Below are positions 1-64,000 of a DNA stretch of 64,000 bases, piece by piece. Made by a program: the position numbers and the translations under genes. The notes below the pieces were generated by a model, which saw nothing but the letters and a program-made list of their open reading frames with translations, was not told where the DNA came from and did not search any database. Every line of letters begins with the position of its first letter. Position 1 is the stretch's first letter. The stretch is from a virus: the IMG/VR virus record IMGVR_UViG_3300047323_000673, positions 96,001 to 160,000 of that record; one strand, given 5' to 3'.

Positions 1-533
1 TCTTCACAATGAATATTAAGGTGTTCTTTTACGCCTGGTTTAGAAAATAAATATTTTAAAGATTTCAATTCTCCTGTTACACATGCATAGCAAAGTAAGC
101 TTCCCCCATTTAATATATCAGGATTAAAGTCAGGATGATTTAAACTAAATAAGTAATCTAAAACATTAGTATGTCCCCATTTTGCAGCCACACAACCACA
201 ATAATGTAATTTTCTATCTGTTTCTTTTAAAAATGAAGGATAAGTTTCTATGAAATATTTTACTATATGTAATTGGCCGTTTTCACAAGCTTGTCTTAGT
301 GCATTATCTTTATGTATAAAGAATCCTTTTGGAGTATTAGGTGATTCTAATAATACTTTAACAATTTCTAAATTTCCTTTATAAGCAGCTTTCCCAAGAG
401 TCTCATAAGTAAAGTCATAAGAGGCTCTTTTAATTGTTCCTTGCTCCATAATACTTTTAACATAGGAAAGATCACCTTGTTCACAAGCTTCTATAAATTT
501 TTGAGATGAATATTTAATAATTTTTTTTTCCAT
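1..533 (-). CDS. Ankyrin-repeat protein, partial (3' end beyond left edge); absent from ORF track
   Basis: Manual translation from ATG at 533: MEKKIIKYSSQKFIEACEQGDLSYVKSIM...KAAYKGNLEIVKVLLESP...ALRQACENGQLHIVKYF; open to window edge; ATG 2 nt after the TAA of 536..1006. Confidence 0.9.
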   Translation of the reverse strand, partial: MEKKIIKYSSQKFIEACEQGDLSYVKSIMEQGTIKRASYDFTYETLGKAAYKGNLEIVKVLLESPNTPKGFFIHKDNALRQACENGQLHIVKYFIETYPSFLKETDRKLHYCGCVAAKWGHTNVLDYLFSLNHPDFNPDILNGGSLLCYACVTGELKSLKYLFSKPGVKEHLNIHCE

Positions 534-535
534 AA

Positions 536-1006
536 TTATATTTTTAATTTATTAATTTTATTTTCCTCATTAATAGGTAGTTCAGTAGCTAAAGATTGCT
601 TTAAACCTCTCATTTCAAACATATGATTAATTTTCTGCGCTTCATCTTTATCCATACCTTTTAGGTTCCATTCTAGCTCCCAAGATAAAGGCATATTTAA
701 TTCAGAAATAAAATAGTTGGCAATATCCCAGTTTTTATTTTCAATTACAACCCAAAATATAAAGCCATAATTTGTATTAAAATCATTTAATGCTTGTTTG
801 TTCTCATGTTCTATAAGGTATTTTACAATATCAAGTTTATTATGCATGCAGGCTTCTCTTAAAAGTTCTCTTCCTACATCTTTCAAACCTTCACAAGCAA
901 TAGCAACATCAGTAAAAAAATTTTTTACAATATTTAATTGTCCTCTTGATATAGCTTTAACTAATTTCGCATAAAATGCATGTCTATTATCATTATTTAT
1001 TTCCAT
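536..1006 (-). CDS. Short ankyrin-repeat protein with conserved C-terminal module and basic tail
   Basis: LREACMHNKLDIVKYLI; ends MFEMRGLKQSLATELP...KINKLKI. Confidence 0.8.
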   Translation of the reverse strand: MEINNDNRHAFYAKLVKAISRGQLNIVKNFFTDVAIACEGLKDVGRELLREACMHNKLDIVKYLIEHENKQALNDFNTNYGFIFWVVIENKNWDIANYFISELNMPLSWELEWNLKGMDKDEAQKINHMFEMRGLKQSLATELPINEENKINKLKI

Positions 1007-1007
1007 A

Positions 1008-1823
1008 TTAAACCTTTAATTTTTTATTTATTTGATTGTCTTTATTACTAGGTAATTCTTTTCCTAAAGACTTCTGTAATTCTCTAGTTTCAAACATATG
1101 ATTGATTGATTCAGATCTAGAACGGTTAATTAAGTGTTGCTCTATATTAGAGGTTTTTTCAATATTTAAATTAAAAATTAAATACTTTAGAATATCTGTA
1201 TGATTGTTTTCATAAGCTAACTTAAATAAACAATCATTATCTTTATGAATGTCATATTTTTCTTTTATCCCATCTGTTTCTAGTAAAAATTGTAATACTT
1301 GTATTTGATTATTTTCACATGCTGCATAAAGTATAGAACCTGTGGTGTATTCAAAATCAATAATTTCGCTATAAGTTTCATTAAAGAAAAAATGCTTTAT
1401 AATTGCTAAATGTCCTTTAGAACTAGCTGATATTAAACCTGAAGTGATGGTTTTATTATAATTAAGCGGTTTTTGATTATTGCTAGTTTTCTTTTTATTA
1501 AGTTTTTCTTGAAAAAACTCAACTACTTCTAAGTTTCCACCATCAAAGCCTTTACTTAATAAGTTTTTAAGTGAAAGAGAATTATTTATATTATTGATAA
1601 AATGACTTAATTGAGGAGCATTCCATATTGCTTCACATATATGAAAATGTCCTTTCATTGATGCAAAAATAAGCATTTGCACAGAAAGAGATGGATTTTC
1701 CTTTAAATAATTTTGGTTATTTTCAGAATTGATAAATTCTAAAACAAATTGTAAATCTCCCTCTCTACATGCTTTATGTACATTGTGAGCAAAACGAGTA
1801 TTAGGAGCATAAAATTTAGTCAT
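1008..1823 (-). CDS. Ankyrin-repeat protein, array 1
   Basis: ACREGDL, SASSKGHLAIIK, AACENNQIQVLQFLL; ends YLIFNLNIEKT...MFETRELQKSLGKELP...KKLKV. Confidence 0.9.
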   Translation of the reverse strand: MTKFYAPNTRFAHNVHKACREGDLQFVLEFINSENNQNYLKENPSLSVQMLIFASMKGHFHICEAIWNAPQLSHFINNINNSLSLKNLLSKGFDGGNLEVVEFFQEKLNKKKTSNNQKPLNYNKTITSGLISASSKGHLAIIKHFFFNETYSEIIDFEYTTGSILYAACENNQIQVLQFLLETDGIKEKYDIHKDNDCLFKLAYENNHTDILKYLIFNLNIEKTSNIEQHLINRSRSESINHMFETRELQKSLGKELPSNKDNQINKKLKV

Positions 1824-1824
1824 A

Positions 1825-2583
1825 TTATAATTTAATTTTTTTACTTGCAGTTTGATTGATAATCTTTAAACTTTGTTGAAGTGATTTATTTAACTCTCTT
1901 GAGTTAAACATTTCTTCAGCATAACTATTATTATACCTCATTATAAAATAACTAACATCTTTTGTTTTTGGGATATCTAAATCAAAAATAAGAAATTTAA
2001 GAAGTGCATCATTATTATTTTCGCATGCAAGTTCAAAAGCCTTAGTTCTGTCATTCCAATCATTAAAAACTGAATTTATTAACACACATTTAGCAATATT
2101 AATTGTTTGAGATGAATAAATATTCTTTAAGAAAAAGAAATTGCCAAAAATAGATAAGTAATTATTTTCAGGATCATGTGGGTTTACCAAGGCCATAAAA
2201 AGTGGCACATTATCATTACTTACTGAAATATTAATTTGTTCATCTACAAATGAAGGAAAAGTATAAGATACACAAGGCGCAGGATGATTAACTAAATAAG
2301 AAATAATGGGTAGAGTATTTTCTTTAGGACATTTTAATAATTCTTCTAAAGCAGACTTTATATTTTCTGTACGCTTCATATACTGGTTACAAATATCAGA
2401 ACTTAAAAAGAATTTCACAATATCTAAATGCCCATTTAGGCTAGCAGACATAAGTAATTTTTCAGCAAAGGGATTTGCTCCATACATAAGAAAGTTAGAG
2501 CATACATCTTTTATTAACTCTTTTACATTATCTAAGTCACCAATTTCACAGGCTTTATATATTTTGTTTTCTATAATATTCAT
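1825..2583 (-). CDS. Ankyrin-repeat protein, array 1
   Basis: ACEIGDLDNVK, ASLNGHLDIVKFFL; ends FLIFDLDIPKT...MFNSRELNKSL...KKIKL. Confidence 0.85.
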   Translation of the reverse strand: MNIIENKIYKACEIGDLDNVKELIKDVCSNFLMYGANPFAEKLLMSASLNGHLDIVKFFLSSDICNQYMKRTENIKSALEELLKCPKENTLPIISYLVNHPAPCVSYTFPSFVDEQINISVSNDNVPLFMALVNPHDPENNYLSIFGNFFFLKNIYSSQTINIAKCVLINSVFNDWNDRTKAFELACENNNDALLKFLIFDLDIPKTKDVSYFIMRYNNSYAEEMFNSRELNKSLQQSLKIINQTASKKIKL

Positions 2584-3323
2584 TATATTTTAATCTTTTT
2601 AATGTTTTTTGTATTATCGTCTAATTCTTGATGGAGAGAAGCATTTAAATCTCTTGAATTAAACATTTTTAGAATTTGTGGATCATTTTTTATGTGGGCA
2701 ATAATATCTTGTGTTTTTTCTATGTTTAAATTAAAAATAAAATATTTTAAAACATCTAATTGGTTATCATCATAAATAACTTTAAAAGCTTCATCATTAT
2801 ATAAATGAATATCAATATAATCTTTTATTTCATCGTTAGTAAAAAGGTAATCAACGATATTTAAGTGACCATTTCTAGAGGCTTTAATAAGTATGTCACC
2901 TTGTTTTATATTATCCATTAAACCAGAATCATTTGGAAAATTTTCAACAAGATATTTAAACATATCTAGCCTGCCATAGCTTGCAACATATCTAGGAAGC
3001 TTGTCCATAAAGTCATTACCTTTATTTTTAATTAATGCAGGATGATCTAGCATAAATTTTAAAATATCAAATCTATCATAAATACAGACTTGTTGTGCAT
3101 ATGTATCTAAATGATATCTATCAAAATTTTCTTCATTTTTAAAAGATGAATTCCAAAGAAGTTTTAAAATATCTAGGTGGCCTCCTTTTATGGCATTTAT
3201 AGTCATAATATAGGAAGATATTTGATTATTAGATTTAGCCTCATCAGAATTTAAGAAATTTTGAATAATTTCAAAATCACCTTTTTCACAAGCTTCATAT
3301 ATAGTTAGAGGTTCAGTATTCAT
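2583..3323 (-). CDS. Ankyrin-repeat protein, array 1 (start moved from 3362 to 3323)
   Basis: MNTEPLTIYEACEKGD; ATG 1 nt after upstream TAA; ASRNGHLNIVDYLF; tail KKIKI. Confidence 0.88.
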   Translation of the reverse strand: MNTEPLTIYEACEKGDFEIIQNFLNSDEAKSNNQISSYIMTINAIKGGHLDILKLLWNSSFKNEENFDRYHLDTYAQQVCIYDRFDILKFMLDHPALIKNKGNDFMDKLPRYVASYGRLDMFKYLVENFPNDSGLMDNIKQGDILIKASRNGHLNIVDYLFTNDEIKDYIDIHLYNDEAFKVIYDDNQLDVLKYFIFNLNIEKTQDIIAHIKNDPQILKMFNSRDLNASLHQELDDNTKNIKKIKI

Positions 3324-3324
3324 A

Positions 3325-4050
3325 TTATATTTTAATTGTTTTAGATTTCGCCTGATTGTCATTTAATTCTTCATTAAGAGAATTGTTTAAATCTCTTATA
3401 TCAAATAGTTTTTTTAGTTCTGGCTCGTTTCGCATATATTCTTCTAAAAAAGGAGTTTTTTCAATTTGCAAATCAAACACTAAATAATTTAATATATCAA
3501 AATGATTATTTTTATAAGCTGCTCTTATTGTTACATCTTTATTAACATGAATATCTACATATTTTTTTAAATTTTCTGTATTAAGAACATACCTAATAAC
3601 ATCTATATGTCCGCAAGAAGCAGCATTACTAATTATTTCACCATTTGTTAATTTTGTTTTTATAATTTTATTATCTAAAAATTTATTGAATAGGTATTCA
3701 AATATTTCTAAACTGCCATTTTTAGAAGCATCTATACAAGCTTGTCCAAGAAAATCGTCAGCTAATAATTTTGGATGGGTTAATAAAAGATTTAACATAT
3801 CTACTTTTATATCATTACAAACGATTTGAATACATCCTTTCATATTAATATCATCAAATAATTCATCATTATTTTCTAATTGATTAAAAAGATAATCTAG
3901 CATTTCAAACTGACTACCTTTGATAGCAAATAAAGGTAAAAGACTAATTGATATTTTAATGTCATTGTTATCATTATTGAAAAAATCTTTAATTGTTTCC
4001 AAATCACCAGCTTCACATGCATTATATATATCGATAGCACGAGTATCCAT
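3325..4050 (-). CDS. Ankyrin-repeat protein, array 1
   Basis: ACEAGDL, ASKNGSLEIFEYL, AASCGHIDVIRYVL; tail KTIKI. Confidence 0.88.
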   Translation of the reverse strand: MDTRAIDIYNACEAGDLETIKDFFNNDNNDIKISISLLPLFAIKGSQFEMLDYLFNQLENNDELFDDINMKGCIQIVCNDIKVDMLNLLLTHPKLLADDFLGQACIDASKNGSLEIFEYLFNKFLDNKIIKTKLTNGEIISNAASCGHIDVIRYVLNTENLKKYVDIHVNKDVTIRAAYKNNHFDILNYLVFDLQIEKTPFLEEYMRNEPELKKLFDIRDLNNSLNEELNDNQAKSKTIKI

Positions 4051-4054
4051 AATT

Positions 4055-4840
4055 TTAAACTTTCACTTTCTTACTACTAATTTGATTTGACCCCAATTCA
4101 TTATTGAGTTCTTTATTTAATTCTCTAGCTTGAAACATTTTTTCTGCATTTTCATAATTATCTTGAGCGATAAATCTTTTTATTTCTTGTGTTTTTTCAA
4201 TATTATATTCAAATATAATAAATTTTAAAAGTTCATCATTCCCATAAAAACAAGCATCTTTAAATCCAATTTCAGGATCAAAAAGAGGGAATAATTGAGG
4301 TGTAGAATAAAGATATTTAAGTACTTGAGGATCTTCATTGCGACAACCTTCTTCAAATAATTTGGTATTATTTAACATAACTTTAGCTTGTTCAGGGTAA
4401 TTGTCTGCATTTAATAAGATTTTAAAAAGCACAAGGTTGTCATTTCTAGCAGAATTTTGTAAATACCAACCTAAAGATGTATAAAAATTTTTAGAGTGAA
4501 CTAATCTAGATTCATTGAGAATATATGAAATTATTGGGTATAGCTTTAATTCATTATTCACTAAAATATCTTCCAAAAGGACATCAAATGTTTGATTAAC
4601 AATATTTTCAGTGTTAATTTTTTCTAAAAAATATGGTGTTTCTATAAGAAATTCAATAATATTTAAATGTCCAAATAAACAAGTATTCTGAAAAATTTTT
4701 TTAGCACTTTCATATTCAATATGATATTCATTATTAAAAGAAATTTGAGGCAAAAGTTCTTTAACTTTATCTAAAGAGTTATTTTCACATGCACTTATAA
4801 TTGATTGAACTAATTCTTTTTGAATTTTATTATTACTCAT
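4055..4840 (-). CDS. Ankyrin-repeat protein, first gene of array 1 (start likely 4840)
   Basis: GAGG RBS before MSNNK; ACENNSLDKVK, TCLFGHLNIIEFL; tail KKVKV. Confidence 0.85.
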   Translation of the reverse strand: MSNNKIQKELVQSIISACENNSLDKVKELLPQISFNNEYHIEYESAKKIFQNTCLFGHLNIIEFLIETPYFLEKINTENIVNQTFDVLLEDILVNNELKLYPIISYILNESRLVHSKNFYTSLGWYLQNSARNDNLVLFKILLNADNYPEQAKVMLNNTKLFEEGCRNEDPQVLKYLYSTPQLFPLFDPEIGFKDACFYGNDELLKFIIFEYNIEKTQEIKRFIAQDNYENAEKMFQARELNKELNNELGSNQISSKKVKV

Positions 4841-4987
4841 ATTTTTCCTCATTTATAACTATATTTTATCAGATTTAATTCAATAAACAATAATCTATAA
4901 AAGTGCTGAATTACTATAAAAATTAATGGATATAATCTCACTTTTGAGTTAAAATAGTCATAATTAAATTTAAAGTATGGAGTAAAC

Positions 4988-6748
4988 ATGGCAATTTTCA
5001 AAGATGATGGAAGTTCGTTTTCTGTTACAACGAAAGAAATTATGAAAACTATTGAGGAGCTTTTTGATGAAGGTCAATATGCTGAGATGTTCCAAAAAGC
5101 TGGCTTTAAGAATAGCAATAGTAAAAATAAAAAAGAAGCACTAACTACATTTTATCAATTAATTGAAAATGCTGCTATTAATAAAATGGTAAAGGAGAAT
5201 ACCATTGATGATTTCTTTAATGCATTAAATAATTTTTTAGATAATCGTAGTTTTACTGATAGTGAAAAAACTAATTTTTTTAATGGTTGTCAAAATCAAC
5301 TTATCAAAGCAGCATTAAATGCAAACAGATTTGATATCACAAACAAGATAAATATTTATAGGGAAAATAAAGATGTTTCCACTTTTTGCAAATATATTGC
5401 GGGTAAAGCTGAAAAAGAAAATTTTGAAGCTATTGAGCAACTTTTGGAAATTAGCACTGGAATAACCCGTAATAATAGTGAAATTTTGCGTCTTATTTTT
5501 AATAGTGGTGTAAGAAATTATGATTTTTTTACAAAGATAATTAAAAAACATAATTTGGATATTAATGGAGTTGGGACAGTTTCAGAAAGTCAATATCAAA
5601 CATCTTTTGCTCATTTGCTTGCCGGTACTGATGGAACAATGGCAACAAAAATGTTTCATAATTTTATTAAAGATTTCAATAATACAATTAATTTTGATAT
5701 TGAAACTATCAGTGAATATAAGTCTAGATTGAATTTATTTGAAGTTATTTTTGGCTCTGCATTGAGTAAAGTTGAAAAACTCGATAGAATTCAAATAATT
5801 CTAGAATATTGTAATATTTCTGTTAAACATATTGGATATATTAATGATATATTAATTAATAAAATTGATTATTATTCAGAATATTATGATCATAAAGTTT
5901 ATGATGCATTATTTGCTCATGAAAACTTTAATTCAGATTTCTTTGACCGAGAAGCAATTTTGAACAAAATTGTTAAAAATGATACTCATAAAGCAATTGT
6001 TAGTACTCGTAGGAATAATAACAATACGGTGAATCCTACAAGTCTTATGTTAAATAAGATGTTTAAATATTCAAAGCCTGCTGTATTTATGAATAAACAT
6101 CCTTTCATTACTTGGATTGAAATTCAAAATGAAAATTTTTGTAAAGATACATTAAAAAGTTTGGTAAATCATTATGGTGATGATTTACTAAATCTAGAAT
6201 TGCGTCATGTGCAAATAAATTATCATGTTAAAAGTGCATTTGAGGATATGGGCTTTATTTATCCTAAAAACCCTAGTTGGAGAGTAATGTGGGGTCGTGA
6301 TAATGAAAAGAAAAAAATGCGTTTAATTCGTATTGGTCAACATCAAACTAAAGAAGATGTTATTATTGAAGATAAAAAGGAGGATATAAAACCTATAGAT
6401 AATTTTTCTATTGCTTTATTAGAACAAGTTAAAGATTTAGACATTAAAAAACTAATTGAGTCAGTTCATTTTAATTATCAACAATATCACACTCTAGGTC
6501 GTAATCGCATGATGGATGATAATGTGCATTATATGACTGAATTACTACCTAAGTTTTTGAAAACAACAATCGATAATTATCTACACTTCTCAATGCTTGA
6601 TGCTGATTATGCTAAAGAGGAAGCTCTTGTTCAATTAAAGCTTTTAAATAGAAAAGCATTTTCAATTTTGAAAGATGAGCTAGAGAATGAGCAGAAAGAT
6701 ATGGAATATAAAAATGCTGTTCATACAAAAGTGATCAATAATTATTAA
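4988..6748 (+). CDS. Large helical protein, paralog of 16685..18379, with XpaC-like C-terminal helices
   Basis: Shared blocks with 16685 (FLNGC[EQ]N, L.INxxG, YDALFAH..FN, NPTS..L.K.F, HPFI.WI, TTI[DE]NY); C-terminus resembles 44581..45222. Confidence 0.75.
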   Translation: MAIFKDDGSSFSVTTKEIMKTIEELFDEGQYAEMFQKAGFKNSNSKNKKEALTTFYQLIENAAINKMVKENTIDDFFNALNNFLDNRSFTDSEKTNFFNGCQNQLIKAALNANRFDITNKINIYRENKDVSTFCKYIAGKAEKENFEAIEQLLEISTGITRNNSEILRLIFNSGVRNYDFFTKIIKKHNLDINGVGTVSESQYQTSFAHLLAGTDGTMATKMFHNFIKDFNNTINFDIETISEYKSRLNLFEVIFGSALSKVEKLDRIQIILEYCNISVKHIGYINDILINKIDYYSEYYDHKVYDALFAHENFNSDFFDREAILNKIVKNDTHKAIVSTRRNNNNTVNPTSLMLNKMFKYSKPAVFMNKHPFITWIEIQNENFCKDTLKSLVNHYGDDLLNLELRHVQINYHVKSAFEDMGFIYPKNPSWRVMWGRDNEKKKMRLIRIGQHQTKEDVIIEDKKEDIKPIDNFSIALLEQVKDLDIKKLIESVHFNYQQYHTLGRNRMMDDNVHYMTELLPKFLKTTIDNYLHFSMLDADYAKEEALVQLKLLNRKAFSILKDELENEQKDMEYKNAVHTKVINNY

Positions 6749-6760
6749 TTTGTTTAAAAG

Positions 6761-6787
6761 AAAAAGCCCAAACTATGGGCTTTTTTT
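6761..6787. terminator. Bidirectional Rho-independent terminator
   Basis: AAAAAGCCCA-aacta-TGGGCTTTTTTT between convergent genes. Confidence 0.85.
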
Positions 6788-6788
6788 A

Positions 6789-7565
6789 TTAAATTTTATT
6801 CTTTTTAATTGTAGGATTATTTGTAGTTGATAATTCATTTTGGATTTCATCTTTCAACATTAATTTACAAACGAAATGTAATTTTTCATCATTTGGTTCT
6901 GTCAAAGATTTAACGAATTTTTTAATAAATTCAGAATCTCTTATATTACTCAATTTAGAATATACAATCATTGCTGTTTCAAATTGATTATTATTACAAG
7001 AGGCTATAAAGCTAGCTTCTATTAATTTTGTAGGAATTTCTACAGGAGTTGATAACAAATAGTTTATTAATGCATTATTTCCATCTTTGGATGCGGTAAT
7101 TAAGCCATGTTCATTAAAGGTATTCAATAACTCTTCTTTGTGTGTTGAATAAATTGCATACACTTGAGAAAAATAGGATGTTGGGTCTTCTTTAATTATT
7201 GAATATTCATCTATAATGGAAGAATTAGTCATCATATGTTTTGATAAATTAAAAGAATTATCTAATATTTGTAATCTTTCTATGGATTTAGAAGAACATA
7301 TGGAATTAAATAATTTTTCCAACATAAAATCAGGAATTTTTATTTTTTCTTTTTTAAAAAACTCACAAAGAAGATCGAAAACTGCTAACTCCCTTAAGTT
7401 AGCAGCAGAAATTAATCCTAGAAAAAGGCAATCAGTACTTAAATATTCTTTGACATTTTTTCTATTTAATATTTGCTGCACATCATCTACACAATTGGTG
7501 TGAATCATATCTAAGAAAGCTGATGGAAAGTCTTTTGGTTTTATTTTTGATGTATTTAAATTCAT
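6789..7565 (-). CDS. Degenerate ankyrin-like protein with basic tail
   Basis: GLITASKDGNNALINYLL, FIASCNNNQFETAM; ends EIQNELSTTNNPTIKKNKI. Confidence 0.7.
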   Translation of the reverse strand: MNLNTSKIKPKDFPSAFLDMIHTNCVDDVQQILNRKNVKEYLSTDCLFLGLISAANLRELAVFDLLCEFFKKEKIKIPDFMLEKLFNSICSSKSIERLQILDNSFNLSKHMMTNSSIIDEYSIIKEDPTSYFSQVYAIYSTHKEELLNTFNEHGLITASKDGNNALINYLLSTPVEIPTKLIEASFIASCNNNQFETAMIVYSKLSNIRDSEFIKKFVKSLTEPNDEKLHFVCKLMLKDEIQNELSTTNNPTIKKNKI

Positions 7566-7712
7566 AATATTTTTTTTGTTATAAAAGTAGTATAAACGAA
7601 AGATTAAATGGTTTCTAGTTATTTATTCTAAAAATAAATTTAATTAAAATAATCATGAGCTTAAAAGTAGTGTATAATAACTCTATTATTAAAACATGTT
7701 GAGGAGTTAATT

Positions 7713-8324
7713 ATGGGTGCCTGTTATGTTGATCAAACCTTTGAAGCTAGTGATGTAGCAACTCTTAAAAATAATTTTTCAACTTATGCAGAACAAGAAA
7801 GCTTTGAACATGGTCATGGTGGTTATTCGGGAACTCTAAGCCACGGAATTCGTGTTATTGAAAAAACATTTAAAGATATTAGTGAAGCTAATGATTGGGT
7901 CGAGCAAAATTGCCGTAAATGGGAACCAGCATTAGCTGTTAAAGTTGGTGATTTTAATAAATCATTTCACAGCACTGCTAAAGGAAGCAAAGCAATTGCA
8001 CAAGTTAATGAACTTTATAAAAAATTAGAAAATTTTGATAAAGATTTACTCAACAAAATTGCTACTCAAAAATCACTATTTAAAACCTGTAATAATTGTA
8101 GTAGTAAAATCAGTGTAAAGCATTTTGTAAAAGGAAATAGTACTGCTTGTCCAGTATGTCAAAAAGAATTTGTTAAATCTGCTAAAGATGTTGAAAAGAA
8201 AAGCTCTCTATTTGCTACTTGGTCTACTAAACAAAAAGAACTTGAAGTAATGAAACAAGAATATAATAAAAAGCTAGGTGATAAAAAGCCTTGTTGGTAT
8301 GTCGGTGGTTTGGCTTCAACTTAA
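7713..8324 (+). CDS. Hypothetical protein with CxxC...CxxC zinc ribbon
   Basis: GAGG RBS; KTCNNCSS...ACPVCQK; N-terminal EHGHGGYSGTL. Confidence 0.75.
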   Translation: MGACYVDQTFEASDVATLKNNFSTYAEQESFEHGHGGYSGTLSHGIRVIEKTFKDISEANDWVEQNCRKWEPALAVKVGDFNKSFHSTAKGSKAIAQVNELYKKLENFDKDLLNKIATQKSLFKTCNNCSSKISVKHFVKGNSTACPVCQKEFVKSAKDVEKKSSLFATWSTKQKELEVMKQEYNKKLGDKKPCWYVGGLAST

Positions 8325-8346
8325 GTAATCAAGAAATAATATAAAG

Positions 8347-8373
8347 AAAAGGATGGTTTGACCATCCTTTTTT
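8347..8373. terminator. Bidirectional terminator
   Basis: AAAAGGATGG-tttga-CCATCCTTTTTT. Confidence 0.85.
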
Positions 8374-8375
8374 AT

Positions 8376-9452
8376 TTAAAGTTTAATTTTCTTTTTAGGA
8401 ACAGCATTTGTAGATAAAGTATTTTGCAACATATGATGATTAACTCTAATTTGTAAGCTGTCTTCTTGAATATGAGTTAAAAGTTGTTCTTTTTTAATAA
8501 CATCTGTAATAAGAAAATATGATAATAATTGAGGTTCAAATTTTAACCCTAAGGCTAATGTTTTCCCACAATCAATAAAATTAATGTTATAATCAATAAG
8601 TTTCATTAATTTATTTCTATCAAGTGTAACTTTAGTAAATGGAATTTTATTGAAAGTAATATATTCTTCTTGTAGTTTGAAATATTCTGAAATGATTTCT
8701 GAAGTTTTATTAATTCCCCAATTATCTATTAAAATATTTAAATCATCTTCTTTGGGTAAATGTAATTTTAATTCAATTATTATACTTTCTGGACTACCAC
8801 CAAAATCATAAACTTGTTTATTATGCTTATATAATAAATTACTAAACAATAAGCCTTTAGAGGATTTTTTTGTCTCTTCAGATTTTGCTGAATCAATAAT
8901 AAAATTTTTAAAATTTTCTTTATCTTTTTCTAAAAAAACTAAAGTATGCAATATATTACAATTATGTTCATAAAAGTGCTTTAAATTATCAATATTAATT
9001 TTATGATCTAATTTATTAGAAAAATAATATTTAGAAGAGTAATCACGACTATATAAGCTAATATTGTTTTTATTAAGATCAAAGATTGATTCAAAATAAT
9101 CAGTTCCATAAAAATCAAGTAAAATATCATGACATTTATTTTTATTTTGTAATGAAATAAAATCCCATTTTTTGGGTGGAATAGTTTTAAATTGTTCTTC
9201 GTATCTAGTAAGAACTTCTTTAAATAAATTATCAGCATCTTTCTCCAAAGTTAATAGGTCTACAATGGAATGACCTTTAGAATCTTTATGAAATCCATTA
9301 TTAGCAAATAACAAGTATTCAAAACTCATGCTTTCATAAATTCTATCTTCCTTAAAATGCTCAATAAGCTTATCAAGCGTCATTGCATTAGCATGAAAGA
9401 AAGAAAATGTGGTAATTAATCCATGAAAATTTAAATCTGGTTGTACATTCAT
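8376..9452 (-). CDS. Uncharacterised family B member 4 (~360 aa, basic tail)
   Basis: Shared LP..EDL.ILI..WG..KTS..IS.Y...Q.EY and LA.GLK motifs; tail KKKIKL. Confidence 0.8.
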   Translation of the reverse strand: MNVQPDLNFHGLITTFSFFHANAMTLDKLIEHFKEDRIYESMSFEYLLFANNGFHKDSKGHSIVDLLTLEKDADNLFKEVLTRYEEQFKTIPPKKWDFISLQNKNKCHDILLDFYGTDYFESIFDLNKNNISLYSRDYSSKYYFSNKLDHKINIDNLKHFYEHNCNILHTLVFLEKDKENFKNFIIDSAKSEETKKSSKGLLFSNLLYKHNKQVYDFGGSPESIIIELKLHLPKEDDLNILIDNWGINKTSEIISEYFKLQEEYITFNKIPFTKVTLDRNKLMKLIDYNINFIDCGKTLALGLKFEPQLLSYFLITDVIKKEQLLTHIQEDSLQIRVNHHMLQNTLSTNAVPKKKIKL

Positions 9453-9455
9453 TTT

Positions 9456-10568
9456 TTATAGTTTCACTTTTTTCTTAGGTAAATCAATTTTTTTATCTAG
9501 ACTCAGATCTAACATATAATGTTCGGCCTTAATTTTTAATTCACTATCATTAATATTTATTAAAAGATCGTCTTTTTTAATAATATCATTAATAATAAGA
9601 TAAGACATAATCTCTGACTCATCTCTTAATCCAAAGGCAAGTGATTTTCCACAATTATTAAAATTAATCCCAGCATTAATAAGAGATTTCATTATTTCTC
9701 TTTCAAACTTAAATGGGTAATCATTATTATCATTAAAAGACAATATATATTCATTTTGAAAATTAATAAAGTCTGAAATTACTTTTGAAGCTTTTTCATT
9801 GCCCCATTTTGCAACTAATATATTAAATTCTTTTTCATTTGGTAAAAAAATGCTCACATAATGATTTATGGAACGAACACTATAATGTTTTAGCATTAAG
9901 TTTTCAAAATTAAAATCATTAGAAGTAATTAATGCTAAATCTCCTAAATTATCGGATGATTTATTATCAAACATAAATTTTTTAAAACCTTCAGTATCAG
10001 CTTCAAAGAAATTTAATAGATGAAGCATAGGTTTAGTAAGCATCTTATTAAAAAGCTTCATATTATCTATTTTATAAAAATAATCTAACTTATCTTGTAA
10101 ATAATATTTAGTAAAATGCTCTACAGAATAATAAAGAACATTTTTTTTCATATCTACAATTTTATCCATAACATTCTTACCATAAAATTTTGTCAAAGAA
10201 TTATGGCATTCATTTGGATTAACCCATATCATGAATCCCCATTCATTTGGTAAAAAATTTTTAAGTTGATCTTGATATTTTTCTAATATACTAGAAAACA
10301 ATGGATGGTTACTCTCATCATTAACCATGTAAAGTAATAAATTAAAACCTCTTTCATCTGGTTTGAATAAAACATCAATTAAATCAATATTAGATTCAGC
10401 ATTACATCTTTTAAGCATTGTATGAATTTTTGATTCAAACTCATTTAATGACAATTTAAATAAATCTTGATTAGAAGCATAAGTAGTTAATGTCTCTATG
10501 GTTTTTGTGTCAATTGATAAATTACTATATGTTGGTAGCAATGAGATTGCTTTATTATTTAAATCCAT
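9456..10568 (-). CDS. Uncharacterised family B member 3
   Basis: LPNEKEFNILVAKWGNEKASKVISDF; tail KKKVKL. Confidence 0.8.
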   Translation of the reverse strand: MDLNNKAISLLPTYSNLSIDTKTIETLTTYASNQDLFKLSLNEFESKIHTMLKRCNAESNIDLIDVLFKPDERGFNLLLYMVNDESNHPLFSSILEKYQDQLKNFLPNEWGFMIWVNPNECHNSLTKFYGKNVMDKIVDMKKNVLYYSVEHFTKYYLQDKLDYFYKIDNMKLFNKMLTKPMLHLLNFFEADTEGFKKFMFDNKSSDNLGDLALITSNDFNFENLMLKHYSVRSINHYVSIFLPNEKEFNILVAKWGNEKASKVISDFINFQNEYILSFNDNNDYPFKFEREIMKSLINAGINFNNCGKSLAFGLRDESEIMSYLIINDIIKKDDLLININDSELKIKAEHYMLDLSLDKKIDLPKKKVKL

Positions 10569-10580
10569 TTTTAAATCCTA

Positions 10581-11651
10581 TTAAATTTTTATTTTTTTTA
10601 CAGAAGGTTCATGATTAATATCAAGAGATGCATCTAATATATTATAGCTAGCTTCTTTTTTAAGTTCTTTATCAGTGATATGTATCAACAAATCCTCTTT
10701 AGAGATAATTCCATTAATAATGAAGTATGAAAGATGAGCCGTATTGCTCTTAAGTCCAAAAGATAAAACATCACCACCACCACTAAAATCAATTTTACTT
10801 TTAATTAAAGCATTTAATGCAGATCCATCAAAGCCAACTTTTAAAAGATTGTTTTTATTAGTGCTAATAGTGTACTCTTTCTGAAATTTCAAATAATCAA
10901 CTAAAACTTTTGAAGTTTTTTTAATTCCCCATCTTTCAACTAACACATCAATATCTTCTTGTGAAGGAAGAGTAAGAGTTACTCCTTTAATATTAATACA
11001 AGTTCCATCTTTGAGTTTTTTAATAGAATCTTCTTGAACCTTATATATTAAATTTTCGTACTTATAGCTATTAAGTGAAAATTTAGTTTCTTTATTCTGA
11101 GTCTTTTCAAGCATAAAATTTTTAAATTCTTCTTTATTTGCAGCAAAAAAATTAAGAGCATGGACCATTTCATAGTTTGGATTTTCATCAAATTTGTTTA
11201 TATTTTCTATCTTATAGAAATGATCTAAATTACCTGCTAAATAGTATTTTTTGAAGCTAGGTTCACTATAACCAGTTACTAAAGATATTTCAGATTGTGC
11301 AATTTTATTAAAATATTCTTTACCATAAAAGTTAGTAAAAGCTTCATGACATTGATTATCACCTTCCATTAACATAAATTCCCATTTAATAGGTGAAATC
11401 ATTTTAAATTGTTGTTGATATTCTTTTAATAGTGCCGTAAATAACTCGTATTTATTCTCTATTACCAAATAATGTAAAACTGAACAATCATTTTTCCCTG
11501 GCACAAATAATATATCAAATATCTCGGATTTAATATTAAAATCATTTAAAGTTGTTGTAACAAAAGATTTAAAATTATTTATATTATTCAATTTATAATC
11601 ATAATAATCGGTAGTAATGATATCAATGGCTTTTATAATTGGATTATTCAT
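10581..11651 (-). CDS. Uncharacterised family B member 2
   Basis: LPSQEDIDVLVERWGIKKTSKVL; tail VKKIKI. Confidence 0.8.
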   Translation of the reverse strand: MNNPIIKAIDIITTDYYDYKLNNINNFKSFVTTTLNDFNIKSEIFDILFVPGKNDCSVLHYLVIENKYELFTALLKEYQQQFKMISPIKWEFMLMEGDNQCHEAFTNFYGKEYFNKIAQSEISLVTGYSEPSFKKYYLAGNLDHFYKIENINKFDENPNYEMVHALNFFAANKEEFKNFMLEKTQNKETKFSLNSYKYENLIYKVQEDSIKKLKDGTCINIKGVTLTLPSQEDIDVLVERWGIKKTSKVLVDYLKFQKEYTISTNKNNLLKVGFDGSALNALIKSKIDFSGGGDVLSFGLKSNTAHLSYFIINGIISKEDLLIHITDKELKKEASYNILDASLDINHEPSVKKIKI

Positions 11652-11675
11652 TTATTTATTCCTTAAATAAGCTAT

Positions 11676-12740
11676 TTAAAGCTTCAATTTTCTTTTTATG
11701 GAATCATCATCTTGTTTATCTAGAGAAGAATCTAGAATTACACAATGTGCTTCGGTATATAGCTGTTTATTATTAATATTGGTCAACAAATCTTCTTGTT
11801 TAATTGAGCCATTAATGATCAAGTAAGAAAGTAGCTCTAAATTAGTTTTTAATCCAAAGGAAAGTGCTTTACTACAATTAATAAACTTAATCTTTTTAGT
11901 AATAAGATTAACTAATCTTTCTTCATCAAATTTAATTTTATATTTATTTTTAATACTAGGTTGAGTTAAGTATTCTTTTTGATAATTCATATAATCAGAA
12001 ATGACTTGAGATGTTTTATCTATTCCCCATTTCTCAATTAAAATTTCTAATTCTTCATTTGATGGAAGTTTTAAAATAAAAGTTTTTTCTAGCCCTTTAA
12101 TATTTACATTTAAACGACAAATTAATCTATTATATTGAAGCCAATTAGATGAACAGTTAGATAAATCAGCAGATAATTCACTAGTAAACTGTTCTTGCAT
12201 GAATTGTTTAAATTTTTCTTTATTTGAATCATAAAATGATAATGCATGAATTGTTGAACATGAAGGACTATCATACATGGATTTCATATTTTCTACTTTA
12301 AAATAATCATCTAATTTTCCATTTATATATAATTTTTTAAAGTGTTCTATATGGTACCGAGTAAAATTTGTACCACTAGCTACATTTTCAAAGTAATCAT
12401 TTCCAAAAATATTAATAAAATGTTCGTGACAATCATGACTTGGGTAAAATAATAAAAATTCCCATTTTTCAGGTTTTATTAATAAAAATTTATCTTCATA
12501 TTTATCTAATAAGTCAATAAATAAATTAATTGCGTTTTCAGAAACAATATGTTCAAGAGGAGAACAATTACTATCATCTAATTGGAACAAAAGCTCAAAA
12601 AAATCCAAAGCGCATCCATGATGTTTAGCTATAGTGGAAAATGTTTTTTCAATTTCTGTTAAAGAACAATCATCTAAATTTTTTTCAAATAAAGCTTCAG
12701 AAATCCGTTCCATTAATTTTGCGCTTGCAACATTATTCAT
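11676..12740 (-). CDS. Uncharacterised family B member 1
   Basis: LPSNEELEILIEKWGIDKTSQVISDY; tail KRKLKL. Confidence 0.8.
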   Translation of the reverse strand: MNNVASAKLMERISEALFEKNLDDCSLTEIEKTFSTIAKHHGCALDFFELLFQLDDSNCSPLEHIVSENAINLFIDLLDKYEDKFLLIKPEKWEFLLFYPSHDCHEHFINIFGNDYFENVASGTNFTRYHIEHFKKLYINGKLDDYFKVENMKSMYDSPSCSTIHALSFYDSNKEKFKQFMQEQFTSELSADLSNCSSNWLQYNRLICRLNVNIKGLEKTFILKLPSNEELEILIEKWGIDKTSQVISDYMNYQKEYLTQPSIKNKYKIKFDEERLVNLITKKIKFINCSKALSFGLKTNLELLSYLIINGSIKQEDLLTNINNKQLYTEAHCVILDSSLDKQDDDSIKRKLKL

Positions 12741-12804
12741 AATATTTTTAACTGTTATAGATTAATTATAGTTTTTTTGAAATTATTATCAACTAAACGA
12801 AAAT

Positions 12805-12832
12805 AAAAAAGCCCCATGAGGGGGCTTTTTTT
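12805..12832. terminator. Rho-independent terminator
   Basis: AAAAAAGCCCC-atgag-GGGGCTTTTTTT. Confidence 0.85.
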
Positions 12833-12853
12833 ATATTAATTCTTTATCTAGAT

Positions 12854-13198
12854 TTAACATTTAATTAATTCTGATACATCAGAAGAATGTAATTGCATGC
12901 CAGATTTATGGTAAGTAACAATATTTTCTTCTTTCTTTAAAAGAACATGCTCAAATAGATCATTTAATGCTTCTTTAACTCTTGTTGTGACAGACATATT
13001 CATAGTCAACATATTTGAGAATTTAATATAGCCGGAAAGATTTTTACAGAAATCCAAATATTTAGAATCTTCTTTTTCATGAACAAAAACCATTTGCAAA
13101 TGCTTATTAATAACATTAACTTGATTTTCGTTTAGTTCATATACAGTATTAATTTCAAACAGTCCTTGCAACCAATAACAAAATTCAATAGCTTTCAT
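12854..13198 (-). CDS. Small internally duplicated protein, FCYWLQG family
   Basis: MKAIEFCYWLQGLFE, second copy DFCKNLSGY; ends LIKC. Confidence 0.8.
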   Translation of the reverse strand: MKAIEFCYWLQGLFEINTVYELNENQVNVINKHLQMVFVHEKEDSKYLDFCKNLSGYIKFSNMLTMNMSVTTRVKEALNDLFEHVLLKKEENIVTYHKSGMQLHSSDVSELIKC

Positions 13199-13231
13199 AT
13201 TTGTTCCTTTATAAATTATTTAAAATATATT

Positions 13232-13654
13232 TTATTCATTTATTTGATGTCTAATCAGAACTAAATCATTCCCAATTAAAGACAGTTTAGTAAAATCTGT
13301 GTCTAAAGCTCCAGTTAAAGCACATGGAACAATTTCATTATAAAGATATTTTGAAAACTGTTCTTTATATTTTTTTTCAACGGGAATTCTAAAAACAATA
13401 GCATCAATGACAGTTCCAATAAATTCACCATTACTTGTTAATTGAAAACTATCTTTATTCTCATTTGAAAGTTCTTTACCAATATTTGCAAATAAACTAG
13501 TAAGAGAACCAGGAATAGTTTTCTTGATGGAATTATTCAAAACATCATCACTAACATTCATTTCATGAAACGGGATTTTTACACTTTCAAATACTAAGTT
13601 TACGATTTCATCAGAAGGATTATACTTGTGATTAAGAGAAGACTTAATATTCAT
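13232..13654 (-). CDS. Hypothetical protein
   Basis: 140 aa ORF with GGAG RBS, collinear with neighbours. Confidence 0.65.
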   Translation of the reverse strand: MNIKSSLNHKYNPSDEIVNLVFESVKIPFHEMNVSDDVLNNSIKKTIPGSLTSLFANIGKELSNENKDSFQLTSNGEFIGTVIDAIVFRIPVEKKYKEQFSKYLYNEIVPCALTGALDTDFTKLSLIGNDLVLIRHQINE

Positions 13655-13670
13655 GTTAGCTCCCGTTTAA

Positions 13671-13997
13671 TTAGCACATTGCACGATTTTCACGACTATT
13701 AGAATTACCATTATCTCGCTTAGTTGTTTTTACTTGACTAGAGATTGGAATCTGTTCTTTACAAATATTATCTAAGCGTTCTTTGATAATATTAACAACT
13801 TCTTCATTTAGAATTTCAGGCTTGCTTAATGAAAAATAACCATTTAGGAAATCACAAAAAGGATGAGGTTCATTTTCAACTTCTAGAACATTTTCTAGCT
13901 TATCTTTAATTGTTTGTGTTGCATTAATTCCAAAATAATTAGATTGATTAACCTCAATAGCACCTTTTAGAAAATAACAAAATTCAATAGATTTCAT
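13671..13997 (-). CDS. Small internally duplicated protein, FCYWLQG family
   Basis: MKSIEFCYFLKG, PFCDFLNGYF; ends RAMC. Confidence 0.8.
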   Translation of the reverse strand: MKSIEFCYFLKGAIEVNQSNYFGINATQTIKDKLENVLEVENEPHPFCDFLNGYFSLSKPEILNEEVVNIIKERLDNICKEQIPISSQVKTTKRDNGNSNSRENRAMC

Positions 13998-14007
13998 ATA
14001 TTACTCC

Positions 14008-14355
14008 TTAACACATAGCTTCAAATCGTGAATTTTGAGGACCATTATGAATATCATTAAGTTGCTTTTGTTCATTTGCAGGGTATGATGGATCAATTTC
14101 GAATTTAAAAGTATTCCTTAGCTTTTCTTTAATGATAGAAGTAGTTTCTGCATTAATAGATTCTGGTTTACCCAAAGTAAAATAACCATTTAGGAAACAG
14201 CAAAAACCATTTGGTTTAGAATCATATTGAAAAACTAAAGCTAGATGATCTTTAAGAATTTGAGTAGCTCCTTCATCAAATTCTGTATTTCCGTTAAGCT
14301 CAAAAGAGCCTTGAAGCCAATAACAAAATTGTCGTGATTGCATTAGTTTCTCCAA
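14008..14355 (-). CDS. Small internally duplicated protein, FCYWLQG family
   Basis: QFCYWLQGSFE, GFCCFLNGYF; ends EAMC. Confidence 0.8.
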   Translation of the reverse strand: MEKLMQSRQFCYWLQGSFELNGNTEFDEGATQILKDHLALVFQYDSKPNGFCCFLNGYFTLGKPESINAETTSIIKEKLRNTFKFEIDPSYPANEQKQLNDIHNGPQNSRFEAMC

Positions 14356-14420
14356 TTAAGATTTTTAAAACATGGGTTTATTTTAACATACAAAACGATT
14401 AAATAAAGTTTTTATTTCTA

Positions 14421-14732
14421 TTATTTCTCAATTATTTTAGTATCAATTGAGTCAGGGAGAAGAATTCGGCCGGCACATAAAGCACCTTCAACTTTTTGAC
14501 CTTTAGGATTTATAGCTACAAAATTCCTTCTTTGAGGAGTGCCTTCATCACAAAAGAAATTATATCCACCCATTTCAATAGATGTATAACCTTGTTTCTT
14601 CAATAATTCAATATTGTTTGCATCAGAATTAGCCATTAGTTGACTAGCAAGACCAATAATAGCTATAACTGAAAAAACTAAAATCATAGAAATAGTTTTG
14701 AATTTTTCAGCAAAAGACGGTGATATTTTCAT
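14421..14732 (-). CDS. Small membrane-anchored protein, paralog of 16158..16457
   Basis: N-terminal TM; LLKKQGY...FCDEGTPQRRNFVAINPKGQKVEGALCAG. Confidence 0.8.
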   Translation of the reverse strand: MKISPSFAEKFKTISMILVFSVIAIIGLASQLMANSDANNIELLKKQGYTSIEMGGYNFFCDEGTPQRRNFVAINPKGQKVEGALCAGRILLPDSIDTKIIEK

Positions 14733-14805
14733 AATTATCAGATTTTATTTTAATAATTAATTTTAACATAGAATAGAAAGAAAATATTCAATTTAATAGA
14801 AAATA

Positions 14806-15423
14806 TTATAATTTATTTTTTTTAATAATATCTTTATTTGTTGGCAGTTCAGAACTTAATTCCTGTTGCATTTGAAATGAAGCAATTTGATGAGGAGTAA
14901 GAATAAGTACATAATTATCTGCATCATAACTTTTAATAAGAGAATACATTTCTTTAAATCCAAGAATTGCATTAGTTAAAGAATCAATATCATGTTCAAA
15001 ATCATCATGTAATTGAGTTATAAATTTATTTAAACTTTCTATAGGATTACCATAACATTTAAATTTTCCATGAACTATCTCTGGCCCATCTTGTAAACTT
15101 TTAATAAAATTATGACTACAGAAAAAAACACCACCTATTTCTCTTGGACAATATTTTAAGGATTGAATATTATTGTAGGAACAGTCGAAATATCCATTAA
15201 CTTTATAAGGTGAACCTTTTAAAGATGTTAAACTATGTCCAGATATAGAAAAATTACCATTAATAATACCAAATTGAATAGGAATATTCTCTAGTTCATT
15301 ATTCAAGAAATTCACATTATCATCAACATCAACAGTGAGATCTTCATTAATAGTATAATTTTCAATTCCAACATCATATAACCATTGCATTATTTCAGGT
15401 TTAGTTTTAAGGAATTGACTCAT
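14806..15423 (-). CDS. LRR-like short-repeat protein (DVD...FG...G.F.CS.N..SL.G.P family) with basic tail
   Basis: Repeats SLKGSPYKVNGYFDCSYNNIQSLKYCP; ends ELSSELPTNKDIIKKNKL. Confidence 0.8.
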   Translation of the reverse strand: MSQFLKTKPEIMQWLYDVGIENYTINEDLTVDVDDNVNFLNNELENIPIQFGIINGNFSISGHSLTSLKGSPYKVNGYFDCSYNNIQSLKYCPREIGGVFFCSHNFIKSLQDGPEIVHGKFKCYGNPIESLNKFITQLHDDFEHDIDSLTNAILGFKEMYSLIKSYDADNYVLILTPHQIASFQMQQELSSELPTNKDIIKKNKL

Positions 15424-16034
15424 AATTTTATTTTTTTTGTTGTTGAATAATTCTGAATTAACTCACTATTTAACTCTTTATTTGCTTTCATTTTACTAAT
15501 AGTATTATTATCTAAATGTAAACTCCAACCTTCAATTTCACCTTGAATATTTATAGCTATTTCATAAAATTGTTCGTAATCTTTAATAATTTTTTCTTCT
15601 GTAGAAGCCCAATGTGAAAATTCATTAATGTTTGCATTAAAAATTCCACTAAAATTAACAATAGGATTGATTCCACAAGCCAAAACTCCATCTACAACAT
15701 CTGGAAGATAATCTAATAAAGAAACTTTATTTCCGTGAAAATAAAAATCACCATGTACTAATTTAGGACAATGCTTTAAAGTTACTAATTGGTTATGAGA
15801 ACAATCAAATTCACCATGCACAGTGTGAGGACAACCTTTTAATGATGTAATCTTGTTTCTACTAAAATTAAAATTACCTTTTACTATTCCAAATTGAATA
15901 GGGAATTCAGTAATAGATTTATTAAAAAGACGAACTGAATCATCAACATCAACAGTTAAGTTATTATTAATGGTATAATTCATAATACCATAATTATCTA
16001 ACCAATTTTTTATTTCTTCTTTAGTTTGAAACAT
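15420..16034 (-). CDS. LRR-like short-repeat protein, tandem paralog of 14806..15423
   Basis: SLKGCPHTVHGEFDCSHNQLVTLKHCP; ends ELNSELIQNYSTTKKIKL. Confidence 0.8.
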   Translation of the reverse strand: MFQTKEEIKNWLDNYGIMNYTINNNLTVDVDDSVRLFNKSITEFPIQFGIVKGNFNFSRNKITSLKGCPHTVHGEFDCSHNQLVTLKHCPKLVHGDFYFHGNKVSLLDYLPDVVDGVLACGINPIVNFSGIFNANINEFSHWASTEEKIIKDYEQFYEIAINIQGEIEGWSLHLDNNTISKMKANKELNSELIQNYSTTKKIKL

Positions 16035-16157
16035 TATATTTTTGGCTTGTTAGAATTTGAAATTACTTTAATTTAATCAATCTCTTAAAGTTATAATTTA
16101 TTTTAACAATTGCAAAAGAAAAATCAAAATTATAATAAATCCTATGTATTCAAAAAA

Positions 16158-16457
16158 TTATTTTTTAATAATAATTTCAATATTAATTTCATCAGAATGT
16201 ATTAGATTTCCAGCACAAATTGAACCATTAACTTCTTGGCCTTTATTATTAATAGCTTTAAAGTATCTTCTCATTGGAGTTCCTCTTTCACATAAGTAAT
16301 TAAAATCACCAATATGAATGGAGCTATATCCCCTAGACTTTAATAGTTCTTCATTCCTTTGTGGTGAATTAAACTCTGTATGAAGGTATATTACTAAATA
16401 AATAAATATAAAAATTCCGAATATAGCCCCAAAATTTAAAAACTTGGATGATTTCAT
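16158..16457 (-). CDS. Small membrane-anchored protein, paralog of 14421..14732
   Basis: TM; LLKSRGY...LCERGTPMRRYFKAINNKGQEVNGSICAG. Confidence 0.8.
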   Translation of the reverse strand: MKSSKFLNFGAIFGIFIFIYLVIYLHTEFNSPQRNEELLKSRGYSSIHIGDFNYLCERGTPMRRYFKAINNKGQEVNGSICAGNLIHSDEINIEIIIKK

Positions 16458-16684
16458 TATACTTCCTAATCAAATGTAAAATTATTATAACCTATTTTTA
16501 CATTATTTTGTTAAATTTAAACTATAATAAATTACACAATTATTGTTAAACTGTTAATTTCAAATATTAAAATTAACCAATAAATATGCATATTTTAGAC
16601 ATTTTTATTATTGACAAAATCAGCTTTATTTTTTACTTTGGATTTCATTTTGTGATTTCACGAATTAAAAGGTAAGGACTGAAC

Positions 16685-18379
16685 ATGATAAATCAGGGTG
16701 AAAGTAGAGATAAGCTAGAAACAGAATTATTTGACTCAAACGACTTTAAGGGTATGTTTGATATAGCTGCTCGCCGGCAGTTATTAATTCAAGAAAATAC
16801 TCTTTTGCTAAGTCAGTTTTATAACTTATTGAATTTAGATAACTTAAAAGAATTAGCTAAAAAAGAAAAAATAGGTAATTTTCTAGATGATTTAATCCAT
16901 TTTTTAGATACAGATCAACATTTTAATAAAGTTGAAAAAAAGAAATTTTTAAATGGTTGTGAAAATGTCTTATTTTTGCATGCTTTAATGCTAGGAAAAA
17001 ATGATTCTGCAAAATATTTAAATCAATTTAGAGTTGATAAAAGTTTATACTTAAACCGAAACTTTTTAACTAAGCGTATTAACGAAAAAAATTATGAAGT
17101 AGTAGAAAGCTTATTAGATATATCAGATAATGTAACTTATGACGAAAGTAAAGTATTAAGATTATTATATGTCAGTTTATGTCGTGACTATGAATTCTTT
17201 AAAAAACTAATTGCTAAATATAATTTTGATATAAATGCTTATGGTGATTTAGGCATTAATGATAACTTTAAAGGTAGTTTTCTACATGTATTATCATTAA
17301 TGAATGATGCTGAAGCCAATAAATTTTTTATAGATTTTATAAAAGATTATGGCTCAAAAATTAACTTTGATGTTGCATTTACAGATTCTGAAAGAGATAC
17401 AGAAATCCATGTATTAGATTTAATAATTAATAATGAACAATTAGAGACTTCAGAAAAGATGTCTCGCCTTACTACCATATTAACTTATGGTGCATTAAAC
17501 GAAAAACATGTTTCTCATTTGGCAGGTATATTGATTACTGATGCTATTATTTCTCGTTATTACAATGATCCTATATATGATGCACTATTTGCACATCAAA
17601 GCTTTAATTCAATAAGATTTAACAGAGAGGGAGTATTAAACCAACTATTAAAACTTGATAATTCTGAATTATTTACCAAACTAAGAACAGAAAGTAGCTT
17701 TACCATTAATCCAACTTCTGTAATTTTAGATAAATTTTTTAGGTTCTCATCTCCTATTCAGTCTAATCATACTCATCCATTTATACTTTGGATTAATGAT
17801 AATGCAACTAATAATAATTTTTCAGTTGATACATTATTAAGCTTAATAAAACATTATAAAAATGAATTACATGAATTAAACTTATTCCATATAAAAATGC
17901 CAACTAAAATGGCTGGAATATTAAGACAAGCTGGTGTTGCAATAGCTGAGAAAAAAGGAATTATGTCAAAAATCTTTGGTAAAGAAAAAGATTATGAAGA
18001 AAAAACGACTATTACATCTAGTTCAGATAAAAAAGTAGAACCAGCAATTGATACACCAAGTCAGTCAGGAGGTGCAATAGAAGTTAATAAACCTGTTGAT
18101 TTTAATAAGAGTTTATTCATAACAATTAAAGATGAGGAAATATCTCAATTTGTAGATAATATTGTAGTAAAAACTAATCAACTATCTAAATTAATTGATG
18201 AAGAAAATGTGGATTATACATATATAAAATGCACGCTTCCTAAATTGGTGAACACCACTATTGAGAATTATTTTAAATTTTCTGACATTAATGCTGTTGA
18301 TGCAAGAAAAAATGCTTTAATTCAAGTAAAAATGTTACAAAAAAGGGTAAATGATTTAATTGTTAAAAATCAAAATTAA
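16685..18379 (+). CDS. Large helical protein, paralog of 4988..6748
   Basis: AAGG RBS; collinear similarity to 4988..6748; C-terminal LPKLVNTTIENY...ARKNALIQVKML. Confidence 0.75.
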   Translation: MINQGESRDKLETELFDSNDFKGMFDIAARRQLLIQENTLLLSQFYNLLNLDNLKELAKKEKIGNFLDDLIHFLDTDQHFNKVEKKKFLNGCENVLFLHALMLGKNDSAKYLNQFRVDKSLYLNRNFLTKRINEKNYEVVESLLDISDNVTYDESKVLRLLYVSLCRDYEFFKKLIAKYNFDINAYGDLGINDNFKGSFLHVLSLMNDAEANKFFIDFIKDYGSKINFDVAFTDSERDTEIHVLDLIINNEQLETSEKMSRLTTILTYGALNEKHVSHLAGILITDAIISRYYNDPIYDALFAHQSFNSIRFNREGVLNQLLKLDNSELFTKLRTESSFTINPTSVILDKFFRFSSPIQSNHTHPFILWINDNATNNNFSVDTLLSLIKHYKNELHELNLFHIKMPTKMAGILRQAGVAIAEKKGIMSKIFGKEKDYEEKTTITSSSDKKVEPAIDTPSQSGGAIEVNKPVDFNKSLFITIKDEEISQFVDNIVVKTNQLSKLIDEENVDYTYIKCTLPKLVNTTIENYFKFSDINAVDARKNALIQVKMLQKRVNDLIVKNQN

Positions 18380-18492
18380 TCACCAATATTATGACCTATT
18401 GTTAAAAATCAAAATTTATTTTTAGTATTTTGAACAAAATCATAATTTTTAAGGTATAATTATTCTTATTGTTAATATGCAGCGAGATAGTT

Positions 18493-18720
18493 ATGACTTT
18501 TGACACCTTATATGTTATCGTTTATTGGATGGAATGGATTGGTATTTCTTGTGTTGGTAACACAGTGTACCCCAATAAAGAAGATGCAGAAAAACATATT
18601 GAAGAGCTAAAAAAACTTCCATCATATCGTGATGAGAAATATAAAGCTATTACTCTATCAGAGTATATTAGTGATGAACGAGAACAGGCAGTTAACGAAG
18701 TTCGCTATCCGCTTGGCTAA
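18493..18720 (+). CDS. Small hypothetical protein, paralog of next gene (start moved to ATG 18493)
   Basis: LYVIVYWMEWIG...QA.NE..YP shared with 18729..18965. Confidence 0.7.
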   Translation: MTFDTLYVIVYWMEWIGISCVGNTVYPNKEDAEKHIEELKKLPSYRDEKYKAITLSEYISDEREQAVNEVRYPLG

Positions 18721-18728
18721 AAAATATC

Positions 18729-18965
18729 ATGATAAGATTATCTGAATTATTTGTAATCATTTATTACATGGATTGGGTTGGGTTGTGCCTTGAGGGTGAT
18801 TTTGTTTATACTAGTAGAGAGCAAGCACAACAAAAAATTACTGCATTAAAAGAAACACCTTATGCTATTCAACAGAAAATTGAATATCAGGTAATGCCTT
18901 TAGATGATTATATTAATGCACAGTGTAAACAAGCAATGAATGAAGCTAAATATCCAATTCATTAA
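18729..18965 (+). CDS. Small hypothetical protein, tandem paralog
   Basis: LFVIIYYMDWVG...QAMNEAKYP. Confidence 0.7.
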   Translation: MIRLSELFVIIYYMDWVGLCLEGDFVYTSREQAQQKITALKETPYAIQQKIEYQVMPLDDYINAQCKQAMNEAKYPIH

Positions 18966-18970
18966 ATATT

Positions 18971-18992
18971 AAAGCCTCCATTTGGAGGCTTT
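18971..18992. terminator. Bidirectional terminator closing ankyrin array 2
   Basis: AAAGCCTCCA-tt-TGGAGGCTTT. Confidence 0.85.
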
Positions 18993-18995
18993 ATT

Positions 18996-19778
18996 TTATA
19001 ACTTAGGTTTTTTTGAATTCCGGTTATCATCTTTGGGAAGATTTTCTTCCAATGATTTCTTCAAATCCCTAATAGTAAATAGTTTTTCTACTTCATCATT
19101 TCCCTTTTTTACCAAAGCCTCTTTAATAACTTTATTTTTTTTAAGCTCTAGGTCAATTATTAAATACTGAAGGATCTCCATATTTTGACCATTTAGAGCA
19201 ATTTTAAATAAATCCTCTTTATGGATTTCTCTATGTGAATGATTAATAAATTTAGGAGAATTAAAATAATATTGAAGAATATTCAAATTACCATATTCAC
19301 AGGCACTATTTAGCATCTGCCCATTCATAATACTCATTTGTATAGATGGATTAGAACTAAAATTTTCTAAAATATATTCCACTATATCTAATCTGTCAAA
19401 ACAAGAAGCATTATATAAAATAAAATCATATAAAGAATTCTTATCTTTTATTTTTGGCTCATTAAATAGGTATTTAATAATATCAATATTGCCATCTCTA
19501 CAGACTTCCCTGGCATTTTCAGAAAGAATAAAAAAGTTATTAAAAGAGTCTGACCAATTCGTTGAATTAATAAAATATTTCAATATACCAATTTGGTTAT
19601 GTTCACAAGCAATAGAAAATAAATTATATGTTATATTAAATGGTTGGAAGCTAGGATTTAGTTTTTCCTTAAGTTCCAGATTAATTATTTTTTCAAAAAA
19701 CATAATATCACCATTTTTAGCAGCTTCATTAGCTTTATCTAATAATTGTTCATGGGATAGATTAAGTAATTCATCCAT
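18996..19778 (-). CDS. Ankyrin-repeat protein, array 2 (gene 17)
   Basis: AAKNGD, ACEHNQIGILKY, ACEYGNLNILQY; YLIIDLELKK...LFTIRDLKKSL; tail KKPKL. Confidence 0.9.
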   Translation of the reverse strand: MDELLNLSHEQLLDKANEAAKNGDIMFFEKIINLELKEKLNPSFQPFNITYNLFSIACEHNQIGILKYFINSTNWSDSFNNFFILSENAREVCRDGNIDIIKYLFNEPKIKDKNSLYDFILYNASCFDRLDIVEYILENFSSNPSIQMSIMNGQMLNSACEYGNLNILQYYFNSPKFINHSHREIHKEDLFKIALNGQNMEILQYLIIDLELKKNKVIKEALVKKGNDEVEKLFTIRDLKKSLEENLPKDDNRNSKKPKL

Positions 19779-19779
19779 A

Positions 19780-20592
19780 TTAAACCTTTAATTTCTTACT
19801 ATTTAAAGAGTTGTCATTGATAGGTAAATCATTATGTAAACTTTTGTTTACTTCTCTAATATTAAAACAATTTTCAATTTCATCACGAGCTTCAATAGGA
19901 AGATTACTGCGTATAGTTTGTTTAAGTGTATCAGTCTTTTCTATATTGAGGTCTAAAATAAAGAACTTGACTATTTCTAGATGTTGTTTTTTTATAGCTC
20001 TTTCAAAAACACTTTCAAAATTATTAATTTTATCTTTATAATTTTCTATTCGTGGCTCATCAAAAATATATTGAATAATATCTAGACGGTTAGCTTCACA
20101 AGCAACATCTATAATATATCCATTTTCTGCTTCAATTTGTTCCTGTGTTTGATTCCTATTTGGTAATCTTCGGAAATATTTAAGCATATCTAAAGAGTGG
20201 TTAGTTATAGAGATATTAGTTCCGGCTGAACACCACCCATTATAAGTGGCAAAACTTTTAATTTCAGGTGTATTTAATAAATAATCAATTATATGTGTAT
20301 GCCCAGAATGACAAGCTTGTTCAAAAAGACAATTAATATCTTGATTTAAATCGAAATGTTTATCCAATTTTGGAGAAGTAGTTAAATATTTAAGCATTTT
20401 GAGATTGCCATGTTTAATACAATCTATTAATGGATTATTATATGCGTTTTGTTGATACACTATCTTACGAATAAACTCATCTTTGGATGTTAATAATTGA
20501 TGAACTTTTTTAAAATCATTGTTAATGCAAGCTTGAGAAAATTCCTCTTCTATCTCCCAGCTTTCTTTTATTATTGGATGTATTATTCTCAT
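19780..20592 (-). CDS. Ankyrin-repeat protein, array 2 (gene 16)
   Basis: ACINND, ACHSGHTHIIDYLL; tail KKLKV. Confidence 0.9.
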   Translation of the reverse strand: MRIIHPIIKESWEIEEEFSQACINNDFKKVHQLLTSKDEFIRKIVYQQNAYNNPLIDCIKHGNLKMLKYLTTSPKLDKHFDLNQDINCLFEQACHSGHTHIIDYLLNTPEIKSFATYNGWCSAGTNISITNHSLDMLKYFRRLPNRNQTQEQIEAENGYIIDVACEANRLDIIQYIFDEPRIENYKDKINNFESVFERAIKKQHLEIVKFFILDLNIEKTDTLKQTIRSNLPIEARDEIENCFNIREVNKSLHNDLPINDNSLNSKKLKV

Positions 20593-21158
20593 AATTTTGT
20601 CTTTTTTGCTTTAGCTTCTTTAGTATTAAGTTCTGAATTTAATGATGTATTTAAATCTCGCATTTCAAGTAATTTTTCAAAATAGTCTTTTAATTCTCCA
20701 GGCAATTGGTTCAGATCTAAATTAAAAGATTCAGTTCTTGGAATATTCAATTCAGTAATAATATATTCCATCATTTTTATCTGTTTAAAACGAGCAGCTT
20801 GATTAAAAGCATGTTCAAGATCAGCATATTTTTCCTTATATTCTTTTAAATGTGGTGTTTTAAAAAGATAATCCATAATTTTGAATTTTGCTTCACCACT
20901 AGCAATATGTAATGCTGATCCATCATTTATAGTTCTATAAACAGGTTCTGAATCAACAAGATTAAGAAGATAATCTAAAACTTTAGGAGAATCATTATGA
21001 CAAGCATTGTATACTCCTTGAATGCAGAAATGCTCATGTGTACGATTTAAATGTGGAGTATTAAAAATGTAATCAAGTATATGTATATCTTCATTTTTAC
21101 ATGCCTCTTCAAATTTAAGGTATAAATCTTTTTCATTTAAATTACTATAATCAGTCAT
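20589..21158 (-). CDS. Ankyrin-repeat protein, array 2 (gene 15; start moved to 21158)
   Basis: MTDYSNLNEKDL 1 nt after upstream TAA; ACKNED, ALHIASG; tail KKTKL. Confidence 0.85.
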   Translation of the reverse strand: MTDYSNLNEKDLYLKFEEACKNEDIHILDYIFNTPHLNRTHEHFCIQGVYNACHNDSPKVLDYLLNLVDSEPVYRTINDGSALHIASGEAKFKIMDYLFKTPHLKEYKEKYADLEHAFNQAARFKQIKMMEYIITELNIPRTESFNLDLNQLPGELKDYFEKLLEMRDLNTSLNSELNTKEAKAKKTKL

Positions 21159-21159
21159 A

Positions 21160-22020
21160 TTACACCTTTGGTTTTTTAGTTTTGGCATCATTAAATTGTA
21201 AGTTATTTACCAAGTCATGAAAATCAAACATTTTTTCAATTGCCTCGTTAGGAAATTTTTTTAAATGTTCCGCAATATCTTTCGTTTTTTCAATATTGAA
21301 GTCAACGATTAAATATCTCAAAACATTAAGCATTGTACCATTATGAGCACACTTATAGATTATATCATTATCTTCATGGATATGTATCTTATCTTTAAGA
21401 TCAGGTGAAGTTAATAGGTATTTAATAACATCTATTTTATCATTTGATTCAGCAGTGTACAAAATTGTACTATTTTTCAATGTTTTGAGAGCAAATGAAT
21501 AGTTTGTTTCAAAGAAATATTTTAAAACATGATTATGTCCATTTCTTACAGCTAAGGTAACTCCATACTCAAAAGCAGGAAAGTTACTTTTAATTCCTAA
21601 CTCTTGTTTAAACAAATAATTAATTATTTTTAAATGTCCGTTTTTACAAGCTTCATAGAAGCCTGCTTCAATACCATTAGGTTTTTTTTTAAGATTTAAC
21701 TCAGATGAATTTAATAGATATTCAACAATATCTAATTTTCCATTAGAACATGCAACTTTAAATGCATCCTTTAATAAATATTTTTTAAATTTAGCAGAAA
21801 TAATATTGTTTAATTCTTCAGAATTAATCATATATTCTATAATATCAAGATATCCTTGTTCAGCAGCAATTAATAACATATTTTTAGGGATGGTATTATT
21901 GCATTTTTTAGCCTTAGTAATATTAAATATTTCTTTAATAAGATTTAAATCATTATTAAAGCAAGCAGTGCATAAAACAGAATTAAGATCTTGCTTTGAG
22001 AGTTCAGAGTAATTCTTCAT
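21160..22020 (-). CDS. Ankyrin-repeat protein, array 2 (gene 14)
   Basis: AAEQGYLDIIEY, ACSNGKLDIVEYLL, ACKNGHLKIINYL; tail KKPKV. Confidence 0.92.
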   Translation of the reverse strand: MKNYSELSKQDLNSVLCTACFNNDLNLIKEIFNITKAKKCNNTIPKNMLLIAAEQGYLDIIEYMINSEELNNIISAKFKKYLLKDAFKVACSNGKLDIVEYLLNSSELNLKKKPNGIEAGFYEACKNGHLKIINYLFKQELGIKSNFPAFEYGVTLAVRNGHNHVLKYFFETNYSFALKTLKNSTILYTAESNDKIDVIKYLLTSPDLKDKIHIHEDNDIIYKCAHNGTMLNVLRYLIVDFNIEKTKDIAEHLKKFPNEAIEKMFDFHDLVNNLQFNDAKTKKPKV

Positions 22021-22021
22021 A

Positions 22022-22777
22022 TTAAACCTTTGGTTTTTTACTTATAGAAGTATTATCAGATTGAGTAGATAATTCTTCTTTTAAAGATTTATTTAACTCT
22101 CTAACATTAAACATATTATCTACATCTTTTTTAAAGACATGGCTCATATATTCTTTAATATCTTCAGTTTTTTCTAAATTTAAATCAAAGATAAAATATC
22201 TTAAGACTTCAAAGTGATTACGGTCATAAGCTGCTCTAAATAATTGATTCCCATTATCTTGAAGACCAAACTTTATTTTTATATCTGGTGACTCCATTAA
22301 ATATTTTACAATTTCAAGCCTACCTTCATCACAAGCAGCATCTAAAATAATGCCATTTTTCAATCCTTTTAGCATGAGTGGATCATCAGGAAAGGATTCA
22401 AAAATATATTTGAGAATATTCAAATGGCCAAAACTACTACAATATAATGCAGCCATCATGGGAGCATCAGAATTAGCATTCTCATCCTTAAGCTCTGGCT
22501 GCTCTAATAAAAATTTAGTAATCTCAAAATAACCTTTTTCACAAGTAATTTTTACTAATTCCCTAACTTCATCTAATACTTTAAATGTTCTTCTAGCTTC
22601 CCACATGTCAAAGATGCATTTAACAATTTCTAATTGATTATCAAAGCAACCATGAAGAAGCATTTGATGAACAGATACTTGATTAGAATATTTGAACAAA
22701 TCCGAATCTAAAAAATTTTTTAAAAAATTAATATCACCATTTTTACATGCATTATAAACTTCTTGTACAGTAATCAT
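22022..22777 (-). CDS. Ankyrin-repeat protein, array 2 (gene 13)
   Basis: ACKNGD, ACDEGRLEIVKYL; tail KKPKV. Confidence 0.9.
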   Translation of the reverse strand: MITVQEVYNACKNGDINFLKNFLDSDLFKYSNQVSVHQMLLHGCFDNQLEIVKCIFDMWEARRTFKVLDEVRELVKITCEKGYFEITKFLLEQPELKDENANSDAPMMAALYCSSFGHLNILKYIFESFPDDPLMLKGLKNGIILDAACDEGRLEIVKYLMESPDIKIKFGLQDNGNQLFRAAYDRNHFEVLRYFIFDLNLEKTEDIKEYMSHVFKKDVDNMFNVRELNKSLKEELSTQSDNTSISKKPKV

Positions 22778-22778
22778 A

Positions 22779-23543
22779 TTATACTTTCATTGTTCTATTT
22801 TTATTTTTACTACTAGTAAGTAAATTATTTTGAAGAGAGTTATTTAAATCTCTTATCTCAAACATCTTTTCTACATCTTTATTAGGATATGTGTTTAAAT
22901 ATTTTTTTATACTTTCAGTTTTTTCAATATTTAACTCAAATATGAGATATCTTAAATTCTCTAATGCTTGTTTTTCACAAGCTGTTTCAAATCCTTTTGC
23001 TAGATTTTTTTGCAAATTATAATTAGGTAAACTTATTAAATATTGTAAAACTAAAATATTATTATCTTTACAACAAGCAGCATCAAAAATTTCTTTTTCA
23101 GGATTTGGAATATTAGACATATAATTCTCATGTGTCTCTACAAAATATTTTAAGATATTTAAATGTCCATATTGAGCAGCACACATTGTTCCAAAATAAA
23201 GTATAGTAGAATTATGGTTAATTTTTATTGATGGTGTATCAGTTAAATATTTAACTATATCTATATGACCATATTGACTGGAATAATTCATAAATTGTGA
23301 AATATTTAGTGAATTATTAAAATATTTTTCAAATGGAGATTCAAAAAGAACTTTCATTATTTCTAGTCTACCTAGAATACAACATTCTTTAATCATTGCA
23401 ACCATAAACTGATCAAATTTTGATTCATGGATTAACCAGTTAGACTGTAAAAATTCTTTTACAAAATTGACATTATCATTTGCACAAGCTTCTTGTAATT
23501 TATCAGCTATTTCCTGTGGAGTAAATGTATCAATATTTTTCAT
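22779..23543 (-). CDS. Ankyrin-repeat protein, array 2 (gene 12); close paralog of next
   Basis: MKNIDTFTPQEI; AAQYGHLNILKY; tail RTMKV. Confidence 0.9.
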   Translation of the reverse strand: MKNIDTFTPQEIADKLQEACANDNVNFVKEFLQSNWLIHESKFDQFMVAMIKECCILGRLEIMKVLFESPFEKYFNNSLNISQFMNYSSQYGHIDIVKYLTDTPSIKINHNSTILYFGTMCAAQYGHLNILKYFVETHENYMSNIPNPEKEIFDAACCKDNNILVLQYLISLPNYNLQKNLAKGFETACEKQALENLRYLIFELNIEKTESIKKYLNTYPNKDVEKMFEIRDLNNSLQNNLLTSSKNKNRTMKV

Positions 23544-23545
23544 AC

Positions 23546-24310
23546 TTAAACCTTTGGCTTTTTATTCACAGAAGTGTTTAATTCCATATTTGAATGCAAA
23601 TTATTATGTAAATCTCTTATTTGGAACATTCTTTCTACTTCATCATTTTTATATTTTTTCAAATAAAAATTAACATTACTATTTCTTTCAATATTTAAAT
23701 CAAAGACAATATATTTTAAATTATCTAAATTACCTTTGTATAAAGATGATTCAAATCCTTTTTCAATATTTTTTTGTACATTATAATTGGGTAATGTTAC
23801 TAAATATTGTAAAATAGGTAAATTATTTTTCCGACAAGCAGATTCAAAAATTTCTGATTCAGGTTGAATGCTATTAACTAAATAATTTTTATTTGGATCT
23901 AATAAGTATTTAACGATATCTAAATGACCATGTTCAGCAGCAACCATTGCACCAAATTGAGGAGTTGTAAAATTGTCTCCGATTTTTACTGCTGGCGTAT
24001 CAATTAAATATTTAACTATATCAATATGACCGTTTTTACTAGCATGTGTGAAAAAACATTGAATTTTGTGAGGTGAGTTAATTACAGGCTCAAATACAGA
24101 ATTAAAAAGATTTTTTACTATATCTAAAGAACCATGAATACAACTTATTTCTAGTAAATTAAGTATTAATTTTTCAAATCTAGGAATATTAGATTCACTT
24201 ATCCAGTCAGATTTTAAAAAATCATGTAAAAAACTAGCATTGCCAATTTTTGCCACCTCTTTTAACTTATCTACAAGTTCATTGGGAGTAAGTGTATCAA
24301 TATTCTGCAT
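23546..24310 (-). CDS. Ankyrin-repeat protein, array 2 (gene 11)
   Basis: MQNIDTLTPNEL; ASKNGHIDIVKYL, AAEHGHLDIVKYLL; tail KKPKV. Confidence 0.92.
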   Translation of the reverse strand: MQNIDTLTPNELVDKLKEVAKIGNASFLHDFLKSDWISESNIPRFEKLILNLLEISCIHGSLDIVKNLFNSVFEPVINSPHKIQCFFTHASKNGHIDIVKYLIDTPAVKIGDNFTTPQFGAMVAAEHGHLDIVKYLLDPNKNYLVNSIQPESEIFESACRKNNLPILQYLVTLPNYNVQKNIEKGFESSLYKGNLDNLKYIVFDLNIERNSNVNFYLKKYKNDEVERMFQIRDLHNNLHSNMELNTSVNKKPKV

Positions 24311-24312
24311 AA

Positions 24313-25086
24313 TTAAACCTTTAATTTTTTGTTTTTTTCTTGATTAATACTCATCTCAGACTTTAAATTACTATTTAAATCTCTCATCATAAACATTTTT
24401 TCAATTTCTTTGTTTGGTTTTTCTTTGAGTATTGCTGCAATATCATCAGTTTTATCTAAATTTAAATCAAATATTAAATATTTTACAACATCAAAATTAT
24501 TGTTTTCATATGCTGCTCGAAAATGACAATCAGAATGTTCGTGAATATTATCATTATGTAAAACATTAATAGAATGAAGATATTTTAAAATTGGAACTTC
24601 TCCATACTCACATGCGGTATTTGTTAAGTTGCCATTTTTAATGACATCTTCATTTAATAAATATTTAAACTCCTTTAAAAGATATTTAATAATATTTAAT
24701 CTACCATCTTTCGCAGCATTTGTTAATCCTATTGAAAATAAAATTGCAGGGTTTGATCGTTGAACATGTAAGTCTTTAGATAAATATTCAACTGTTTTTA
24801 AATGACCATTTTCACAAGAAATTTTAAAATATTCTGTAATATAGTGTTCACGATTAATCCTATTCTGGAAAGGAGAAGACTCAATCAAATATTTTATAAT
24901 ACTTGTTTTTCCATTAGAACAAGAAGTTAGGCCCATTCTATAAAAAAGATTACCTGTATCCATTGAATAAATAGTATCAAAATCATTTTTAATAATTTGT
25001 TTCAGAAGATTAATTTGACCTGAACGACAGGAACTTAATAATTTATCGCTTAATGCTGCTTCAGTTAATGGAGAATAGTTATTCAT
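24313..25086 (-). CDS. Ankyrin-repeat protein, array 2 (gene 10)
   Basis: SCENGHLKTVEYL, AAKDGRLNIIKYLL; tail KKLKV. Confidence 0.9.
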   Translation of the reverse strand: MNNYSPLTEAALSDKLLSSCRSGQINLLKQIIKNDFDTIYSMDTGNLFYRMGLTSCSNGKTSIIKYLIESSPFQNRINREHYITEYFKISCENGHLKTVEYLSKDLHVQRSNPAILFSIGLTNAAKDGRLNIIKYLLKEFKYLLNEDVIKNGNLTNTACEYGEVPILKYLHSINVLHNDNIHEHSDCHFRAAYENNNFDVVKYLIFDLNLDKTDDIAAILKEKPNKEIEKMFMMRDLNSNLKSEMSINQEKNKKLKV

Positions 25087-25111
25087 AATAAAATGTATTT
25101 TTAATAAATAT

Positions 25112-25139
25112 ATTCTATCAAATAGAAACTAATCATCAA
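25112..25139 (-). promoter_or_regulatory. Internal sigma70-like promoter in array 2
   Basis: Minus strand TTGATG-16 nt-TAGAAT with TGn extension, in one of the two long intergenic gaps of the array. Confidence 0.55.
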
Positions 25140-25147
25140 CTAAATTG

Positions 25148-25933
25148 TTAAACTTTTATCTTTTTAATTGATGATTGTGAATTTTTCAATTCTGATTGAA
25201 GATCACTATATAAATCTCTTCTTTTGAACATTTCTTCAACATGAGAAAGCTCATATGCTTCTATATATTGAGAGATATCATCAGTTTTAGGTAAATTTAA
25301 ATCAACAATCAAATACTCTACAATATGCCATTTATCAAAAGAACAAGCTGTTCTAAAGTAAATATTTTTATCATGGGAAAGTTCAATATGCTGACTTAAT
25401 TTAGGATTCTGCATGATATATTTAATTATATCAAGGTAGCCTTCCATACAAGCTGTATCAAACATTTTACGAGCCAAATGATAATGATGTAAATCATAAT
25501 CTTTAGTAAAGTCATCAATTAGATATTTAACTATAGATACATGTCCTTGCTCATAAGCATTCTTAACCCCCTCTGTAAATGAAACTGCTTCATAAATATT
25601 CCTTTGTAAGCCAGGTGTTTCCAATGTATATTTAACTATATCTAAACAACCATTATTACAGGCATTTTTAAAGATATAATCATTATAAACATTTATATTA
25701 GCATGTTCCTTTAAGTCAGGCGATGTTAATAAATAACTAAAGACCTCTACATTATTATTGTCAGCAGCATGTCTTAATGCTTTATCATTTCTATAATGAA
25801 TATTTATTTTAAAAGGAAGTACTGAAGATGTTAATAAATACTTAACTGACTCAATATCATTTTTTTCGCAAGCATTAACAAACTCATCATGTAATGCTTC
25901 TTCATCTAAAAATTTATAATCATCTATTTTCAT
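25148..25933 (-). CDS. Ankyrin-repeat protein, array 2 (gene 9)
   Basis: IHYRNDKALRHAA, LTSPDLKEHANI; tail KKIKV. Confidence 0.92.
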   Translation of the reverse strand: MKIDDYKFLDEEALHDEFVNACEKNDIESVKYLLTSSVLPFKINIHYRNDKALRHAADNNNVEVFSYLLTSPDLKEHANINVYNDYIFKNACNNGCLDIVKYTLETPGLQRNIYEAVSFTEGVKNAYEQGHVSIVKYLIDDFTKDYDLHHYHLARKMFDTACMEGYLDIIKYIMQNPKLSQHIELSHDKNIYFRTACSFDKWHIVEYLIVDLNLPKTDDISQYIEAYELSHVEEMFKRRDLYSDLQSELKNSQSSIKKIKV

Positions 25934-26697
25934 ATTTTTATTCTTTTATTTGTAGTTTGATTATCTTCAAGCTCGGAAGTAAGCTGTTGATTTATTTCTC
26001 GTAATTCAAATAATTTAATAACAGATTCATTAGGATTTTTGGAAAAATAGCTTTTTAAATCATTGTCTAAATTTATATTTTTATTAAAGATAAAATATTT
26101 AATAACTTCCATTTCATCAAATGAACATGCACTTTTAAATGCTAAGTTATAATTGATAGGAAAACGATAATTAGTTAAATCAGGTGATTCTAAAAGATAC
26201 TTTACAATATCAATATGACCATGTTGGGAAGCAGCAGAGAGTATACCTCCATTTAATAACATTTTTCCGATTCTAGAATTATCTTTTTGAGGAGTTAATA
26301 GTGCCTGTAAAAGATGAAGATGTCCATTTCTAGATGCAATTAATGCTTGATCCATACAAAATTTTGAGAAAATATTATCTTTAATTATACTAGAATTCGT
26401 TATTATATAAGAAATAATTTCGAATTCGTATTCATCACAACATTCTAGTAAAATTCCATTAACATTATCAGGCAAATTAACATATTGAGAAACATAATTA
26501 TCTTCAAAAAGATATTTTACAATATTTAAATGACCATTTTTACCTGCCTCATAAAGTAAATCATACCCATAGTTGTTATACTCTTCAAACATTAATTTAT
26601 CAGTTAATTTTTGGAGGGTTTGCAAATCTCCTATTTTACAAGATTCTTTTGCTTTTTTAAATAACTCACGCTGAGTTAAATTATGATAATCGTTCAT
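25930..26697 (-). CDS. Ankyrin-repeat protein, array 2 (gene 8)
   Basis: AGKNGHLNIVKYLF, ASQHGHIDIVKYLL; tail KRIKI. Confidence 0.92.
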   Translation of the reverse strand: MNDYHNLTQRELFKKAKESCKIGDLQTLQKLTDKLMFEEYNNYGYDLLYEAGKNGHLNIVKYLFEDNYVSQYVNLPDNVNGILLECCDEYEFEIISYIITNSSIIKDNIFSKFCMDQALIASRNGHLHLLQALLTPQKDNSRIGKMLLNGGILSAASQHGHIDIVKYLLESPDLTNYRFPINYNLAFKSACSFDEMEVIKYFIFNKNINLDNDLKSYFSKNPNESVIKLFELREINQQLTSELEDNQTTNKRIKI

Positions 26698-26722
26698 ATT
26701 AATTTTAGTTATATAGATCTTT

Positions 26723-26750
26723 ATTATAGCAAAATAAAATTAATGAACAA
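26723..26750 (-). promoter_or_regulatory. Internal sigma70-like promoter in array 2
   Basis: Minus strand TTGTTC-16 nt-TATAAT with TGc extension. Confidence 0.6.
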
Positions 26751-26755
26751 TAAAT

Positions 26756-27529
26756 TTAAATTTTAGTTTTTTTAATTGGTATTATATTAGGCTCTAAATT
26801 TTTATTTAATTCTGAATTTAAATCACGAATTTCAAAATATTTATCTACATTTTCATTAGGATAACGAGATAAAGACTCTAATATATAAGGTGTTTTCTCA
26901 ATATTTAAATCAATAATAAAGTATTTAAGAATATCTAGATGTTTATGTTGTAATGCATTATCAAAGCCAACATCATTATCTAAATGGATATTTGCATGTT
27001 CTGATAATTCAGGTGAAGTTAATACATATTGCACAATGTTTAAATGTCCATTTAAAACAGCTTGTTTAAATGCTTTGTTTTGACCATATTCAATAGACAA
27101 TCTATTTGTTGGAGATATGTCAGGTGAAGTAAGAAAATATTTAAGAACATTTAACTGACCAGAATTTGCTGCATAAGTGACTCCGTCCATGCATGATACT
27201 TTAAAATTAATGGTTCTTTCGTAAGTATCATAGAGAATGTATTTAACAAGCTCTAAATGACCATTTATACAAGCTTGTCTAAAAGGATTATCATTTCTAG
27301 TCATTATGTTTGCATTCTCTTCTAAATCTGGTGATGTTAAAAGATAATTTACAAGTTCTAAATGGCCTTTTTCAGCCACAAAGCTAAGTATAGTATTTGG
27401 GTGGGCTATAACCTTTCTAGCATGTTTACAAGTAAAAAGGCTTTTAAGAGTTTCTAAATCACCATCCTCACAGCACTGTTGTAATATATCCTGTATTTTT
27501 TCTTCACTTAAAATTGAATACCTACTCAT
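26756..27529 (-). CDS. Ankyrin-repeat protein, array 2 (gene 7)
   Basis: AEKGHLELVNYLLTSPDLEENANI, ACINGHLELVKY; tail KKTKI. Confidence 0.92.
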   Translation of the reverse strand: MSRYSILSEEKIQDILQQCCEDGDLETLKSLFTCKHARKVIAHPNTILSFVAEKGHLELVNYLLTSPDLEENANIMTRNDNPFRQACINGHLELVKYILYDTYERTINFKVSCMDGVTYAANSGQLNVLKYFLTSPDISPTNRLSIEYGQNKAFKQAVLNGHLNIVQYVLTSPELSEHANIHLDNDVGFDNALQHKHLDILKYFIIDLNIEKTPYILESLSRYPNENVDKYFEIRDLNSELNKNLEPNIIPIKKTKI

Positions 27530-27530
27530 G

Positions 27531-28319
27531 TTATACCTTTAATTGTTTATGCTGTAATTTGTTTTTAGATAACTCTAATTCAAGAGAATTATGTAAATCT
27601 CTAATTTTAAAAAAATCATTTATTTTATGTGTTATTGTATTATCTGATGAATAAAGATGATTTTTTATTTCTTCAGTTTGCTCTAACTGCTGTTCAAAAA
27701 TTAAAAATTCAATAATATCTAAATGTGAATATGAGCAAGCTCCTTTAAAACATGAATCATTATTAAAGTGGAAATCTAATTTCTGATTAAAATAAGGTAA
27801 TTGTATAAGATATTTTAAAATATCAAGCCTACCACATTCACATGCTGCTTCTAATATCCTTTCTTTGTCATAATTTATATTTTGATGATGAATTTCAGTT
27901 GAATTTAATATATAATCTACAACTTCAATTTTATCATAATAGATTCCTCTTATTATAGCTTCGTAAGAATATTTTTGTAATTGGAACTTATCATTAATGC
28001 TTGGATCAAATAAAAAATATTTAATGATATTTAAATGACCATTTTTACATGCCCATCTAAAAGCATCACTCGATTGTGAATGAGGATTTGCATGAGATTT
28101 TAAATCAGGAGAAGTTAGTAAATATTTTAAAACTTCTAAATTTCCATAACGACATGCTAAAGAAATACATTCATCATTTTCAAAATGAATATCAGCATTA
28201 TTTTCAAGTTCATTTGAAGTAAGTAAATACTTAACTAAATCTAAATTTCCTTTAATACAAGCTACATGAAACTCATGATTTGCTTCATCAAAATTTAATT
28301 TTTTATAATTTTTTTCCAT
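27531..28319 (-). CDS. Ankyrin-repeat protein, array 2 (gene 6)
   Basis: ACRYGNLEVLKYLLTSPDLK, ACKNGHLNIIKY; tail KQLKV. Confidence 0.92.
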   Translation of the reverse strand: MEKNYKKLNFDEANHEFHVACIKGNLDLVKYLLTSNELENNADIHFENDECISLACRYGNLEVLKYLLTSPDLKSHANPHSQSSDAFRWACKNGHLNIIKYFLFDPSINDKFQLQKYSYEAIIRGIYYDKIEVVDYILNSTEIHHQNINYDKERILEAACECGRLDILKYLIQLPYFNQKLDFHFNNDSCFKGACSYSHLDIIEFLIFEQQLEQTEEIKNHLYSSDNTITHKINDFFKIRDLHNSLELELSKNKLQHKQLKV

Positions 28320-28321
28320 AA

Positions 28322-29092
28322 TTAAATTTTATTTTTTTTGATTTTTTCTTGATTTTCATTTAATTCTGACTGAAGTCCTTGATTCAAATCTCTTAGCTCA
28401 AATAATTTTTCAACTTCATTATCACCATGTATAAAAATTTTTATTGTTTCAGTTTTTTTAATATTTAAATCAAAAATAAGATATTTAAGCACATTAATTT
28501 GGTCATATTGATGTGCATAGAAAAATCCTTTATCATCATTAATATGTATATCAATATGTTTATTTAATTCAGGTGAAGTAAGTAGATATTTAACCATATC
28601 TAAGTAGCCATGCTCACATGCAAACTCTAATAATCTGCCTTCTTTTAAATCAACCTTTGGATTATCAGGTATTTCAGGAGATGTTAGAAAATATTTTAAA
28701 ATATTTAAATGACCATATCTAGCTGCCAATATAATACCTTTATCACAATTATATTTAAGTGTAGGTTTTTGACATACTTCAAGTGAAAACAAATAATATT
28801 TAATGACATCTAAATTACCACCTCTGCAAGCCTTTTCATAAGAGTAAGAATCTGCAATAGCATGCTCTTTAAGCTCTGGGGATGTTAAAAGATATTTAAG
28901 AACATCAAGATGCCCATTAAGTGCTGCTAAAGCAACACATTCATCTCCAGCATAATGTATTTTAGCATTATATTTTAACTTGGAAGATGTAAGAAAATAT
29001 CTGACAAGATTTAAATCGCCAGCTTCACAAGCATCAAGAAATGTCATATTTAACTCATCTTGAGTTAATTCATTATAATTAACAGAAATCAT
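28322..29092 (-). CDS. Ankyrin-repeat protein, array 2 (gene 5)
   Basis: AALNGHLDVLKYLLTSPELKEHA; tail KKNKI. Confidence 0.92.
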   Translation of the reverse strand: MISVNYNELTQDELNMTFLDACEAGDLNLVRYFLTSSKLKYNAKIHYAGDECVALAALNGHLDVLKYLLTSPELKEHAIADSYSYEKACRGGNLDVIKYYLFSLEVCQKPTLKYNCDKGIILAARYGHLNILKYFLTSPEIPDNPKVDLKEGRLLEFACEHGYLDMVKYLLTSPELNKHIDIHINDDKGFFYAHQYDQINVLKYLIFDLNIKKTETIKIFIHGDNEVEKLFELRDLNQGLQSELNENQEKIKKNKI

Positions 29093-29844
29093 ATTTTTAT
29101 TTTTTTAGTTGATTGATGATTAGTTTCTAAGTTTTCATGCAAATTTCTATTTAATTCTCTTTTATTAAACAACTCAACTATATCATATCTATTATTTTCT
29201 ACTAAATAATCTCTAATATGTTGGTTCATTTCTATCTTTAAATCAAAAATAAAATAATTAAAAACTGCCATTTGATTATTTTTGCATGCTTCATATATTC
29301 CATAATAAATCATATCTGATACATTAACATTATTAACAAATTCTGGATAATTTAGTAAATACTTTAATATGTTAACATGCCCTTTTTCACAAGTAGATGG
29401 AAATATATCACTTAAGGTTTTTATTTTATTAATATTTTTAAATTGAATATCTGTTAAAAAATAATTTAGAAGTTCTTCTTGTCCAAAAGTTGCTGACATT
29501 ATTATACCCATATTAGCTATATGAGATTTATCTTTTTTTAATGTAGGCAAAGTAAACAAGTATTTTAATATTTCTAGTTGTCCAGTCTCAAAAGAAGAAT
29601 TATAAATAGTGCCAGAATAATCAGAATGTTTGTTTTTTAATAGATACTTTACTATTTCTATTCTTCCAAATAATGTTGCAGATTTAACGGATTCTCGATA
29701 ATTAAATTCTAGATCTGCTTTAATATTTAAATCATCTGATTCAAGTAAGTATTTAGCTAAATTTAAATCACCATCAATACAAGCATGTACGAGTGCTTTA
29801 TTTAATTCATCTTGAGTTAGTTCATTATAATTTACAGAATTCAT
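29089..29844 (-). CDS. Ankyrin-repeat protein, array 2 (gene 4)
   Basis: ACIDGDLNLAKYLL; N-terminus nearly identical to gene 5; tail KKIKI. Confidence 0.9.
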   Translation of the reverse strand: MNSVNYNELTQDELNKALVHACIDGDLNLAKYLLESDDLNIKADLEFNYRESVKSATLFGRIEIVKYLLKNKHSDYSGTIYNSSFETGQLEILKYLFTLPTLKKDKSHIANMGIIMSATFGQEELLNYFLTDIQFKNINKIKTLSDIFPSTCEKGHVNILKYLLNYPEFVNNVNVSDMIYYGIYEACKNNQMAVFNYFIFDLKIEMNQHIRDYLVENNRYDIVELFNKRELNRNLHENLETNHQSTKKIKI

Positions 29845-30602
29845 ATTTTTATTTTCCTAGTTTGCTCATTATGAATTCTTAAATTTTTATTTAAATCTGT
29901 ATGCAAATCTTTTCTTAACTCTCTAATGTTAAACATGTCTAAAATGTCATTTCTACCTGCTTTAATTAAATGCTCCTTTGTATTCTCTTTAAGGGTCATA
30001 TTAAGATTAAATATAAGATATTTCATCATTTCAGTTTCATTACTATCACAAGCAACAATCATTCCTTTATTGCAAGCATTATTAAGACTATTATTTTGTA
30101 TGAATTTTGGCAGATTAGCTAAATACTCAACTACATTTATTTGCCCTGAATTACATGCTCCAGTAAAAAGATCTTCCATTTGGTTATTTTTGACAAATAG
30201 AATAAATTCTTTTGAGGTAAGGAAGTAATCTATAATATTTACTTGTCCGCTTGATGCTGCGGATAATCCACCATAATACCAAGAAGAATCCTTTTCTGAT
30301 TTAAAATCAGTAGCTTCATATACAAGTTTTAAAATTTCTAATTGTCCATTTTGACAAGCATGATAAAATACTATATTAGGATAATGATTTTGGATATCTT
30401 CTAAAAAATACTTAACTACATCAATTTGACCTGATGCAGTAGCTGATTTAATGGCAATCCATTTATTATGAGTGATATCTGCATGAACAGGGAGTTCATT
30501 AGAACTAACAAGATATTTGGCAAGTTCTAAGTCTCCACTTTCACAAGCTTTAACTAACTCTCTATTTAAATCTTGAGATGATAATTTTGTATAATCAATC
30601 AT
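29841..30602 (-). CDS. Ankyrin-repeat protein, array 2 (gene 3)
   Basis: ACESGDLELAKYL, ACQNGQLEILK; tail RKIKI. Confidence 0.9.
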   Translation of the reverse strand: MIDYTKLSSQDLNRELVKACESGDLELAKYLVSSNELPVHADITHNKWIAIKSATASGQIDVVKYFLEDIQNHYPNIVFYHACQNGQLEILKLVYEATDFKSEKDSSWYYGGLSAASSGQVNIIDYFLTSKEFILFVKNNQMEDLFTGACNSGQINVVEYLANLPKFIQNNSLNNACNKGMIVACDSNETEMMKYLIFNLNMTLKENTKEHLIKAGRNDILDMFNIRELRKDLHTDLNKNLRIHNEQTRKIKI

Positions 30603-31759
30603 AGTTTTGGTTTTTTACTTTCTATTTTATTTAAGTTATTAGAGAATTCCTTGTTTAATTCATTTGCTAACTTATTTGTCTCATATAATTTATATAGCTC
30701 AGGAACACTTTTTAAAATTTGAACAAATAATGTATCACTATCAGAATTTGGTGCTATATATTTATAATCTTCAACAATATATCTTAATACTTCGTATTGA
30801 TATTCATCATCATCATTCATTTGCTCATAGTGTATATGATAAATCCACTCAATACTTTCTGTTATATCTATATGATATTTTAAATTTGAATCTGTTAATA
30901 AAAAATGAGCAATATCTGCACTATCATTCCTTAAAACACTTCTAAAAATAATGTCATGGTAAGTATGTATATCGGCATGTTCTTTTAACTCTAGCGAAGT
31001 GGTTAAATATTTTACTAACTCTAAATTGTCGTTTAATACAGAATTTTTAAGTGCTTGGTTATTGTCAGCATGTATATTGGCATGTTCTTTTAAATTGTTA
31101 TCTGTTAAAAGAAATTTCGCAATATTGATATGACCTTTATCGCAAGATACAATTAATGCTCTATCATCTAAGAAATGAATGTCGGCATTTTTAGGTATGT
31201 CTTGATCAAGTAATAAAAACTTTACCATTGCAAGATCATTGCGTTCACAAGCCTTAACAAGTAATTCATCCATATTAAAAAGTTTACCAGCCACAACAAC
31301 TGCATTATATTGTTGGTAGCCAGTCCCCATTATATTGGATTTAACTGCTTCCTTAACTCCATCTGAAGTTAATATTAACTTTACTATTTCATGTTTACCA
31401 CTACTAAAAGCTGTATTGAAAAGAGTATCTAAATTAGATTGAACTATTGTGTCATTTAATAAATATTCAATTATATGTTTTTGATTTTTATAACAAGCAG
31501 ATTCACATCCATCTATAAGCGAAAAAGATAGACTAGAAGAATATGTATGAAATTTCTTAACGATATCAATATGTCCACCGCCACATGCCATAATGAAAGC
31601 CATATTATGATAGCTTTGATTTATTTTTTCTAACAGTTGTTTATTATCTATAATACATGAAATTGCTTCTAAATTACCATCGTAACATAACTGTACAAAA
31701 GTAGCAGTTAAATTTTGTTGGCTTAGCTTTATATATTCATTAAAGTAATCTGTGGACAT
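30599..31759 (-). CDS. Long ankyrin-repeat protein, array 2 (gene 2)
   Basis: 35-aa repeats ADIH...KYLxTxxxLKEHA; tail KKPKL. Confidence 0.9.
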   Translation of the reverse strand: MSTDYFNEYIKLSQQNLTATFVQLCYDGNLEAISCIIDNKQLLEKINQSYHNMAFIMACGGGHIDIVKKFHTYSSSLSFSLIDGCESACYKNQKHIIEYLLNDTIVQSNLDTLFNTAFSSGKHEIVKLILTSDGVKEAVKSNIMGTGYQQYNAVVVAGKLFNMDELLVKACERNDLAMVKFLLLDQDIPKNADIHFLDDRALIVSCDKGHINIAKFLLTDNNLKEHANIHADNNQALKNSVLNDNLELVKYLTTSLELKEHADIHTYHDIIFRSVLRNDSADIAHFLLTDSNLKYHIDITESIEWIYHIHYEQMNDDDEYQYEVLRYIVEDYKYIAPNSDSDTLFVQILKSVPELYKLYETNKLANELNKEFSNNLNKIESKKPKL

Positions 31760-31768
31760 AATGTGATA

Positions 31769-33145
31769 TTAAATTTTTAATTTTTTCTGTTCATTTCTAT
31801 TTAATTTATTTTCTTTATTTAATTCATTAGTAAGTTGAATTGTCCTAAAAGCCTTTTTTAATTCAGGATTAGATTCTAACATTTCTTCTATATCTTGAGT
31901 AAATTCTGGATTATTAGTAAATATTTTATGCTCATAAACCAAATATGTTAGAACTTTCATATCATAATGATAGTTAGTTTCAGTTATATTATCATTAACA
32001 TTAACTAAATGTTGTTCTTTTAATTCTTGAAAATTTTTAAAAATATCAGGATGGGTTTTTAATTTTGGACTTTCTAAAAAAAACTCTACTACTTCTTTAT
32101 GATCACCTTTAAATGCTAAATATAAAGCATAATCATTTTGTGCATGAATATCAGCATGATCTTTTAATTCAGGAGAAGTTGTGAGGTAATCAACTAAATG
32201 TAAATTTCCTTCTTTTGCAGCATATAAGAGTGGAGAATCTTCTTGTGCATGAATATTAGCATGTTCTTTTAATTCAGGTGAAGTTAATAAATACTTAACA
32301 GTTTCTAAGTGTCCTCTATGACAAGCATGCAAAAGTGCGGTGTCATCATTAGCATGGATGTCTACCTGTTTATCAGGATCTGAATGAAGTAGAAGATGTT
32401 TGATTAAGGGTAAATAATTGTGTTCACATGCTTTAAAAAATAGTTTTGTTAAAATATTGTTAGGTAAAAATATGTGTTTTTCTTCACAATAAATTAATAG
32501 ATAGTGGGATAATTCGGGCTTGATAGTGGTATTATATTTTACAGGATTAATTAAGCCAATAAAATTAATAGTTTGTCTAGCTTCATGAGGAATAGCAGCA
32601 TCATTTAAATAAAATCTAATTAATTCAAGATTATTATTGGTGTATGCTTCTATTAATAATTTTTTTAATTCAAAACCAAATTGATCAATCATAATAATCC
32701 CCTCATTCAATCGAGGATTATTTTTATTTAATTCAATAACAGAAGAGTCAGTCAATACTTGTTTAATTAAACTTAAGTTGTTTTCAGAAATAGCTTTTTT
32801 CATTATTGGATGCAAAATATTTTTTTTGGAATGAAATAAGTATTGAACAACATCTTTATGATTTTCTTGTAAAGCACAAACTACACTATCATACAGTTCA
32901 ACATTATGGAGCTTATTATTTTTATGAAGTTCTTGAACAACATTAATATGTCCATTAAGGCAAGCTAATTCCAATCCATTACTTATGTGTTCGTATTGTA
33001 TTTTGTATTGTAATTCTTCGTGTTCTAAAATCCAAGCAACCGAATCTAAATCACCTTTGCTACAAGCATTAATAAATAAAATGCCCAATATAGATTTAGA
33101 TGCATTTATATATTTTTTTTGTAAATCTTCAGATAAATAATTCAT
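31769..33145 (-). CDS. Long ankyrin-repeat protein, array 2 (gene 1)
   Basis: Tandem 35-aa units HA.DD.ALL.AC..GHLE.VKYLLTSPELKEHANI; tail KKLKI. Confidence 0.92.
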   Translation of the reverse strand: MNYLSEDLQKKYINASKSILGILFINACSKGDLDSVAWILEHEELQYKIQYEHISNGLELACLNGHINVVQELHKNNKLHNVELYDSVVCALQENHKDVVQYLFHSKKNILHPIMKKAISENNLSLIKQVLTDSSVIELNKNNPRLNEGIIMIDQFGFELKKLLIEAYTNNNLELIRFYLNDAAIPHEARQTINFIGLINPVKYNTTIKPELSHYLLIYCEEKHIFLPNNILTKLFFKACEHNYLPLIKHLLLHSDPDKQVDIHANDDTALLHACHRGHLETVKYLLTSPELKEHANIHAQEDSPLLYAAKEGNLHLVDYLTTSPELKDHADIHAQNDYALYLAFKGDHKEVVEFFLESPKLKTHPDIFKNFQELKEQHLVNVNDNITETNYHYDMKVLTYLVYEHKIFTNNPEFTQDIEEMLESNPELKKAFRTIQLTNELNKENKLNRNEQKKLKI

Positions 33146-33262
33146 GCTATTATAATAATTAACTATTCTTATTATAAACGATTAAAAAGATAGAGTAAAA
33201 TCTTAATGAAAAAATATAAATTGGAAAGAAGCAACATAATGGTTATGTTGAAATACAAAATT

Positions 33263-33289
33263 AAAAAGCCTCCAGTTTGGAGGCTTTTT
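33263..33289. terminator. Terminator downstream of pncB
   Basis: AAAAAGCCTCCA-gtt-TGGAGGCTTTTT. Confidence 0.85.
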
Positions 33290-33308
33290 GTAATTACTTA
33301 ATGCTTAA

Positions 33309-34502
33309 TTATTCTTTAATTTCAAACACTTGTTTCAAGTAAGTCAAATATTCATCGTTTTTGCACATGGTTTTACCTGGCGAATCACTGATTTTGGCAA
33401 CAGGTGAGCCGTTGCATTCAGTCATTTTAATCACGATATTCAGTGCTTTTACACCCATATCGTTAGTCAAATTAGTGCCAATACCGAAGAACATTTTTGC
33501 CTGACCTTCAAAGGTTTTGTAAATATCAATCGCTTTCGGAACATCAAGACCATCCGAGAATACAAGACTCTTGGTTTTTGGATCGATTTTCATTTTCTTG
33601 TAGTGATCAATAAATTTTTGAGCCCATTCTTTTGCATCACCACTATCATGACGAACACCATCAAATAGTTTGCAGAAATAAAGGTCAAAATCACGCAAGA
33701 AAGCATCAGTTCCGACAACATCAGTCAATGCGATAGCGACATCACCACGATATTCTTGAACCCAATTTTCAAGAGCATATTTTTGGCTATCACGCAGGCG
33801 AGGTCCCAATGCTTGGCAAGCTTGCAGATATTCATGAGCCATTGTGCCAACTGGAGTCAAATTATATTTCATTGCGAACAAAACATTACTAGTGCCAGTA
33901 AAATTGGTTGGCAGTGATTCCTTCAAAGCCTTGACAACTTGTTCGTGCCATTGACGCGAAAAACGGCGGCGAGTACCGAAATCCGAGAATTTAAAGTCTT
34001 CATGATTAAAATCTTGAAGCATCTTAATTTTCTCAGCAAGACGCTTGCGACCTTCTACATAAAGCTCATCACTACCATATTGACGGAAATAAACTTCATT
34101 AACAATTGCTAGAACAGGAACTTCAAATAGAATGGTATGAACCCAAGGGCCACGAATAACAATATCAATTTCTTCGTCATCCAATTGAACAACATTAATA
34201 TATTGGCGTTGCATACGGAAGATGTTCAAGAATGCAATGTAGTCAGGCTTGAAGTATGCACGAGTGCTTAGATAATCAAGTTCTTCTTTAGTGAATTCAA
34301 GAGTGCAAAGATGGTCAATTTGACGATTGATCTCATCAATATATTTAACCATGTTGGCACCTTTAGTGCGGCACTTAAAATGAAATTCAACATTATGAGC
34401 ATGAGGGAATTGATGTAGAACCGTTTGCTGCATAGTAAATTTATACAGATCAGTATCCAACAGCGAAGTGATGATAGGGTTGAATTCTTGTGCTTTAGTC
34501 AT
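33309..34502 (-). CDS. pncB: Nicotinate phosphoribosyltransferase
   Basis: [63 protein letters not shown]; GGAG RBS. Confidence 0.96.
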
Positions 34503-34535
34503 TTTTATTACTCCGTTTTATTGTTCAGTGAGGCT

Positions 34536-34571
34536 AGTATATTCTACTTAGTTGGAAAAGTCAACTAAGTA
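34536..34571 (-). promoter_or_regulatory. pncB promoter overlapped by palindromic operator
   Basis: Minus strand TTGACT-17-TATACT; palindrome TACTTAGTTG-7 nt-CAACTAAGTA at 34545..34571. Confidence 0.8.
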
Positions 34572-34603
34572 TTTAAAATATTTTAAGGTTGTTGCCCAAA
34601 AGA

Positions 34604-34628
34604 ATAAAGCCCGTTCAACAGGCTTTAT
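34604..34628. terminator. Terminator
   Basis: ATAAAGCC...GGCTTTAT immediately after stop of 34631..35146. Confidence 0.65.
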
Positions 34629-34630
34629 CT

Positions 34631-35146
34631 TCATTTGCTTGAATCATTAATATCAGATTCATAATGATGGTCATATTTTTTAAATATTTGCTGCACATAC
34701 TCATCTTGAGTATGATATTTTAACAAAGACATTTGACCCTCACTATATTTATATAAATCTATTAAAGTCATAAAATTAATTGTTTTATTATGTCTTAAAT
34801 GAACAGCCAACTGTCTGCCCAATATAGGACATATTTCACCTAAATTGTCCCAGTGGACTAACCATTTAGATTGCACAGGAAAGCCCTTAGTCATAGCTAT
34901 AGCAATTTTAATAATCAGGATTTTGGCAACAAACCACACAGTTTCAATCAGCCAGATTTTTACAATTTCCCAAATATGTGAAAAATTTTTCTCTAAGGAA
35001 TCAATATTCATAAGCAAATCAAAAAGCTTATTGTCTTGAAAATAATGCCAACTATTTTTAACCCATAATAGTAAAGCTAACATTATTGATATTTTTAAAA
35101 CCCATAAGAAACTATTATAGGCAATTCTAAATTGGCGAAAGTTCAT
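34631..35146 (-). CDS. Membrane protein of unknown function
   Basis: Two hydrophobic segments; AAGG RBS. Confidence 0.7.
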   Translation of the reverse strand: MNFRQFRIAYNSFLWVLKISIMLALLLWVKNSWHYFQDNKLFDLLMNIDSLEKNFSHIWEIVKIWLIETVWFVAKILIIKIAIAMTKGFPVQSKWLVHWDNLGEICPILGRQLAVHLRHNKTINFMTLIDLYKYSEGQMSLLKYHTQDEYVQQIFKKYDHHYESDINDSSK

Positions 35147-35219
35147 ATTTTAACCTTATATTATGTCTGTGACAGATATTTTCATTGAAAATAATAAAAA
35201 TGTATAAATAATCAAGTGC

Positions 35220-35252
35220 TTAGTTGCTTTTTCCAACTAACTGAGTTATAAT
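35220..35252 (+). promoter_or_regulatory. nadD-nrtR promoter overlapped by the same palindromic operator
   Basis: TTGCTT (35224)-17-TATAAT (35247); TTAGTTG-7 nt-CAACTAA at 35220..35240. Confidence 0.8.
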
Positions 35253-35280
35253 GTCTAAAATCACGATAAAAGAAGGTTAT

Positions 35281-35814
35281 ATGCGAAAAATTGGACTTTT
35301 TGGTGTAACAGGTAATCCACCACATTTGGGGCATTTAAAGGCAGTAAAAGAGGCAATAAATTCTTGTGATGAAGTTTGGGTATCTCCAGTATATATCCAT
35401 CCATTTAACAAGAAATTTATTGACTACTCTCATCGCCTTGCAATGCTGAATTTATTATTTGAAGGATTGGATAAGGTTAAAATTGTAGAGCTAGATAAAG
35501 AATTTTTTCTCAAAAACAATAAAACTCCATATAGTTACGACTTATTGAAGTTTATGAAAGATGAAAACAAAGATATTTCTCCATTATTAGTAATTGGAGA
35601 GGACAATTATAAAGAAAATGTATGGCAAAAATTTTATTTTCATGATAAAATTGAATCAGAATTTGGATTAATTGTAGTAAAAGATTCTGGTGCTCATAGC
35701 ACTCAAGTTCGTTCGTTTTGTCATGATGGTAATTGGGCAATGGTTGCTCAAGAGTGTGGACAGCCAGTTGCTGAATACTTAAGAAAAAATCAAATTAATT
35801 ATGTTGGAGATTAA
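35281..35814 (+). CDS. nadD: Nicotinate/nicotinamide mononucleotide adenylyltransferase (start moved to 35281)
   Basis: MRKIGLFGVTGNPPHLGH (HxGH), HPFNK, R.AML, LVIGEDN, HSTQVR; the track start at 35251 overlaps the -10 box. Confidence 0.85.
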   Translation: MRKIGLFGVTGNPPHLGHLKAVKEAINSCDEVWVSPVYIHPFNKKFIDYSHRLAMLNLLFEGLDKVKIVELDKEFFLKNNKTPYSYDLLKFMKDENKDISPLLVIGEDNYKENVWQKFYFHDKIESEFGLIVVKDSGAHSTQVRSFCHDGNWAMVAQECGQPVAEYLRKNQINYVGD

Positions 35815-35815
35815 A

Positions 35816-36520
35816 ATGAGTCATGATAATCCGAATTTAGAGAAAAATATGTTTGTTGCTAGTGTAGATCCTGTTATTTTTTCTATCATTAATAATGAAC
35901 TACACATTCTGCTGATTAAGCGCACAAGTAATGACCCTAAAAAGCCAGATATCTTTGAAGGTTATTGGGCTTTCCCTGGTGGGTTAATGGAGCATGGGGA
36001 TTCATCTATGGAGGCCGCAGTTAGCCGCGTTTTGGCTAATAAAACTGGTGCCAAAGTTAATTATATGGAACAACTGAATTCTCGCAAAAATCACGATCCT
36101 CGTGGAGCAACGATTTCAATTTCTTATATTGCTCTTGTTGATGAACAAAAAGTAAAAGAAAATGCTGTTTGGATGCCTTTGAGTGAAGTGAGGAAAACTG
36201 TATTAGCTTTTGACCATAATGGTGTTGTTGATGTTGCTATTGAGCGTTTAACTAGTAAGGTTAATTATTCAACACTGCCAATGCATTTTCTTCCACAACC
36301 ATTTACTCTGCCTAAATTACAGAAAGTTTATGAGATTTTGTTAGGTGAGGAGTTAGATAAAAGCACTTTCCGTGAAAAGATTAAAGAAACCAATGCTATT
36401 TACAAAACTGGTGAAAAGATTAAAGAAGGTCCACATCGACCATCTGATCTTTATCGCTTAGTGAATGATAAAGTGCATAATTTTGATAGCAATATTATTC
36501 GTTCTTCACAGAAAGCATAA
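35816..36520 (+). CDS. nrtR: NrtR-like NUDIX-wHTH transcriptional regulator (start moved to 35816)
   Basis: VDPVIF...LLIKR...WAFPGG, DPRG.TIS.SY.AL, LAFDH, FTLPKLQKVYE.LLG...DK.TFR, HRP..LY; GGAGA RBS; next to NAD genes. Confidence 0.85.
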   Translation: MSHDNPNLEKNMFVASVDPVIFSIINNELHILLIKRTSNDPKKPDIFEGYWAFPGGLMEHGDSSMEAAVSRVLANKTGAKVNYMEQLNSRKNHDPRGATISISYIALVDEQKVKENAVWMPLSEVRKTVLAFDHNGVVDVAIERLTSKVNYSTLPMHFLPQPFTLPKLQKVYEILLGEELDKSTFREKIKETNAIYKTGEKIKEGPHRPSDLYRLVNDKVHNFDSNIIRSSQKA

Positions 36521-36536
36521 ATTAAAGGAAATAATC

Positions 36537-37580
36537 GTGAAATCAACTAATATTAATGTTTTCTCCCTATTGGAGCTTTCAGACCAAGAAATCATTAATA
36601 CTATGAAGTCATTAATGTCTGAAGGAATCAGTATTAATGATGTTCTTGGAGATGAAAATCACCAATATACTATGATGCATGCTTGCTGCTTTTTCTTAAA
36701 AGATAAAGCACTTGCATGGATGCTTGAAAATGGTGCTGAAGTTGATATGAAATGCTCTACCACGACTGCTCTTGGGATGTTAGTAAGTAATTTTTTTTCA
36801 AATAAGGAAAGAGGGACAAACTATTGGTCAAAGTTTCGTGCTTGTTTAGCTATTTTAAAAAAGCATGAGGCTAATTTTGATATTCTGAATCATGAAAAGA
36901 AAAAGCCTCTTTTTGCTCTTTTAGAATATGAGAAAACCAAAATTCCCCAAGAGATTATGAATATCTTCTTTGATAGAACTACTTTAAAAGAGAAGAAAGG
37001 GATGAATATTGTTGATGCTTTACTAAAAAACGAAATAAACTTTACTCCTACAAACATTAATTATATTGTAGAGAAGAAATCTTATGATTTAAATAGTAAA
37101 AATGAACCTCAAAATTCGCTTGCTTTTAGCTTAGCAAACCTTCCTGAAAAGATTTTCAAGAAGATGAAAAAAGCAATTGAAAGTATTTATGAAAAGTATA
37201 GTTTTAAACTGAATATTCCCAATAACACTAAAAATGTTAAAGCAATATCAGTTCAGCCAATTGAGGTGGCCATTACTAAGAAAAATTTAAGTTTTTTTAA
37301 GTTTATCTTAGAAAAATGTCCTGAAATTATTAAGCATAAATTCGGGACTATGGACTTGACCCAATATTGTGCTATGGTTGGATTCAAAGATGGATTAAAA
37401 TTTATGTTGACATCTAATCAATTTGATTGGGAGAATAAAGACGAACTTGTAAATATTTGTTCTAGAGCTAAAGACAAAGGATTGGTCAAAAAAGAACATA
37501 TGAAACATTTATATGATTCTTTCAGTGCAGAATTGACCACCAATGTCCCCGTAAAACCAGTAAAGCGAATGAAGTTGTAA
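36537..37580 (+). CDS. Ankyrin-like protein with basic tail (start likely GTG 36537)
   Basis: AAGGA RBS; TMMHACC...MLENGAEVD; ends FSAELTTNVPVKPVKRMKL. Confidence 0.72.
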   Translation: MKSTNINVFSLLELSDQEIINTMKSLMSEGISINDVLGDENHQYTMMHACCFFLKDKALAWMLENGAEVDMKCSTTTALGMLVSNFFSNKERGTNYWSKFRACLAILKKHEANFDILNHEKKKPLFALLEYEKTKIPQEIMNIFFDRTTLKEKKGMNIVDALLKNEINFTPTNINYIVEKKSYDLNSKNEPQNSLAFSLANLPEKIFKKMKKAIESIYEKYSFKLNIPNNTKNVKAISVQPIEVAITKKNLSFFKFILEKCPEIIKHKFGTMDLTQYCAMVGFKDGLKFMLTSNQFDWENKDELVNICSRAKDKGLVKKEHMKHLYDSFSAELTTNVPVKPVKRMKL

Positions 37581-37584
37581 AATT

Positions 37585-37613
37585 AAAGCCCTAGTTAAAG
37601 CTAGGGCTTTTTT
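37585..37613. terminator. Bidirectional terminator
   Basis: AAAGCCCTAG-ttaaag-CTAGGGCTTTTTT. Confidence 0.85.
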
Positions 37614-38232
37614 ATCGTGAAAGTTTTAACTCTTTAATAATCGCTAATGCAGCATCTGCTCCCTCTTCTTTATAAACTTTCTTAACAAGAGCTTGCTTCG
37701 CTGCAAAATCTTCAATTTCTTGAGTAGTCCACATTTTTCTCATCTCTATTTTAGGAATCTTTAAACTTGTAAGTGAATTCCTAAGGTTATAAAGTTGAGT
37801 TGAAATTTCAGGGAATGATTGCCATGAAACTCCATTAATTTCATCAATAGCTAAGTCCATAATCCAGTTGTCTTTTTTATTAACTAAGGATTCTTTAGCA
37901 GTGATTATATATTTCTTATAAGCTTGTTCAGGTTTAAGGCATGCTAGGAATGCAGCAAATGCTGAACATTTATGAGGATTAAAAGTGCATAAATCGAAAA
38001 TAAGATCTTCATTAATGCTACCTAATGCTCTTAATAAAATATAGTGGTTATCCAAAGGTTCACATAAAACATTAGGGTATAGATTTAAAATATCTTTTAA
38101 ATCTTCACCAAGTTCTATGGTATCTTTTAAAAAAATATTTAAACTATTTTCAGAACGATACCAACCTTTGGGTACTAGATTTACCAAGGCAAATACATCA
38201 TATTCATCAAATGTGTTATTTTTTTCATTCAT
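37612..38232 (-). CDS. Hypothetical protein
   Basis: 206 aa ORF; extended -10 TGcTATAAT upstream. Confidence 0.7.
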   Translation of the reverse strand: MNEKNNTFDEYDVFALVNLVPKGWYRSENSLNIFLKDTIELGEDLKDILNLYPNVLCEPLDNHYILLRALGSINEDLIFDLCTFNPHKCSAFAAFLACLKPEQAYKKYIITAKESLVNKKDNWIMDLAIDEINGVSWQSFPEISTQLYNLRNSLTSLKIPKIEMRKMWTTQEIEDFAAKQALVKKVYKEEGADAALAIIKELKLSR

Positions 38233-38294
38233 ATTATACCCAATTAAAAATAGACCTAATTTTAGGTCTATTTAATTATAGCATAAGTTGATAA

Positions 38295-38990
38295 TTATTT
38301 CTTCTTTTTATTAAGAAGGTTTTCTTCTCTAAACTGCTTAAACTCATCAGTATTAAGCTTTTTGTTACCAACAGAAATATATTCAATTGCATACATGCTT
38401 TCGTCCATTTTTTGCATATCAACAAAGACATGAGTCATATTTAATGCTTTTTTAAAACCGAAAATAACGAATTCTTTTAAAAAAGATAGCATTTCTTCTG
38501 CTTGCTCTCCTTCAGCATCTTTTACTCTCATGCATGAAAGAATTGCTGGGAACCATTGATTCACAATTTCTTCAGTTTGAAGAATATGTTTACTGCCAAT
38601 ATAACCATAATCTTTTAAAAAATATCCTTGGAAAGTAATTTCAAAGGGTGAACTTCCTTCAAAACTATTTTTTTGAATATTCATTTCATTTTCATCAAAA
38701 TAGACCTCTTGATTAATTTGTGTCATTAACTCATTAATAGTTTGTTCTAAATATTTTCCACGATTAATATGGAAAGTAAAAGTAACTGGTTTTGGATTCA
38801 TTCGTGAAATTCGCTCTTTAATTACTCTATCACTAACTTGGAAAGTTAAGTCCGTAATATATAAAGAAACTTTTGATTCTTTGTCCTCTTCTGACTCATT
38901 AACAAGAGTCTTTGCATATGCTGGAACTTTTGTTGATACAACATGATTGAGCTTATGTTTAATTTCTTTTGTGATTTCTTGAATATCCAT
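38295..38990 (-). CDS. Hypothetical protein
   Basis: 231 aa ORF with AAGGA RBS. Confidence 0.7.
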   Translation of the reverse strand: MDIQEITKEIKHKLNHVVSTKVPAYAKTLVNESEEDKESKVSLYITDLTFQVSDRVIKERISRMNPKPVTFTFHINRGKYLEQTINELMTQINQEVYFDENEMNIQKNSFEGSSPFEITFQGYFLKDYGYIGSKHILQTEEIVNQWFPAILSCMRVKDAEGEQAEEMLSFLKEFVIFGFKKALNMTHVFVDMQKMDESMYAIEYISVGNKKLNTDEFKQFREENLLNKKKK

Positions 38991-39127
38991 TTTTTTCCTT
39001 GTTTAAAATGCGAGAGCATTATTAAATATTTTATGAATTAAGTCAAATTTCTAATTAAAATAGTTGTGTTAAATATCTGTTAGTGTATAATTAAATTACT
39101 GAATAAATAAAATAGGAGGAAAAGATT

Positions 39128-39763
39128 ATGACCCACCTTACTGACAATACTTATCAGCGTCTTTTCATTTCTATGCGTTATTGGTTGATTGGCATCTCCA
39201 AAAATGACAAACAATTTGAGCCAGCATTGGAAGCTCTCGAATATGCTAAAAATATTCACATTGGTTTTCGTAAAGATGGTAAAACACCAGAATTTCAACA
39301 TCAAATCGAAATTTGTCATTATTTGAGAACTTTGGTCGATGGACTAATGTATCCTGGTGCTACTTTAGCTGCGGCCTTCCTTCATGATGTTCCTGAAGAT
39401 TATGATATTTCTTTTGAAGAATTAGAAAGGAAATTTGGTAAGCAAATTAGTGATGCAGTTTGGCTTTTGACCAAACAATATCGTGGTGAGAAAAAAGATA
39501 TTGAAGTTTATTTTGATGAAATGGCACATTGCCCAATTGCTAGTGTAATTAAAGGTGCTGACCGAATTAATAATCATCAAACTATGCATCCAGTTTTCAA
39601 ACCAGAAAAGCAGCAATCTTATATTTTAGAAACAGATAATCATATTATTCCGATGCTTAAAAAAGCTCGTCATATTCATGTTCGTCAAGAGCATATTTAT
39701 GAAAATATTAAATTTGTTTTGAAATCACAAATGGCAATGGTCAACCATCGCCTAAATGGTTAA
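39128..39763 (+). CDS. HD-domain hydrolase, RelA/SpoT-hydrolase (Mesh1/SAH)-like
   Basis: AKNIH...RKDG.TP...H, AAFLHDVPED, IKGADRINN; AGGAGG RBS. Confidence 0.85.
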   Translation: MTHLTDNTYQRLFISMRYWLIGISKNDKQFEPALEALEYAKNIHIGFRKDGKTPEFQHQIEICHYLRTLVDGLMYPGATLAAAFLHDVPEDYDISFEELERKFGKQISDAVWLLTKQYRGEKKDIEVYFDEMAHCPIASVIKGADRINNHQTMHPVFKPEKQQSYILETDNHIIPMLKKARHIHVRQEHIYENIKFVLKSQMAMVNHRLNG

Positions 39764-39766
39764 AAA

Positions 39767-40582
39767 TTAAGCCCCATTGTGGGCTTTTTCCATTTTTTCA
39801 TTAAGTAAATTAGCTAAGGATGCAATTGTTTTCAATGCTGGATTATTTGCATTGGCTAGAGCTTCTCCAACTTCTTTAATATCCAATTTAATAGGATATC
39901 TTGTTCCTCTATGTTCAATACCCTTTTTCATTAATTGAGTAAATGGTACTCCAATTTTTTTCAAGAAAATCATCATTTTTCTTTCACACATAAAAATTGA
40001 GCAATCCAACCCTTTGGACAAAACAAAACTTGCAGAAAATACACTAAAAAGAAGATAATTTCCATTAATTGCTCCTTGAATTTTAAATAATGATTTATTT
40101 CTATGATCATTTAATATTAAAAGCCTAGAAATTTCAGCATATTTTAATCCATTTAATTGTTCTTTTATTTGAATATATTCTTCAGGATAAAGATGCTTAA
40201 TAGCCTCCAAACAAGGCAAATCACCATTCTCAGGAGCGAAGATAAGTCTTACTCCAGCAATAGCAGGATCATCAAAAGGTGTAATATAAGTTGTAGCTCT
40301 ATCAATTATATCATCAAGTTTAGATTTTTTTACTTTTTTGGAAATAACACAACCAATAGAATCTTTATCATAAATATCAAATTCTTGTTGTTCTTTACTA
40401 ACTTCTTCAAAACCGAATTCGTCACAATAAACTTTATGTCTCAAAGTAAAGCTCCGTTTAGCAGTGATTCGGCCTAATTGTTTAGATGTGTTAAAAAATT
40501 CAACGACATAATTACTCTTAAAATACCTAAGAGTAATATATGGTATCATTTTTTGATAAATTTCGTGGAAATATTTTTTCAT
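39767..40582 (-). CDS. Acyltransferase of LuxI/FeeM-like GNAT fold (PEP-CTERM/exosortase-associated type)
   Basis: FTLRHKVYCDEFGFE...EFDIYD..SIGCVI, AGVRLI, LPCLE, AEISRLLI. Confidence 0.75.
   Translation of the reverse strand: MKKYFHEIYQKMIPYITLRYFKSNYVVEFFNTSKQLGRITAKRSFTLRHKVYCDEFGFEEVSKEQQEFDIYDKDSIGCVISKKVKKSKLDDIIDRATTYITPFDDPAIAGVRLIFAPENGDLPCLEAIKHLYPEEYIQIKEQLNGLKYAEISRLLILNDHRNKSLFKIQGAINGNYLLFSVFSASFVLSKGLDCSIFMCERKMMIFLKKIGVPFTQLMKKGIEHRGTRYPIKLDIKEVGEALANANNPALKTIASLANLLNEKMEKAHNGA
39769..39789. terminator. Bidirectional terminator
   Basis: AAGCCCCA-ttg-TGGGCTTTTT, overlapping the acyltransferase stop. Confidence 0.7.
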
Positions 40583-40659
40583 GACATTTTATTCTTATTT
40601 TAGTTTTTTTAATTTTGAAAATGACACATTGAATATAGACGATATAATGGTTTTTTAAA

Positions 40660-40714
40660 AAATCAAGTGTCGAAAAATTTTACACTTGATTTAAATTATT
40701 GTGCATTATATAAT
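40660..40714 (+). promoter_or_regulatory. Perfect 11-bp inverted repeat overlapping a sigma70 promoter in a divergent intergenic region
   Basis: AAATCAAGTGT-11 nt-ACACTTGATTT (40660..40692); TTGATT (40686)-17-TATAAT (40709). Confidence 0.6.
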
Positions 40715-40742
40715 GCATAATAATTTTACTGAAAGTTAAAAA

Positions 40743-41504
40743 ATGCGTTTACATGTCCTATCAGATCTGCATATTGAATTCTCTAATTATCTTATTCCTA
40801 TTCAGGAAGCTGATGTATTAGTTTTAGCTGGTGATATAGGTAATGGTTTGACAGGTATTCTTTATGCTGCTCAATATAAGAAATATTACAAGCATGTTAT
40901 ATATGTAGCGGGGAATCATGAGTTTTATGGTCATCATTTGTCTAAAATGAGTATTGAATTAGCTAAATTTGCCGAACAATATGGAATAATTTTTTTAGAT
41001 AATAGTAATATTGAAATTGATGGAATTTCTTTTATTGGTGCTACTCTATGGACTGATTTTAAGCTTTATGGTGAAAAACCTGAGCATATTGCATATTATA
41101 TGAATAAAGGGGCTGCATCTTTAAACGATTTCTCACAAATTAGATATGGAACATTTTGGTTCAATCCTGTAGATTGTGCAAAAATGAGCCTGAATTCACA
41201 AGATTATATTAATAATGCTTTAACTAATAATATTGGTAAAAAAAATGTAGTAGTAACTCATCATTGTCCAAGTTCAAAGAGTATTAGTCAAAAGTATTTA
41301 GGTAATCATATTAATCCATGTTTTGCTAATAATCTTGATTCTTTGGTTAAAAAGGCTGATATTTGGATTCATGGACATACTCATGACTCTTTTGATTACC
41401 CATTAGGAAAGTGTAGGGTAATTTGTAATCCTAGAGGATATTCTAAGTATCAAGAAAAACAGGAAAATGTTAATTTTAATCCTAGTTTAGTAGTAGAAAT
41501 TTAA
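40743..41504 (+). CDS. Calcineurin-like metallophosphoesterase
   Basis: SDLHIEF, LAGDI, VAGNHEFY, TLWTDF, VTHH.P, WIHGHTH, NPRGY. Confidence 0.93.
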   Translation: MRLHVLSDLHIEFSNYLIPIQEADVLVLAGDIGNGLTGILYAAQYKKYYKHVIYVAGNHEFYGHHLSKMSIELAKFAEQYGIIFLDNSNIEIDGISFIGATLWTDFKLYGEKPEHIAYYMNKGAASLNDFSQIRYGTFWFNPVDCAKMSLNSQDYINNALTNNIGKKNVVVTHHCPSSKSISQKYLGNHINPCFANNLDSLVKKADIWIHGHTHDSFDYPLGKCRVICNPRGYSKYQEKQENVNFNPSLVVEI

Positions 41505-41556
41505 TATTGTTTTTACTTAAATGAAGCTTATTAGTTTTTGATTACTTCTAGCATAA

Positions 41557-42069
41557 TCAATACTTAAGCTTCATTTTATTATTAAGTGGCATAGTATCTA
41601 AATTAATTATTTTTTTTTCTTTAGATATTGGATGCTTAATAAATAATTTGGGATTATTTAAAATAATTTTTTGACCGCAGTATTTATTCTCCCAATCTTT
41701 CAAGCTTGCAGGTATTTCTTTTAATTTTTTCTTAATAGATACATGCATGATTCTTTCTTTATAATCTTCCACAATAGAAAAATGTTTTAAAATATTTTTA
41801 TTAGTAATTATTAAATTCGGATTATCTATCAATAAAGTTATATGATTATTTAGAATTTCTATTTTGGTAATAATTGCTTCCTCTTCTTTAGGTATATTAA
41901 ATGAATTTAATTTATCTAAATGTTTATCAGAAAAATCTTCCTTTGAATAAGCTAAAGTGCAATGTAATTCATCTTTAGTATAGAAACCTTCTTCTTCAAT
42001 ATAATCAGGGATTAATGCATCGTATGAAAAATAATATGGCATATATTTTAAATGTATTTGTATTGTCAT
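41557..42069 (-). CDS. 2H phosphoesterase, Acb1/T4 gp57B-like
   Basis: Two H-x-T/S motifs: DELHCTLAYSK and IMHVSI, about 75 aa apart. Confidence 0.62.
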   Translation of the reverse strand: MTIQIHLKYMPYYFSYDALIPDYIEEEGFYTKDELHCTLAYSKEDFSDKHLDKLNSFNIPKEEEAIITKIEILNNHITLLIDNPNLIITNKNILKHFSIVEDYKERIMHVSIKKKLKEIPASLKDWENKYCGQKIILNNPKLFIKHPISKEKKIINLDTMPLNNKMKLKY

Positions 42070-42178
42070 ATTATATTTAAAAAATAAACATTAACAAGTA
42101 TATTAAAATATCTTTTATTTAATTGATTATTTCATAAAAAGCATTAAGATATATATACATATCATAATAATAATACAA

Positions 42179-42529
42179 ATGGACAATATTAAAAAAATTA
42201 ATGAAGTTGAAAATTATGAAATTATTGGAAAAACTAGGGATATATTAATTACTTATTCATTACATGATTGTACTGAATTGTCAGATATTGAAAATGGTTC
42301 AATTATTATTAAAGAAAAAAATTTAGATAATTATGACTTGATTGTGACTACAGAATTAGGGGATTACCTAGTAATATTTAAGAATTTAAATGAAAAAACA
42401 GCAGAATCTTTAATTAGAAAAACAATTGTTTTTGCTGGAATTTCAGAAAAAACTAATGATATTGAAGAAGCACTTTTAGTCTCTAAAATTACCATAGAAA
42501 ACAAAACAAAGAAAACGATGGAGTTATAA
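42179..42529 (+). CDS. Small acidic hypothetical protein
   Basis: 116 aa ORF coupled to next gene. Confidence 0.65.
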   Translation: MDNIKKINEVENYEIIGKTRDILITYSLHDCTELSDIENGSIIIKEKNLDNYDLIVTTELGDYLVIFKNLNEKTAESLIRKTIVFAGISEKTNDIEEALLVSKITIENKTKKTMEL

Positions 42530-42532
42530 ATA

Positions 42533-43729
42533 ATGAATGCTAAACAAAAATTATTAGATCATGTTAAAAAGATTATCAAAGAAACAGATGATAAGGACAT
42601 TCAGTATATTGGCTCTAAACCTTGGTATCAAAGACCTTTGAATAAATTTAAGCTAGGTTTAGCTATTGGGGTAGCTACAGGATTAGTTTCTGGCTTATCT
42701 TCTTTTGCTTTACTTGAAAAAAATATGTCAGATCATTTGAAAATGGGATCACAATTAGCCTCAGGAAAAGTGCAGTCTGAAGTTTCAGTAGAAAATTTAA
42801 CTCTTCAACCAAAAAAGAAAAATGCTTTTGCTCAAGCACTTGAAAGTTTTAGAAAAGAATATCCTAATTTAGATTTTACAAATATTAAAAATGCAAGAGA
42901 AGTTTCTAAGCAATTTTTAGGAAAGAATAATTTTATTGCTTTAGCAGCAGAGATGGAAGGTTTTCGTGGTGATTTACATAAAGATCCAGCAACAGGATTA
43001 AATATCGGTTTTGGTTATAATATAAGTAAAAGAGCAGAATTATCTCCTGAGGAAGTAATAGCAGATTTAACTGCTATAGGAATTAGCACTCGTAAAATTG
43101 ATAGAATTATTGAGATATCTAAGAAAAAACAAAGTAATTTAAGCAAAGAAATTAAAAAATTTAATGAAGAATTTAATTTGCCAGATAATCAGCTTATAAC
43201 ATTAGAACAAGGTGTAGCTTTATTAAAAAGAACCGAAGCAGAATATAAAAACCAGGCCAAAGTAACTTTTAGCTCTTCTTTTGATAAAATGGGTTCTCAT
43301 CAGCAGCAAGTATTAACTTATGCTGCTTACAAAGCAGGATATGATGCATTAACTAAATATAAAAGAGCAATTAAAAAGGCCGATAAAATTTATGCTAATA
43401 ATAAAGAACCAGGAACCAAACAATTAAAATCTATCGCTCAAGAGCTTACTTTTTACTATTCTAAAGATGGTAAAGAAATGGTTTTGGATGAAAGAGCCAC
43501 TCTTATTGCTCATACATTTATTAGTCAAGACTATTTAGGTTTACAAATAGGTAAAAAAGATTTACTAAAACAGTCACCACAAAAATTATATCAACAACAA
43601 ATAGACTTCTCTCATCTAGATACAACATTAGATAAGACTAAACATGCAAAACCAGATATTAGAAATGTTTTGGAAAAATACAGAAAACATGATGCTGAAC
43701 ATAAGCATAAAAGTAAACATAGCTTATAA
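42533..43729 (+). CDS. Membrane-anchored lysozyme-like (GH24-type motif) protein
   Basis: TM LGLAIGVATGLVSGLSSFALL; EGFRGDLHKDPATGLNIGFGYN resembles E-G-x4-Y-x-D-x2-G-x2-T-I-G-x-G-x-N. Confidence 0.6.
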   Translation: MNAKQKLLDHVKKIIKETDDKDIQYIGSKPWYQRPLNKFKLGLAIGVATGLVSGLSSFALLEKNMSDHLKMGSQLASGKVQSEVSVENLTLQPKKKNAFAQALESFRKEYPNLDFTNIKNAREVSKQFLGKNNFIALAAEMEGFRGDLHKDPATGLNIGFGYNISKRAELSPEEVIADLTAIGISTRKIDRIIEISKKKQSNLSKEIKKFNEEFNLPDNQLITLEQGVALLKRTEAEYKNQAKVTFSSSFDKMGSHQQQVLTYAAYKAGYDALTKYKRAIKKADKIYANNKEPGTKQLKSIAQELTFYYSKDGKEMVLDERATLIAHTFISQDYLGLQIGKKDLLKQSPQKLYQQQIDFSHLDTTLDKTKHAKPDIRNVLEKYRKHDAEHKHKSKHSL

Positions 43730-44566
43730 TTAAGCTACTAGTTCTACAAAGTTAGGCTTTGACATCTGATCTGCAAGTTTGTTTTCTTTTCTAGAAATCC
43801 AAGCTATTTTATATGAATCAAAATCCTGAAGCATTTCATATATTTCATCAACAAGTTTTTTAAATTTGTTATTGATATTATTTTTTCTTGTTTGAAATGA
43901 GATTAATGCATCAACAGAAGCAATAGAATCAGTAAATACCTCAAGTGAAGGTAAATTCATTTCTTTTGCAATAAGAACAGCTTGTTTAATAGCTTTAAGT
44001 TCAGCCACATTATTATCTTGATTAGACTCCTTAAAACGAAAACTAACAATGATATTTTTGTCAGAAATTCCGTACCCTGCCATATAAGAATCTTCTTTAA
44101 CCGCAGCATCAGTAAAGAAAGAAATTGGTGGTTTATTAAAATTTTCTGTTTGGACTATTGAATCATTGCTGCCAACATGTTGGGTAGCATTAAAAATCTC
44201 TCCAAGATTAACGACTAAATCTGTTTCATACTCAATACGATAAAAGGGACTAAGCAAATAAACTAATTTATGTCCTGAATTGGTTTGTTTTTTGCTTTCT
44301 TCTAACATAATAGAAATAAATTTAGCAGGTTTGTGTGATGCATATTTAAATTTATGCTTGAAGCTTTCTCCATAAATACATTGAACTTTGGTATTTGCTT
44401 TAGGAGGAAACCCTTTAAGTTTTAATTCTTGAATGCCAGCTTTAAGTGCAGCAGTGAATCCTGCTACTAAAGCATCAGCGATAAAAGGAAAGACCTCTTT
44501 AAATAGAGAATTGCCATTCTGAATCAATTCAATTTCATGTTGTTCATTGTATTGCAGGATATTCAT
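43730..44566 (-). CDS. Protein with C-terminal RNase H-like domain
   Basis: FFTDAA, DNNVAELKAI, VFTDS, WISRKENKLAD.MS. Confidence 0.82.
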   Translation of the reverse strand: MNILQYNEQHEIELIQNGNSLFKEVFPFIADALVAGFTAALKAGIQELKLKGFPPKANTKVQCIYGESFKHKFKYASHKPAKFISIMLEESKKQTNSGHKLVYLLSPFYRIEYETDLVVNLGEIFNATQHVGSNDSIVQTENFNKPPISFFTDAAVKEDSYMAGYGISDKNIIVSFRFKESNQDNNVAELKAIKQAVLIAKEMNLPSLEVFTDSIASVDALISFQTRKNNINNKFKKLVDEIYEMLQDFDSYKIAWISRKENKLADQMSKPNFVELVA

Positions 44567-44580
44567 AACTGTTATTTTAA

Positions 44581-45222
44581 TTAGGAGTTAATTTCTAGTT
44601 CAAATAGATTAGTTTTACCAAATTTTTCTTTAAGGAAGTTACCATTCGCACGAAGTGCAGTAACATCATCTTCATACATTCCATAAGCAATTTCTTTAAC
44701 TTTTTGATCAAGAACAGTAAGCTGTTCAATCAACATTTGTTTTGCTGTTTTGCCATTTGATGATTTAATTTCATTAGCATATTTAGATGGAAGCTTTGAA
44801 TATTGATTAATGATATTAGGCAAATATGAATCAAAAATAGATGTAAAGTTAATAATATCTTCGTTAAAAGATGTATTTTTATTAGCTTCCTGAACAAAAG
44901 TAATTAATTCAGTTGCATTTTGTGAGATACTATGAAGAATTTCTTTTGCTTCTTGTGGAACTTTTTCTGAAGCCATAACAGTATTTTTCATTTTATTAAT
45001 AAATCCAATATAGTCATTAAGGCTTTGTCCTTCATAATGATAAAACTTAATTTTTTTATCAGCAGGGCCAGCTACATAACCAAAAATATAAGCCATTACA
45101 GCAATTGGTAGCCAAAAGCTTTTCATAATACCAATAAGTGCTAAAACAAGAACAATAGAAGTCAAAGCACAACCCAAGATATTTTTGTTAGAGAAAAGGA
45201 ATTTTTGAATTTTGAAGTTCAT
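44581..45222 (-). CDS. XpaC-like (5-bromo-4-chloroindolyl phosphate hydrolysis family) membrane protein
   Basis: Two N-terminal TMs; YLP.II.QY.KLP...LIEQL.VL...DV.AL.ANG.FL.EKF; next to vWA-SBP gene. Confidence 0.65.
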   Translation of the reverse strand: MNFKIQKFLFSNKNILGCALTSIVLVLALIGIMKSFWLPIAVMAYIFGYVAGPADKKIKFYHYEGQSLNDYIGFINKMKNTVMASEKVPQEAKEILHSISQNATELITFVQEANKNTSFNEDIINFTSIFDSYLPNIINQYSKLPSKYANEIKSSNGKTAKQMLIEQLTVLDQKVKEIAYGMYEDDVTALRANGNFLKEKFGKTNLFELEINS

Positions 45223-45291
45223 TGTGTTTACTCTCATTTTATTTTGATGAATTATTATATCATAATTAAAATAATTTGTAGTAATTAAAAT

Positions 45292-45321
45292 AAAAAAAGC
45301 CCTGATTTCTCAAGGCTTTTT
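45292..45321. terminator. Terminator
   Basis: AAAAAAAGCCCTGA...CAAGGCTTTTT. Confidence 0.65.
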
Positions 45322-45338
45322 ATCGTTATTAATACAGT

Positions 45339-46883
45339 TTATTGATAACTACGAATTTCACGGAAAGCACTTGAAAGGTTCTTTTTACCGTCAAAGACTT
45401 TACCACCTGAGATTTGTGTAATACCGTTTAATTGGTTAATATCTGCATCACCGAATGAGATAGCAAACACACGAATACCATGAGATTCAATCTTATTTTG
45501 CGTAAACCACTGAGCAAACCCTTCCATATTAGCACCTTCATTACTCATTCCGTCAGTTAAAACAATTACACTGTAACGATATTTATCACCATTAACTTTT
45601 TTATCTTCTACTAGTTGATGGATTGCAGTAGCTACACCATCATACATAGCTGTTCCACCATCCATATGCAAATTCTGAATGAAAGAATCAAATTCTACCT
45701 TCTGTTTATCATTAAATACATGAGATTCTGCTACTTGACTAGAGAAAGGAACAACAATAATCTCTTCACGATTACGAATAGTCGCAAATTTAGAGAGTGT
45801 TCCTTTTGCAAATCCATCAACCATTTGTTTCATTTGCATTTCTCGCTCACCGCCCATTGAACCACTAGTGTCTACAACAAAAGCAAATTTAGCAGGTTTC
45901 TTATATTCATTAAAATAAGCCATAAGAATTGAATCAGAAAGATTTGCATCAGGATTAAATGGCATTTCAACAAGTAGCTTGTCAGTATCAAATACTTTTT
46001 GAGATTGCATTACTTCTGCATTACCTGAACGGTATTTATACTCATTGACAAGCCGATTTTGAACTTCCTTACTCTTCATGAATTGAACAAATGCTTTATA
46101 CTGCTCTGTTTTCTTATCATTTAGTAAGAGCATTGGATAATCCGAAGTAATAATACCTTCATTCGGATAAACAGCAACAAGTTTATTTGGGTTCTTTAGA
46201 ATTGCTGATTCATAGTTAACAATAAAATCAATATTTGATTCTTTATTAAAAGTATCCATCAACCAACTTGATGATTTAGCAGTAACCTTTTGCCCTTTAA
46301 AAAAATTCTGGACAACATCTTTATTAACATCAGCAATAGTAATGTTTTCACCTTTATTAGTGGTGGCATAAATAACACCCATTAGAGCCACATAACCCGA
46401 ATTAGATACACTAGGGTCAGTCATTGCATAAGTCATATTTTTATTCTTAACCCAACCTGCAATGTCTTTCCAATCATAATTTTTAGACTCAGATAGTCCA
46501 TTTTTACTAAATGACTCGGAACGAACACCAACAATAACTGGCGAGAACATAATTTTCTCACTGAGCTTAATACGCTTTGAGCTTTCAGGGGTATCATAAA
46601 AATATTTTGCATTGCCAAACCATGCAACATCATATGCAGCACCGGATTTAACAGCGTCTACACCTTCAATGGTGCCAGTATATTTAACTTGAATTGGGAA
46701 GCCAAGTTTATTTGATGCCTCTTGAATCAAAGGCTTGATTATTTCGATTTCAGAACCAGCAACAATAGTCAATGCGTTACTGTCAGCATCAACATTTGCC
46801 TCAACTGAATCTTTTTTAGAACAACCAACCATAATTGCACCAGCAAAGATAGTGAAGGCAATATTACGAAGAACCTTATTCAT
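45339..46883 (-). CDS. Lipoprotein: solute-binding domain fused to C-terminal vWA domain (start moved to 46883)
   Basis: Lipobox MVGC; SPVIVG, TDP.VSNSG, NYES, SDYP; MIDAS VDTSGS, GGTAMYD, VLTDG, FG.AD. Confidence 0.9.
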   Translation of the reverse strand: MNKVLRNIAFTIFAGAIMVGCSKKDSVEANVDADSNALTIVAGSEIEIIKPLIQEASNKLGFPIQVKYTGTIEGVDAVKSGAAYDVAWFGNAKYFYDTPESSKRIKLSEKIMFSPVIVGVRSESFSKNGLSESKNYDWKDIAGWVKNKNMTYAMTDPSVSNSGYVALMGVIYATTNKGENITIADVNKDVVQNFFKGQKVTAKSSSWLMDTFNKESNIDFIVNYESAILKNPNKLVAVYPNEGIITSDYPMLLLNDKKTEQYKAFVQFMKSKEVQNRLVNEYKYRSGNAEVMQSQKVFDTDKLLVEMPFNPDANLSDSILMAYFNEYKKPAKFAFVVDTSGSMGGEREMQMKQMVDGFAKGTLSKFATIRNREEIIVVPFSSQVAESHVFNDKQKVEFDSFIQNLHMDGGTAMYDGVATAIHQLVEDKKVNGDKYRYSVIVLTDGMSNEGANMEGFAQWFTQNKIESHGIRVFAISFGDADINQLNGITQISGGKVFDGKKNLSSAFREIRSYQ

Positions 46884-47034
46884 GTTTTCTCCCAATTATT
46901 AATCATGCGGCTATTATATATCAAAAATTGGTATTTATAACACTTTTTTTAAAATAATTTTAAGAGTTTAATATCTTATGATTAAAATATCTATTTATGA
47001 TATAATTACTCATTAAATCTTTCAGGAGAAGGTA

Positions 47035-47724
47035 ATGGGTATTAGAATTCACAAACAAATTGGGTATTTCATTCCCTTAGAAAAATATGATAATTTTATT
47101 GTCAAAAACTATGAGGAAGTCTTGGAAGATTTAGATGAAAATAGTGAGACTCATATCAATAATATGCTTGAAGGATATAAAAATTATATTCCTTATAATA
47201 AAGATGATTATGAACAGCCTTTATTAAAATATCTTGCTAGAGAATATAATAAAGAAAAAGAAAAGTTTTCTGCTTACCACTTTGTATCGGAAGTTCATTT
47301 TGGAGATGATGTAGTTGGTATTATTGTTAAAACACCTGAGTTACATAAACATACTCGTTATGATAATTTAATTGATTACTATGAAAATAATTTAAATGTA
47401 GAAAATACTATCAAATATCTAAATCAACCTATTTATCCATCACAAGGATATATTTATACAGGGGGATTAGAAAAAGAGTTTCCTGACTTAAAAGTAGGGA
47501 AAATTTATGAAATGTTTCATATTAAATGCATTTATTTAACAGAAGCATTGCAAGTGCCAGAAGAACAACGAGTTGAATTTGTTTGCAAAAGTGGTTATTT
47601 CCGCCCTAATATTGAAGGTGCTGCATTTGTAATTGCAAAAACTTTTGGAATTTTAGAAGAACATATTACTGAAAATGATTTTAATAAAATGATGGAACCA
47701 GTGATTATTACCTCCTGGGGATAA
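47035..47724 (+). CDS. Hypothetical protein inserted between SBP genes
   Basis: 229 aa; GGAGAAGG RBS; own terminator. Confidence 0.75.
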   Translation: MGIRIHKQIGYFIPLEKYDNFIVKNYEEVLEDLDENSETHINNMLEGYKNYIPYNKDDYEQPLLKYLAREYNKEKEKFSAYHFVSEVHFGDDVVGIIVKTPELHKHTRYDNLIDYYENNLNVENTIKYLNQPIYPSQGYIYTGGLEKEFPDLKVGKIYEMFHIKCIYLTEALQVPEEQRVEFVCKSGYFRPNIEGAAFVIAKTFGILEEHITENDFNKMMEPVIITSWG

Positions 47725-47738
47725 TATTTAGATTAAAC

Positions 47739-47774
47739 AAAAAAGCCTTATAGAGAGATCTGTAAGGCCTTTTT
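47739..47774. terminator. Terminator
   Basis: AAAAAAGCCTTATAG...CTGTAAGGCCTTTTT. Confidence 0.75.
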
Positions 47775-47798
47775 GTTGTGAACGATATTTTTAATAAC

Positions 47799-47824
47799 AA
47801 AAAAGCCCCTAAATGGGGCTTTTA
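47799..47824. terminator. Terminator
   Basis: AAAAAAGCCCC-taaat-GGGGCTTTTT. Confidence 0.85.
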
Positions 47825-47838
47825 TTATGATTCAAGCA

Positions 47839-48945
47839 TTATTGTGCTTTTGCTTCAACCAACTCTGCCATGTAGTCTAGAACATCATAGTTTGGTGGGT
47901 CAATAACATCCACAACAACATCAGGAATATTCACGCCAATTTTTTTAGCTTTTTGAACAATACCTGCATCACCTTCAAATCGGAACCCATATTCTACAGC
48001 TAATTTTTTGAGTTCGTCATCTTTCTTAAACAGGTTAACAAGTGCTTGTGCCTTAGGATTAAGAGCAACTAGAACATGCTTAGTGAAAACAGTAGGAGTA
48101 GGATAAATAAGTTGCATATCTTTACCTAGACCACCGTTTTTAAATGCATTTTCAAGAAATTCACTTTCATAAGCAAACATCATTGGAACCTTACCACGAC
48201 CAATAGACATGTAATCACTCATCATATTGGTGCTTGAACTTTCACGATTACCTTGAGCCTGAATAATACGCTTTAAAGTAGGCATAACTTTATCTACTTC
48301 TTGATTATTAGACACAACATTATTACTATTTAGAACATAAGAGTTTAGAGCAAGATACATTTTTGCGGCATTACTAAAGCGTGAATCACTTGAAGATACA
48401 AGAACAACTTTATTAACAGGGTAAGAGCCTGAATTTTTTAGGTCTTTCCAGCGAACACCATTTTCAGCTAACTTCATAAAACTCTCCATATCAAGAGCTT
48501 CATAATCACCAACTTTTTTAATTACATTATTTTCTTTAAGAATGCTGACAATGGGAGTCCAAGTAGCGATAACCATTGGGCTATAAAAGATATTATAAGC
48601 TTGAGAACCTTTAAAATTAGACTTTACTTTTTCTGATGTTTGAATACCGGAAGGGAAAACAAAATCCGCATTATTTAAATCAGCAGGTTTTGTAGCCTGA
48701 GCAATTTTGCCTGAGGCCATTCGTTCAAATTCAATATCAAATCCATTTTTAACCAAAATAGCTTTAACTCGTTCATCACGGAAGAAGTTCTCTTTTTCAG
48801 AAGTAATAACACCTTTAAGAACATTTCTTTCTCCAACAACAGCAGCAATACCAGCACTTTTTGAATCACCTTTTGTTGAATACCATCCAGCAACACCAAT
48901 TAGTACTGCAAAGAATACTAGAAAAATCGCTTTACCTTTATTCAT
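47839..48945 (-). CDS. Membrane-anchored solute-binding-like protein (partner of vWA-SBP)
   Basis: N-terminal anchor; SEKE.FF.D, FYSPMVIATW, SNAA.MYLAL, YESEF, YP.PTVF. Confidence 0.8.
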   Translation of the reverse strand: MNKGKAIFLVFFAVLIGVAGWYSTKGDSKSAGIAAVVGERNVLKGVITSEKENFFRDERVKAILVKNGFDIEFERMASGKIAQATKPADLNNADFVFPSGIQTSEKVKSNFKGSQAYNIFYSPMVIATWTPIVSILKENNVIKKVGDYEALDMESFMKLAENGVRWKDLKNSGSYPVNKVVLVSSSDSRFSNAAKMYLALNSYVLNSNNVVSNNQEVDKVMPTLKRIIQAQGNRESSSTNMMSDYMSIGRGKVPMMFAYESEFLENAFKNGGLGKDMQLIYPTPTVFTKHVLVALNPKAQALVNLFKKDDELKKLAVEYGFRFEGDAGIVQKAKKIGVNIPDVVVDVIDPPNYDVLDYMAELVEAKAQ

Positions 48946-49053
48946 TTATTACTCCTTATAGAGATTAATTTTAACTATGTTTTGCAGAATTATAACATGG
49001 TTAAAATTTTAAAACAATCAAATTATTATTTAAAAAATCATCTTATCACTAAG

Positions 49054-49938
49054 TTAATCACGATAATCTACACTGCCAACACCTGTATTTTGAATAAATA
49101 CATTTTTTATACCGCTATAAGTAACATTACCAACACCCGTAGATTTACCTAAAATCTCTTTAGTAGCATAAATTTCAATATCACCTGTTCCAGAAGCATA
49201 AAAATCAACTTTTTCAGCTTTTAGCTTAAACAAATTAACCTCGCCAGCACTGGTATTCTCCATCTTTACAGAATTTGCCGAACCAACAATATTAATATCG
49301 CCAGTTCCAGAGTTTTCAATTTTTAAAAAGTCACACTCTAAATTACCCGTAAACTCTCCTGCACTATTGTTTTCAACTTGAACAGAATCTGCTGAACCAT
49401 TAAAATTAATATCACCCGTACCAGAATTTTTAATATTAATATTATTGCTTATAAAATTACCATTAAACTTCCCTGCACTATTATTAAAAATATCAATAAA
49501 ATCAGATTTGCCAGAAAGAGAAATATTTCCAGTTCCCAAATTTTTTAAATCTAAAGAATTACCAATAAAATTACCATCAAGCTCACCAGCACTAGAATTT
49601 TTAATTTTAGCAAGATTATGAGTTTGTAGAGTAATTTTAATATTACCAAATGACTCATTGACTGCACTAGAACTAATAACAAGAGTGCCATTTTGCTCAA
49701 CAAGATGAATTTTATTGATTTGATCTTCTGGTGCCTCAAGAGTGGCAAAATCAGATTTATTAATTGGATTATTATCTAATGCAACATCAAAAATTGTATC
49801 ATTAACAATCGAAGTAATATTTTCAAACTTAAATTCTTTATTGACAAGAGATTGATTATTCATATTTGCGCCCACATTAATACTGTTTGTAGAATTTTTA
49901 CCATTAAAAAAGTTGAAAAAACTGTTCAAAATGTTCAT
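49054..49938 (-). CDS. GIN/DUF2807-like beta-helix repeat protein
   Basis: Regular repeats N.GTG.I...G.A....N.SAG; typical C-terminus ASGTGDIEIYAT...GVGNVTY.G. Confidence 0.75.
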   Translation of the reverse strand: MNILNSFFNFFNGKNSTNSINVGANMNNQSLVNKEFKFENITSIVNDTIFDVALDNNPINKSDFATLEAPEDQINKIHLVEQNGTLVISSSAVNESFGNIKITLQTHNLAKIKNSSAGELDGNFIGNSLDLKNLGTGNISLSGKSDFIDIFNNSAGKFNGNFISNNINIKNSGTGDINFNGSADSVQVENNSAGEFTGNLECDFLKIENSGTGDINIVGSANSVKMENTSAGEVNLFKLKAEKVDFYASGTGDIEIYATKEILGKSTGVGNVTYSGIKNVFIQNTGVGSVDYRD

Positions 49939-50113
49939 GTTCGCCTTAATAATAATGGTTAATCGGAATATTAAAATCATACCACAGTTTTAAAATAATT
50001 TGGTAAGATAGCAAAAATATTTTTAATTTTTGTTGTTTGTTTTTAGGGTAAAATAATAAGTCATAAAAAAAGCAGGCATCTCTACCTGCAAATTTTTAAA
50101 ATATTATCCTACT

Positions 50114-51283
50114 TTAGAAAGGTGTTGCCTCAAAAGGTAAAGTTTTGTCTTTACTTATCCATTGACCAACTAATTTACCTCCAATAATTCTGAACTTAAG
50201 TTTTGGCTGCTCTTCTTTTTTCATATCGGAGTTTGCTGAATCTTCAGTAAGAATATATTCCCCTTTTTTAAGAGCTTCAGCATCGACATTTAAATTAATC
50301 TGCTTTTTATATTTAGTGTAATAATATCTTTCTCCATAATAACGAGAATCATTATCGCTATTTTTTCTCAAAAGTCTTTTAGTATCTCCAAGATAAAGAA
50401 CCATATCTATTTTACCAATTTTTCCTTGATATAATTGAGAATAAGGATTAATTATAGGGACTTCACCATTACCTTCTCCAAAAACAACATATTTACCATA
50501 TTCTGTTAAATATTGCTTTAAATCTTCACCTTTTAAGGAGTAATTAAAATCGCCTAAGTCATCTAAAGCTCTCATAGCATGATTTGAGCATCTGCCATGA
50601 TTAAAAATTATTGCGTTGTTAGAAACAGAAATCCAACCTGGATTTTTTTTATAAAGATCATAGTGACTATCTATATCATACCAATCTGATAAGCAAAGTT
50701 CATACATAGAAATTGTTTCTTCAATCCTTTCTATTTCTTCTTTTTTATTTTTACCTTTAATACCTTTTTTTTCTTTTTCTAATTTTGCCATATAGTTTTT
50801 AAGAACTTTAGCATGCTCCCTACTTACGATTTTAGCTATTTTTCCAAATGCATCCGATTTAATAAGCTCTTGAGCAGTTAAAACTCTTCCATTCCTAGTA
50901 TCAAACTGAACTTCCGTTTCAGAAGATTCACAATATGCACCACATCCTTCCATATAAAAAGAAAAATCAATAACTCTGCCCTCATTGATAAGTGTCATAC
51001 CTGAAAATGAGAAATCACTAATATTAAGACCGTTAATCGTCTTAATTGGCTCACCATTGGGAGGCAATGTTTCAAGAATATAATGATGAAGAAATGTATT
51101 TATTTGCTTAGCAGCTTTAACATCCTCACTGACAACAAAAGGAAATTGAATTTTTATTTTTTCACCACCATCATAAACCGGCCCAAGCTCATAACTAATA
51201 GGTTTGTTCTCAAAAGTGGCAGCATTGGTTAAATCACTTACCAATAACATACTTAAAGCTAAAGCAATATAATTTTTTTTCAT
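50114..51283 (-). CDS. Exported protein of unknown function
   Basis: Signal peptide MKKNYIALALSMLL; EGCGAYCE motif; GGAG RBS. Confidence 0.7.
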   Translation of the reverse strand: MKKNYIALALSMLLVSDLTNAATFENKPISYELGPVYDGGEKIKIQFPFVVSEDVKAAKQINTFLHHYILETLPPNGEPIKTINGLNISDFSFSGMTLINEGRVIDFSFYMEGCGAYCESSETEVQFDTRNGRVLTAQELIKSDAFGKIAKIVSREHAKVLKNYMAKLEKEKKGIKGKNKKEEIERIEETISMYELCLSDWYDIDSHYDLYKKNPGWISVSNNAIIFNHGRCSNHAMRALDDLGDFNYSLKGEDLKQYLTEYGKYVVFGEGNGEVPIINPYSQLYQGKIGKIDMVLYLGDTKRLLRKNSDNDSRYYGERYYYTKYKKQINLNVDAEALKKGEYILTEDSANSDMKKEEQPKLKFRIIGGKLVGQWISKDKTLPFEATPF

Positions 51284-51481
51284 CAAAATCTCCAAATTTT
51301 GTGAATAATAACAAAAGCATTAAAAAAGTAAATAAATCACCAAAATTAAAATCATTGTGTTATAATTCTTTTTGTTAAGTTACAGCAAAACTTAACAATA
51401 ATAAATAAATTAAAATAGCTGTACATTTTAAGAAATCTAATTTATAATTAATTTTTAGCTTAACCAATAAAGGATATAAAT

Positions 51482-52072
51482 ATGAAAAAAACTCTGGCGA
51501 TTTTTGCAATTCTGACTTCTGTTATGCTGTCTGGCTGTGGTTACAATACTATTCAAGAACAAGATGAGCAAGTCACTGCAAATTGGTCTGAAGTGGTAAA
51601 CCAATATAAGCGTCGTGCCGATCTAATTCCTAACTTGGTAAATGTTGTTCAAGGTTATGCTTCACATGAAAAAGACACCCTTACTGCGGTGACTGAAGCT
51701 CGTTCTAAAGCTACCTCAATTGTTCTAACTCCTGAAGCACTGAAAGATCCTAAAGCAATGGAAGCATTCCAAAATGCTCAAGCCCAAATGAGTTCGGCTC
51801 TATCACGCCTAATGAGTGTTGCAGAAAATTACCCTGAACTGAAAGCAAATACAAATTTCCGTGATCTTCAGTCTCAACTTGAGGGCACTGAAAATCGTAT
51901 TACTGTGGCTCGTAATCGTTATATTTCTTCAGTTAAAGATTACAATCTAACTATTCGTAAATTCCCAACGAATTTGACCGCTAGTATGTTTAAATATGAT
52001 GTTAAACCACAATTTACTGTAGAAAATGAAGCTGCAATTTCTAGTGCTCCTGCTGTCAAGTTTGGTAAATAA
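51482..52072 (+). CDS. lemA: LemA family lipoprotein
   Basis: LSGCGYN, QY.RRADLIPNLV, AENYPELKAN.NF..LQ.QLEGTENRI..AR..Y. Confidence 0.95.
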   Translation: MKKTLAIFAILTSVMLSGCGYNTIQEQDEQVTANWSEVVNQYKRRADLIPNLVNVVQGYASHEKDTLTAVTEARSKATSIVLTPEALKDPKAMEAFQNAQAQMSSALSRLMSVAENYPELKANTNFRDLQSQLEGTENRITVARNRYISSVKDYNLTIRKFPTNLTASMFKYDVKPQFTVENEAAISSAPAVKFGK

Positions 52073-52073
52073 A

Positions 52074-53009
52074 ATGAACAAGTTCATTACCTCACTGATG
52101 TTGGTAATGGCAATGGTTGTAGGCTCTGTTGCATTTGCAGCGGAGCCTGCTCCCACAGAAATTGTGGTGCCAGAACTGACTAAACAAGCTGTATTTTTGA
52201 CTAAAGAGGCAATTTCACAAGATGAACAGCAAAAGATTTTAAATGCTTTGCAAGCTTTAGAGGTAAAAAATAAAGTAGCAATGACAGTTCTTGTTGTTGA
52301 TTCAGTTTCTCCATTTGAAATTGAAGAATACAGCATTAAAGTTGCTGAGAAATGGAAAGTTGGTAAATCAAAAGAAGATAATGGTCTGATTCTTATTGTC
52401 GCTACACAGGACAAAAAGGCTCGTATTGAAGTTGGATACGGCATGGAAGGAAAAATTACTGATGCAGTATCATCTCGTATTCTAAATGATTATGCTACAC
52501 CTGAATTTAAAAATAAAAATTGGTATGGTGGTATTATGCAAGTCATTGGTAGAGTAGACAACATTGCAAGTGATAAACCTATTGATGCTCCGTTAAGTGC
52601 AGATATTACTAATACTTCTGTATTAAAAAATAAGAAATCAAATGATGAAGATGCAGTTATTATGGCTATTATTTCATTCTTCACCACTAAAATTGGTCAA
52701 ACAATTTTAATTGGTTTTATTATTGGTGGAATTGCTAATTTTACTCAAAATATTTTTGGTGCAGTTAAAGCAAGTGGTATTGGTGCAGTAGTTTCGGGAA
52801 CAATTTCATTTTTTGTTGTTGATGGTTATTTTTATATTGCTGCAATTTCGGGTGCTATTTTTGGATTAATTGGAATTATGTGGCTATTAGATGTAATTCA
52901 AATTATTCTATCTGCTCGTGGTGGTGGCGGAAGTGGTGGTTCAAGCTCTAATCGTTATTCTGGTGGTGGCGGTAAATTTGGTGGTGGTGGTTCATCATCA
53001 AGTTGGTAA
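52074..53009 (+). CDS. TPM-domain membrane protein with Gly/Ser tail (start moved to 52074)
   Basis: IEEYSI.VAE.WKVG....DNG.IL.VA..D..ARIEVGYG.EG..TD; ends GGG.FGGGG.S.SW. Confidence 0.92.
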   Translation: MNKFITSLMLVMAMVVGSVAFAAEPAPTEIVVPELTKQAVFLTKEAISQDEQQKILNALQALEVKNKVAMTVLVVDSVSPFEIEEYSIKVAEKWKVGKSKEDNGLILIVATQDKKARIEVGYGMEGKITDAVSSRILNDYATPEFKNKNWYGGIMQVIGRVDNIASDKPIDAPLSADITNTSVLKNKKSNDEDAVIMAIISFFTTKIGQTILIGFIIGGIANFTQNIFGAVKASGIGAVVSGTISFFVVDGYFYIAAISGAIFGLIGIMWLLDVIQIILSARGGGGSGGSSSNRYSGGGGKFGGGGSSSSW

Positions 53010-53035
53010 TTTAAATATAAAATAAATAAAAATGC

Positions 53036-53075
53036 TTGCACTAAAATCCATGCTGCCTTATAATGGTGGCATGGA
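53036..53075 (+). promoter_or_regulatory. Sigma70 promoter whose -10 box is the loop of an inverted repeat
   Basis: TTGCAC (53036)-17-TATAAT (53059); TCCATGCTGCC-TTATAAT-GGTGGCATGGA. Confidence 0.6.
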
Positions 53076-53115
53076 CTCGTTCTGCGATATTAAAATAATC
53101 TAATAAGGATTAAAT

Positions 53116-54111
53116 ATGATTAAAAGGTTTTTTCTAGTAACAATTCTTTTCTTTTTCTCTAATTTTTCTTTTGCTAATTCAGATATTAAAATTCCTGAAT
53201 TGGTTGGTCGTGCTATGTTTGAAGGAAGCGTTCAACCTACGGAATCCCAAAAAGAAAACCTTACTGCTGCTCTACGAAATTTAGAGGCTGAAAACAAAGT
53301 TCAAATGGGTGTATTGGTTGTAGATAGTGTTAAACCATACTCTATTGAAGAATATTCCATCATGGTTGCTGAAAAATGGAAAATTGGACAAAAAGGAGTT
53401 GATAATGGTGTTTTAATGGTTGTGGCTACTAAAGACCGTAAAGCTCGTATTGAGGTAGGCAATGGTCTACAAGGCTCTCTAACAGATGCAATGTCAAAAC
53501 GAATCCAAGTAGAAAAAATGGTTCCTGAATTTAAAAAGGGACAATTTATTGATGGAATTATTGCCACTGTAAATGGAATTAAAGAGGTTACAGTTAAAGA
53601 AACTCCTGTAATTACACAAGCTCTTGAAGTGAAAAAAGCTAAAGAAGCATCAAATGAAATGTCACCTGGGGCTGTATTTTTACTAATTTTTGGTAGTATT
53701 GCTGGATTTGTTGGCATTATTACTTATTTTGTAGTTAAGAATACTAAAAATAAAGAAGCTGCAAGAAAACGCCGTGAAGCTGATCTTGCTGAATATTCTC
53801 GTCGCCAAAATCAATATTCAGAATCAGTTTCAAAATATAGAAATAGTAGTGGTGGAGGATATAGTAGGGGCAGATCTAGTTCATCTTCTCGTTCTACTTC
53901 AAGTGCTAGTTCATCTATTAAACAAACAAGTGGAACTAGTAAATCAACATCAACAAATTCAGGATATACAGGTTATTCATCTAATAGTGATGATATCAAC
54001 AAAAATAAGTCTAATGATTCAAGCTACAGTCCTAGTATCTCTAATAATTCAGATACTGGAATTAGCGGTGGTGGTTCATTTAATGGTGGTGGCTCCACTA
54101 CAGATTGGTAA
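53116..54111 (+). CDS. Second TPM-domain membrane protein
   Basis: IEEYSI.VAEKWKIGQKG.DNGVL..VA..DRKARIEVG.GL.G.LTD; Ser-rich tail ending GGG.F.GGG.TTDW. Confidence 0.92.
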   Translation: MIKRFFLVTILFFFSNFSFANSDIKIPELVGRAMFEGSVQPTESQKENLTAALRNLEAENKVQMGVLVVDSVKPYSIEEYSIMVAEKWKIGQKGVDNGVLMVVATKDRKARIEVGNGLQGSLTDAMSKRIQVEKMVPEFKKGQFIDGIIATVNGIKEVTVKETPVITQALEVKKAKEASNEMSPGAVFLLIFGSIAGFVGIITYFVVKNTKNKEAARKRREADLAEYSRRQNQYSESVSKYRNSSGGGYSRGRSSSSSRSTSSASSSIKQTSGTSKSTSTNSGYTGYSSNSDDINKNKSNDSSYSPSISNNSDTGISGGGSFNGGGSTTDW

Positions 54112-54116
54112 TAAAG

Positions 54117-54142
54117 AAAGCTCACAATAGTGGGCTTTTTTT
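54117..54142. terminator. Terminator
   Basis: AAAGCTCAC-aata-GTGGGCTTTTTTT. Confidence 0.8.
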
Positions 54143-54207
54143 ATTTTAATAATTGCTGAAAAATCACGAATATAATATAATAAGAATAACTTAAAAAGGG
54201 GGTATAA

Positions 54208-54636
54208 ATGATTAAATTAGCCAACGCATCAATTTTGGCATTATTTTCAACCAATGTTTTAGCTATGGAAGATAAAGCTTTAAATAAGGTTGATATGGCA
54301 GGAGCAATGATTTTGACCATTCCCTTAGTGATTCTATTTTGTACAGTATTTATTTATTACAAAAATAAGAAAAAAGTAGTAACTAAAAAATCATATGCAT
54401 CAACCAATGTAATTGTTGAGCAAAGTAAATATAACCTACCTAAATCAGAGTCAAATAAAAAAGGAAGTGGAAATTTAGTAGATTCAATAGATGCAATTAC
54501 TGATTTAGTTCCAAACCATGCAACAAAAGTAGCCTCGGCTGTAGTTACTACTGATTTAATTAGTAATGGTGGGGATATGAGTGGTGGTGGTTCATCTTTG
54601 GATTTTGATTTAGATTTTGATTTTGATTGGGATTAA
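54208..54636 (+). CDS. Membrane protein with Gly/Ser and (D-aromatic)n tail
   Basis: Signal peptide, TM, KNKKK; ends GGGSSLDFDLDFDFDWD. Confidence 0.75.
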   Translation: MIKLANASILALFSTNVLAMEDKALNKVDMAGAMILTIPLVILFCTVFIYYKNKKKVVTKKSYASTNVIVEQSKYNLPKSESNKKGSGNLVDSIDAITDLVPNHATKVASAVVTTDLISNGGDMSGGGSSLDFDLDFDFDWD

Positions 54637-54637
54637 A

Positions 54638-54819
54638 ATGAGATATTTATTTCAAATATTGCCATTATTTTTTTTTGTGAATAATGCTTTAGCAGCAAAT
54701 TTAGAAAAAAAGATGCATTAACTATTACTTTAATTTTTATTATTGCCCAAATTCTTTCCATTATAGGAATTGTTAGCTTAGGTTTTAAAAAGAAAAACAA
54801 AAATAAATCGGATAAATAG
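54638..54819 (+). pseudogene. Small membrane-protein gene frameshifted in an A7 run (or sequencing error)
   Basis: MRYLFQILPLFFFVNNALAANLEK; one more A at 54705..54711 restores KDALTITLIFIIAQILSIIGIVSLGFKKKNKNKSDK-stop. Confidence 0.55.
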
Positions 54820-54826
54820 TTGAAAT

Positions 54827-54853
54827 AAAAAGCTCATATAAATGAGCTTTTTT
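54827..54853. terminator. Terminator
   Basis: AAAAAGCTCAT-ataa-ATGAGCTTTTTT. Confidence 0.85.
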
Positions 54854-54911
54854 ATTTATTGCTTAAAATCTTTAATTAATTTATAATCCAATAAATTTTA
54901 AGGATTTTAAA

Positions 54912-55883
54912 ATGCGTATTTTCTATACCGATGGTTCATATGGCAAAAGTAGAATGGATGCTGGTGGTTGGGCTTATTTAGAAGTATTAAATAATGAAAT
55001 TGTTTTAGAAAAATGGGATGCTGATTTTTCTGTTGATCTGACTAGTAATCAAATGGAAATGAAGGCCGTTATTGAAGCTTTAAAAATAATTAAAGATGGT
55101 GAAAGTGCAGAAATTTATAGTGATTGCCAATATGTAGTTAAAGGTATTAGTGAATGGATTTTTGTTTGAATAAAAAACAATTGGATCACATCCAAAGATG
55201 AACCTGTTCTAAATAAAGAATTATGGTTAGAAATTTTAGAATTAACTCAAAACAAACATATTAATTGGATTTGGGTTAGAAGTCACAATAAAAATAAATA
55301 TAATCATCGAGTTGATGAATTAGCTTGTTTAGCTTATGTTGAACCTGAAGAGTTAAACCCTAAAACAGAACAAGTTAATGAAATAAATCTAGATGTGGGT
55401 AATTTAATTTATTTTGATGATCCATCAAAAAAATATATTGTTATGCTAAATAATATAATCTTAAATAATGATTCAGGTTTTTTAGCTAAACTTTTAGCAA
55501 ATAATTTAGGAACTGAAACCCAGTTTTTTTCTTATGAAACAAAGCCAAATATTGTGGATCAAAAGTCCGATAAAGAATCACGAATAGTATTCAAAGCAGT
55601 AGAACAATTCAAAAATAAAGTATCACAATCTTTTAAAGATATGAAAAATTCTTGTCATCATAAAATAAAAGATATAGATGAGAGTGCTTTTTGCTCTTTA
55701 TGCGATAGAGATTTTGGTTGGTATTGTGTAGAATCAAAAGATAAATGCTGCCACTATTTTAGTGAAAAAGGGAAAGTAAAACTAATTACGGGTGAATTAG
55801 TTGATGTTCCAAAAGATCATGACCCGTATAATGAAGATTATGATTGGTGTATTTTCTGTGGTGCTCCTGAGGAACGAAAGTGA
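54912..55883 (+). pseudogene. RNase HI fused to Cys-rich domain, interrupted by in-frame TGA at 55167..55169
   Basis: YTDGS, TSNQMEM.A, YSDCQYV.KGI.EW, then stop, then IKNNW.T....V.NKELW...W.WV.SH...N.RVDELA; frame continues into ORF 55395..55883. Confidence 0.85.
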
Positions 55884-55885
55884 AT

Positions 55886-55912
55886 AAAAAAGCCTTGAGA
55901 TTCAAGGCTTTT
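55886..55912. terminator. Bidirectional terminator
   Basis: AAAAAAGCCTTGA-gat-TCAAGGCTTTT. Confidence 0.85.
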
Positions 55913-55915
55913 ATT

Positions 55916-56389
55916 TTATTTGTTTTTTATAACAATTCCTGCATCAGCTTGTGCTCTATCTCTAGCTTCTTTAATCCTATTAAATAATTTATCATCTTCT
56001 TCCTTCATATTTAAATTAGTGCATAAATATTCATATGCTCTATCTAAAGTATAAAATGTTTCATTAGTAGATGTCTTAAGATTTTCTACAACAGATAAGT
56101 GCATAATTAAACCTGGTTTTTTATCTTTTCCATTTGGGCAAGTTCTAGAGATAAAATTATTTTCATATTTTTTACCATTATTCAAACTTACAACATCAAT
56201 AAAAACTCCATTACTTTCCTCTTTATAATCAATAAGCCTAAATGCTTGTAATGGTGAACGATCTACCGCAAGAAAGTCTTCTTCAATATCTTTTGTTACC
56301 GTGTAATTCCCAATTAAACTAACAATTAATACAAGAGCAGATACTGCACCAATACCAATAGAGATTTTTCTTTTTAGCTCATCATCCAT
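55916..56389 (-). CDS. Single-TM exported protein (start moved to 56389)
   Basis: AAGGT RBS; TM ISIGIGAVSALVLIVSLIG. Confidence 0.7.
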   Translation of the reverse strand: MDDELKRKISIGIGAVSALVLIVSLIGNYTVTKDIEEDFLAVDRSPLQAFRLIDYKEESNGVFIDVVSLNNGKKYENNFISRTCPNGKDKKPGLIMHLSVVENLKTSTNETFYTLDRAYEYLCTNLNMKEEDDKLFNRIKEARDRAQADAGIVIKNK

Positions 56390-56496
56390 AATATTACCTT
56401 TAAAAATTTTCTTCATTATATAAATAAGTAGGAAAAGGTCAACCATTTATTAAATTTTGTGTTAAAATGAAGAATAATTGAAAACAAAGGATTTAT

Positions 56497-56865
56497 ATGC
56501 CATTTTTTATGTCAATTGCAATCGCAATTTTTTTTCATGAATTCATGATTACTTATGCTTCCGTTGCAGCAGGAGTAGCAATGCCAGCAGCATGGGTTAT
56601 TTTCTTTTTAAGCTTATATATTTTGGAAAATATTAAACCAATTAAACTTTTAAATAGTGCTACTAAATTGCTTGCAGAAAAAAGAAAAGAGAATAATCAA
56701 AAAATTTTAGAGCTAGAAAAAGAAATTGATAATACTCATAATGAGATTCAAGAATTAAAGCATCAAATAAACGAGTTAAAGAATCAATTAAATATTATTC
56801 AAAATAAACCAATTGAACATACAATGGAAGCTGAATTAAATTTTTTTAAAAAAACACAAAAATAA
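56497..56865 (+). CDS. Membrane protein with C-terminal coiled coil
   Basis: AAGGA RBS; two TMs then heptad-rich segment. Confidence 0.7.
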   Translation: MPFFMSIAIAIFFHEFMITYASVAAGVAMPAAWVIFFLSLYILENIKPIKLLNSATKLLAEKRKENNQKILELEKEIDNTHNEIQELKHQINELKNQLNIIQNKPIEHTMEAELNFFKKTQK

Positions 56866-56866
56866 A

Positions 56867-56895
56867 TTGCAAAAATAAGTGAGTTAATATATAAT
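56867..56895 (+). promoter_or_regulatory. Near-consensus sigma70 promoter facing a non-coding region
   Basis: TTGCAA-17-TATAAT. Confidence 0.75.
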
Positions 56896-56901
56896 TAATT
56901 T

Positions 56902-57134
56902 ACGCTCTTGTTGGAAACAAGATAGTGGCAACAATCCACGATGAAATATCCTAACCAGATATATTTGTGACACTAGGAAAGACTGGCGCTCTACTAAGCG
57001 ATAATTAGACTTAATTGTAATGGGGTACTGTGAAGCTTGGAGATAAGTAGTAGCACGCAATTGGCCACTGTTGTGTATGCAAATCTTTGAAGAGTGGAGT
57101 CCATGAATTAAGTCTAGTAGTTCAAAATACCCCA
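56902..57134 (+). ncRNA. Candidate structured, pseudoknotted ncRNA (family unknown)
   Basis: Locally GC-richer, no plausible ORF; 11-bp helix 57006-57016/57106-57116 crossed by 7-bp helix 57021-57027/57128-57134 and by 56924-56931/57061-57069; several local hairpins. Confidence 0.65.
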
Positions 57135-57201
57135 AACTATTGATTTCTTTAGGTTGACTTTTTCTATAATTTAAAATAAAACCATATTATTACAAGTTAA
57201 G

Positions 57202-57504
57202 GTGATAATAATGGGCAAAAAGAACGACTTAGATTTACAAACATTCCAAATATATCAGGATGAGGAGACAACAACCCCACCATCTGAAGAAAATATACAG
57301 AAAAAAAAGAAATTTAGTATGCCCTCTTTTGCAAAAAAAGCAAAAGGGTCAAATTCAGTTGATGCAGAGAATAATACTGATGAACATCCATCTGATTCAG
57401 TTTCAGTTAATAAATCAGGTAATGTTAAAACAATATTAAAGGGAATAGGTATTGGTTTTGCAATTGTATTAATAATAGTGCTAGCTGATCAGCTAAGGAA
57501 ATAA
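57202..57504 (+). CDS. Small protein with C-terminal TM (tail-anchored)
   Basis: Charged N-terminus, TM ILKGIGIGFAIVLIIVLA near the C-terminus. Confidence 0.65.
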   Translation: MIIMGKKNDLDLQTFQIYQDEETTTPPSEENIQKKKKFSMPSFAKKAKGSNSVDAENNTDEHPSDSVSVNKSGNVKTILKGIGIGFAIVLIIVLADQLRK

Positions 57505-57521
57505 TTAAACTTTTAAAAAAT

Positions 57522-57549
57522 AAAAAACCTTGTTTAAACAAGGTTTTTT
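57522..57549. terminator. Bidirectional terminator
   Basis: AAAAAACCTTGTTT/AAACAAGGTTTTTT perfect palindrome. Confidence 0.75.
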
Positions 57550-57550
57550 A

Positions 57551-57799
57551 TTACATTCCTGTAAACATTTGGTTGCTAAATAAGATCCGTAATACAGCAA
57601 TATTTTCAGACAAAGAAACTTTAGCATATGGTTTTGGAGAATCTACCTTTTTAAAATAATAAAACCCTTCCACTTGATGAATTTGCTGTAAACCTGGCTC
57701 AAGTTGAGCACCTCCGATTTTTACAGCTTCATCTAAAGTAAAAATTGCAAAATCAATTCTTCGTCCAGCATTTAACATAATAAAAGTTCCCAAAATCAA
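57551..57799 (-). CDS. Small hypothetical protein (start uncertain)
   Basis: 82 aa ORF ending at terminator. Confidence 0.5.
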   Translation of the reverse strand: MILGTFIMLNAGRRIDFAIFTLDEAVKIGGAQLEPGLQQIHQVEGFYYFKKVDSPKPYAKVSLSENIAVLRILFSNQMFTGM

Positions 57800-57848
57800 T
57801 AATCATGAGAGGAATTATACATCAAACCGCCAAATATTAAAAGCAATT

Positions 57849-58544
57849 TTAATATTTTAAATTAAGTAATTTATGTAAAGTAGCATTTTCTTGAACTGAA
57901 CAAAAGGAGCTTTCATATTCATAGTTTTGTCGACTATCAATCTTAGCATGAAGCGGATTAGAACTGTTTTCAAAATGTTGCCCAATAGCATTAATAAAAT
58001 CTGAGCTTTTCTTTTTTAAGATTGATGAGATTTTATCTACTTCATCTTGATTCGTTACATAAAACGGCTGATTAAAATAACTATTAGCTAAATTATTAAT
58101 AAATGGTTTAGCTTTAGAAGCAGTATTGACTTCAAATTGATAATGTAAAAGTTCATGTTGTTCTACTCTTTGTTTAGTACAAGAAAATTGTTGAGCTTCT
58201 TTTGCTATATAAATAATAGGATGAATATTAACTTTTACGATTAATGAAGAAACTGTCATGCAATAATAATTTTTTCCAAGAGATGTAACTTTAAATGATG
58301 GTTGAACATTGATTAATGCATCAGAATTAAATAATCCCAAAAGGTTAGGATTTTTATTGCCTTTCACTGATTCTATTTGTCTGCTGGTATAACCATATTC
58401 ATAATGAATTGGATTCATATTAACTTGTATATCAAGATTTCCAAGAGGTTGTGGACATTCTTGAGCATGTGCGCAATGATTTATAAAAAATATACCTAAT
58501 CCCAAGAATTTAAACAACATTTTACTCATATCTTTATCAACCAT
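57849..58544 (-). CDS. Exported protein with HExxH-like motif (possible Zn-dependent peptidase)
   Basis: Signal peptide ending AHA; VEQHELLH; several Cys. Confidence 0.65.
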   Translation of the reverse strand: MVDKDMSKMLFKFLGLGIFFINHCAHAQECPQPLGNLDIQVNMNPIHYEYGYTSRQIESVKGNKNPNLLGLFNSDALINVQPSFKVTSLGKNYYCMTVSSLIVKVNIHPIIYIAKEAQQFSCTKQRVEQHELLHYQFEVNTASKAKPFINNLANSYFNQPFYVTNQDEVDKISSILKKKSSDFINAIGQHFENSSNPLHAKIDSRQNYEYESSFCSVQENATLHKLLNLKY

Positions 58545-58637
58545 TCTTAATTTTTGTTGATGGTAACAAAAAAATGGATTAAATCAATTTTGACTTTGTG
58601 TATAAAAATTATAAAATTAATAAAAAAAGGAAATATT

Positions 58638-59216
58638 ATGAAGATAAATAAATTTAAAATGTTAGGTGTTGCAACAGTATTAGTTGCCGCAGGATTTAAT
58701 GTTCAACATGCTGAAGCAGCACAATATGGAACTCCAGTTCAACAAGAACAGAAAGTTGAACAAACTGAAAAATTAACCATTTTTAACTTAGTTGGTAAAG
58801 TTATTAAAAAATCTGATCCAGTAGAAAAAAAAGAAGTAGAAGTAGTTGATAAAGGAACAGTTTCTTCAAAATTAAATGATCGTTCAAAACAAGAAGATGT
58901 ATCTAATAACTCAGAACCAAATCAATCAGGTAATATTCTATTAAAAGCTTGGGAAGGAACCAAAAATGTAACTTCAAATTTGGCAGAAAAAGGCAAAGAA
59001 TCATTTTTAGCTGCTAAAGCTAAGGCAGATGCAGAAAATGAAAAAAGACAAGCACAACCTAAAGTTGTTGAAGCCCGTGGACCTAACTTTGGTCAAGTAT
59101 CTTCTGAGGATGTGGTTAAAGCAAAAGATAAGGTTGTAGGTGGAATAAGCAATCTTTTAGGGAAATTAAGAGCAGAGCCAACATCAGAAAATACAAATAA
59201 AGTTAAACCAAATTAA
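58638..59216 (+). CDS. Exported protein, paralog of next (start moved to 58638)
   Basis: AAGGAAAT-ATT-ATG; signal peptide; C-terminal K.KDK...GI...L.KLR.E. Confidence 0.75.
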   Translation: MKINKFKMLGVATVLVAAGFNVQHAEAAQYGTPVQQEQKVEQTEKLTIFNLVGKVIKKSDPVEKKEVEVVDKGTVSSKLNDRSKQEDVSNNSEPNQSGNILLKAWEGTKNVTSNLAEKGKESFLAAKAKADAENEKRQAQPKVVEARGPNFGQVSSEDVVKAKDKVVGGISNLLGKLRAEPTSENTNKVKPN

Positions 59217-59217
59217 T

Positions 59218-59241
59218 AAAAAGCCCCATCATGGGGCTTTT
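59218..59241. terminator. Terminator
   Basis: AAAAAGCCCCAT-c-ATGGGGCTTTT. Confidence 0.8.
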
Positions 59242-59319
59242 TATTATAGAAATAATATTTTTTAAATTTTGACATTAATAATAATTTATATAAAATTAAT
59301 ATACAGATTGGGAAATATT

Positions 59320-59706
59320 ATGAAAATTAGTAAGCTTACAGTATTAGGTGTTGCAGCAGTTTTAATTGTAGTTGGAGTAAACAAATTTGATGATCCTGAA
59401 AGAGAAAGACAATTAGATGCAGAAGCATCTAATTATCACTACATAACTCATGCAGAGGCAACAGTATTATTTAATGAAGCCGTTGATAAAACAAAAAAAA
59501 TCGCACAAGATACTAAACAAACCATTATAAATAGCTATGATAAAAATCTTGAAAGCGAAAAGAAGATACAAAAAGCGGAAATCACCCCCTTACTTACTAA
59601 AGATGATTTAATCAAAGGTAAAGATAAAACAATTGATGGTATTGTAGGATTTTTAGAAAAACTTCGCTCAGAATCACCAAAAGAAAAACATAAAAATAAA
59701 CCGTAA
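59320..59706 (+). CDS. Exported/anchored protein, paralog of previous (start moved to 59320)
   Basis: MKISKLTVLGVAAVL vs MKINKFKMLGVATVL; same C-terminal motif. Confidence 0.72.
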   Translation: MKISKLTVLGVAAVLIVVGVNKFDDPERERQLDAEASNYHYITHAEATVLFNEAVDKTKKIAQDTKQTIINSYDKNLESEKKIQKAEITPLLTKDDLIKGKDKTIDGIVGFLEKLRSESPKEKHKNKP

Positions 59707-59711
59707 TAAAC

Positions 59712-59732
59712 AAAGCCCCATTTTGGGGCTTT
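59712..59732. terminator. Bidirectional terminator
   Basis: AAAGCCCCA-ttt-TGGGGCTTT. Confidence 0.85.
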
Positions 59733-59735
59733 AGT

Positions 59736-60113
59736 TTAAGGTTGGATAGGTGCAGGAAGATTTAACATATCTTCCCAATTTAAATGCCAAGCTTCGCAAT
59801 AAGCATCATAAATCCATTGTCCATTTTGCATCACATATCTTCCGATAGAAAAATTATTATCGTATATCCAAATACATTCGCAATGAATATCTTTGTGAAA
59901 AGGTTTTGTTTCAATAGGATCATTTGGTTCATAAATATGACCTTTCCCCCAAGCATAACCTCTATAACCCATTGAACTTATTTGCTGAGCCTGCTCTAAA
60001 CTAATATGATAAGTATAATCATAACTAACTAAACAAGAAAATTCTTGACCATCTTCAATAAAAGAAAAATCTTTTTTTACCCATTCACATACATAAATTC
60101 TGCCATCACTCAT
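59736..60113 (-). CDS. Hypothetical aromatic-rich protein
   Basis: 125 aa ORF ending at terminator. Confidence 0.65.
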   Translation of the reverse strand: MSDGRIYVCEWVKKDFSFIEDGQEFSCLVSYDYTYHISLEQAQQISSMGYRGYAWGKGHIYEPNDPIETKPFHKDIHCECIWIYDNNFSIGRYVMQNGQWIYDAYCEAWHLNWEDMLNLPAPIQP

Positions 60114-60198
60114 ATCGTTATCTTATTGGTTCATTAAAATATTTGTAGTGTATTAAATTTATTAAGAAAAAGGAAGAGCAAAACGATTATAATTTAAT

Positions 60199-60223
60199 AA
60201 AAAAGCCCATATTGGGGCTTTTT
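60199..60223. terminator. Terminator
   Basis: AAAAAAGCCC-atattg-GGGCTTTTT. Confidence 0.8.
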
Positions 60224-61346
60224 AAACTTTAATAACACGATTTCTACCATTTGCTTTTGCTTCATATAATCCAGTATCTGCTCTTGCTAATGTTTTACTA
60301 AATTCTTCTCCAACTTCATATTGTGTAACACCAACTGAAATAGATACTTTTAATCCATCAATAACCAGTTCAGAGACAGTTTGGCGTAAACGATCTGCGA
60401 AGAGATATGCATTATCTTTATTTGTATTTTTTAACAAACATAAAAACTCCTCACCACCATATCTAGCACATATATCACCACTTCTTATTTGTGATTGTAT
60501 GTGTGCCGCAACAGTCTTTAATACCGTATCTCCCATTGGGTGTCCATATGTATCATTAATACTTTTAAATTTATCTAAATCCATCAGGCAGACTGAGAAA
60601 ATATCTTCTCCCTGATTAGCACGACGCTCTGCACTACTCATTTCATCCCATATAAAACGACGATTATAAATACCAGTTAATGCATCTCTGATTGCAAGCT
60701 CATTAATTTGTTCATGAGCTTTTTTTAATTTTCTAAAAGCACTACGGCGAGAAAGTTCGCCTAATACAATAAAAAGAGTAAGTGCAAATATTAATCCTAA
60801 ATGACTTTCAAAATGAATTTCATACCAAAATGGGTACATTTTTTCAATAACCCAAATGTTATTTCCAAAGGTTAAATGAATACTTAATATAGTGATACAG
60901 TCAATTATTGACCATACTATTGCTGAGCCAATTCCTCCTAATAAAACAGCAATTACAGGAAGAGCACCAAACCATAAAGCGGAGGAAACTAATCCTTTAA
61001 AATAAATAAGCTGACTTAAATTAAGTGCATAAAGGCTAAAAATAAAAAGTTCTCTCGTTAATGTTAAATTGCCAGTTTTTTTATAAATTAATGGGCTTCC
61101 CATCATAAGTAATCCCTCAAATACAAGTCCAATTGCAATACTTGTCATTCCTAGTAATGAAAAACGCACCAAATAAAAAGGGATACAAAAAAGACTCAAA
61201 AACCAAACATAAAATAAATTAATATAATAAGTTGTTTTTTCAGAAGTTGCAGATTCTTCTTTCGGAATAAACCATGCCAAAACAGCATCATGTTTTTTTT
61301 GAAGAGTAGAAAATAAATTTTTAAATTTTTCTTTTATTTTATTCAT
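60222..61346 (-). CDS. Membrane-bound diguanylate cyclase (GGDEF)
   Basis: Multi-TM N-terminus; D.LTG.YNRR, DLD.FK.IND.YGH..GD, I-site RSGD, active site GGEEF. Confidence 0.95.
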   Translation of the reverse strand: MNKIKEKFKNLFSTLQKKHDAVLAWFIPKEESATSEKTTYYINLFYVWFLSLFCIPFYLVRFSLLGMTSIAIGLVFEGLLMMGSPLIYKKTGNLTLTRELFIFSLYALNLSQLIYFKGLVSSALWFGALPVIAVLLGGIGSAIVWSIIDCITILSIHLTFGNNIWVIEKMYPFWYEIHFESHLGLIFALTLFIVLGELSRRSAFRKLKKAHEQINELAIRDALTGIYNRRFIWDEMSSAERRANQGEDIFSVCLMDLDKFKSINDTYGHPMGDTVLKTVAAHIQSQIRSGDICARYGGEEFLCLLKNTNKDNAYLFADRLRQTVSELVIDGLKVSISVGVTQYEVGEEFSKTLARADTGLYEAKANGRNRVIKV

Positions 61347-61567
61347 GTAAATATTCTTTCTTTTAGATAAGATAAAGAATTCTGATTTACATATATAACT
61401 AAAAAATTTATGTATTGTAAATAAGCGGTTTTATTAATAATTACTAATAGTTACTGAACAAATGCTAGATGCATAAAAAATTAGATTAATTTAGAAAAAA
61501 ACTTCTTTTCTTAAGCAATTTAGAGAAATTAATGATATAATAAATTCTTTAATTAATTTTACTAACT

Positions 61568-61939
61568 ATGAAACTATATTCTATTCTTATGCGTCATTGT
61601 GCTCCTAAAGATTGTAAAGAATCTATCGTTGGATATTTTGTTGCAGAAAATGATAATGTAGTTATGGAATATATCAATAAAGAGTTAACTTCAGGTATTT
61701 GGGAAGATAGACATAATGAAGATGGTCTTTGTGAAATTTTGGATGACGATTATAATGTAATTGGCACAGAAACTTATAAAGAAAAAATGCTACGAATTCG
61801 TGGTGAATTTAATGATGAAGATGCGGATTATTCTGATGCTTATTATGGAGTTACCCACTATGGTTGGACTGAAGGAAAAGAAGTATTAAATGAAGAAGTT
61901 GAAACACTAGTTAAACTTGGTGTAGCTCAAAAAATTTAA
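61568..61939 (+). CDS. Acidic hypothetical protein
   Basis: 123 aa ORF, typical codon pattern. Confidence 0.7.
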   Translation: MKLYSILMRHCAPKDCKESIVGYFVAENDNVVMEYINKELTSGIWEDRHNEDGLCEILDDDYNVIGTETYKEKMLRIRGEFNDEDADYSDAYYGVTHYGWTEGKEVLNEEVETLVKLGVAQKI

Positions 61940-61988
61940 GCGGTTTATCTTTATTAAGCTAGTATTAATATATATTTAGGAGAAAAAT

Positions 61989-62489
61989 ATGGAATATACC
62001 AAAGTAGATGTAGAAAAAATTTCGCAAATGATTCAAGATGGTACTTTGACCAAAATGATTGCTGTAAAAAATGTTCCTGTTAAAGCTATTAAATTAACAC
62101 AAGAAGTAGTTGACAAGATTCTTGCTGAAGGTGGTTATAAAACCGTTGTGATTGATGATGAAGGTAAGCCATTTGTAGAAACTACTAATAAAAAAATTAA
62201 TGTTGGTGATATGCTGGTTACTAACCAAATTGCAGGATATGATAACTCATATATTATCTCTGCTGAAAAATTTACTAAACTTTATACAGAAGGAAGTCAG
62301 CCTGATATTTTTAATCCTGCTGGCGAAGATAGAACCGTATATGTAATTCCTAAGGGACTAAATTTGGAATTTGAAGCTCCTTGGGGTGGGGATATGAAAA
62401 TTCGTGCGGGTGGAGTTCTTGTCCCCGATGGTGAAAAATTCTACGGTATTAATCCTGAAGAATTTAAAGCTACACACAGTGTAAAATAA
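61989..62489 (+). CDS. Hypothetical protein, possibly PGDYG-like
   Basis: AGGAG RBS; VGDMLV...YIISAEKF.KLY and APWGG...GGVLV...FYGI..EEF..TH (two similar halves). Confidence 0.65.
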   Translation: MEYTKVDVEKISQMIQDGTLTKMIAVKNVPVKAIKLTQEVVDKILAEGGYKTVVIDDEGKPFVETTNKKINVGDMLVTNQIAGYDNSYIISAEKFTKLYTEGSQPDIFNPAGEDRTVYVIPKGLNLEFEAPWGGDMKIRAGGVLVPDGEKFYGINPEEFKATHSVK

Positions 62490-62490
62490 G

Positions 62491-62517
62491 AAAACGCCAC
62501 CGCAAGGTGGTTTTTTT
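62491..62517 (+). terminator. Terminator with GNRA loop
   Basis: CCACC-GCAA-GGTGG-TTTTTTT. Confidence 0.85.
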
Positions 62518-62570
62518 ATATAATCAATGTTTTTTTATTATTTATTTTTAAATATAAAAACAAGAACATT

Positions 62571-62598
62571 AAAAAAAGCCCCTAATATGGGGCTTTTT
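62571..62598. terminator. Terminator
   Basis: AAAAAAAGCCCC-taatat-GGGGCTTTTT. Confidence 0.85.
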
Positions 62599-62614
62599 AT
62601 TGATATAAAATTTT

Positions 62615-63028
62615 TCAATACGCTACGCCCAAATCTTCTTTTAATGTATTTTTAATTTTTTTCATTTCGTTTATGTAAAATAGAATTACTCCTACTGGAA
62701 TAATAATGGTGGCAGCACCAAAGAAACTTGCTAAAATCAATGCATAGGTTTTAAAAAGACCAAAAGAATTTACAAAAGATCTAAATCCTAACTCCTCAGA
62801 ATATTTTTTGTTTCCAGCTTTTACACCAATAATAATATTCTTATATAATGAAATCGCTACTTCTTGTCCAAGATTCTCATGCAATTTTTCAAAAAGATAT
62901 CCAGTTGAAGTAATTTTTCTTAATTCAGAAATGTCTTCATAAAAGTCTATTGAGCCAACAGTTCCCCATTTTGAAACTTGGTTAATTGTACCTTTTCCAA
63001 TAGACTTAAGTTTTCCAGTAATTAGCAT
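62615..63028 (-). CDS. Membrane protein (start moved to 63028)
   Basis: AAGGAG RBS; C-terminal TM segment. Confidence 0.7.
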   Translation of the reverse strand: MLITGKLKSIGKGTINQVSKWGTVGSIDFYEDISELRKITSTGYLFEKLHENLGQEVAISLYKNIIIGVKAGNKKYSEELGFRSFVNSFGLFKTYALILASFFGAATIIIPVGVILFYINEMKKIKNTLKEDLGVAY

Positions 63029-63108
63029 GTTGTCTCCTTTTGGGTATTTAAGATGATCAAAATATAATATAATGAATTTTATCACTATTTATTATTATTG
63101 TAAATAAG

Positions 63109-63132
63109 AAAAAGCCCCAATTAAGGGGCTTA
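63109..63132. terminator. Terminator
   Basis: AAAAAGCCCC-aattaa-GGGGCTT. Confidence 0.8.
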
Positions 63133-63136
63133 TAAG

Positions 63137-64000
63137 TTAAATTAAATAACCATTTTCTCCTTGATGTATTTTTTGATATATTTGCATATATATTCCATTA
63201 GCTTCTTCACTAGTTAAAGTTCTTTCAATATCCCTAAGAACAATTTTAAGTAAAATATTTTTTTGACTAGAGTTCATACCTAATCTTTCTCTTGCAACTT
63301 TAGGTAAATCCTCATAACTAGTTTGTGCAACAACTTGAATACTTTCTATGATAGATTGAGTTCCTTCAGAAATACTATCAAGAATAAGCTCTGTTAACTC
63401 TTCTTCATTGATTTCTTTATCAATAGCAATAGATAAATCTCGTTTAATTGCAGGTTGATTAGAAATGGCTTTATATTTATTCAAATGGGTCAATTGTTTT
63501 TGAATAAGTGGATTATTAGAGTTAAGAATACGAATGTCATCAATATTTTTAATTATCATGGCAAGTCTTTCTAATCCCATACCTAAAGCTAAACCATTAT
63601 ATTCTGAAAGATGATGATTAGCTAAAAGCTTTTTAGAAATCAAACCACATTCTAAAATTTCTAACCATCTATTTTGATAATAAATTTCTACTTCAATACC
63701 ATCATCAGTATAGTTGTGAGAAGTTTCATTATATCTCCATTGAATTTTCCTTTTATGAACATCTTCAATAACAGAAATAATAGTTTCAACCAAAATAATT
63801 AAATCCTGTCTAGTTTGAGATTGAGATGTGAGATACCACACATCCATTTGATGAGGTTCTCCCACATGGGTTTTATCCCTGACATCTCTACGATAAACAA
63901 TTCCTGGACACATCCATAATTTATCTTCATCTTTTTGATAATTTCTAAGTAAAGATGGAATAACTGAACTCATCTGAGTTCTAAGCATATCATGTTCATT
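63137..64000 (-). CDS. PheS-related class II ligase with fused C-terminal FDX-ACB domain (SrmL-like), 5' end beyond right edge
   Basis: Frame open to the edge (NEHD-MLRTQMS); PGIVYRRD...H.G.PHQMD.W, LEILECG, GLALGMGLERLAM, P...RDLS, KNILL.I..R...RTLT..EAN. Confidence 0.8.
   Translation of the reverse strand, partial: NEHDMLRTQMSSVIPSLLRNYQKDEDKLWMCPGIVYRRDVRDKTHVGEPHQMDVWYLTSQSQTRQDLIILVETIISVIEDVHKRKIQWRYNETSHNYTDDGIEVEIYYQNRWLEILECGLISKKLLANHHLSEYNGLALGMGLERLAMIIKNIDDIRILNSNNPLIQKQLTHLNKYKAISNQPAIKRDLSIAIDKEINEEELTELILDSISEGTQSIIESIQVVAQTSYEDLPKVARERLGMNSSQKNILLKIVLRDIERTLTSEEANGIYMQIYQKIHQGENGYLI

Follow-up and report, generated by a model that had tools for sequence, protein, structure and literature searches.

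The window, i.e. the whole 64,000-nucleotide stretch analysed here, holds 46 called genes within positions 536-37580; 31 of them end in K-[ILV] and 30 in [KR]-x-x-K-[ILV], in agreement with the count of the initial annotation. These 31 carriers comprise 23 clear ankyrin proteins, four family-B proteins, two LRR-like proteins and two singletons. The family-B and LRR-like numbers given initially match the gene calls, while 25 ankyrin-type carriers had been claimed; the two singletons (6789-7565 and 36465-37580) make up the difference, their Pfam support as ankyrins being weak or absent. The features are listed below.

536..4852, minus strand: six-gene tagged ankyrin-type array (536-1006, 1008-1823, 1825-2583, 2583-3362, 3325-4050, 4055-4852)
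6789..7565, minus strand: tagged singleton of 258 aa, family insecure (PSSM 5.0), followed by an intrinsic terminator
8376..12740, minus strand: four tagged family-B paralogues of 354-370 aa (8376-9452, 9456-10568, 10581-11651, 11676-12740)
14806..16034, minus strand: two tagged LRR-like paralogues (14806-15423, PSSM 21.2; 15420-16034, PSSM 26.0)
18996..33145, minus strand: 17-gene tagged ankyrin array (Pfam Ank), with a terminator after 18996
Genes 1-6 of this array, minus strand: 18996-19778, 19780-20592, 20589-21191, 21160-22020, 22022-22777, 22779-23543
Genes 7-12, minus strand: 23546-24310, 24313-25086, 25148-25933, 25930-26697, 26756-27529, 27531-28319
Genes 13-17, minus strand: 28322-29092, 29089-29844, 29841-30602, 30599-31759, 31769-33145
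33309-34502, minus strand: pncB (Pfam), untagged
35251-35814, plus strand: cytidylyltransferase-like gene (Pfam), untagged
35801-36520, plus strand: nrtR (Pfam), untagged
36465..37580, plus strand: weak carrier of 371 aa with a basic-hydrophobic end; helix part out of register (rigid PSSM -27.8)
37612..64000, no single strand: untagged rest of the window (HD, GNAT, metallophosphatase, RNase H, SBP-VWA, DUF2807, GGDEF and others)

In the first array, every gene carries the tag in its final ~21 codons, on its low-coordinate side; Pfam matches Ank on 536-1006 and all six genes fall in the ankyrin BLAST cluster. For the 17-gene array, few stretches of the alignment match the tail in conservation, and the AF2 model of 22779-23543 closes with a terminal helix (222-246) followed by 8 disordered residues. 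The family-B paralogues are helical and have no match in Pfam or NCBIfam; their AF2 model (pLDDT 67), for which no fold match was found, places the last helix at 331-347 with a disordered end beyond. The LRR-like pair, without a Pfam match, belongs to a four-member family on the contig. Intrinsic terminators stand right after the stops at 6789, 8376, 18996 and 37580, so that the tag does persist on genes ending at terminators; the one initially ascribed to a gene at 36537 is present but evidently belongs to the gene ending at 37580, i.e. the weak carrier, whose true start may lie further downstream since the called start overlaps the end of nrtR.

As untagged housekeeping negative controls, pncB, the cytidylyltransferase-like gene (initially named NadD) and nrtR (33309..36520) were used. 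Their C-termini are not tag-like, nor are those of the HD and exported proteins, including exported TPM-domain proteins encoded in 37612..64000, which bears out their initial description as lacking the tag. The GGDEF protein, listed with them, does end in K-V, though with a tail unlike the tag (PSSM -40.6). Over 37612..64000, only 60222-61346 and 61568-61939 end in K-[ILV], neither with a tag-like tail.

The full two-part tag, of ~21 residues, reads L-x-x-E-L-x-x-E-L, a polar linker, then K-K-hydrophobic-K-hydrophobic-COOH. Positions -21 to -13 form an amphipathic acidic helix (L-21, E-18, L-17, E-14, L-13) that prolongs the final cargo-domain helix, positions -12 to -6 are a flexible polar stretch rich in N/S/T/K with N at -10, and positions -5 to -1 are K, K, hydrophobic or Pro, K and I/L/V with the free carboxylate. 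The net charge of the last 25 residues of carriers is +1.9. Across the whole 180.8-kb record, 140/237 genes have a K-[ILVM] end and about 128 (more than 125) bear the full two-part tag. The tagged set is larger than first noted. A C-anchored 21-residue PSSM gives at least 10 bits at 127/237 C-termini vs. 2/50,741 internal windows; the tag is strictly C-terminal. Chance cannot account for this pattern, given that [KR][KR]xK[ILVM] occurs at 3.5e-4 per internal residue vs. the ends of 108/237 genes on this contig, and at the ends of 0/110 shadow ORFs.

The carriers belong to at least seven families plus singletons over the whole record, and fall in 23 BLAST components once the tails are removed. 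A PSSM trained only on DUF285 tails, with a pass set above the 99.9th percentile of the null, recognised the tails of the other families, namely Ank (31/34), DUF4116 (8/9), HREDGPA (6/6), LRR-like (4/4), family B (3/4) and DUF1281 (2/2), vs. 1/97 untagged genes. Within the window, 27/31 carriers pass this rigid test; the four that fail (1008, 11676, 19780, 36465) have a linker 1-2 residues longer or a weaker helix part. The tag is thus portable between families. The cargo, which includes ankyrin, DUF285/BspA-type LRR, DUF4116, family-B and other proteins, carries domains that are eukaryote-like interaction repeats, and is encoded in long tandem paralogue arrays occupying 57% of the 180-kb region. 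The initial observation that carriers lack TM segments extends to the whole record, with a TM-like segment in 0/139 true carriers vs. 28/97 untagged genes; no housekeeping, exported or membrane protein bears the tag. Codon usage and conservation both indicate that the tag is constrained at the protein level: synonymous codons at its conserved positions are near genome-wide frequencies (AAA/AAG; five or six Leu codons), and in the fast-diverging ankyrin family pairwise identity is 39% in the tail vs. 23% in the body, the tail ranking 5 among 226 windows for conservation.

Regarding the nature of the record, IMG/VR classes it as a provirus, yet this call on a bacterial chromosome is doubtful; the DNA is neither plasmid nor virus. 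No capsid (NCLDV, HK97) or terminase match was found on the record, the scan of ten large proteins gave no virion structural match in PHROGs, the record had no match among GenBank phages, and its ArgRS had no relatives in IMG/VR. The region carries argS, nadE, pncB, photolyase, a GGDEF protein and tmRNA, besides a few genes of mobile-element type (HNH/DUF4379 endonuclease, PcfJ-like protein, AEP-like protein, SF1 helicase). The record appears to be a section of a 2.23-Mb bacterial chromosome from a rhizosphere metagenome assembly, and the carrier organism is a soil bacterium, uncultured and with very AT-rich DNA.

All secretion-related genes detected within or next to the tagged arrays belong to the Dot/Icm type. 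Of the genes on the contig itself, one specifies a member of the IcmW family (PF23130, 56.7 bits) that shares 37% identity with canonical IcmW, and another a protein of 313 aa in which residues 48-199 share 58% identity with DotL/IcmO residues 197-340 and match PDB 6sz9_A residues 214-362; both the IcmW paralogue and the stand-alone DotL-derived domain lie inside the tagged region, and a DotB/PilT-like ATPase adjoins an array in L008. A canonical IcmW (P0358) maps to a contig of 2,230,803 bp, the length also given for the contig of the window's own proteins, and is on the same chromosome as the tagged region. Sister genomes of 2.2 Mb, which have these same arrays of tagged genes, encode IcmW, IcmV, DotL and DotM, the latter at 316 bits with NF033890, over its cut-off. 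From this IcmW and these sister genomes, we infer a complete Dot/Icm apparatus on the own chromosome, of which the 180-kb record was the part searched; further secretion systems may be encoded there too. A more distant tag-bearing lineage encodes DotM and DotL, this DotL and a tagged DUF285 protein both listing a longest contig of 129,388 bp. In the relatives' loci, Dot/Icm components and housekeeping genes are untagged. These genes show that a type IVB (Dot/Icm) system is encoded in the lineage. The coupling protein that had been sought alongside a capsid module is thus represented by DotL in the lineage and a DotL-derived domain on the contig, with no capsid match.

The initial reading of a portable address for type IV delivery of cytosolic cargo is the best supported candidate, and gains strength from the coupling-complex genes of Dot/Icm type in the lineage and from the genes of Dot/Icm origin within the tagged region. 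It holds, though, for type IVB rather than VirB/D4, the tail following the pattern of Dot/Icm signals and not the Arg-rich one of VirB/D4. The tail is probably a Dot/Icm translocation signal of stereotyped form, borne by an enlarged arsenal of effectors. The proteins would be synthesised in the cytosol of the bacterium and lack Sec signals, their tails would be bound by the type IV coupling complex (DotL-DotM with IcmS/W-type adaptors), the tagged proteins would be fed into the channel and, inside a presumably eukaryotic host, their variable repeat surfaces would bind host targets.

The Legionella/Coxiella Dot/Icm signal likewise occupies the final ~20-25 residues of its soluble cargo (PMC2701608, PMC3814349, PMC5802825), as relayed there from Nagai 2005, Kubori 2008, Huang 2011 (E-block) and Lifshitz 2013 (OSS). 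It shares with the tag a hydrophobic residue or Pro at -3, a run of polar or small residues ahead of the end, and acidic residues near -14 to -18. A hydrophobic residue or proline at -3 or -4 is described as critical in what PMC2701608 cites from Nagai 2005, and 116/140 tails have L/I/V/M/F/P at -3; tiny and polar residues are enriched close to the end (PMC2701608), and positions -12 to -6 of the tag are 80% polar or tiny; upstream acidic residues bind DotM (PMC5802825), and 123/140 tails have at least two acidic residues at -22 to -10. Since the OSM peptide, which ends in L-K-E, is the computed consensus OSS with its last residue L changed to E, a change that abolishes transport (PMC5802825), the OSS must end in L-K-L, like the hydrophobic-K-hydrophobic end of the tag. 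Besides, the cargo is mostly eukaryote-like ankyrin and LRR proteins, and the lineage encodes DotL, DotM, IcmW and IcmV. Unlike the degenerate Dot/Icm signal, a loose compositional bias, the tag is near-invariant and register-fixed, far more uniform than any described, which could point to another receptor or another function. It is net positive with its acidic residues on a Leu-spaced helix, and the canonical E-block (EExxE) occurs in 0/140 tails. As the only peptides bound by DotM of Legionella were Glu-rich and net-acidic (PMC5802825), the tag receptor may not be DotM. Among the residues that Legionella DotM requires to bind Glu-rich peptides, the equivalents of R197, R217 and R314 are kept in the lineage DotM while R196 is replaced by D and R315 by T. 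In contrast to Dot/Icm effectors, the carriers form long tandem paralogue arrays and their translocation is a prediction. The XVIPCD of Xanthomonas type IVA antibacterial effectors (PMC8740702) is also a conserved portable C-terminal module on the effector set of one T4SS, read by the all-alpha domain of the coupling protein, the equivalent DotL region standing alone here inside the cargo arrays; unlike the tag, to which it has no sequence similarity, it is a folded ~120-residue domain plus a Gln-rich tail, on type IVA toxins paired with immunity proteins and delivered into bacteria. The T9SS CTD, PEP-CTERM and LPXTG also label many unrelated proteins of a single organism C-terminally for one dedicated machine, but operate once Sec export has taken place and so depend on an N-terminal signal peptide, which tag carriers do not have.

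A Dot/Icm signal has more support than a degron, virion packaging or a role as an NLS alone. It is unlikely that the basic end is primarily a host-cell sorting signal (monopartite NLS or polybasic-hydrophobic membrane anchor) with export relying on other features, in which case more than 100 effectors would be routed to host nucleus or membranes. K-[KR]-x-[KR], the NLS core, often followed by a hydrophobic residue, does occur within the last six residues of 105/140 carriers, and these endings resemble the SV40 large T and c-Myc cores; S4TE moreover uses NLS motifs as type IV effector predictors (PMC3814349). However, an NLS works anywhere in a protein, whereas the tag is confined to the terminus; NLS pockets take K or R, whereas Arg is nearly never accepted at -2 or -5; the last hydrophobic residue and the upstream Leu/Glu helix are conserved to the same degree as the lysines; and the distant lineage keeps K-hydrophobic-K-hydrophobic-COOH in 13/14 tails but K-[KR]-x-[KR] in only 4/14, which weakens the NLS reading raised initially. 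The tail may still have a dual role, with sorting after delivery. An address for another export route (type I, type IVA, type VI, vesicles, contractile injection system) is quite unlikely. The motif is far more rigid than known Dot/Icm signals, the own chromosome was inspected only in small part, and VirB/D4 signals (Agrobacterium VirF/VirE2, Bartonella BID plus tail, Anaplasma AnkA) are likewise short, C-terminal and net-positive (PMC3814349 for the charge) on soluble effectors including ankyrin proteins. Those signals are nonetheless Arg-based and degenerate, whereas the tag is nearly all Lys with a fixed hydrophobic last residue and without the R-x7-R-x-R-x-R pattern; no VirB/D4 system was seen in or near the arrays, where the IcmW paralogue, the DotL-derived domain and, in L008, the DotB/PilT-like ATPase are the secretion-related genes. 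Type I secretion signals are described as Lys-poor, which speaks against that route.

A C-terminal degron or a ligand for PDZ or tail-specific proteases, keeping levels low or conditional inside the bacterium, is very unlikely: ssrA-like degrons and PDZ ligands do typically depend strictly on a free C-terminus, and a Lon-like AAA ATPase, with no obvious protease domain, adjoins the IcmW paralogue (contig 279-1742), but the region yielded neither a PDZ protein nor a protease partner, the two-part design, at 21 residues, exceeds typical degrons in length, and expanding eukaryote-like repeat families filling over half of the region are hard to explain as made for degradation. Packaging into virions or conjugative transfer into bacteria by a mobile element would fit the provirus class and the few mobile-element-type genes, yet is extremely unlikely in view of the negative capsid, terminase, PHROGs and GenBank phage searches and of the chromosomal gene content described above; the virion packaging suggested initially finds no backing there. 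As for a functionless by-product of AT-rich codon bias, start/stop overlap or shared ancestry, hardly credible at all, it is effectively refuted by the overlap, shadow-ORF and untagged-gene counts: strict [KR]-x-x-K-[ILVM] ends occur in 0/110 shadow ORFs, at most 1/97 untagged genes has a tag-like end, several carriers end at terminators, and the tail is common to families without detectable body similarity and kept across diverged lineages. What this reading does capture is that translational coupling shapes the last codon of carriers, as seen from the ATA excess at the last Ile (67% of cases vs. 28% genome-wide) and from ATGA overlaps with the next gene, present in 49/125 carriers and absent in 76/125.

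The C-terminal tag that the initial annotation had reported on 31 proteins ending in K-[ILV] was recovered as such, since 31 of the 46 genes called in its span end in this way, and exactly those listed. Over the whole record, K-[ILVM] endings are present in 140 of the 237 genes, hereafter the carriers, [KR]-x-x-K-[ILVM] endings in 125 and [KR][KR]-x-K-[ILVM] endings in 108, and 57% of the DNA is taken up by tagged genes. Counted from the C-terminus, the consensus reads L(-21), E(-18), L(-17), E(-14), L(-13), N(-10), K(-5), K(-4), L/I/P/M(-3), K(-2) and I/L/V(-1), with L(-17) and L(-13) each found at the exact register in about 90 of the 140 tails. A 24-residue tail HMM built on DUF285 proteins only (hmmsearch) proved too short and too family-specific to be used across families and was replaced by a C-anchored 21-residue PSSM, which reached at least 10 bits at 127 of the 237 termini vs. 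2 of 50,741 internal windows; both internal matches are actually only a few residues away from a C-terminus and correspond to a register-shifted tail and to a read-through pseudogene (contig 22981-23640). As claimed for the carriers, membrane segments are lacking, a TM-like hydrophobic stretch being present in 0/139 true carriers vs. 28/97 untagged genes.

Neither base composition nor gene overlap accounts for this motif. Per internal residue, the frequency of [KR][KR]-x-K-[ILVM] is 3.5e-4, and 0/110 out-of-frame shadow ORFs terminate in it; AT bias is therefore no explanation. The ATGA stop/start overlap is seen in 49 of 125 carriers and is absent in the other 76, and the terminators expected behind tagged genes are indeed there, a textbook intrinsic terminator directly following those ending at 6789, 8376, 18996 and 37580 in the window. 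Gene overlap was thus rightly discounted from the start and, between the internal rate, the shadow ORFs, the non-overlapping carriers and the terminator-ended ones, an artefact is extremely improbable. The constraint acts on the protein, not on the DNA; synonymous codons at conserved tail positions are used at about their genome-wide frequencies (AAA/AAG for Lys, five or six codons for Leu, GAA/GAG for Glu). A DNA-level effect is visible at the last Ile codon, with ATA at 67% vs. 28% genome-wide, and this excess goes with the ATGA overlaps. Within the ankyrin family, pairwise identity amounts to 39% in the tail vs. 23% in the bodies, the tail ranking 5th of 226 windows. In the AlphaFold2 model of one ankyrin protein (window 22779-23543; pLDDT 90.5), the Leu/Glu segment is predicted in the last helix, residues 222-246, and the final eight residues are disordered. 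The same arrangement of a last helix followed by a disordered end is predicted for family B, the four tagged helical paralogues at window 8376-12740 (pLDDT 67), for which a Foldseek search of this low-confidence model against the PDB returned no significant match.

Once their last 35 residues are removed, the carriers fall into 23 BLAST components, distributed among the families below. Portability was assessed with a PSSM trained on DUF285 tails only, a tail being retained above the 99.9th percentile of a null drawn from untagged proteins.

Families bearing the tag: number of carriers, Pfam support where available, and tails passing the DUF285-trained PSSM
DUF285/BspA-type LRR: 65 carriers (Pfam); source of the training tails
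Ankyrin: 34 carriers (Pfam); 31/34
DUF4116: 9 carriers (Pfam); 8/9
HREDGPA-repeat family: 6 carriers; 6/6
LRR-like: 4 carriers; 4/4
Family B (no known fold): 4 carriers; 3/4
DUF1281/Api92-like: 2 carriers (Pfam); 2/2
Singletons, including an AEP-like protein and a WGR protein: about 16 carriers (Pfam); 9/16

With 1/97 untagged genes passing the same test, the tag is common to unrelated families and not general in the genome, in agreement with the initial annotation. The upstream helix part, taken without the basic end, transfers across families too.

The 65 DUF285 carriers (stretches L001-L004 of the record, contig 5501-70689) share N- and C-caps that do not vary, whereas the number of complete 24-residue repeats does, which gives a length ladder of about 165-381 aa; positions between the conserved scaffold residues vary, which suggests a diversifying binding repertoire. 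The arrays illustrate how families of effectors, all with one address, would grow by tandem expansion. Decayed members of the tagged families, all on the minus strand (contig 22981-23640, 34072-35016, 91557-92236 and 93666-94346), offer a picture of tag loss, with one case each of a lost stop codon where the tag is read through by six residues, a K to R change at -2, an ankyrin gene split with a tag-bearing fragment, and a truncation before the basic end.

The tag is not restricted to this record. With a profile of the DUF285 carriers, many proteins were retrieved from metagenomic contigs of JGI, ENA, Logan and NCBI, and the same tail ends roughly 90 of the best 120. In a sister genome of 2.217 Mb (L010), head-to-tail arrays are found as here, 20 of 27 genes being tagged. 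Tagged DUF285, ankyrin and orphan genes also occur in a more distant lineage (L008 and L009), sampled in metagenomes of drinking water and activated carbon; 13/14 of its tails end in K-hydrophobic-K-hydrophobic and only 4/14 retain K-[KR]-x-[KR]. Among GTDB species genomes, where the alignment of C-cap and tail was too variable to seed a scan and the DUF285 alignment was used, none of the 80 best loci matched through C-cap and tail; the matches cover DUF285 bodies only (query residues ~1-130) and belong to unrelated phyla.

The record, a single entry of 180,807 bp with 27.4% G+C (the window being bases 96,001-160,000), is classed as a provirus in IMG/VR. On its whole length, no match was obtained to capsid (NCLDV PF04451, HK97 PF05065) or terminase (PF03237) profiles, a PHROGs scan of ten of its large proteins matched nucleases or ATPases only and no virion hallmark, and a search against GenBank phages gave 0 matches. 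Bacterial chromosomal genes are instead found throughout, namely argS, nadE, pncB, a cytidylyltransferase-like gene, nrtR, a photolyase, a GGDEF cyclase, an SBP-VWA protein, exported TPM-domain proteins and a permuted tmRNA. Besides, window-encoded proteins are also listed on a 2,230,803-bp contig of the protein collection, and a rhizosphere metagenome is the sole sequencing run containing the window stretch and probably its source, no RNA run with it having been found. Given these observations, the record is treated as a doubtful provirus call excised from the ~2.2-Mb chromosome of an uncultured bacterium; the call is probably false, triggered by repeat-protein families also found in giant viruses. 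A 180-kb "provirus" of a viral database is thus flagged as, most likely, bacterial effector DNA, and the organism is an uncultured, probably protist-associated bacterium of soil and drinking water. Delivery in a virion, as envisaged in the initial annotation, does not hold up in the face of these missing hallmarks, and virion or conjugative packaging as the function of the tag is highly improbable.

Two further genes of the record touch on the identity of this organism.
Contig ~164,004-164,379 (L006:4004-4379), plus strand: permuted (two-piece) tmRNA, best Rfam match beta_tmRNA, tag peptide ANDTNYSLAA
Contig 85959-87629 (L005:9959-11629), minus strand: ArgRS without N-terminal Arg_tRNA_synt_N domain
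The former is unexpected, given Dot/Icm genes suggestive of a Legionellales-like gammaproteobacterium. As for the latter, the nearest Atlas clusters are mixed, with eukaryotic, archaeal and bacterial (including CPR) members, and gave no placement; argS may accordingly be horizontally acquired or a second copy. No ArgRS relative was found in IMG/VR.

[quoted passage not shown]
Contig 37037-37978 (L002:18037-18978), plus strand: 313-aa protein inside a DUF285 array, matching IcmO/DotL-type coupling proteins (NCBIfam TrbC_conju)
Contig 1770-2222, minus strand: IcmW-family gene (150 aa), with a Lon-like AAA ATPase as neighbour
Contig 279-2222, minus strand: pair formed by the IcmW-family gene and this ATPase (487 aa, no protease domain detected), immediately next to the first tagged array
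Residues 48-199 of the 313-aa protein share 58% identity with residues 197-340 of a full-length DotL, and the protein aligns to residues 214-362 of Legionella DotL (PDB 6sz9). Outside this region, the protein bears no relation to DotL, and no match to other DotL segments, including the ATPase core, was found across the record; a DotL-derived domain thus stands alone here. Judging by the TrwB and VirD4 structures, this region is probably the all-alpha domain. [quoted passage not shown] The IcmW paralogue reaches 56.7 bits with PF23130, for a cut-off of 27, and shares 37% identity with canonical IcmW; similar 150-aa variants occur in other metagenomes (P0339 and P0340).

A canonical IcmW (P0358) is listed on a contig of 2,230,803 bp, taken as the window's own chromosome. 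Sister chromosomes (2.217-2.224 Mb) carry full-length DotL genes, in a neighbourhood comprising IcmW, IcmV, DotM (NF033890, 316 bits, above cut-off) and DotL, the latter with the acidic C-terminal tail typical of the family. DotM and DotL are found in the distant lineage too, where the longest contig is the same 129,388 bp for DotL and a tagged DUF285 protein and where a DotB/PilT-like ATPase flanks a tagged array. None of the Dot/Icm machine components of the relatives bears the tag. The tag lineage thus appears to encode Dot/Icm-type genes, and a complete apparatus is presumed for the genome itself from IcmW and the sister genomes. Of the coupling protein, T4SS or capsid to which the initial annotation had looked, the first two have candidate counterparts in the DotL-derived domain and IcmW paralogue on the record and in the DotL of relatives, and no capsid was found. 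Many of the relatives' DotL/IcmO homologues (P0345, P0122, P0124 and others) are ~1,130-1,170 aa long with LAGLIDADG/intein domains (PF14528), and one member of the DotL cluster is annotated as intein/homing endonuclease, which suggests that the type IV coupling ATPase of these relatives is interrupted by an intein.

Compared with described signals, the tag shares most features with those of Dot/Icm substrates. The latter are C-terminal (PMC2701608) and, taking the last ~20-35 residues of a soluble protein as the expected location, the tag lies within it, at -21 to -1, strictly terminal and on soluble proteins. A hydrophobic residue or proline at -3 or -4 is critical in Dot/Icm signals (PMC2701608, PMC3814349), and L/I/V/M/F/P stands at -3 in 116/140 carriers vs. 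41/97 untagged genes. Tiny and polar residues are enriched near the effector end (PMC2701608), and polar/tiny residues, dominated by N, S, T and K, represent 80% of positions -12 to -6 vs. 64% in untagged genes. In many effectors, a Glu-rich block binds basic patches on DotM, this E-block being present in only a subset of Legionella effectors (PMC5802825); at least two acidic residues occur at -22 to -10 in 123/140 carriers, as E-L-x-x-E-L, but an E-block EExxE in the last 30 residues in 0/140. In PMC5802825, the OSM peptide, which ends in L-K-E, is the computed consensus signal OSS of Lifshitz 2013 with its last L changed to E, a change that abolishes transport; OSS hence ends in L-K-L, and the tag likewise ends in hydrophobic-K-hydrophobic. 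Legionella DotM, however, bound only net-acidic peptides (PMC5802825), whereas the last 25 residues of the carriers have a net charge of +1.9; in the sister-genome DotM, the equivalents of R197, R217 and R314 are kept and those of R196 and R315 are not. Considering both this fit and these differences, the tag appears to be like a Dot/Icm signal but a distinct and far more rigid variant. Folding of the tail (residues 23-62) with the DotL-derived domain (residues 40-210) and the DotM cytosolic domain (L092) gave a score of 0.00, which speaks neither for nor against binding.

As read from sequence and genomic context, the tail is probably a translocation signal: the expanded set of soluble repeat proteins would be recruited through it to the Dot/Icm coupling complex and injected into a eukaryotic host. 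The VirB/D4 (type IVA) system mentioned in the initial annotation was not borne out as the T4SS concerned, since the charge is Lys-based, with Arg rare at conserved positions where R-x7-R-x-R-x-R is expected, and the coupling proteins found are of type IVB only. Transport of the carriers by yet another export route is quite unlikely. Readings in which the tail addresses a eukaryotic compartment have to be weighed too. ER retrieval and peroxisomal import were rejected, KKXX/KXKXX motifs (Lys at -3 with -4 or -5) occurring in 0/140 carriers and PTS1 ([SAC]-[KRH]-[LM]-COOH) in 1/140. More can be said for nuclear import, as the classical monopartite core K-[KR]-x-[KR] is present in 105/140 carriers, but a nuclear localisation signal (NLS) is expected to function independently of position and the tag is strictly terminal; moreover, the last hydrophobic residue and the upstream helix are conserved, Arg is nearly excluded and the distant lineage has lost the consensus. 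That the tail would serve solely as a host-side NLS or membrane anchor is unlikely, a second role after delivery being possible. That the tail would instead act as a degron, marking the carriers for turnover, is very unlikely.

C-terminal Dot/Icm signals and arsenals of ankyrin and LRR effectors are well known. After twenty years, the nature of the signal and the part of the coupling complex that recognises it are only partly established, owing to the degeneracy of the signals in Legionella and Coxiella. This lineage would provide a natural "consensus" signal, with more than 125 proteins of unrelated folds sharing one register-fixed 21-residue tail, and Dot/Icm-derived candidate receptors in the same region make the recognition step testable by peptides, point mutants and co-evolution, for which the many metagenomic relatives carry tag variants. 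The tag could thus make Dot/Icm substrate recognition tractable, and a simple sequence rule would read out the whole effector repertoire of an uncultured bacterium.

More tentatively, the tag and dedicated receptor parts duplicated into the cargo arrays might form a self-contained address-label system, peculiar to this lineage and added to Dot/Icm. Tagged repeat proteins, several hundred in number, would then be recruited and perhaps unfolded by the separate copy of DotL residues ~197-340 (probably the all-alpha domain), the IcmW paralogue and the Lon-like AAA ATPase acting together; if true, type IVB systems would have their first recognition step defined by sequence, with one motif and one receptor. 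As a further tentative and non-exclusive reading, the five terminal residues may double as an NLS, which would give more than 100 nucleus-directed effectors. The literature searched contained no report of one register-fixed motif on more than 100 type IVB effectors, nor of DotL- or IcmW-derived paralogues embedded in cargo arrays, which is weak evidence of absence, and no relevant shared C-terminal motif in Legionellales-like symbionts or DUF285/DUF4116 effector set.

Small untagged genes are interspersed with the tagged ones in the window, and another set of shared tails is found downstream.
Window 12854-13198, 13671-13997 and 14008-14355, minus strand: three paralogues of 108-115 aa with a shared N-terminal motif and a C-terminal Cys, placed between family B and the LRR-like tagged genes
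Window 14421-14732 and 16158-16457, minus strand: two untagged paralogues of ~100 aa flanking the LRR-like tagged pair, with a conserved motif including Gly-x-x-Cys-Ala-Gly and no known family
Window 52026-54636, plus strand: two exported TPM-domain proteins and a small secreted protein with long Gly/Ser-rich tails ending in W or D
The tails of the last group are a different and smaller shared-tail set, borne by Sec-exported proteins.
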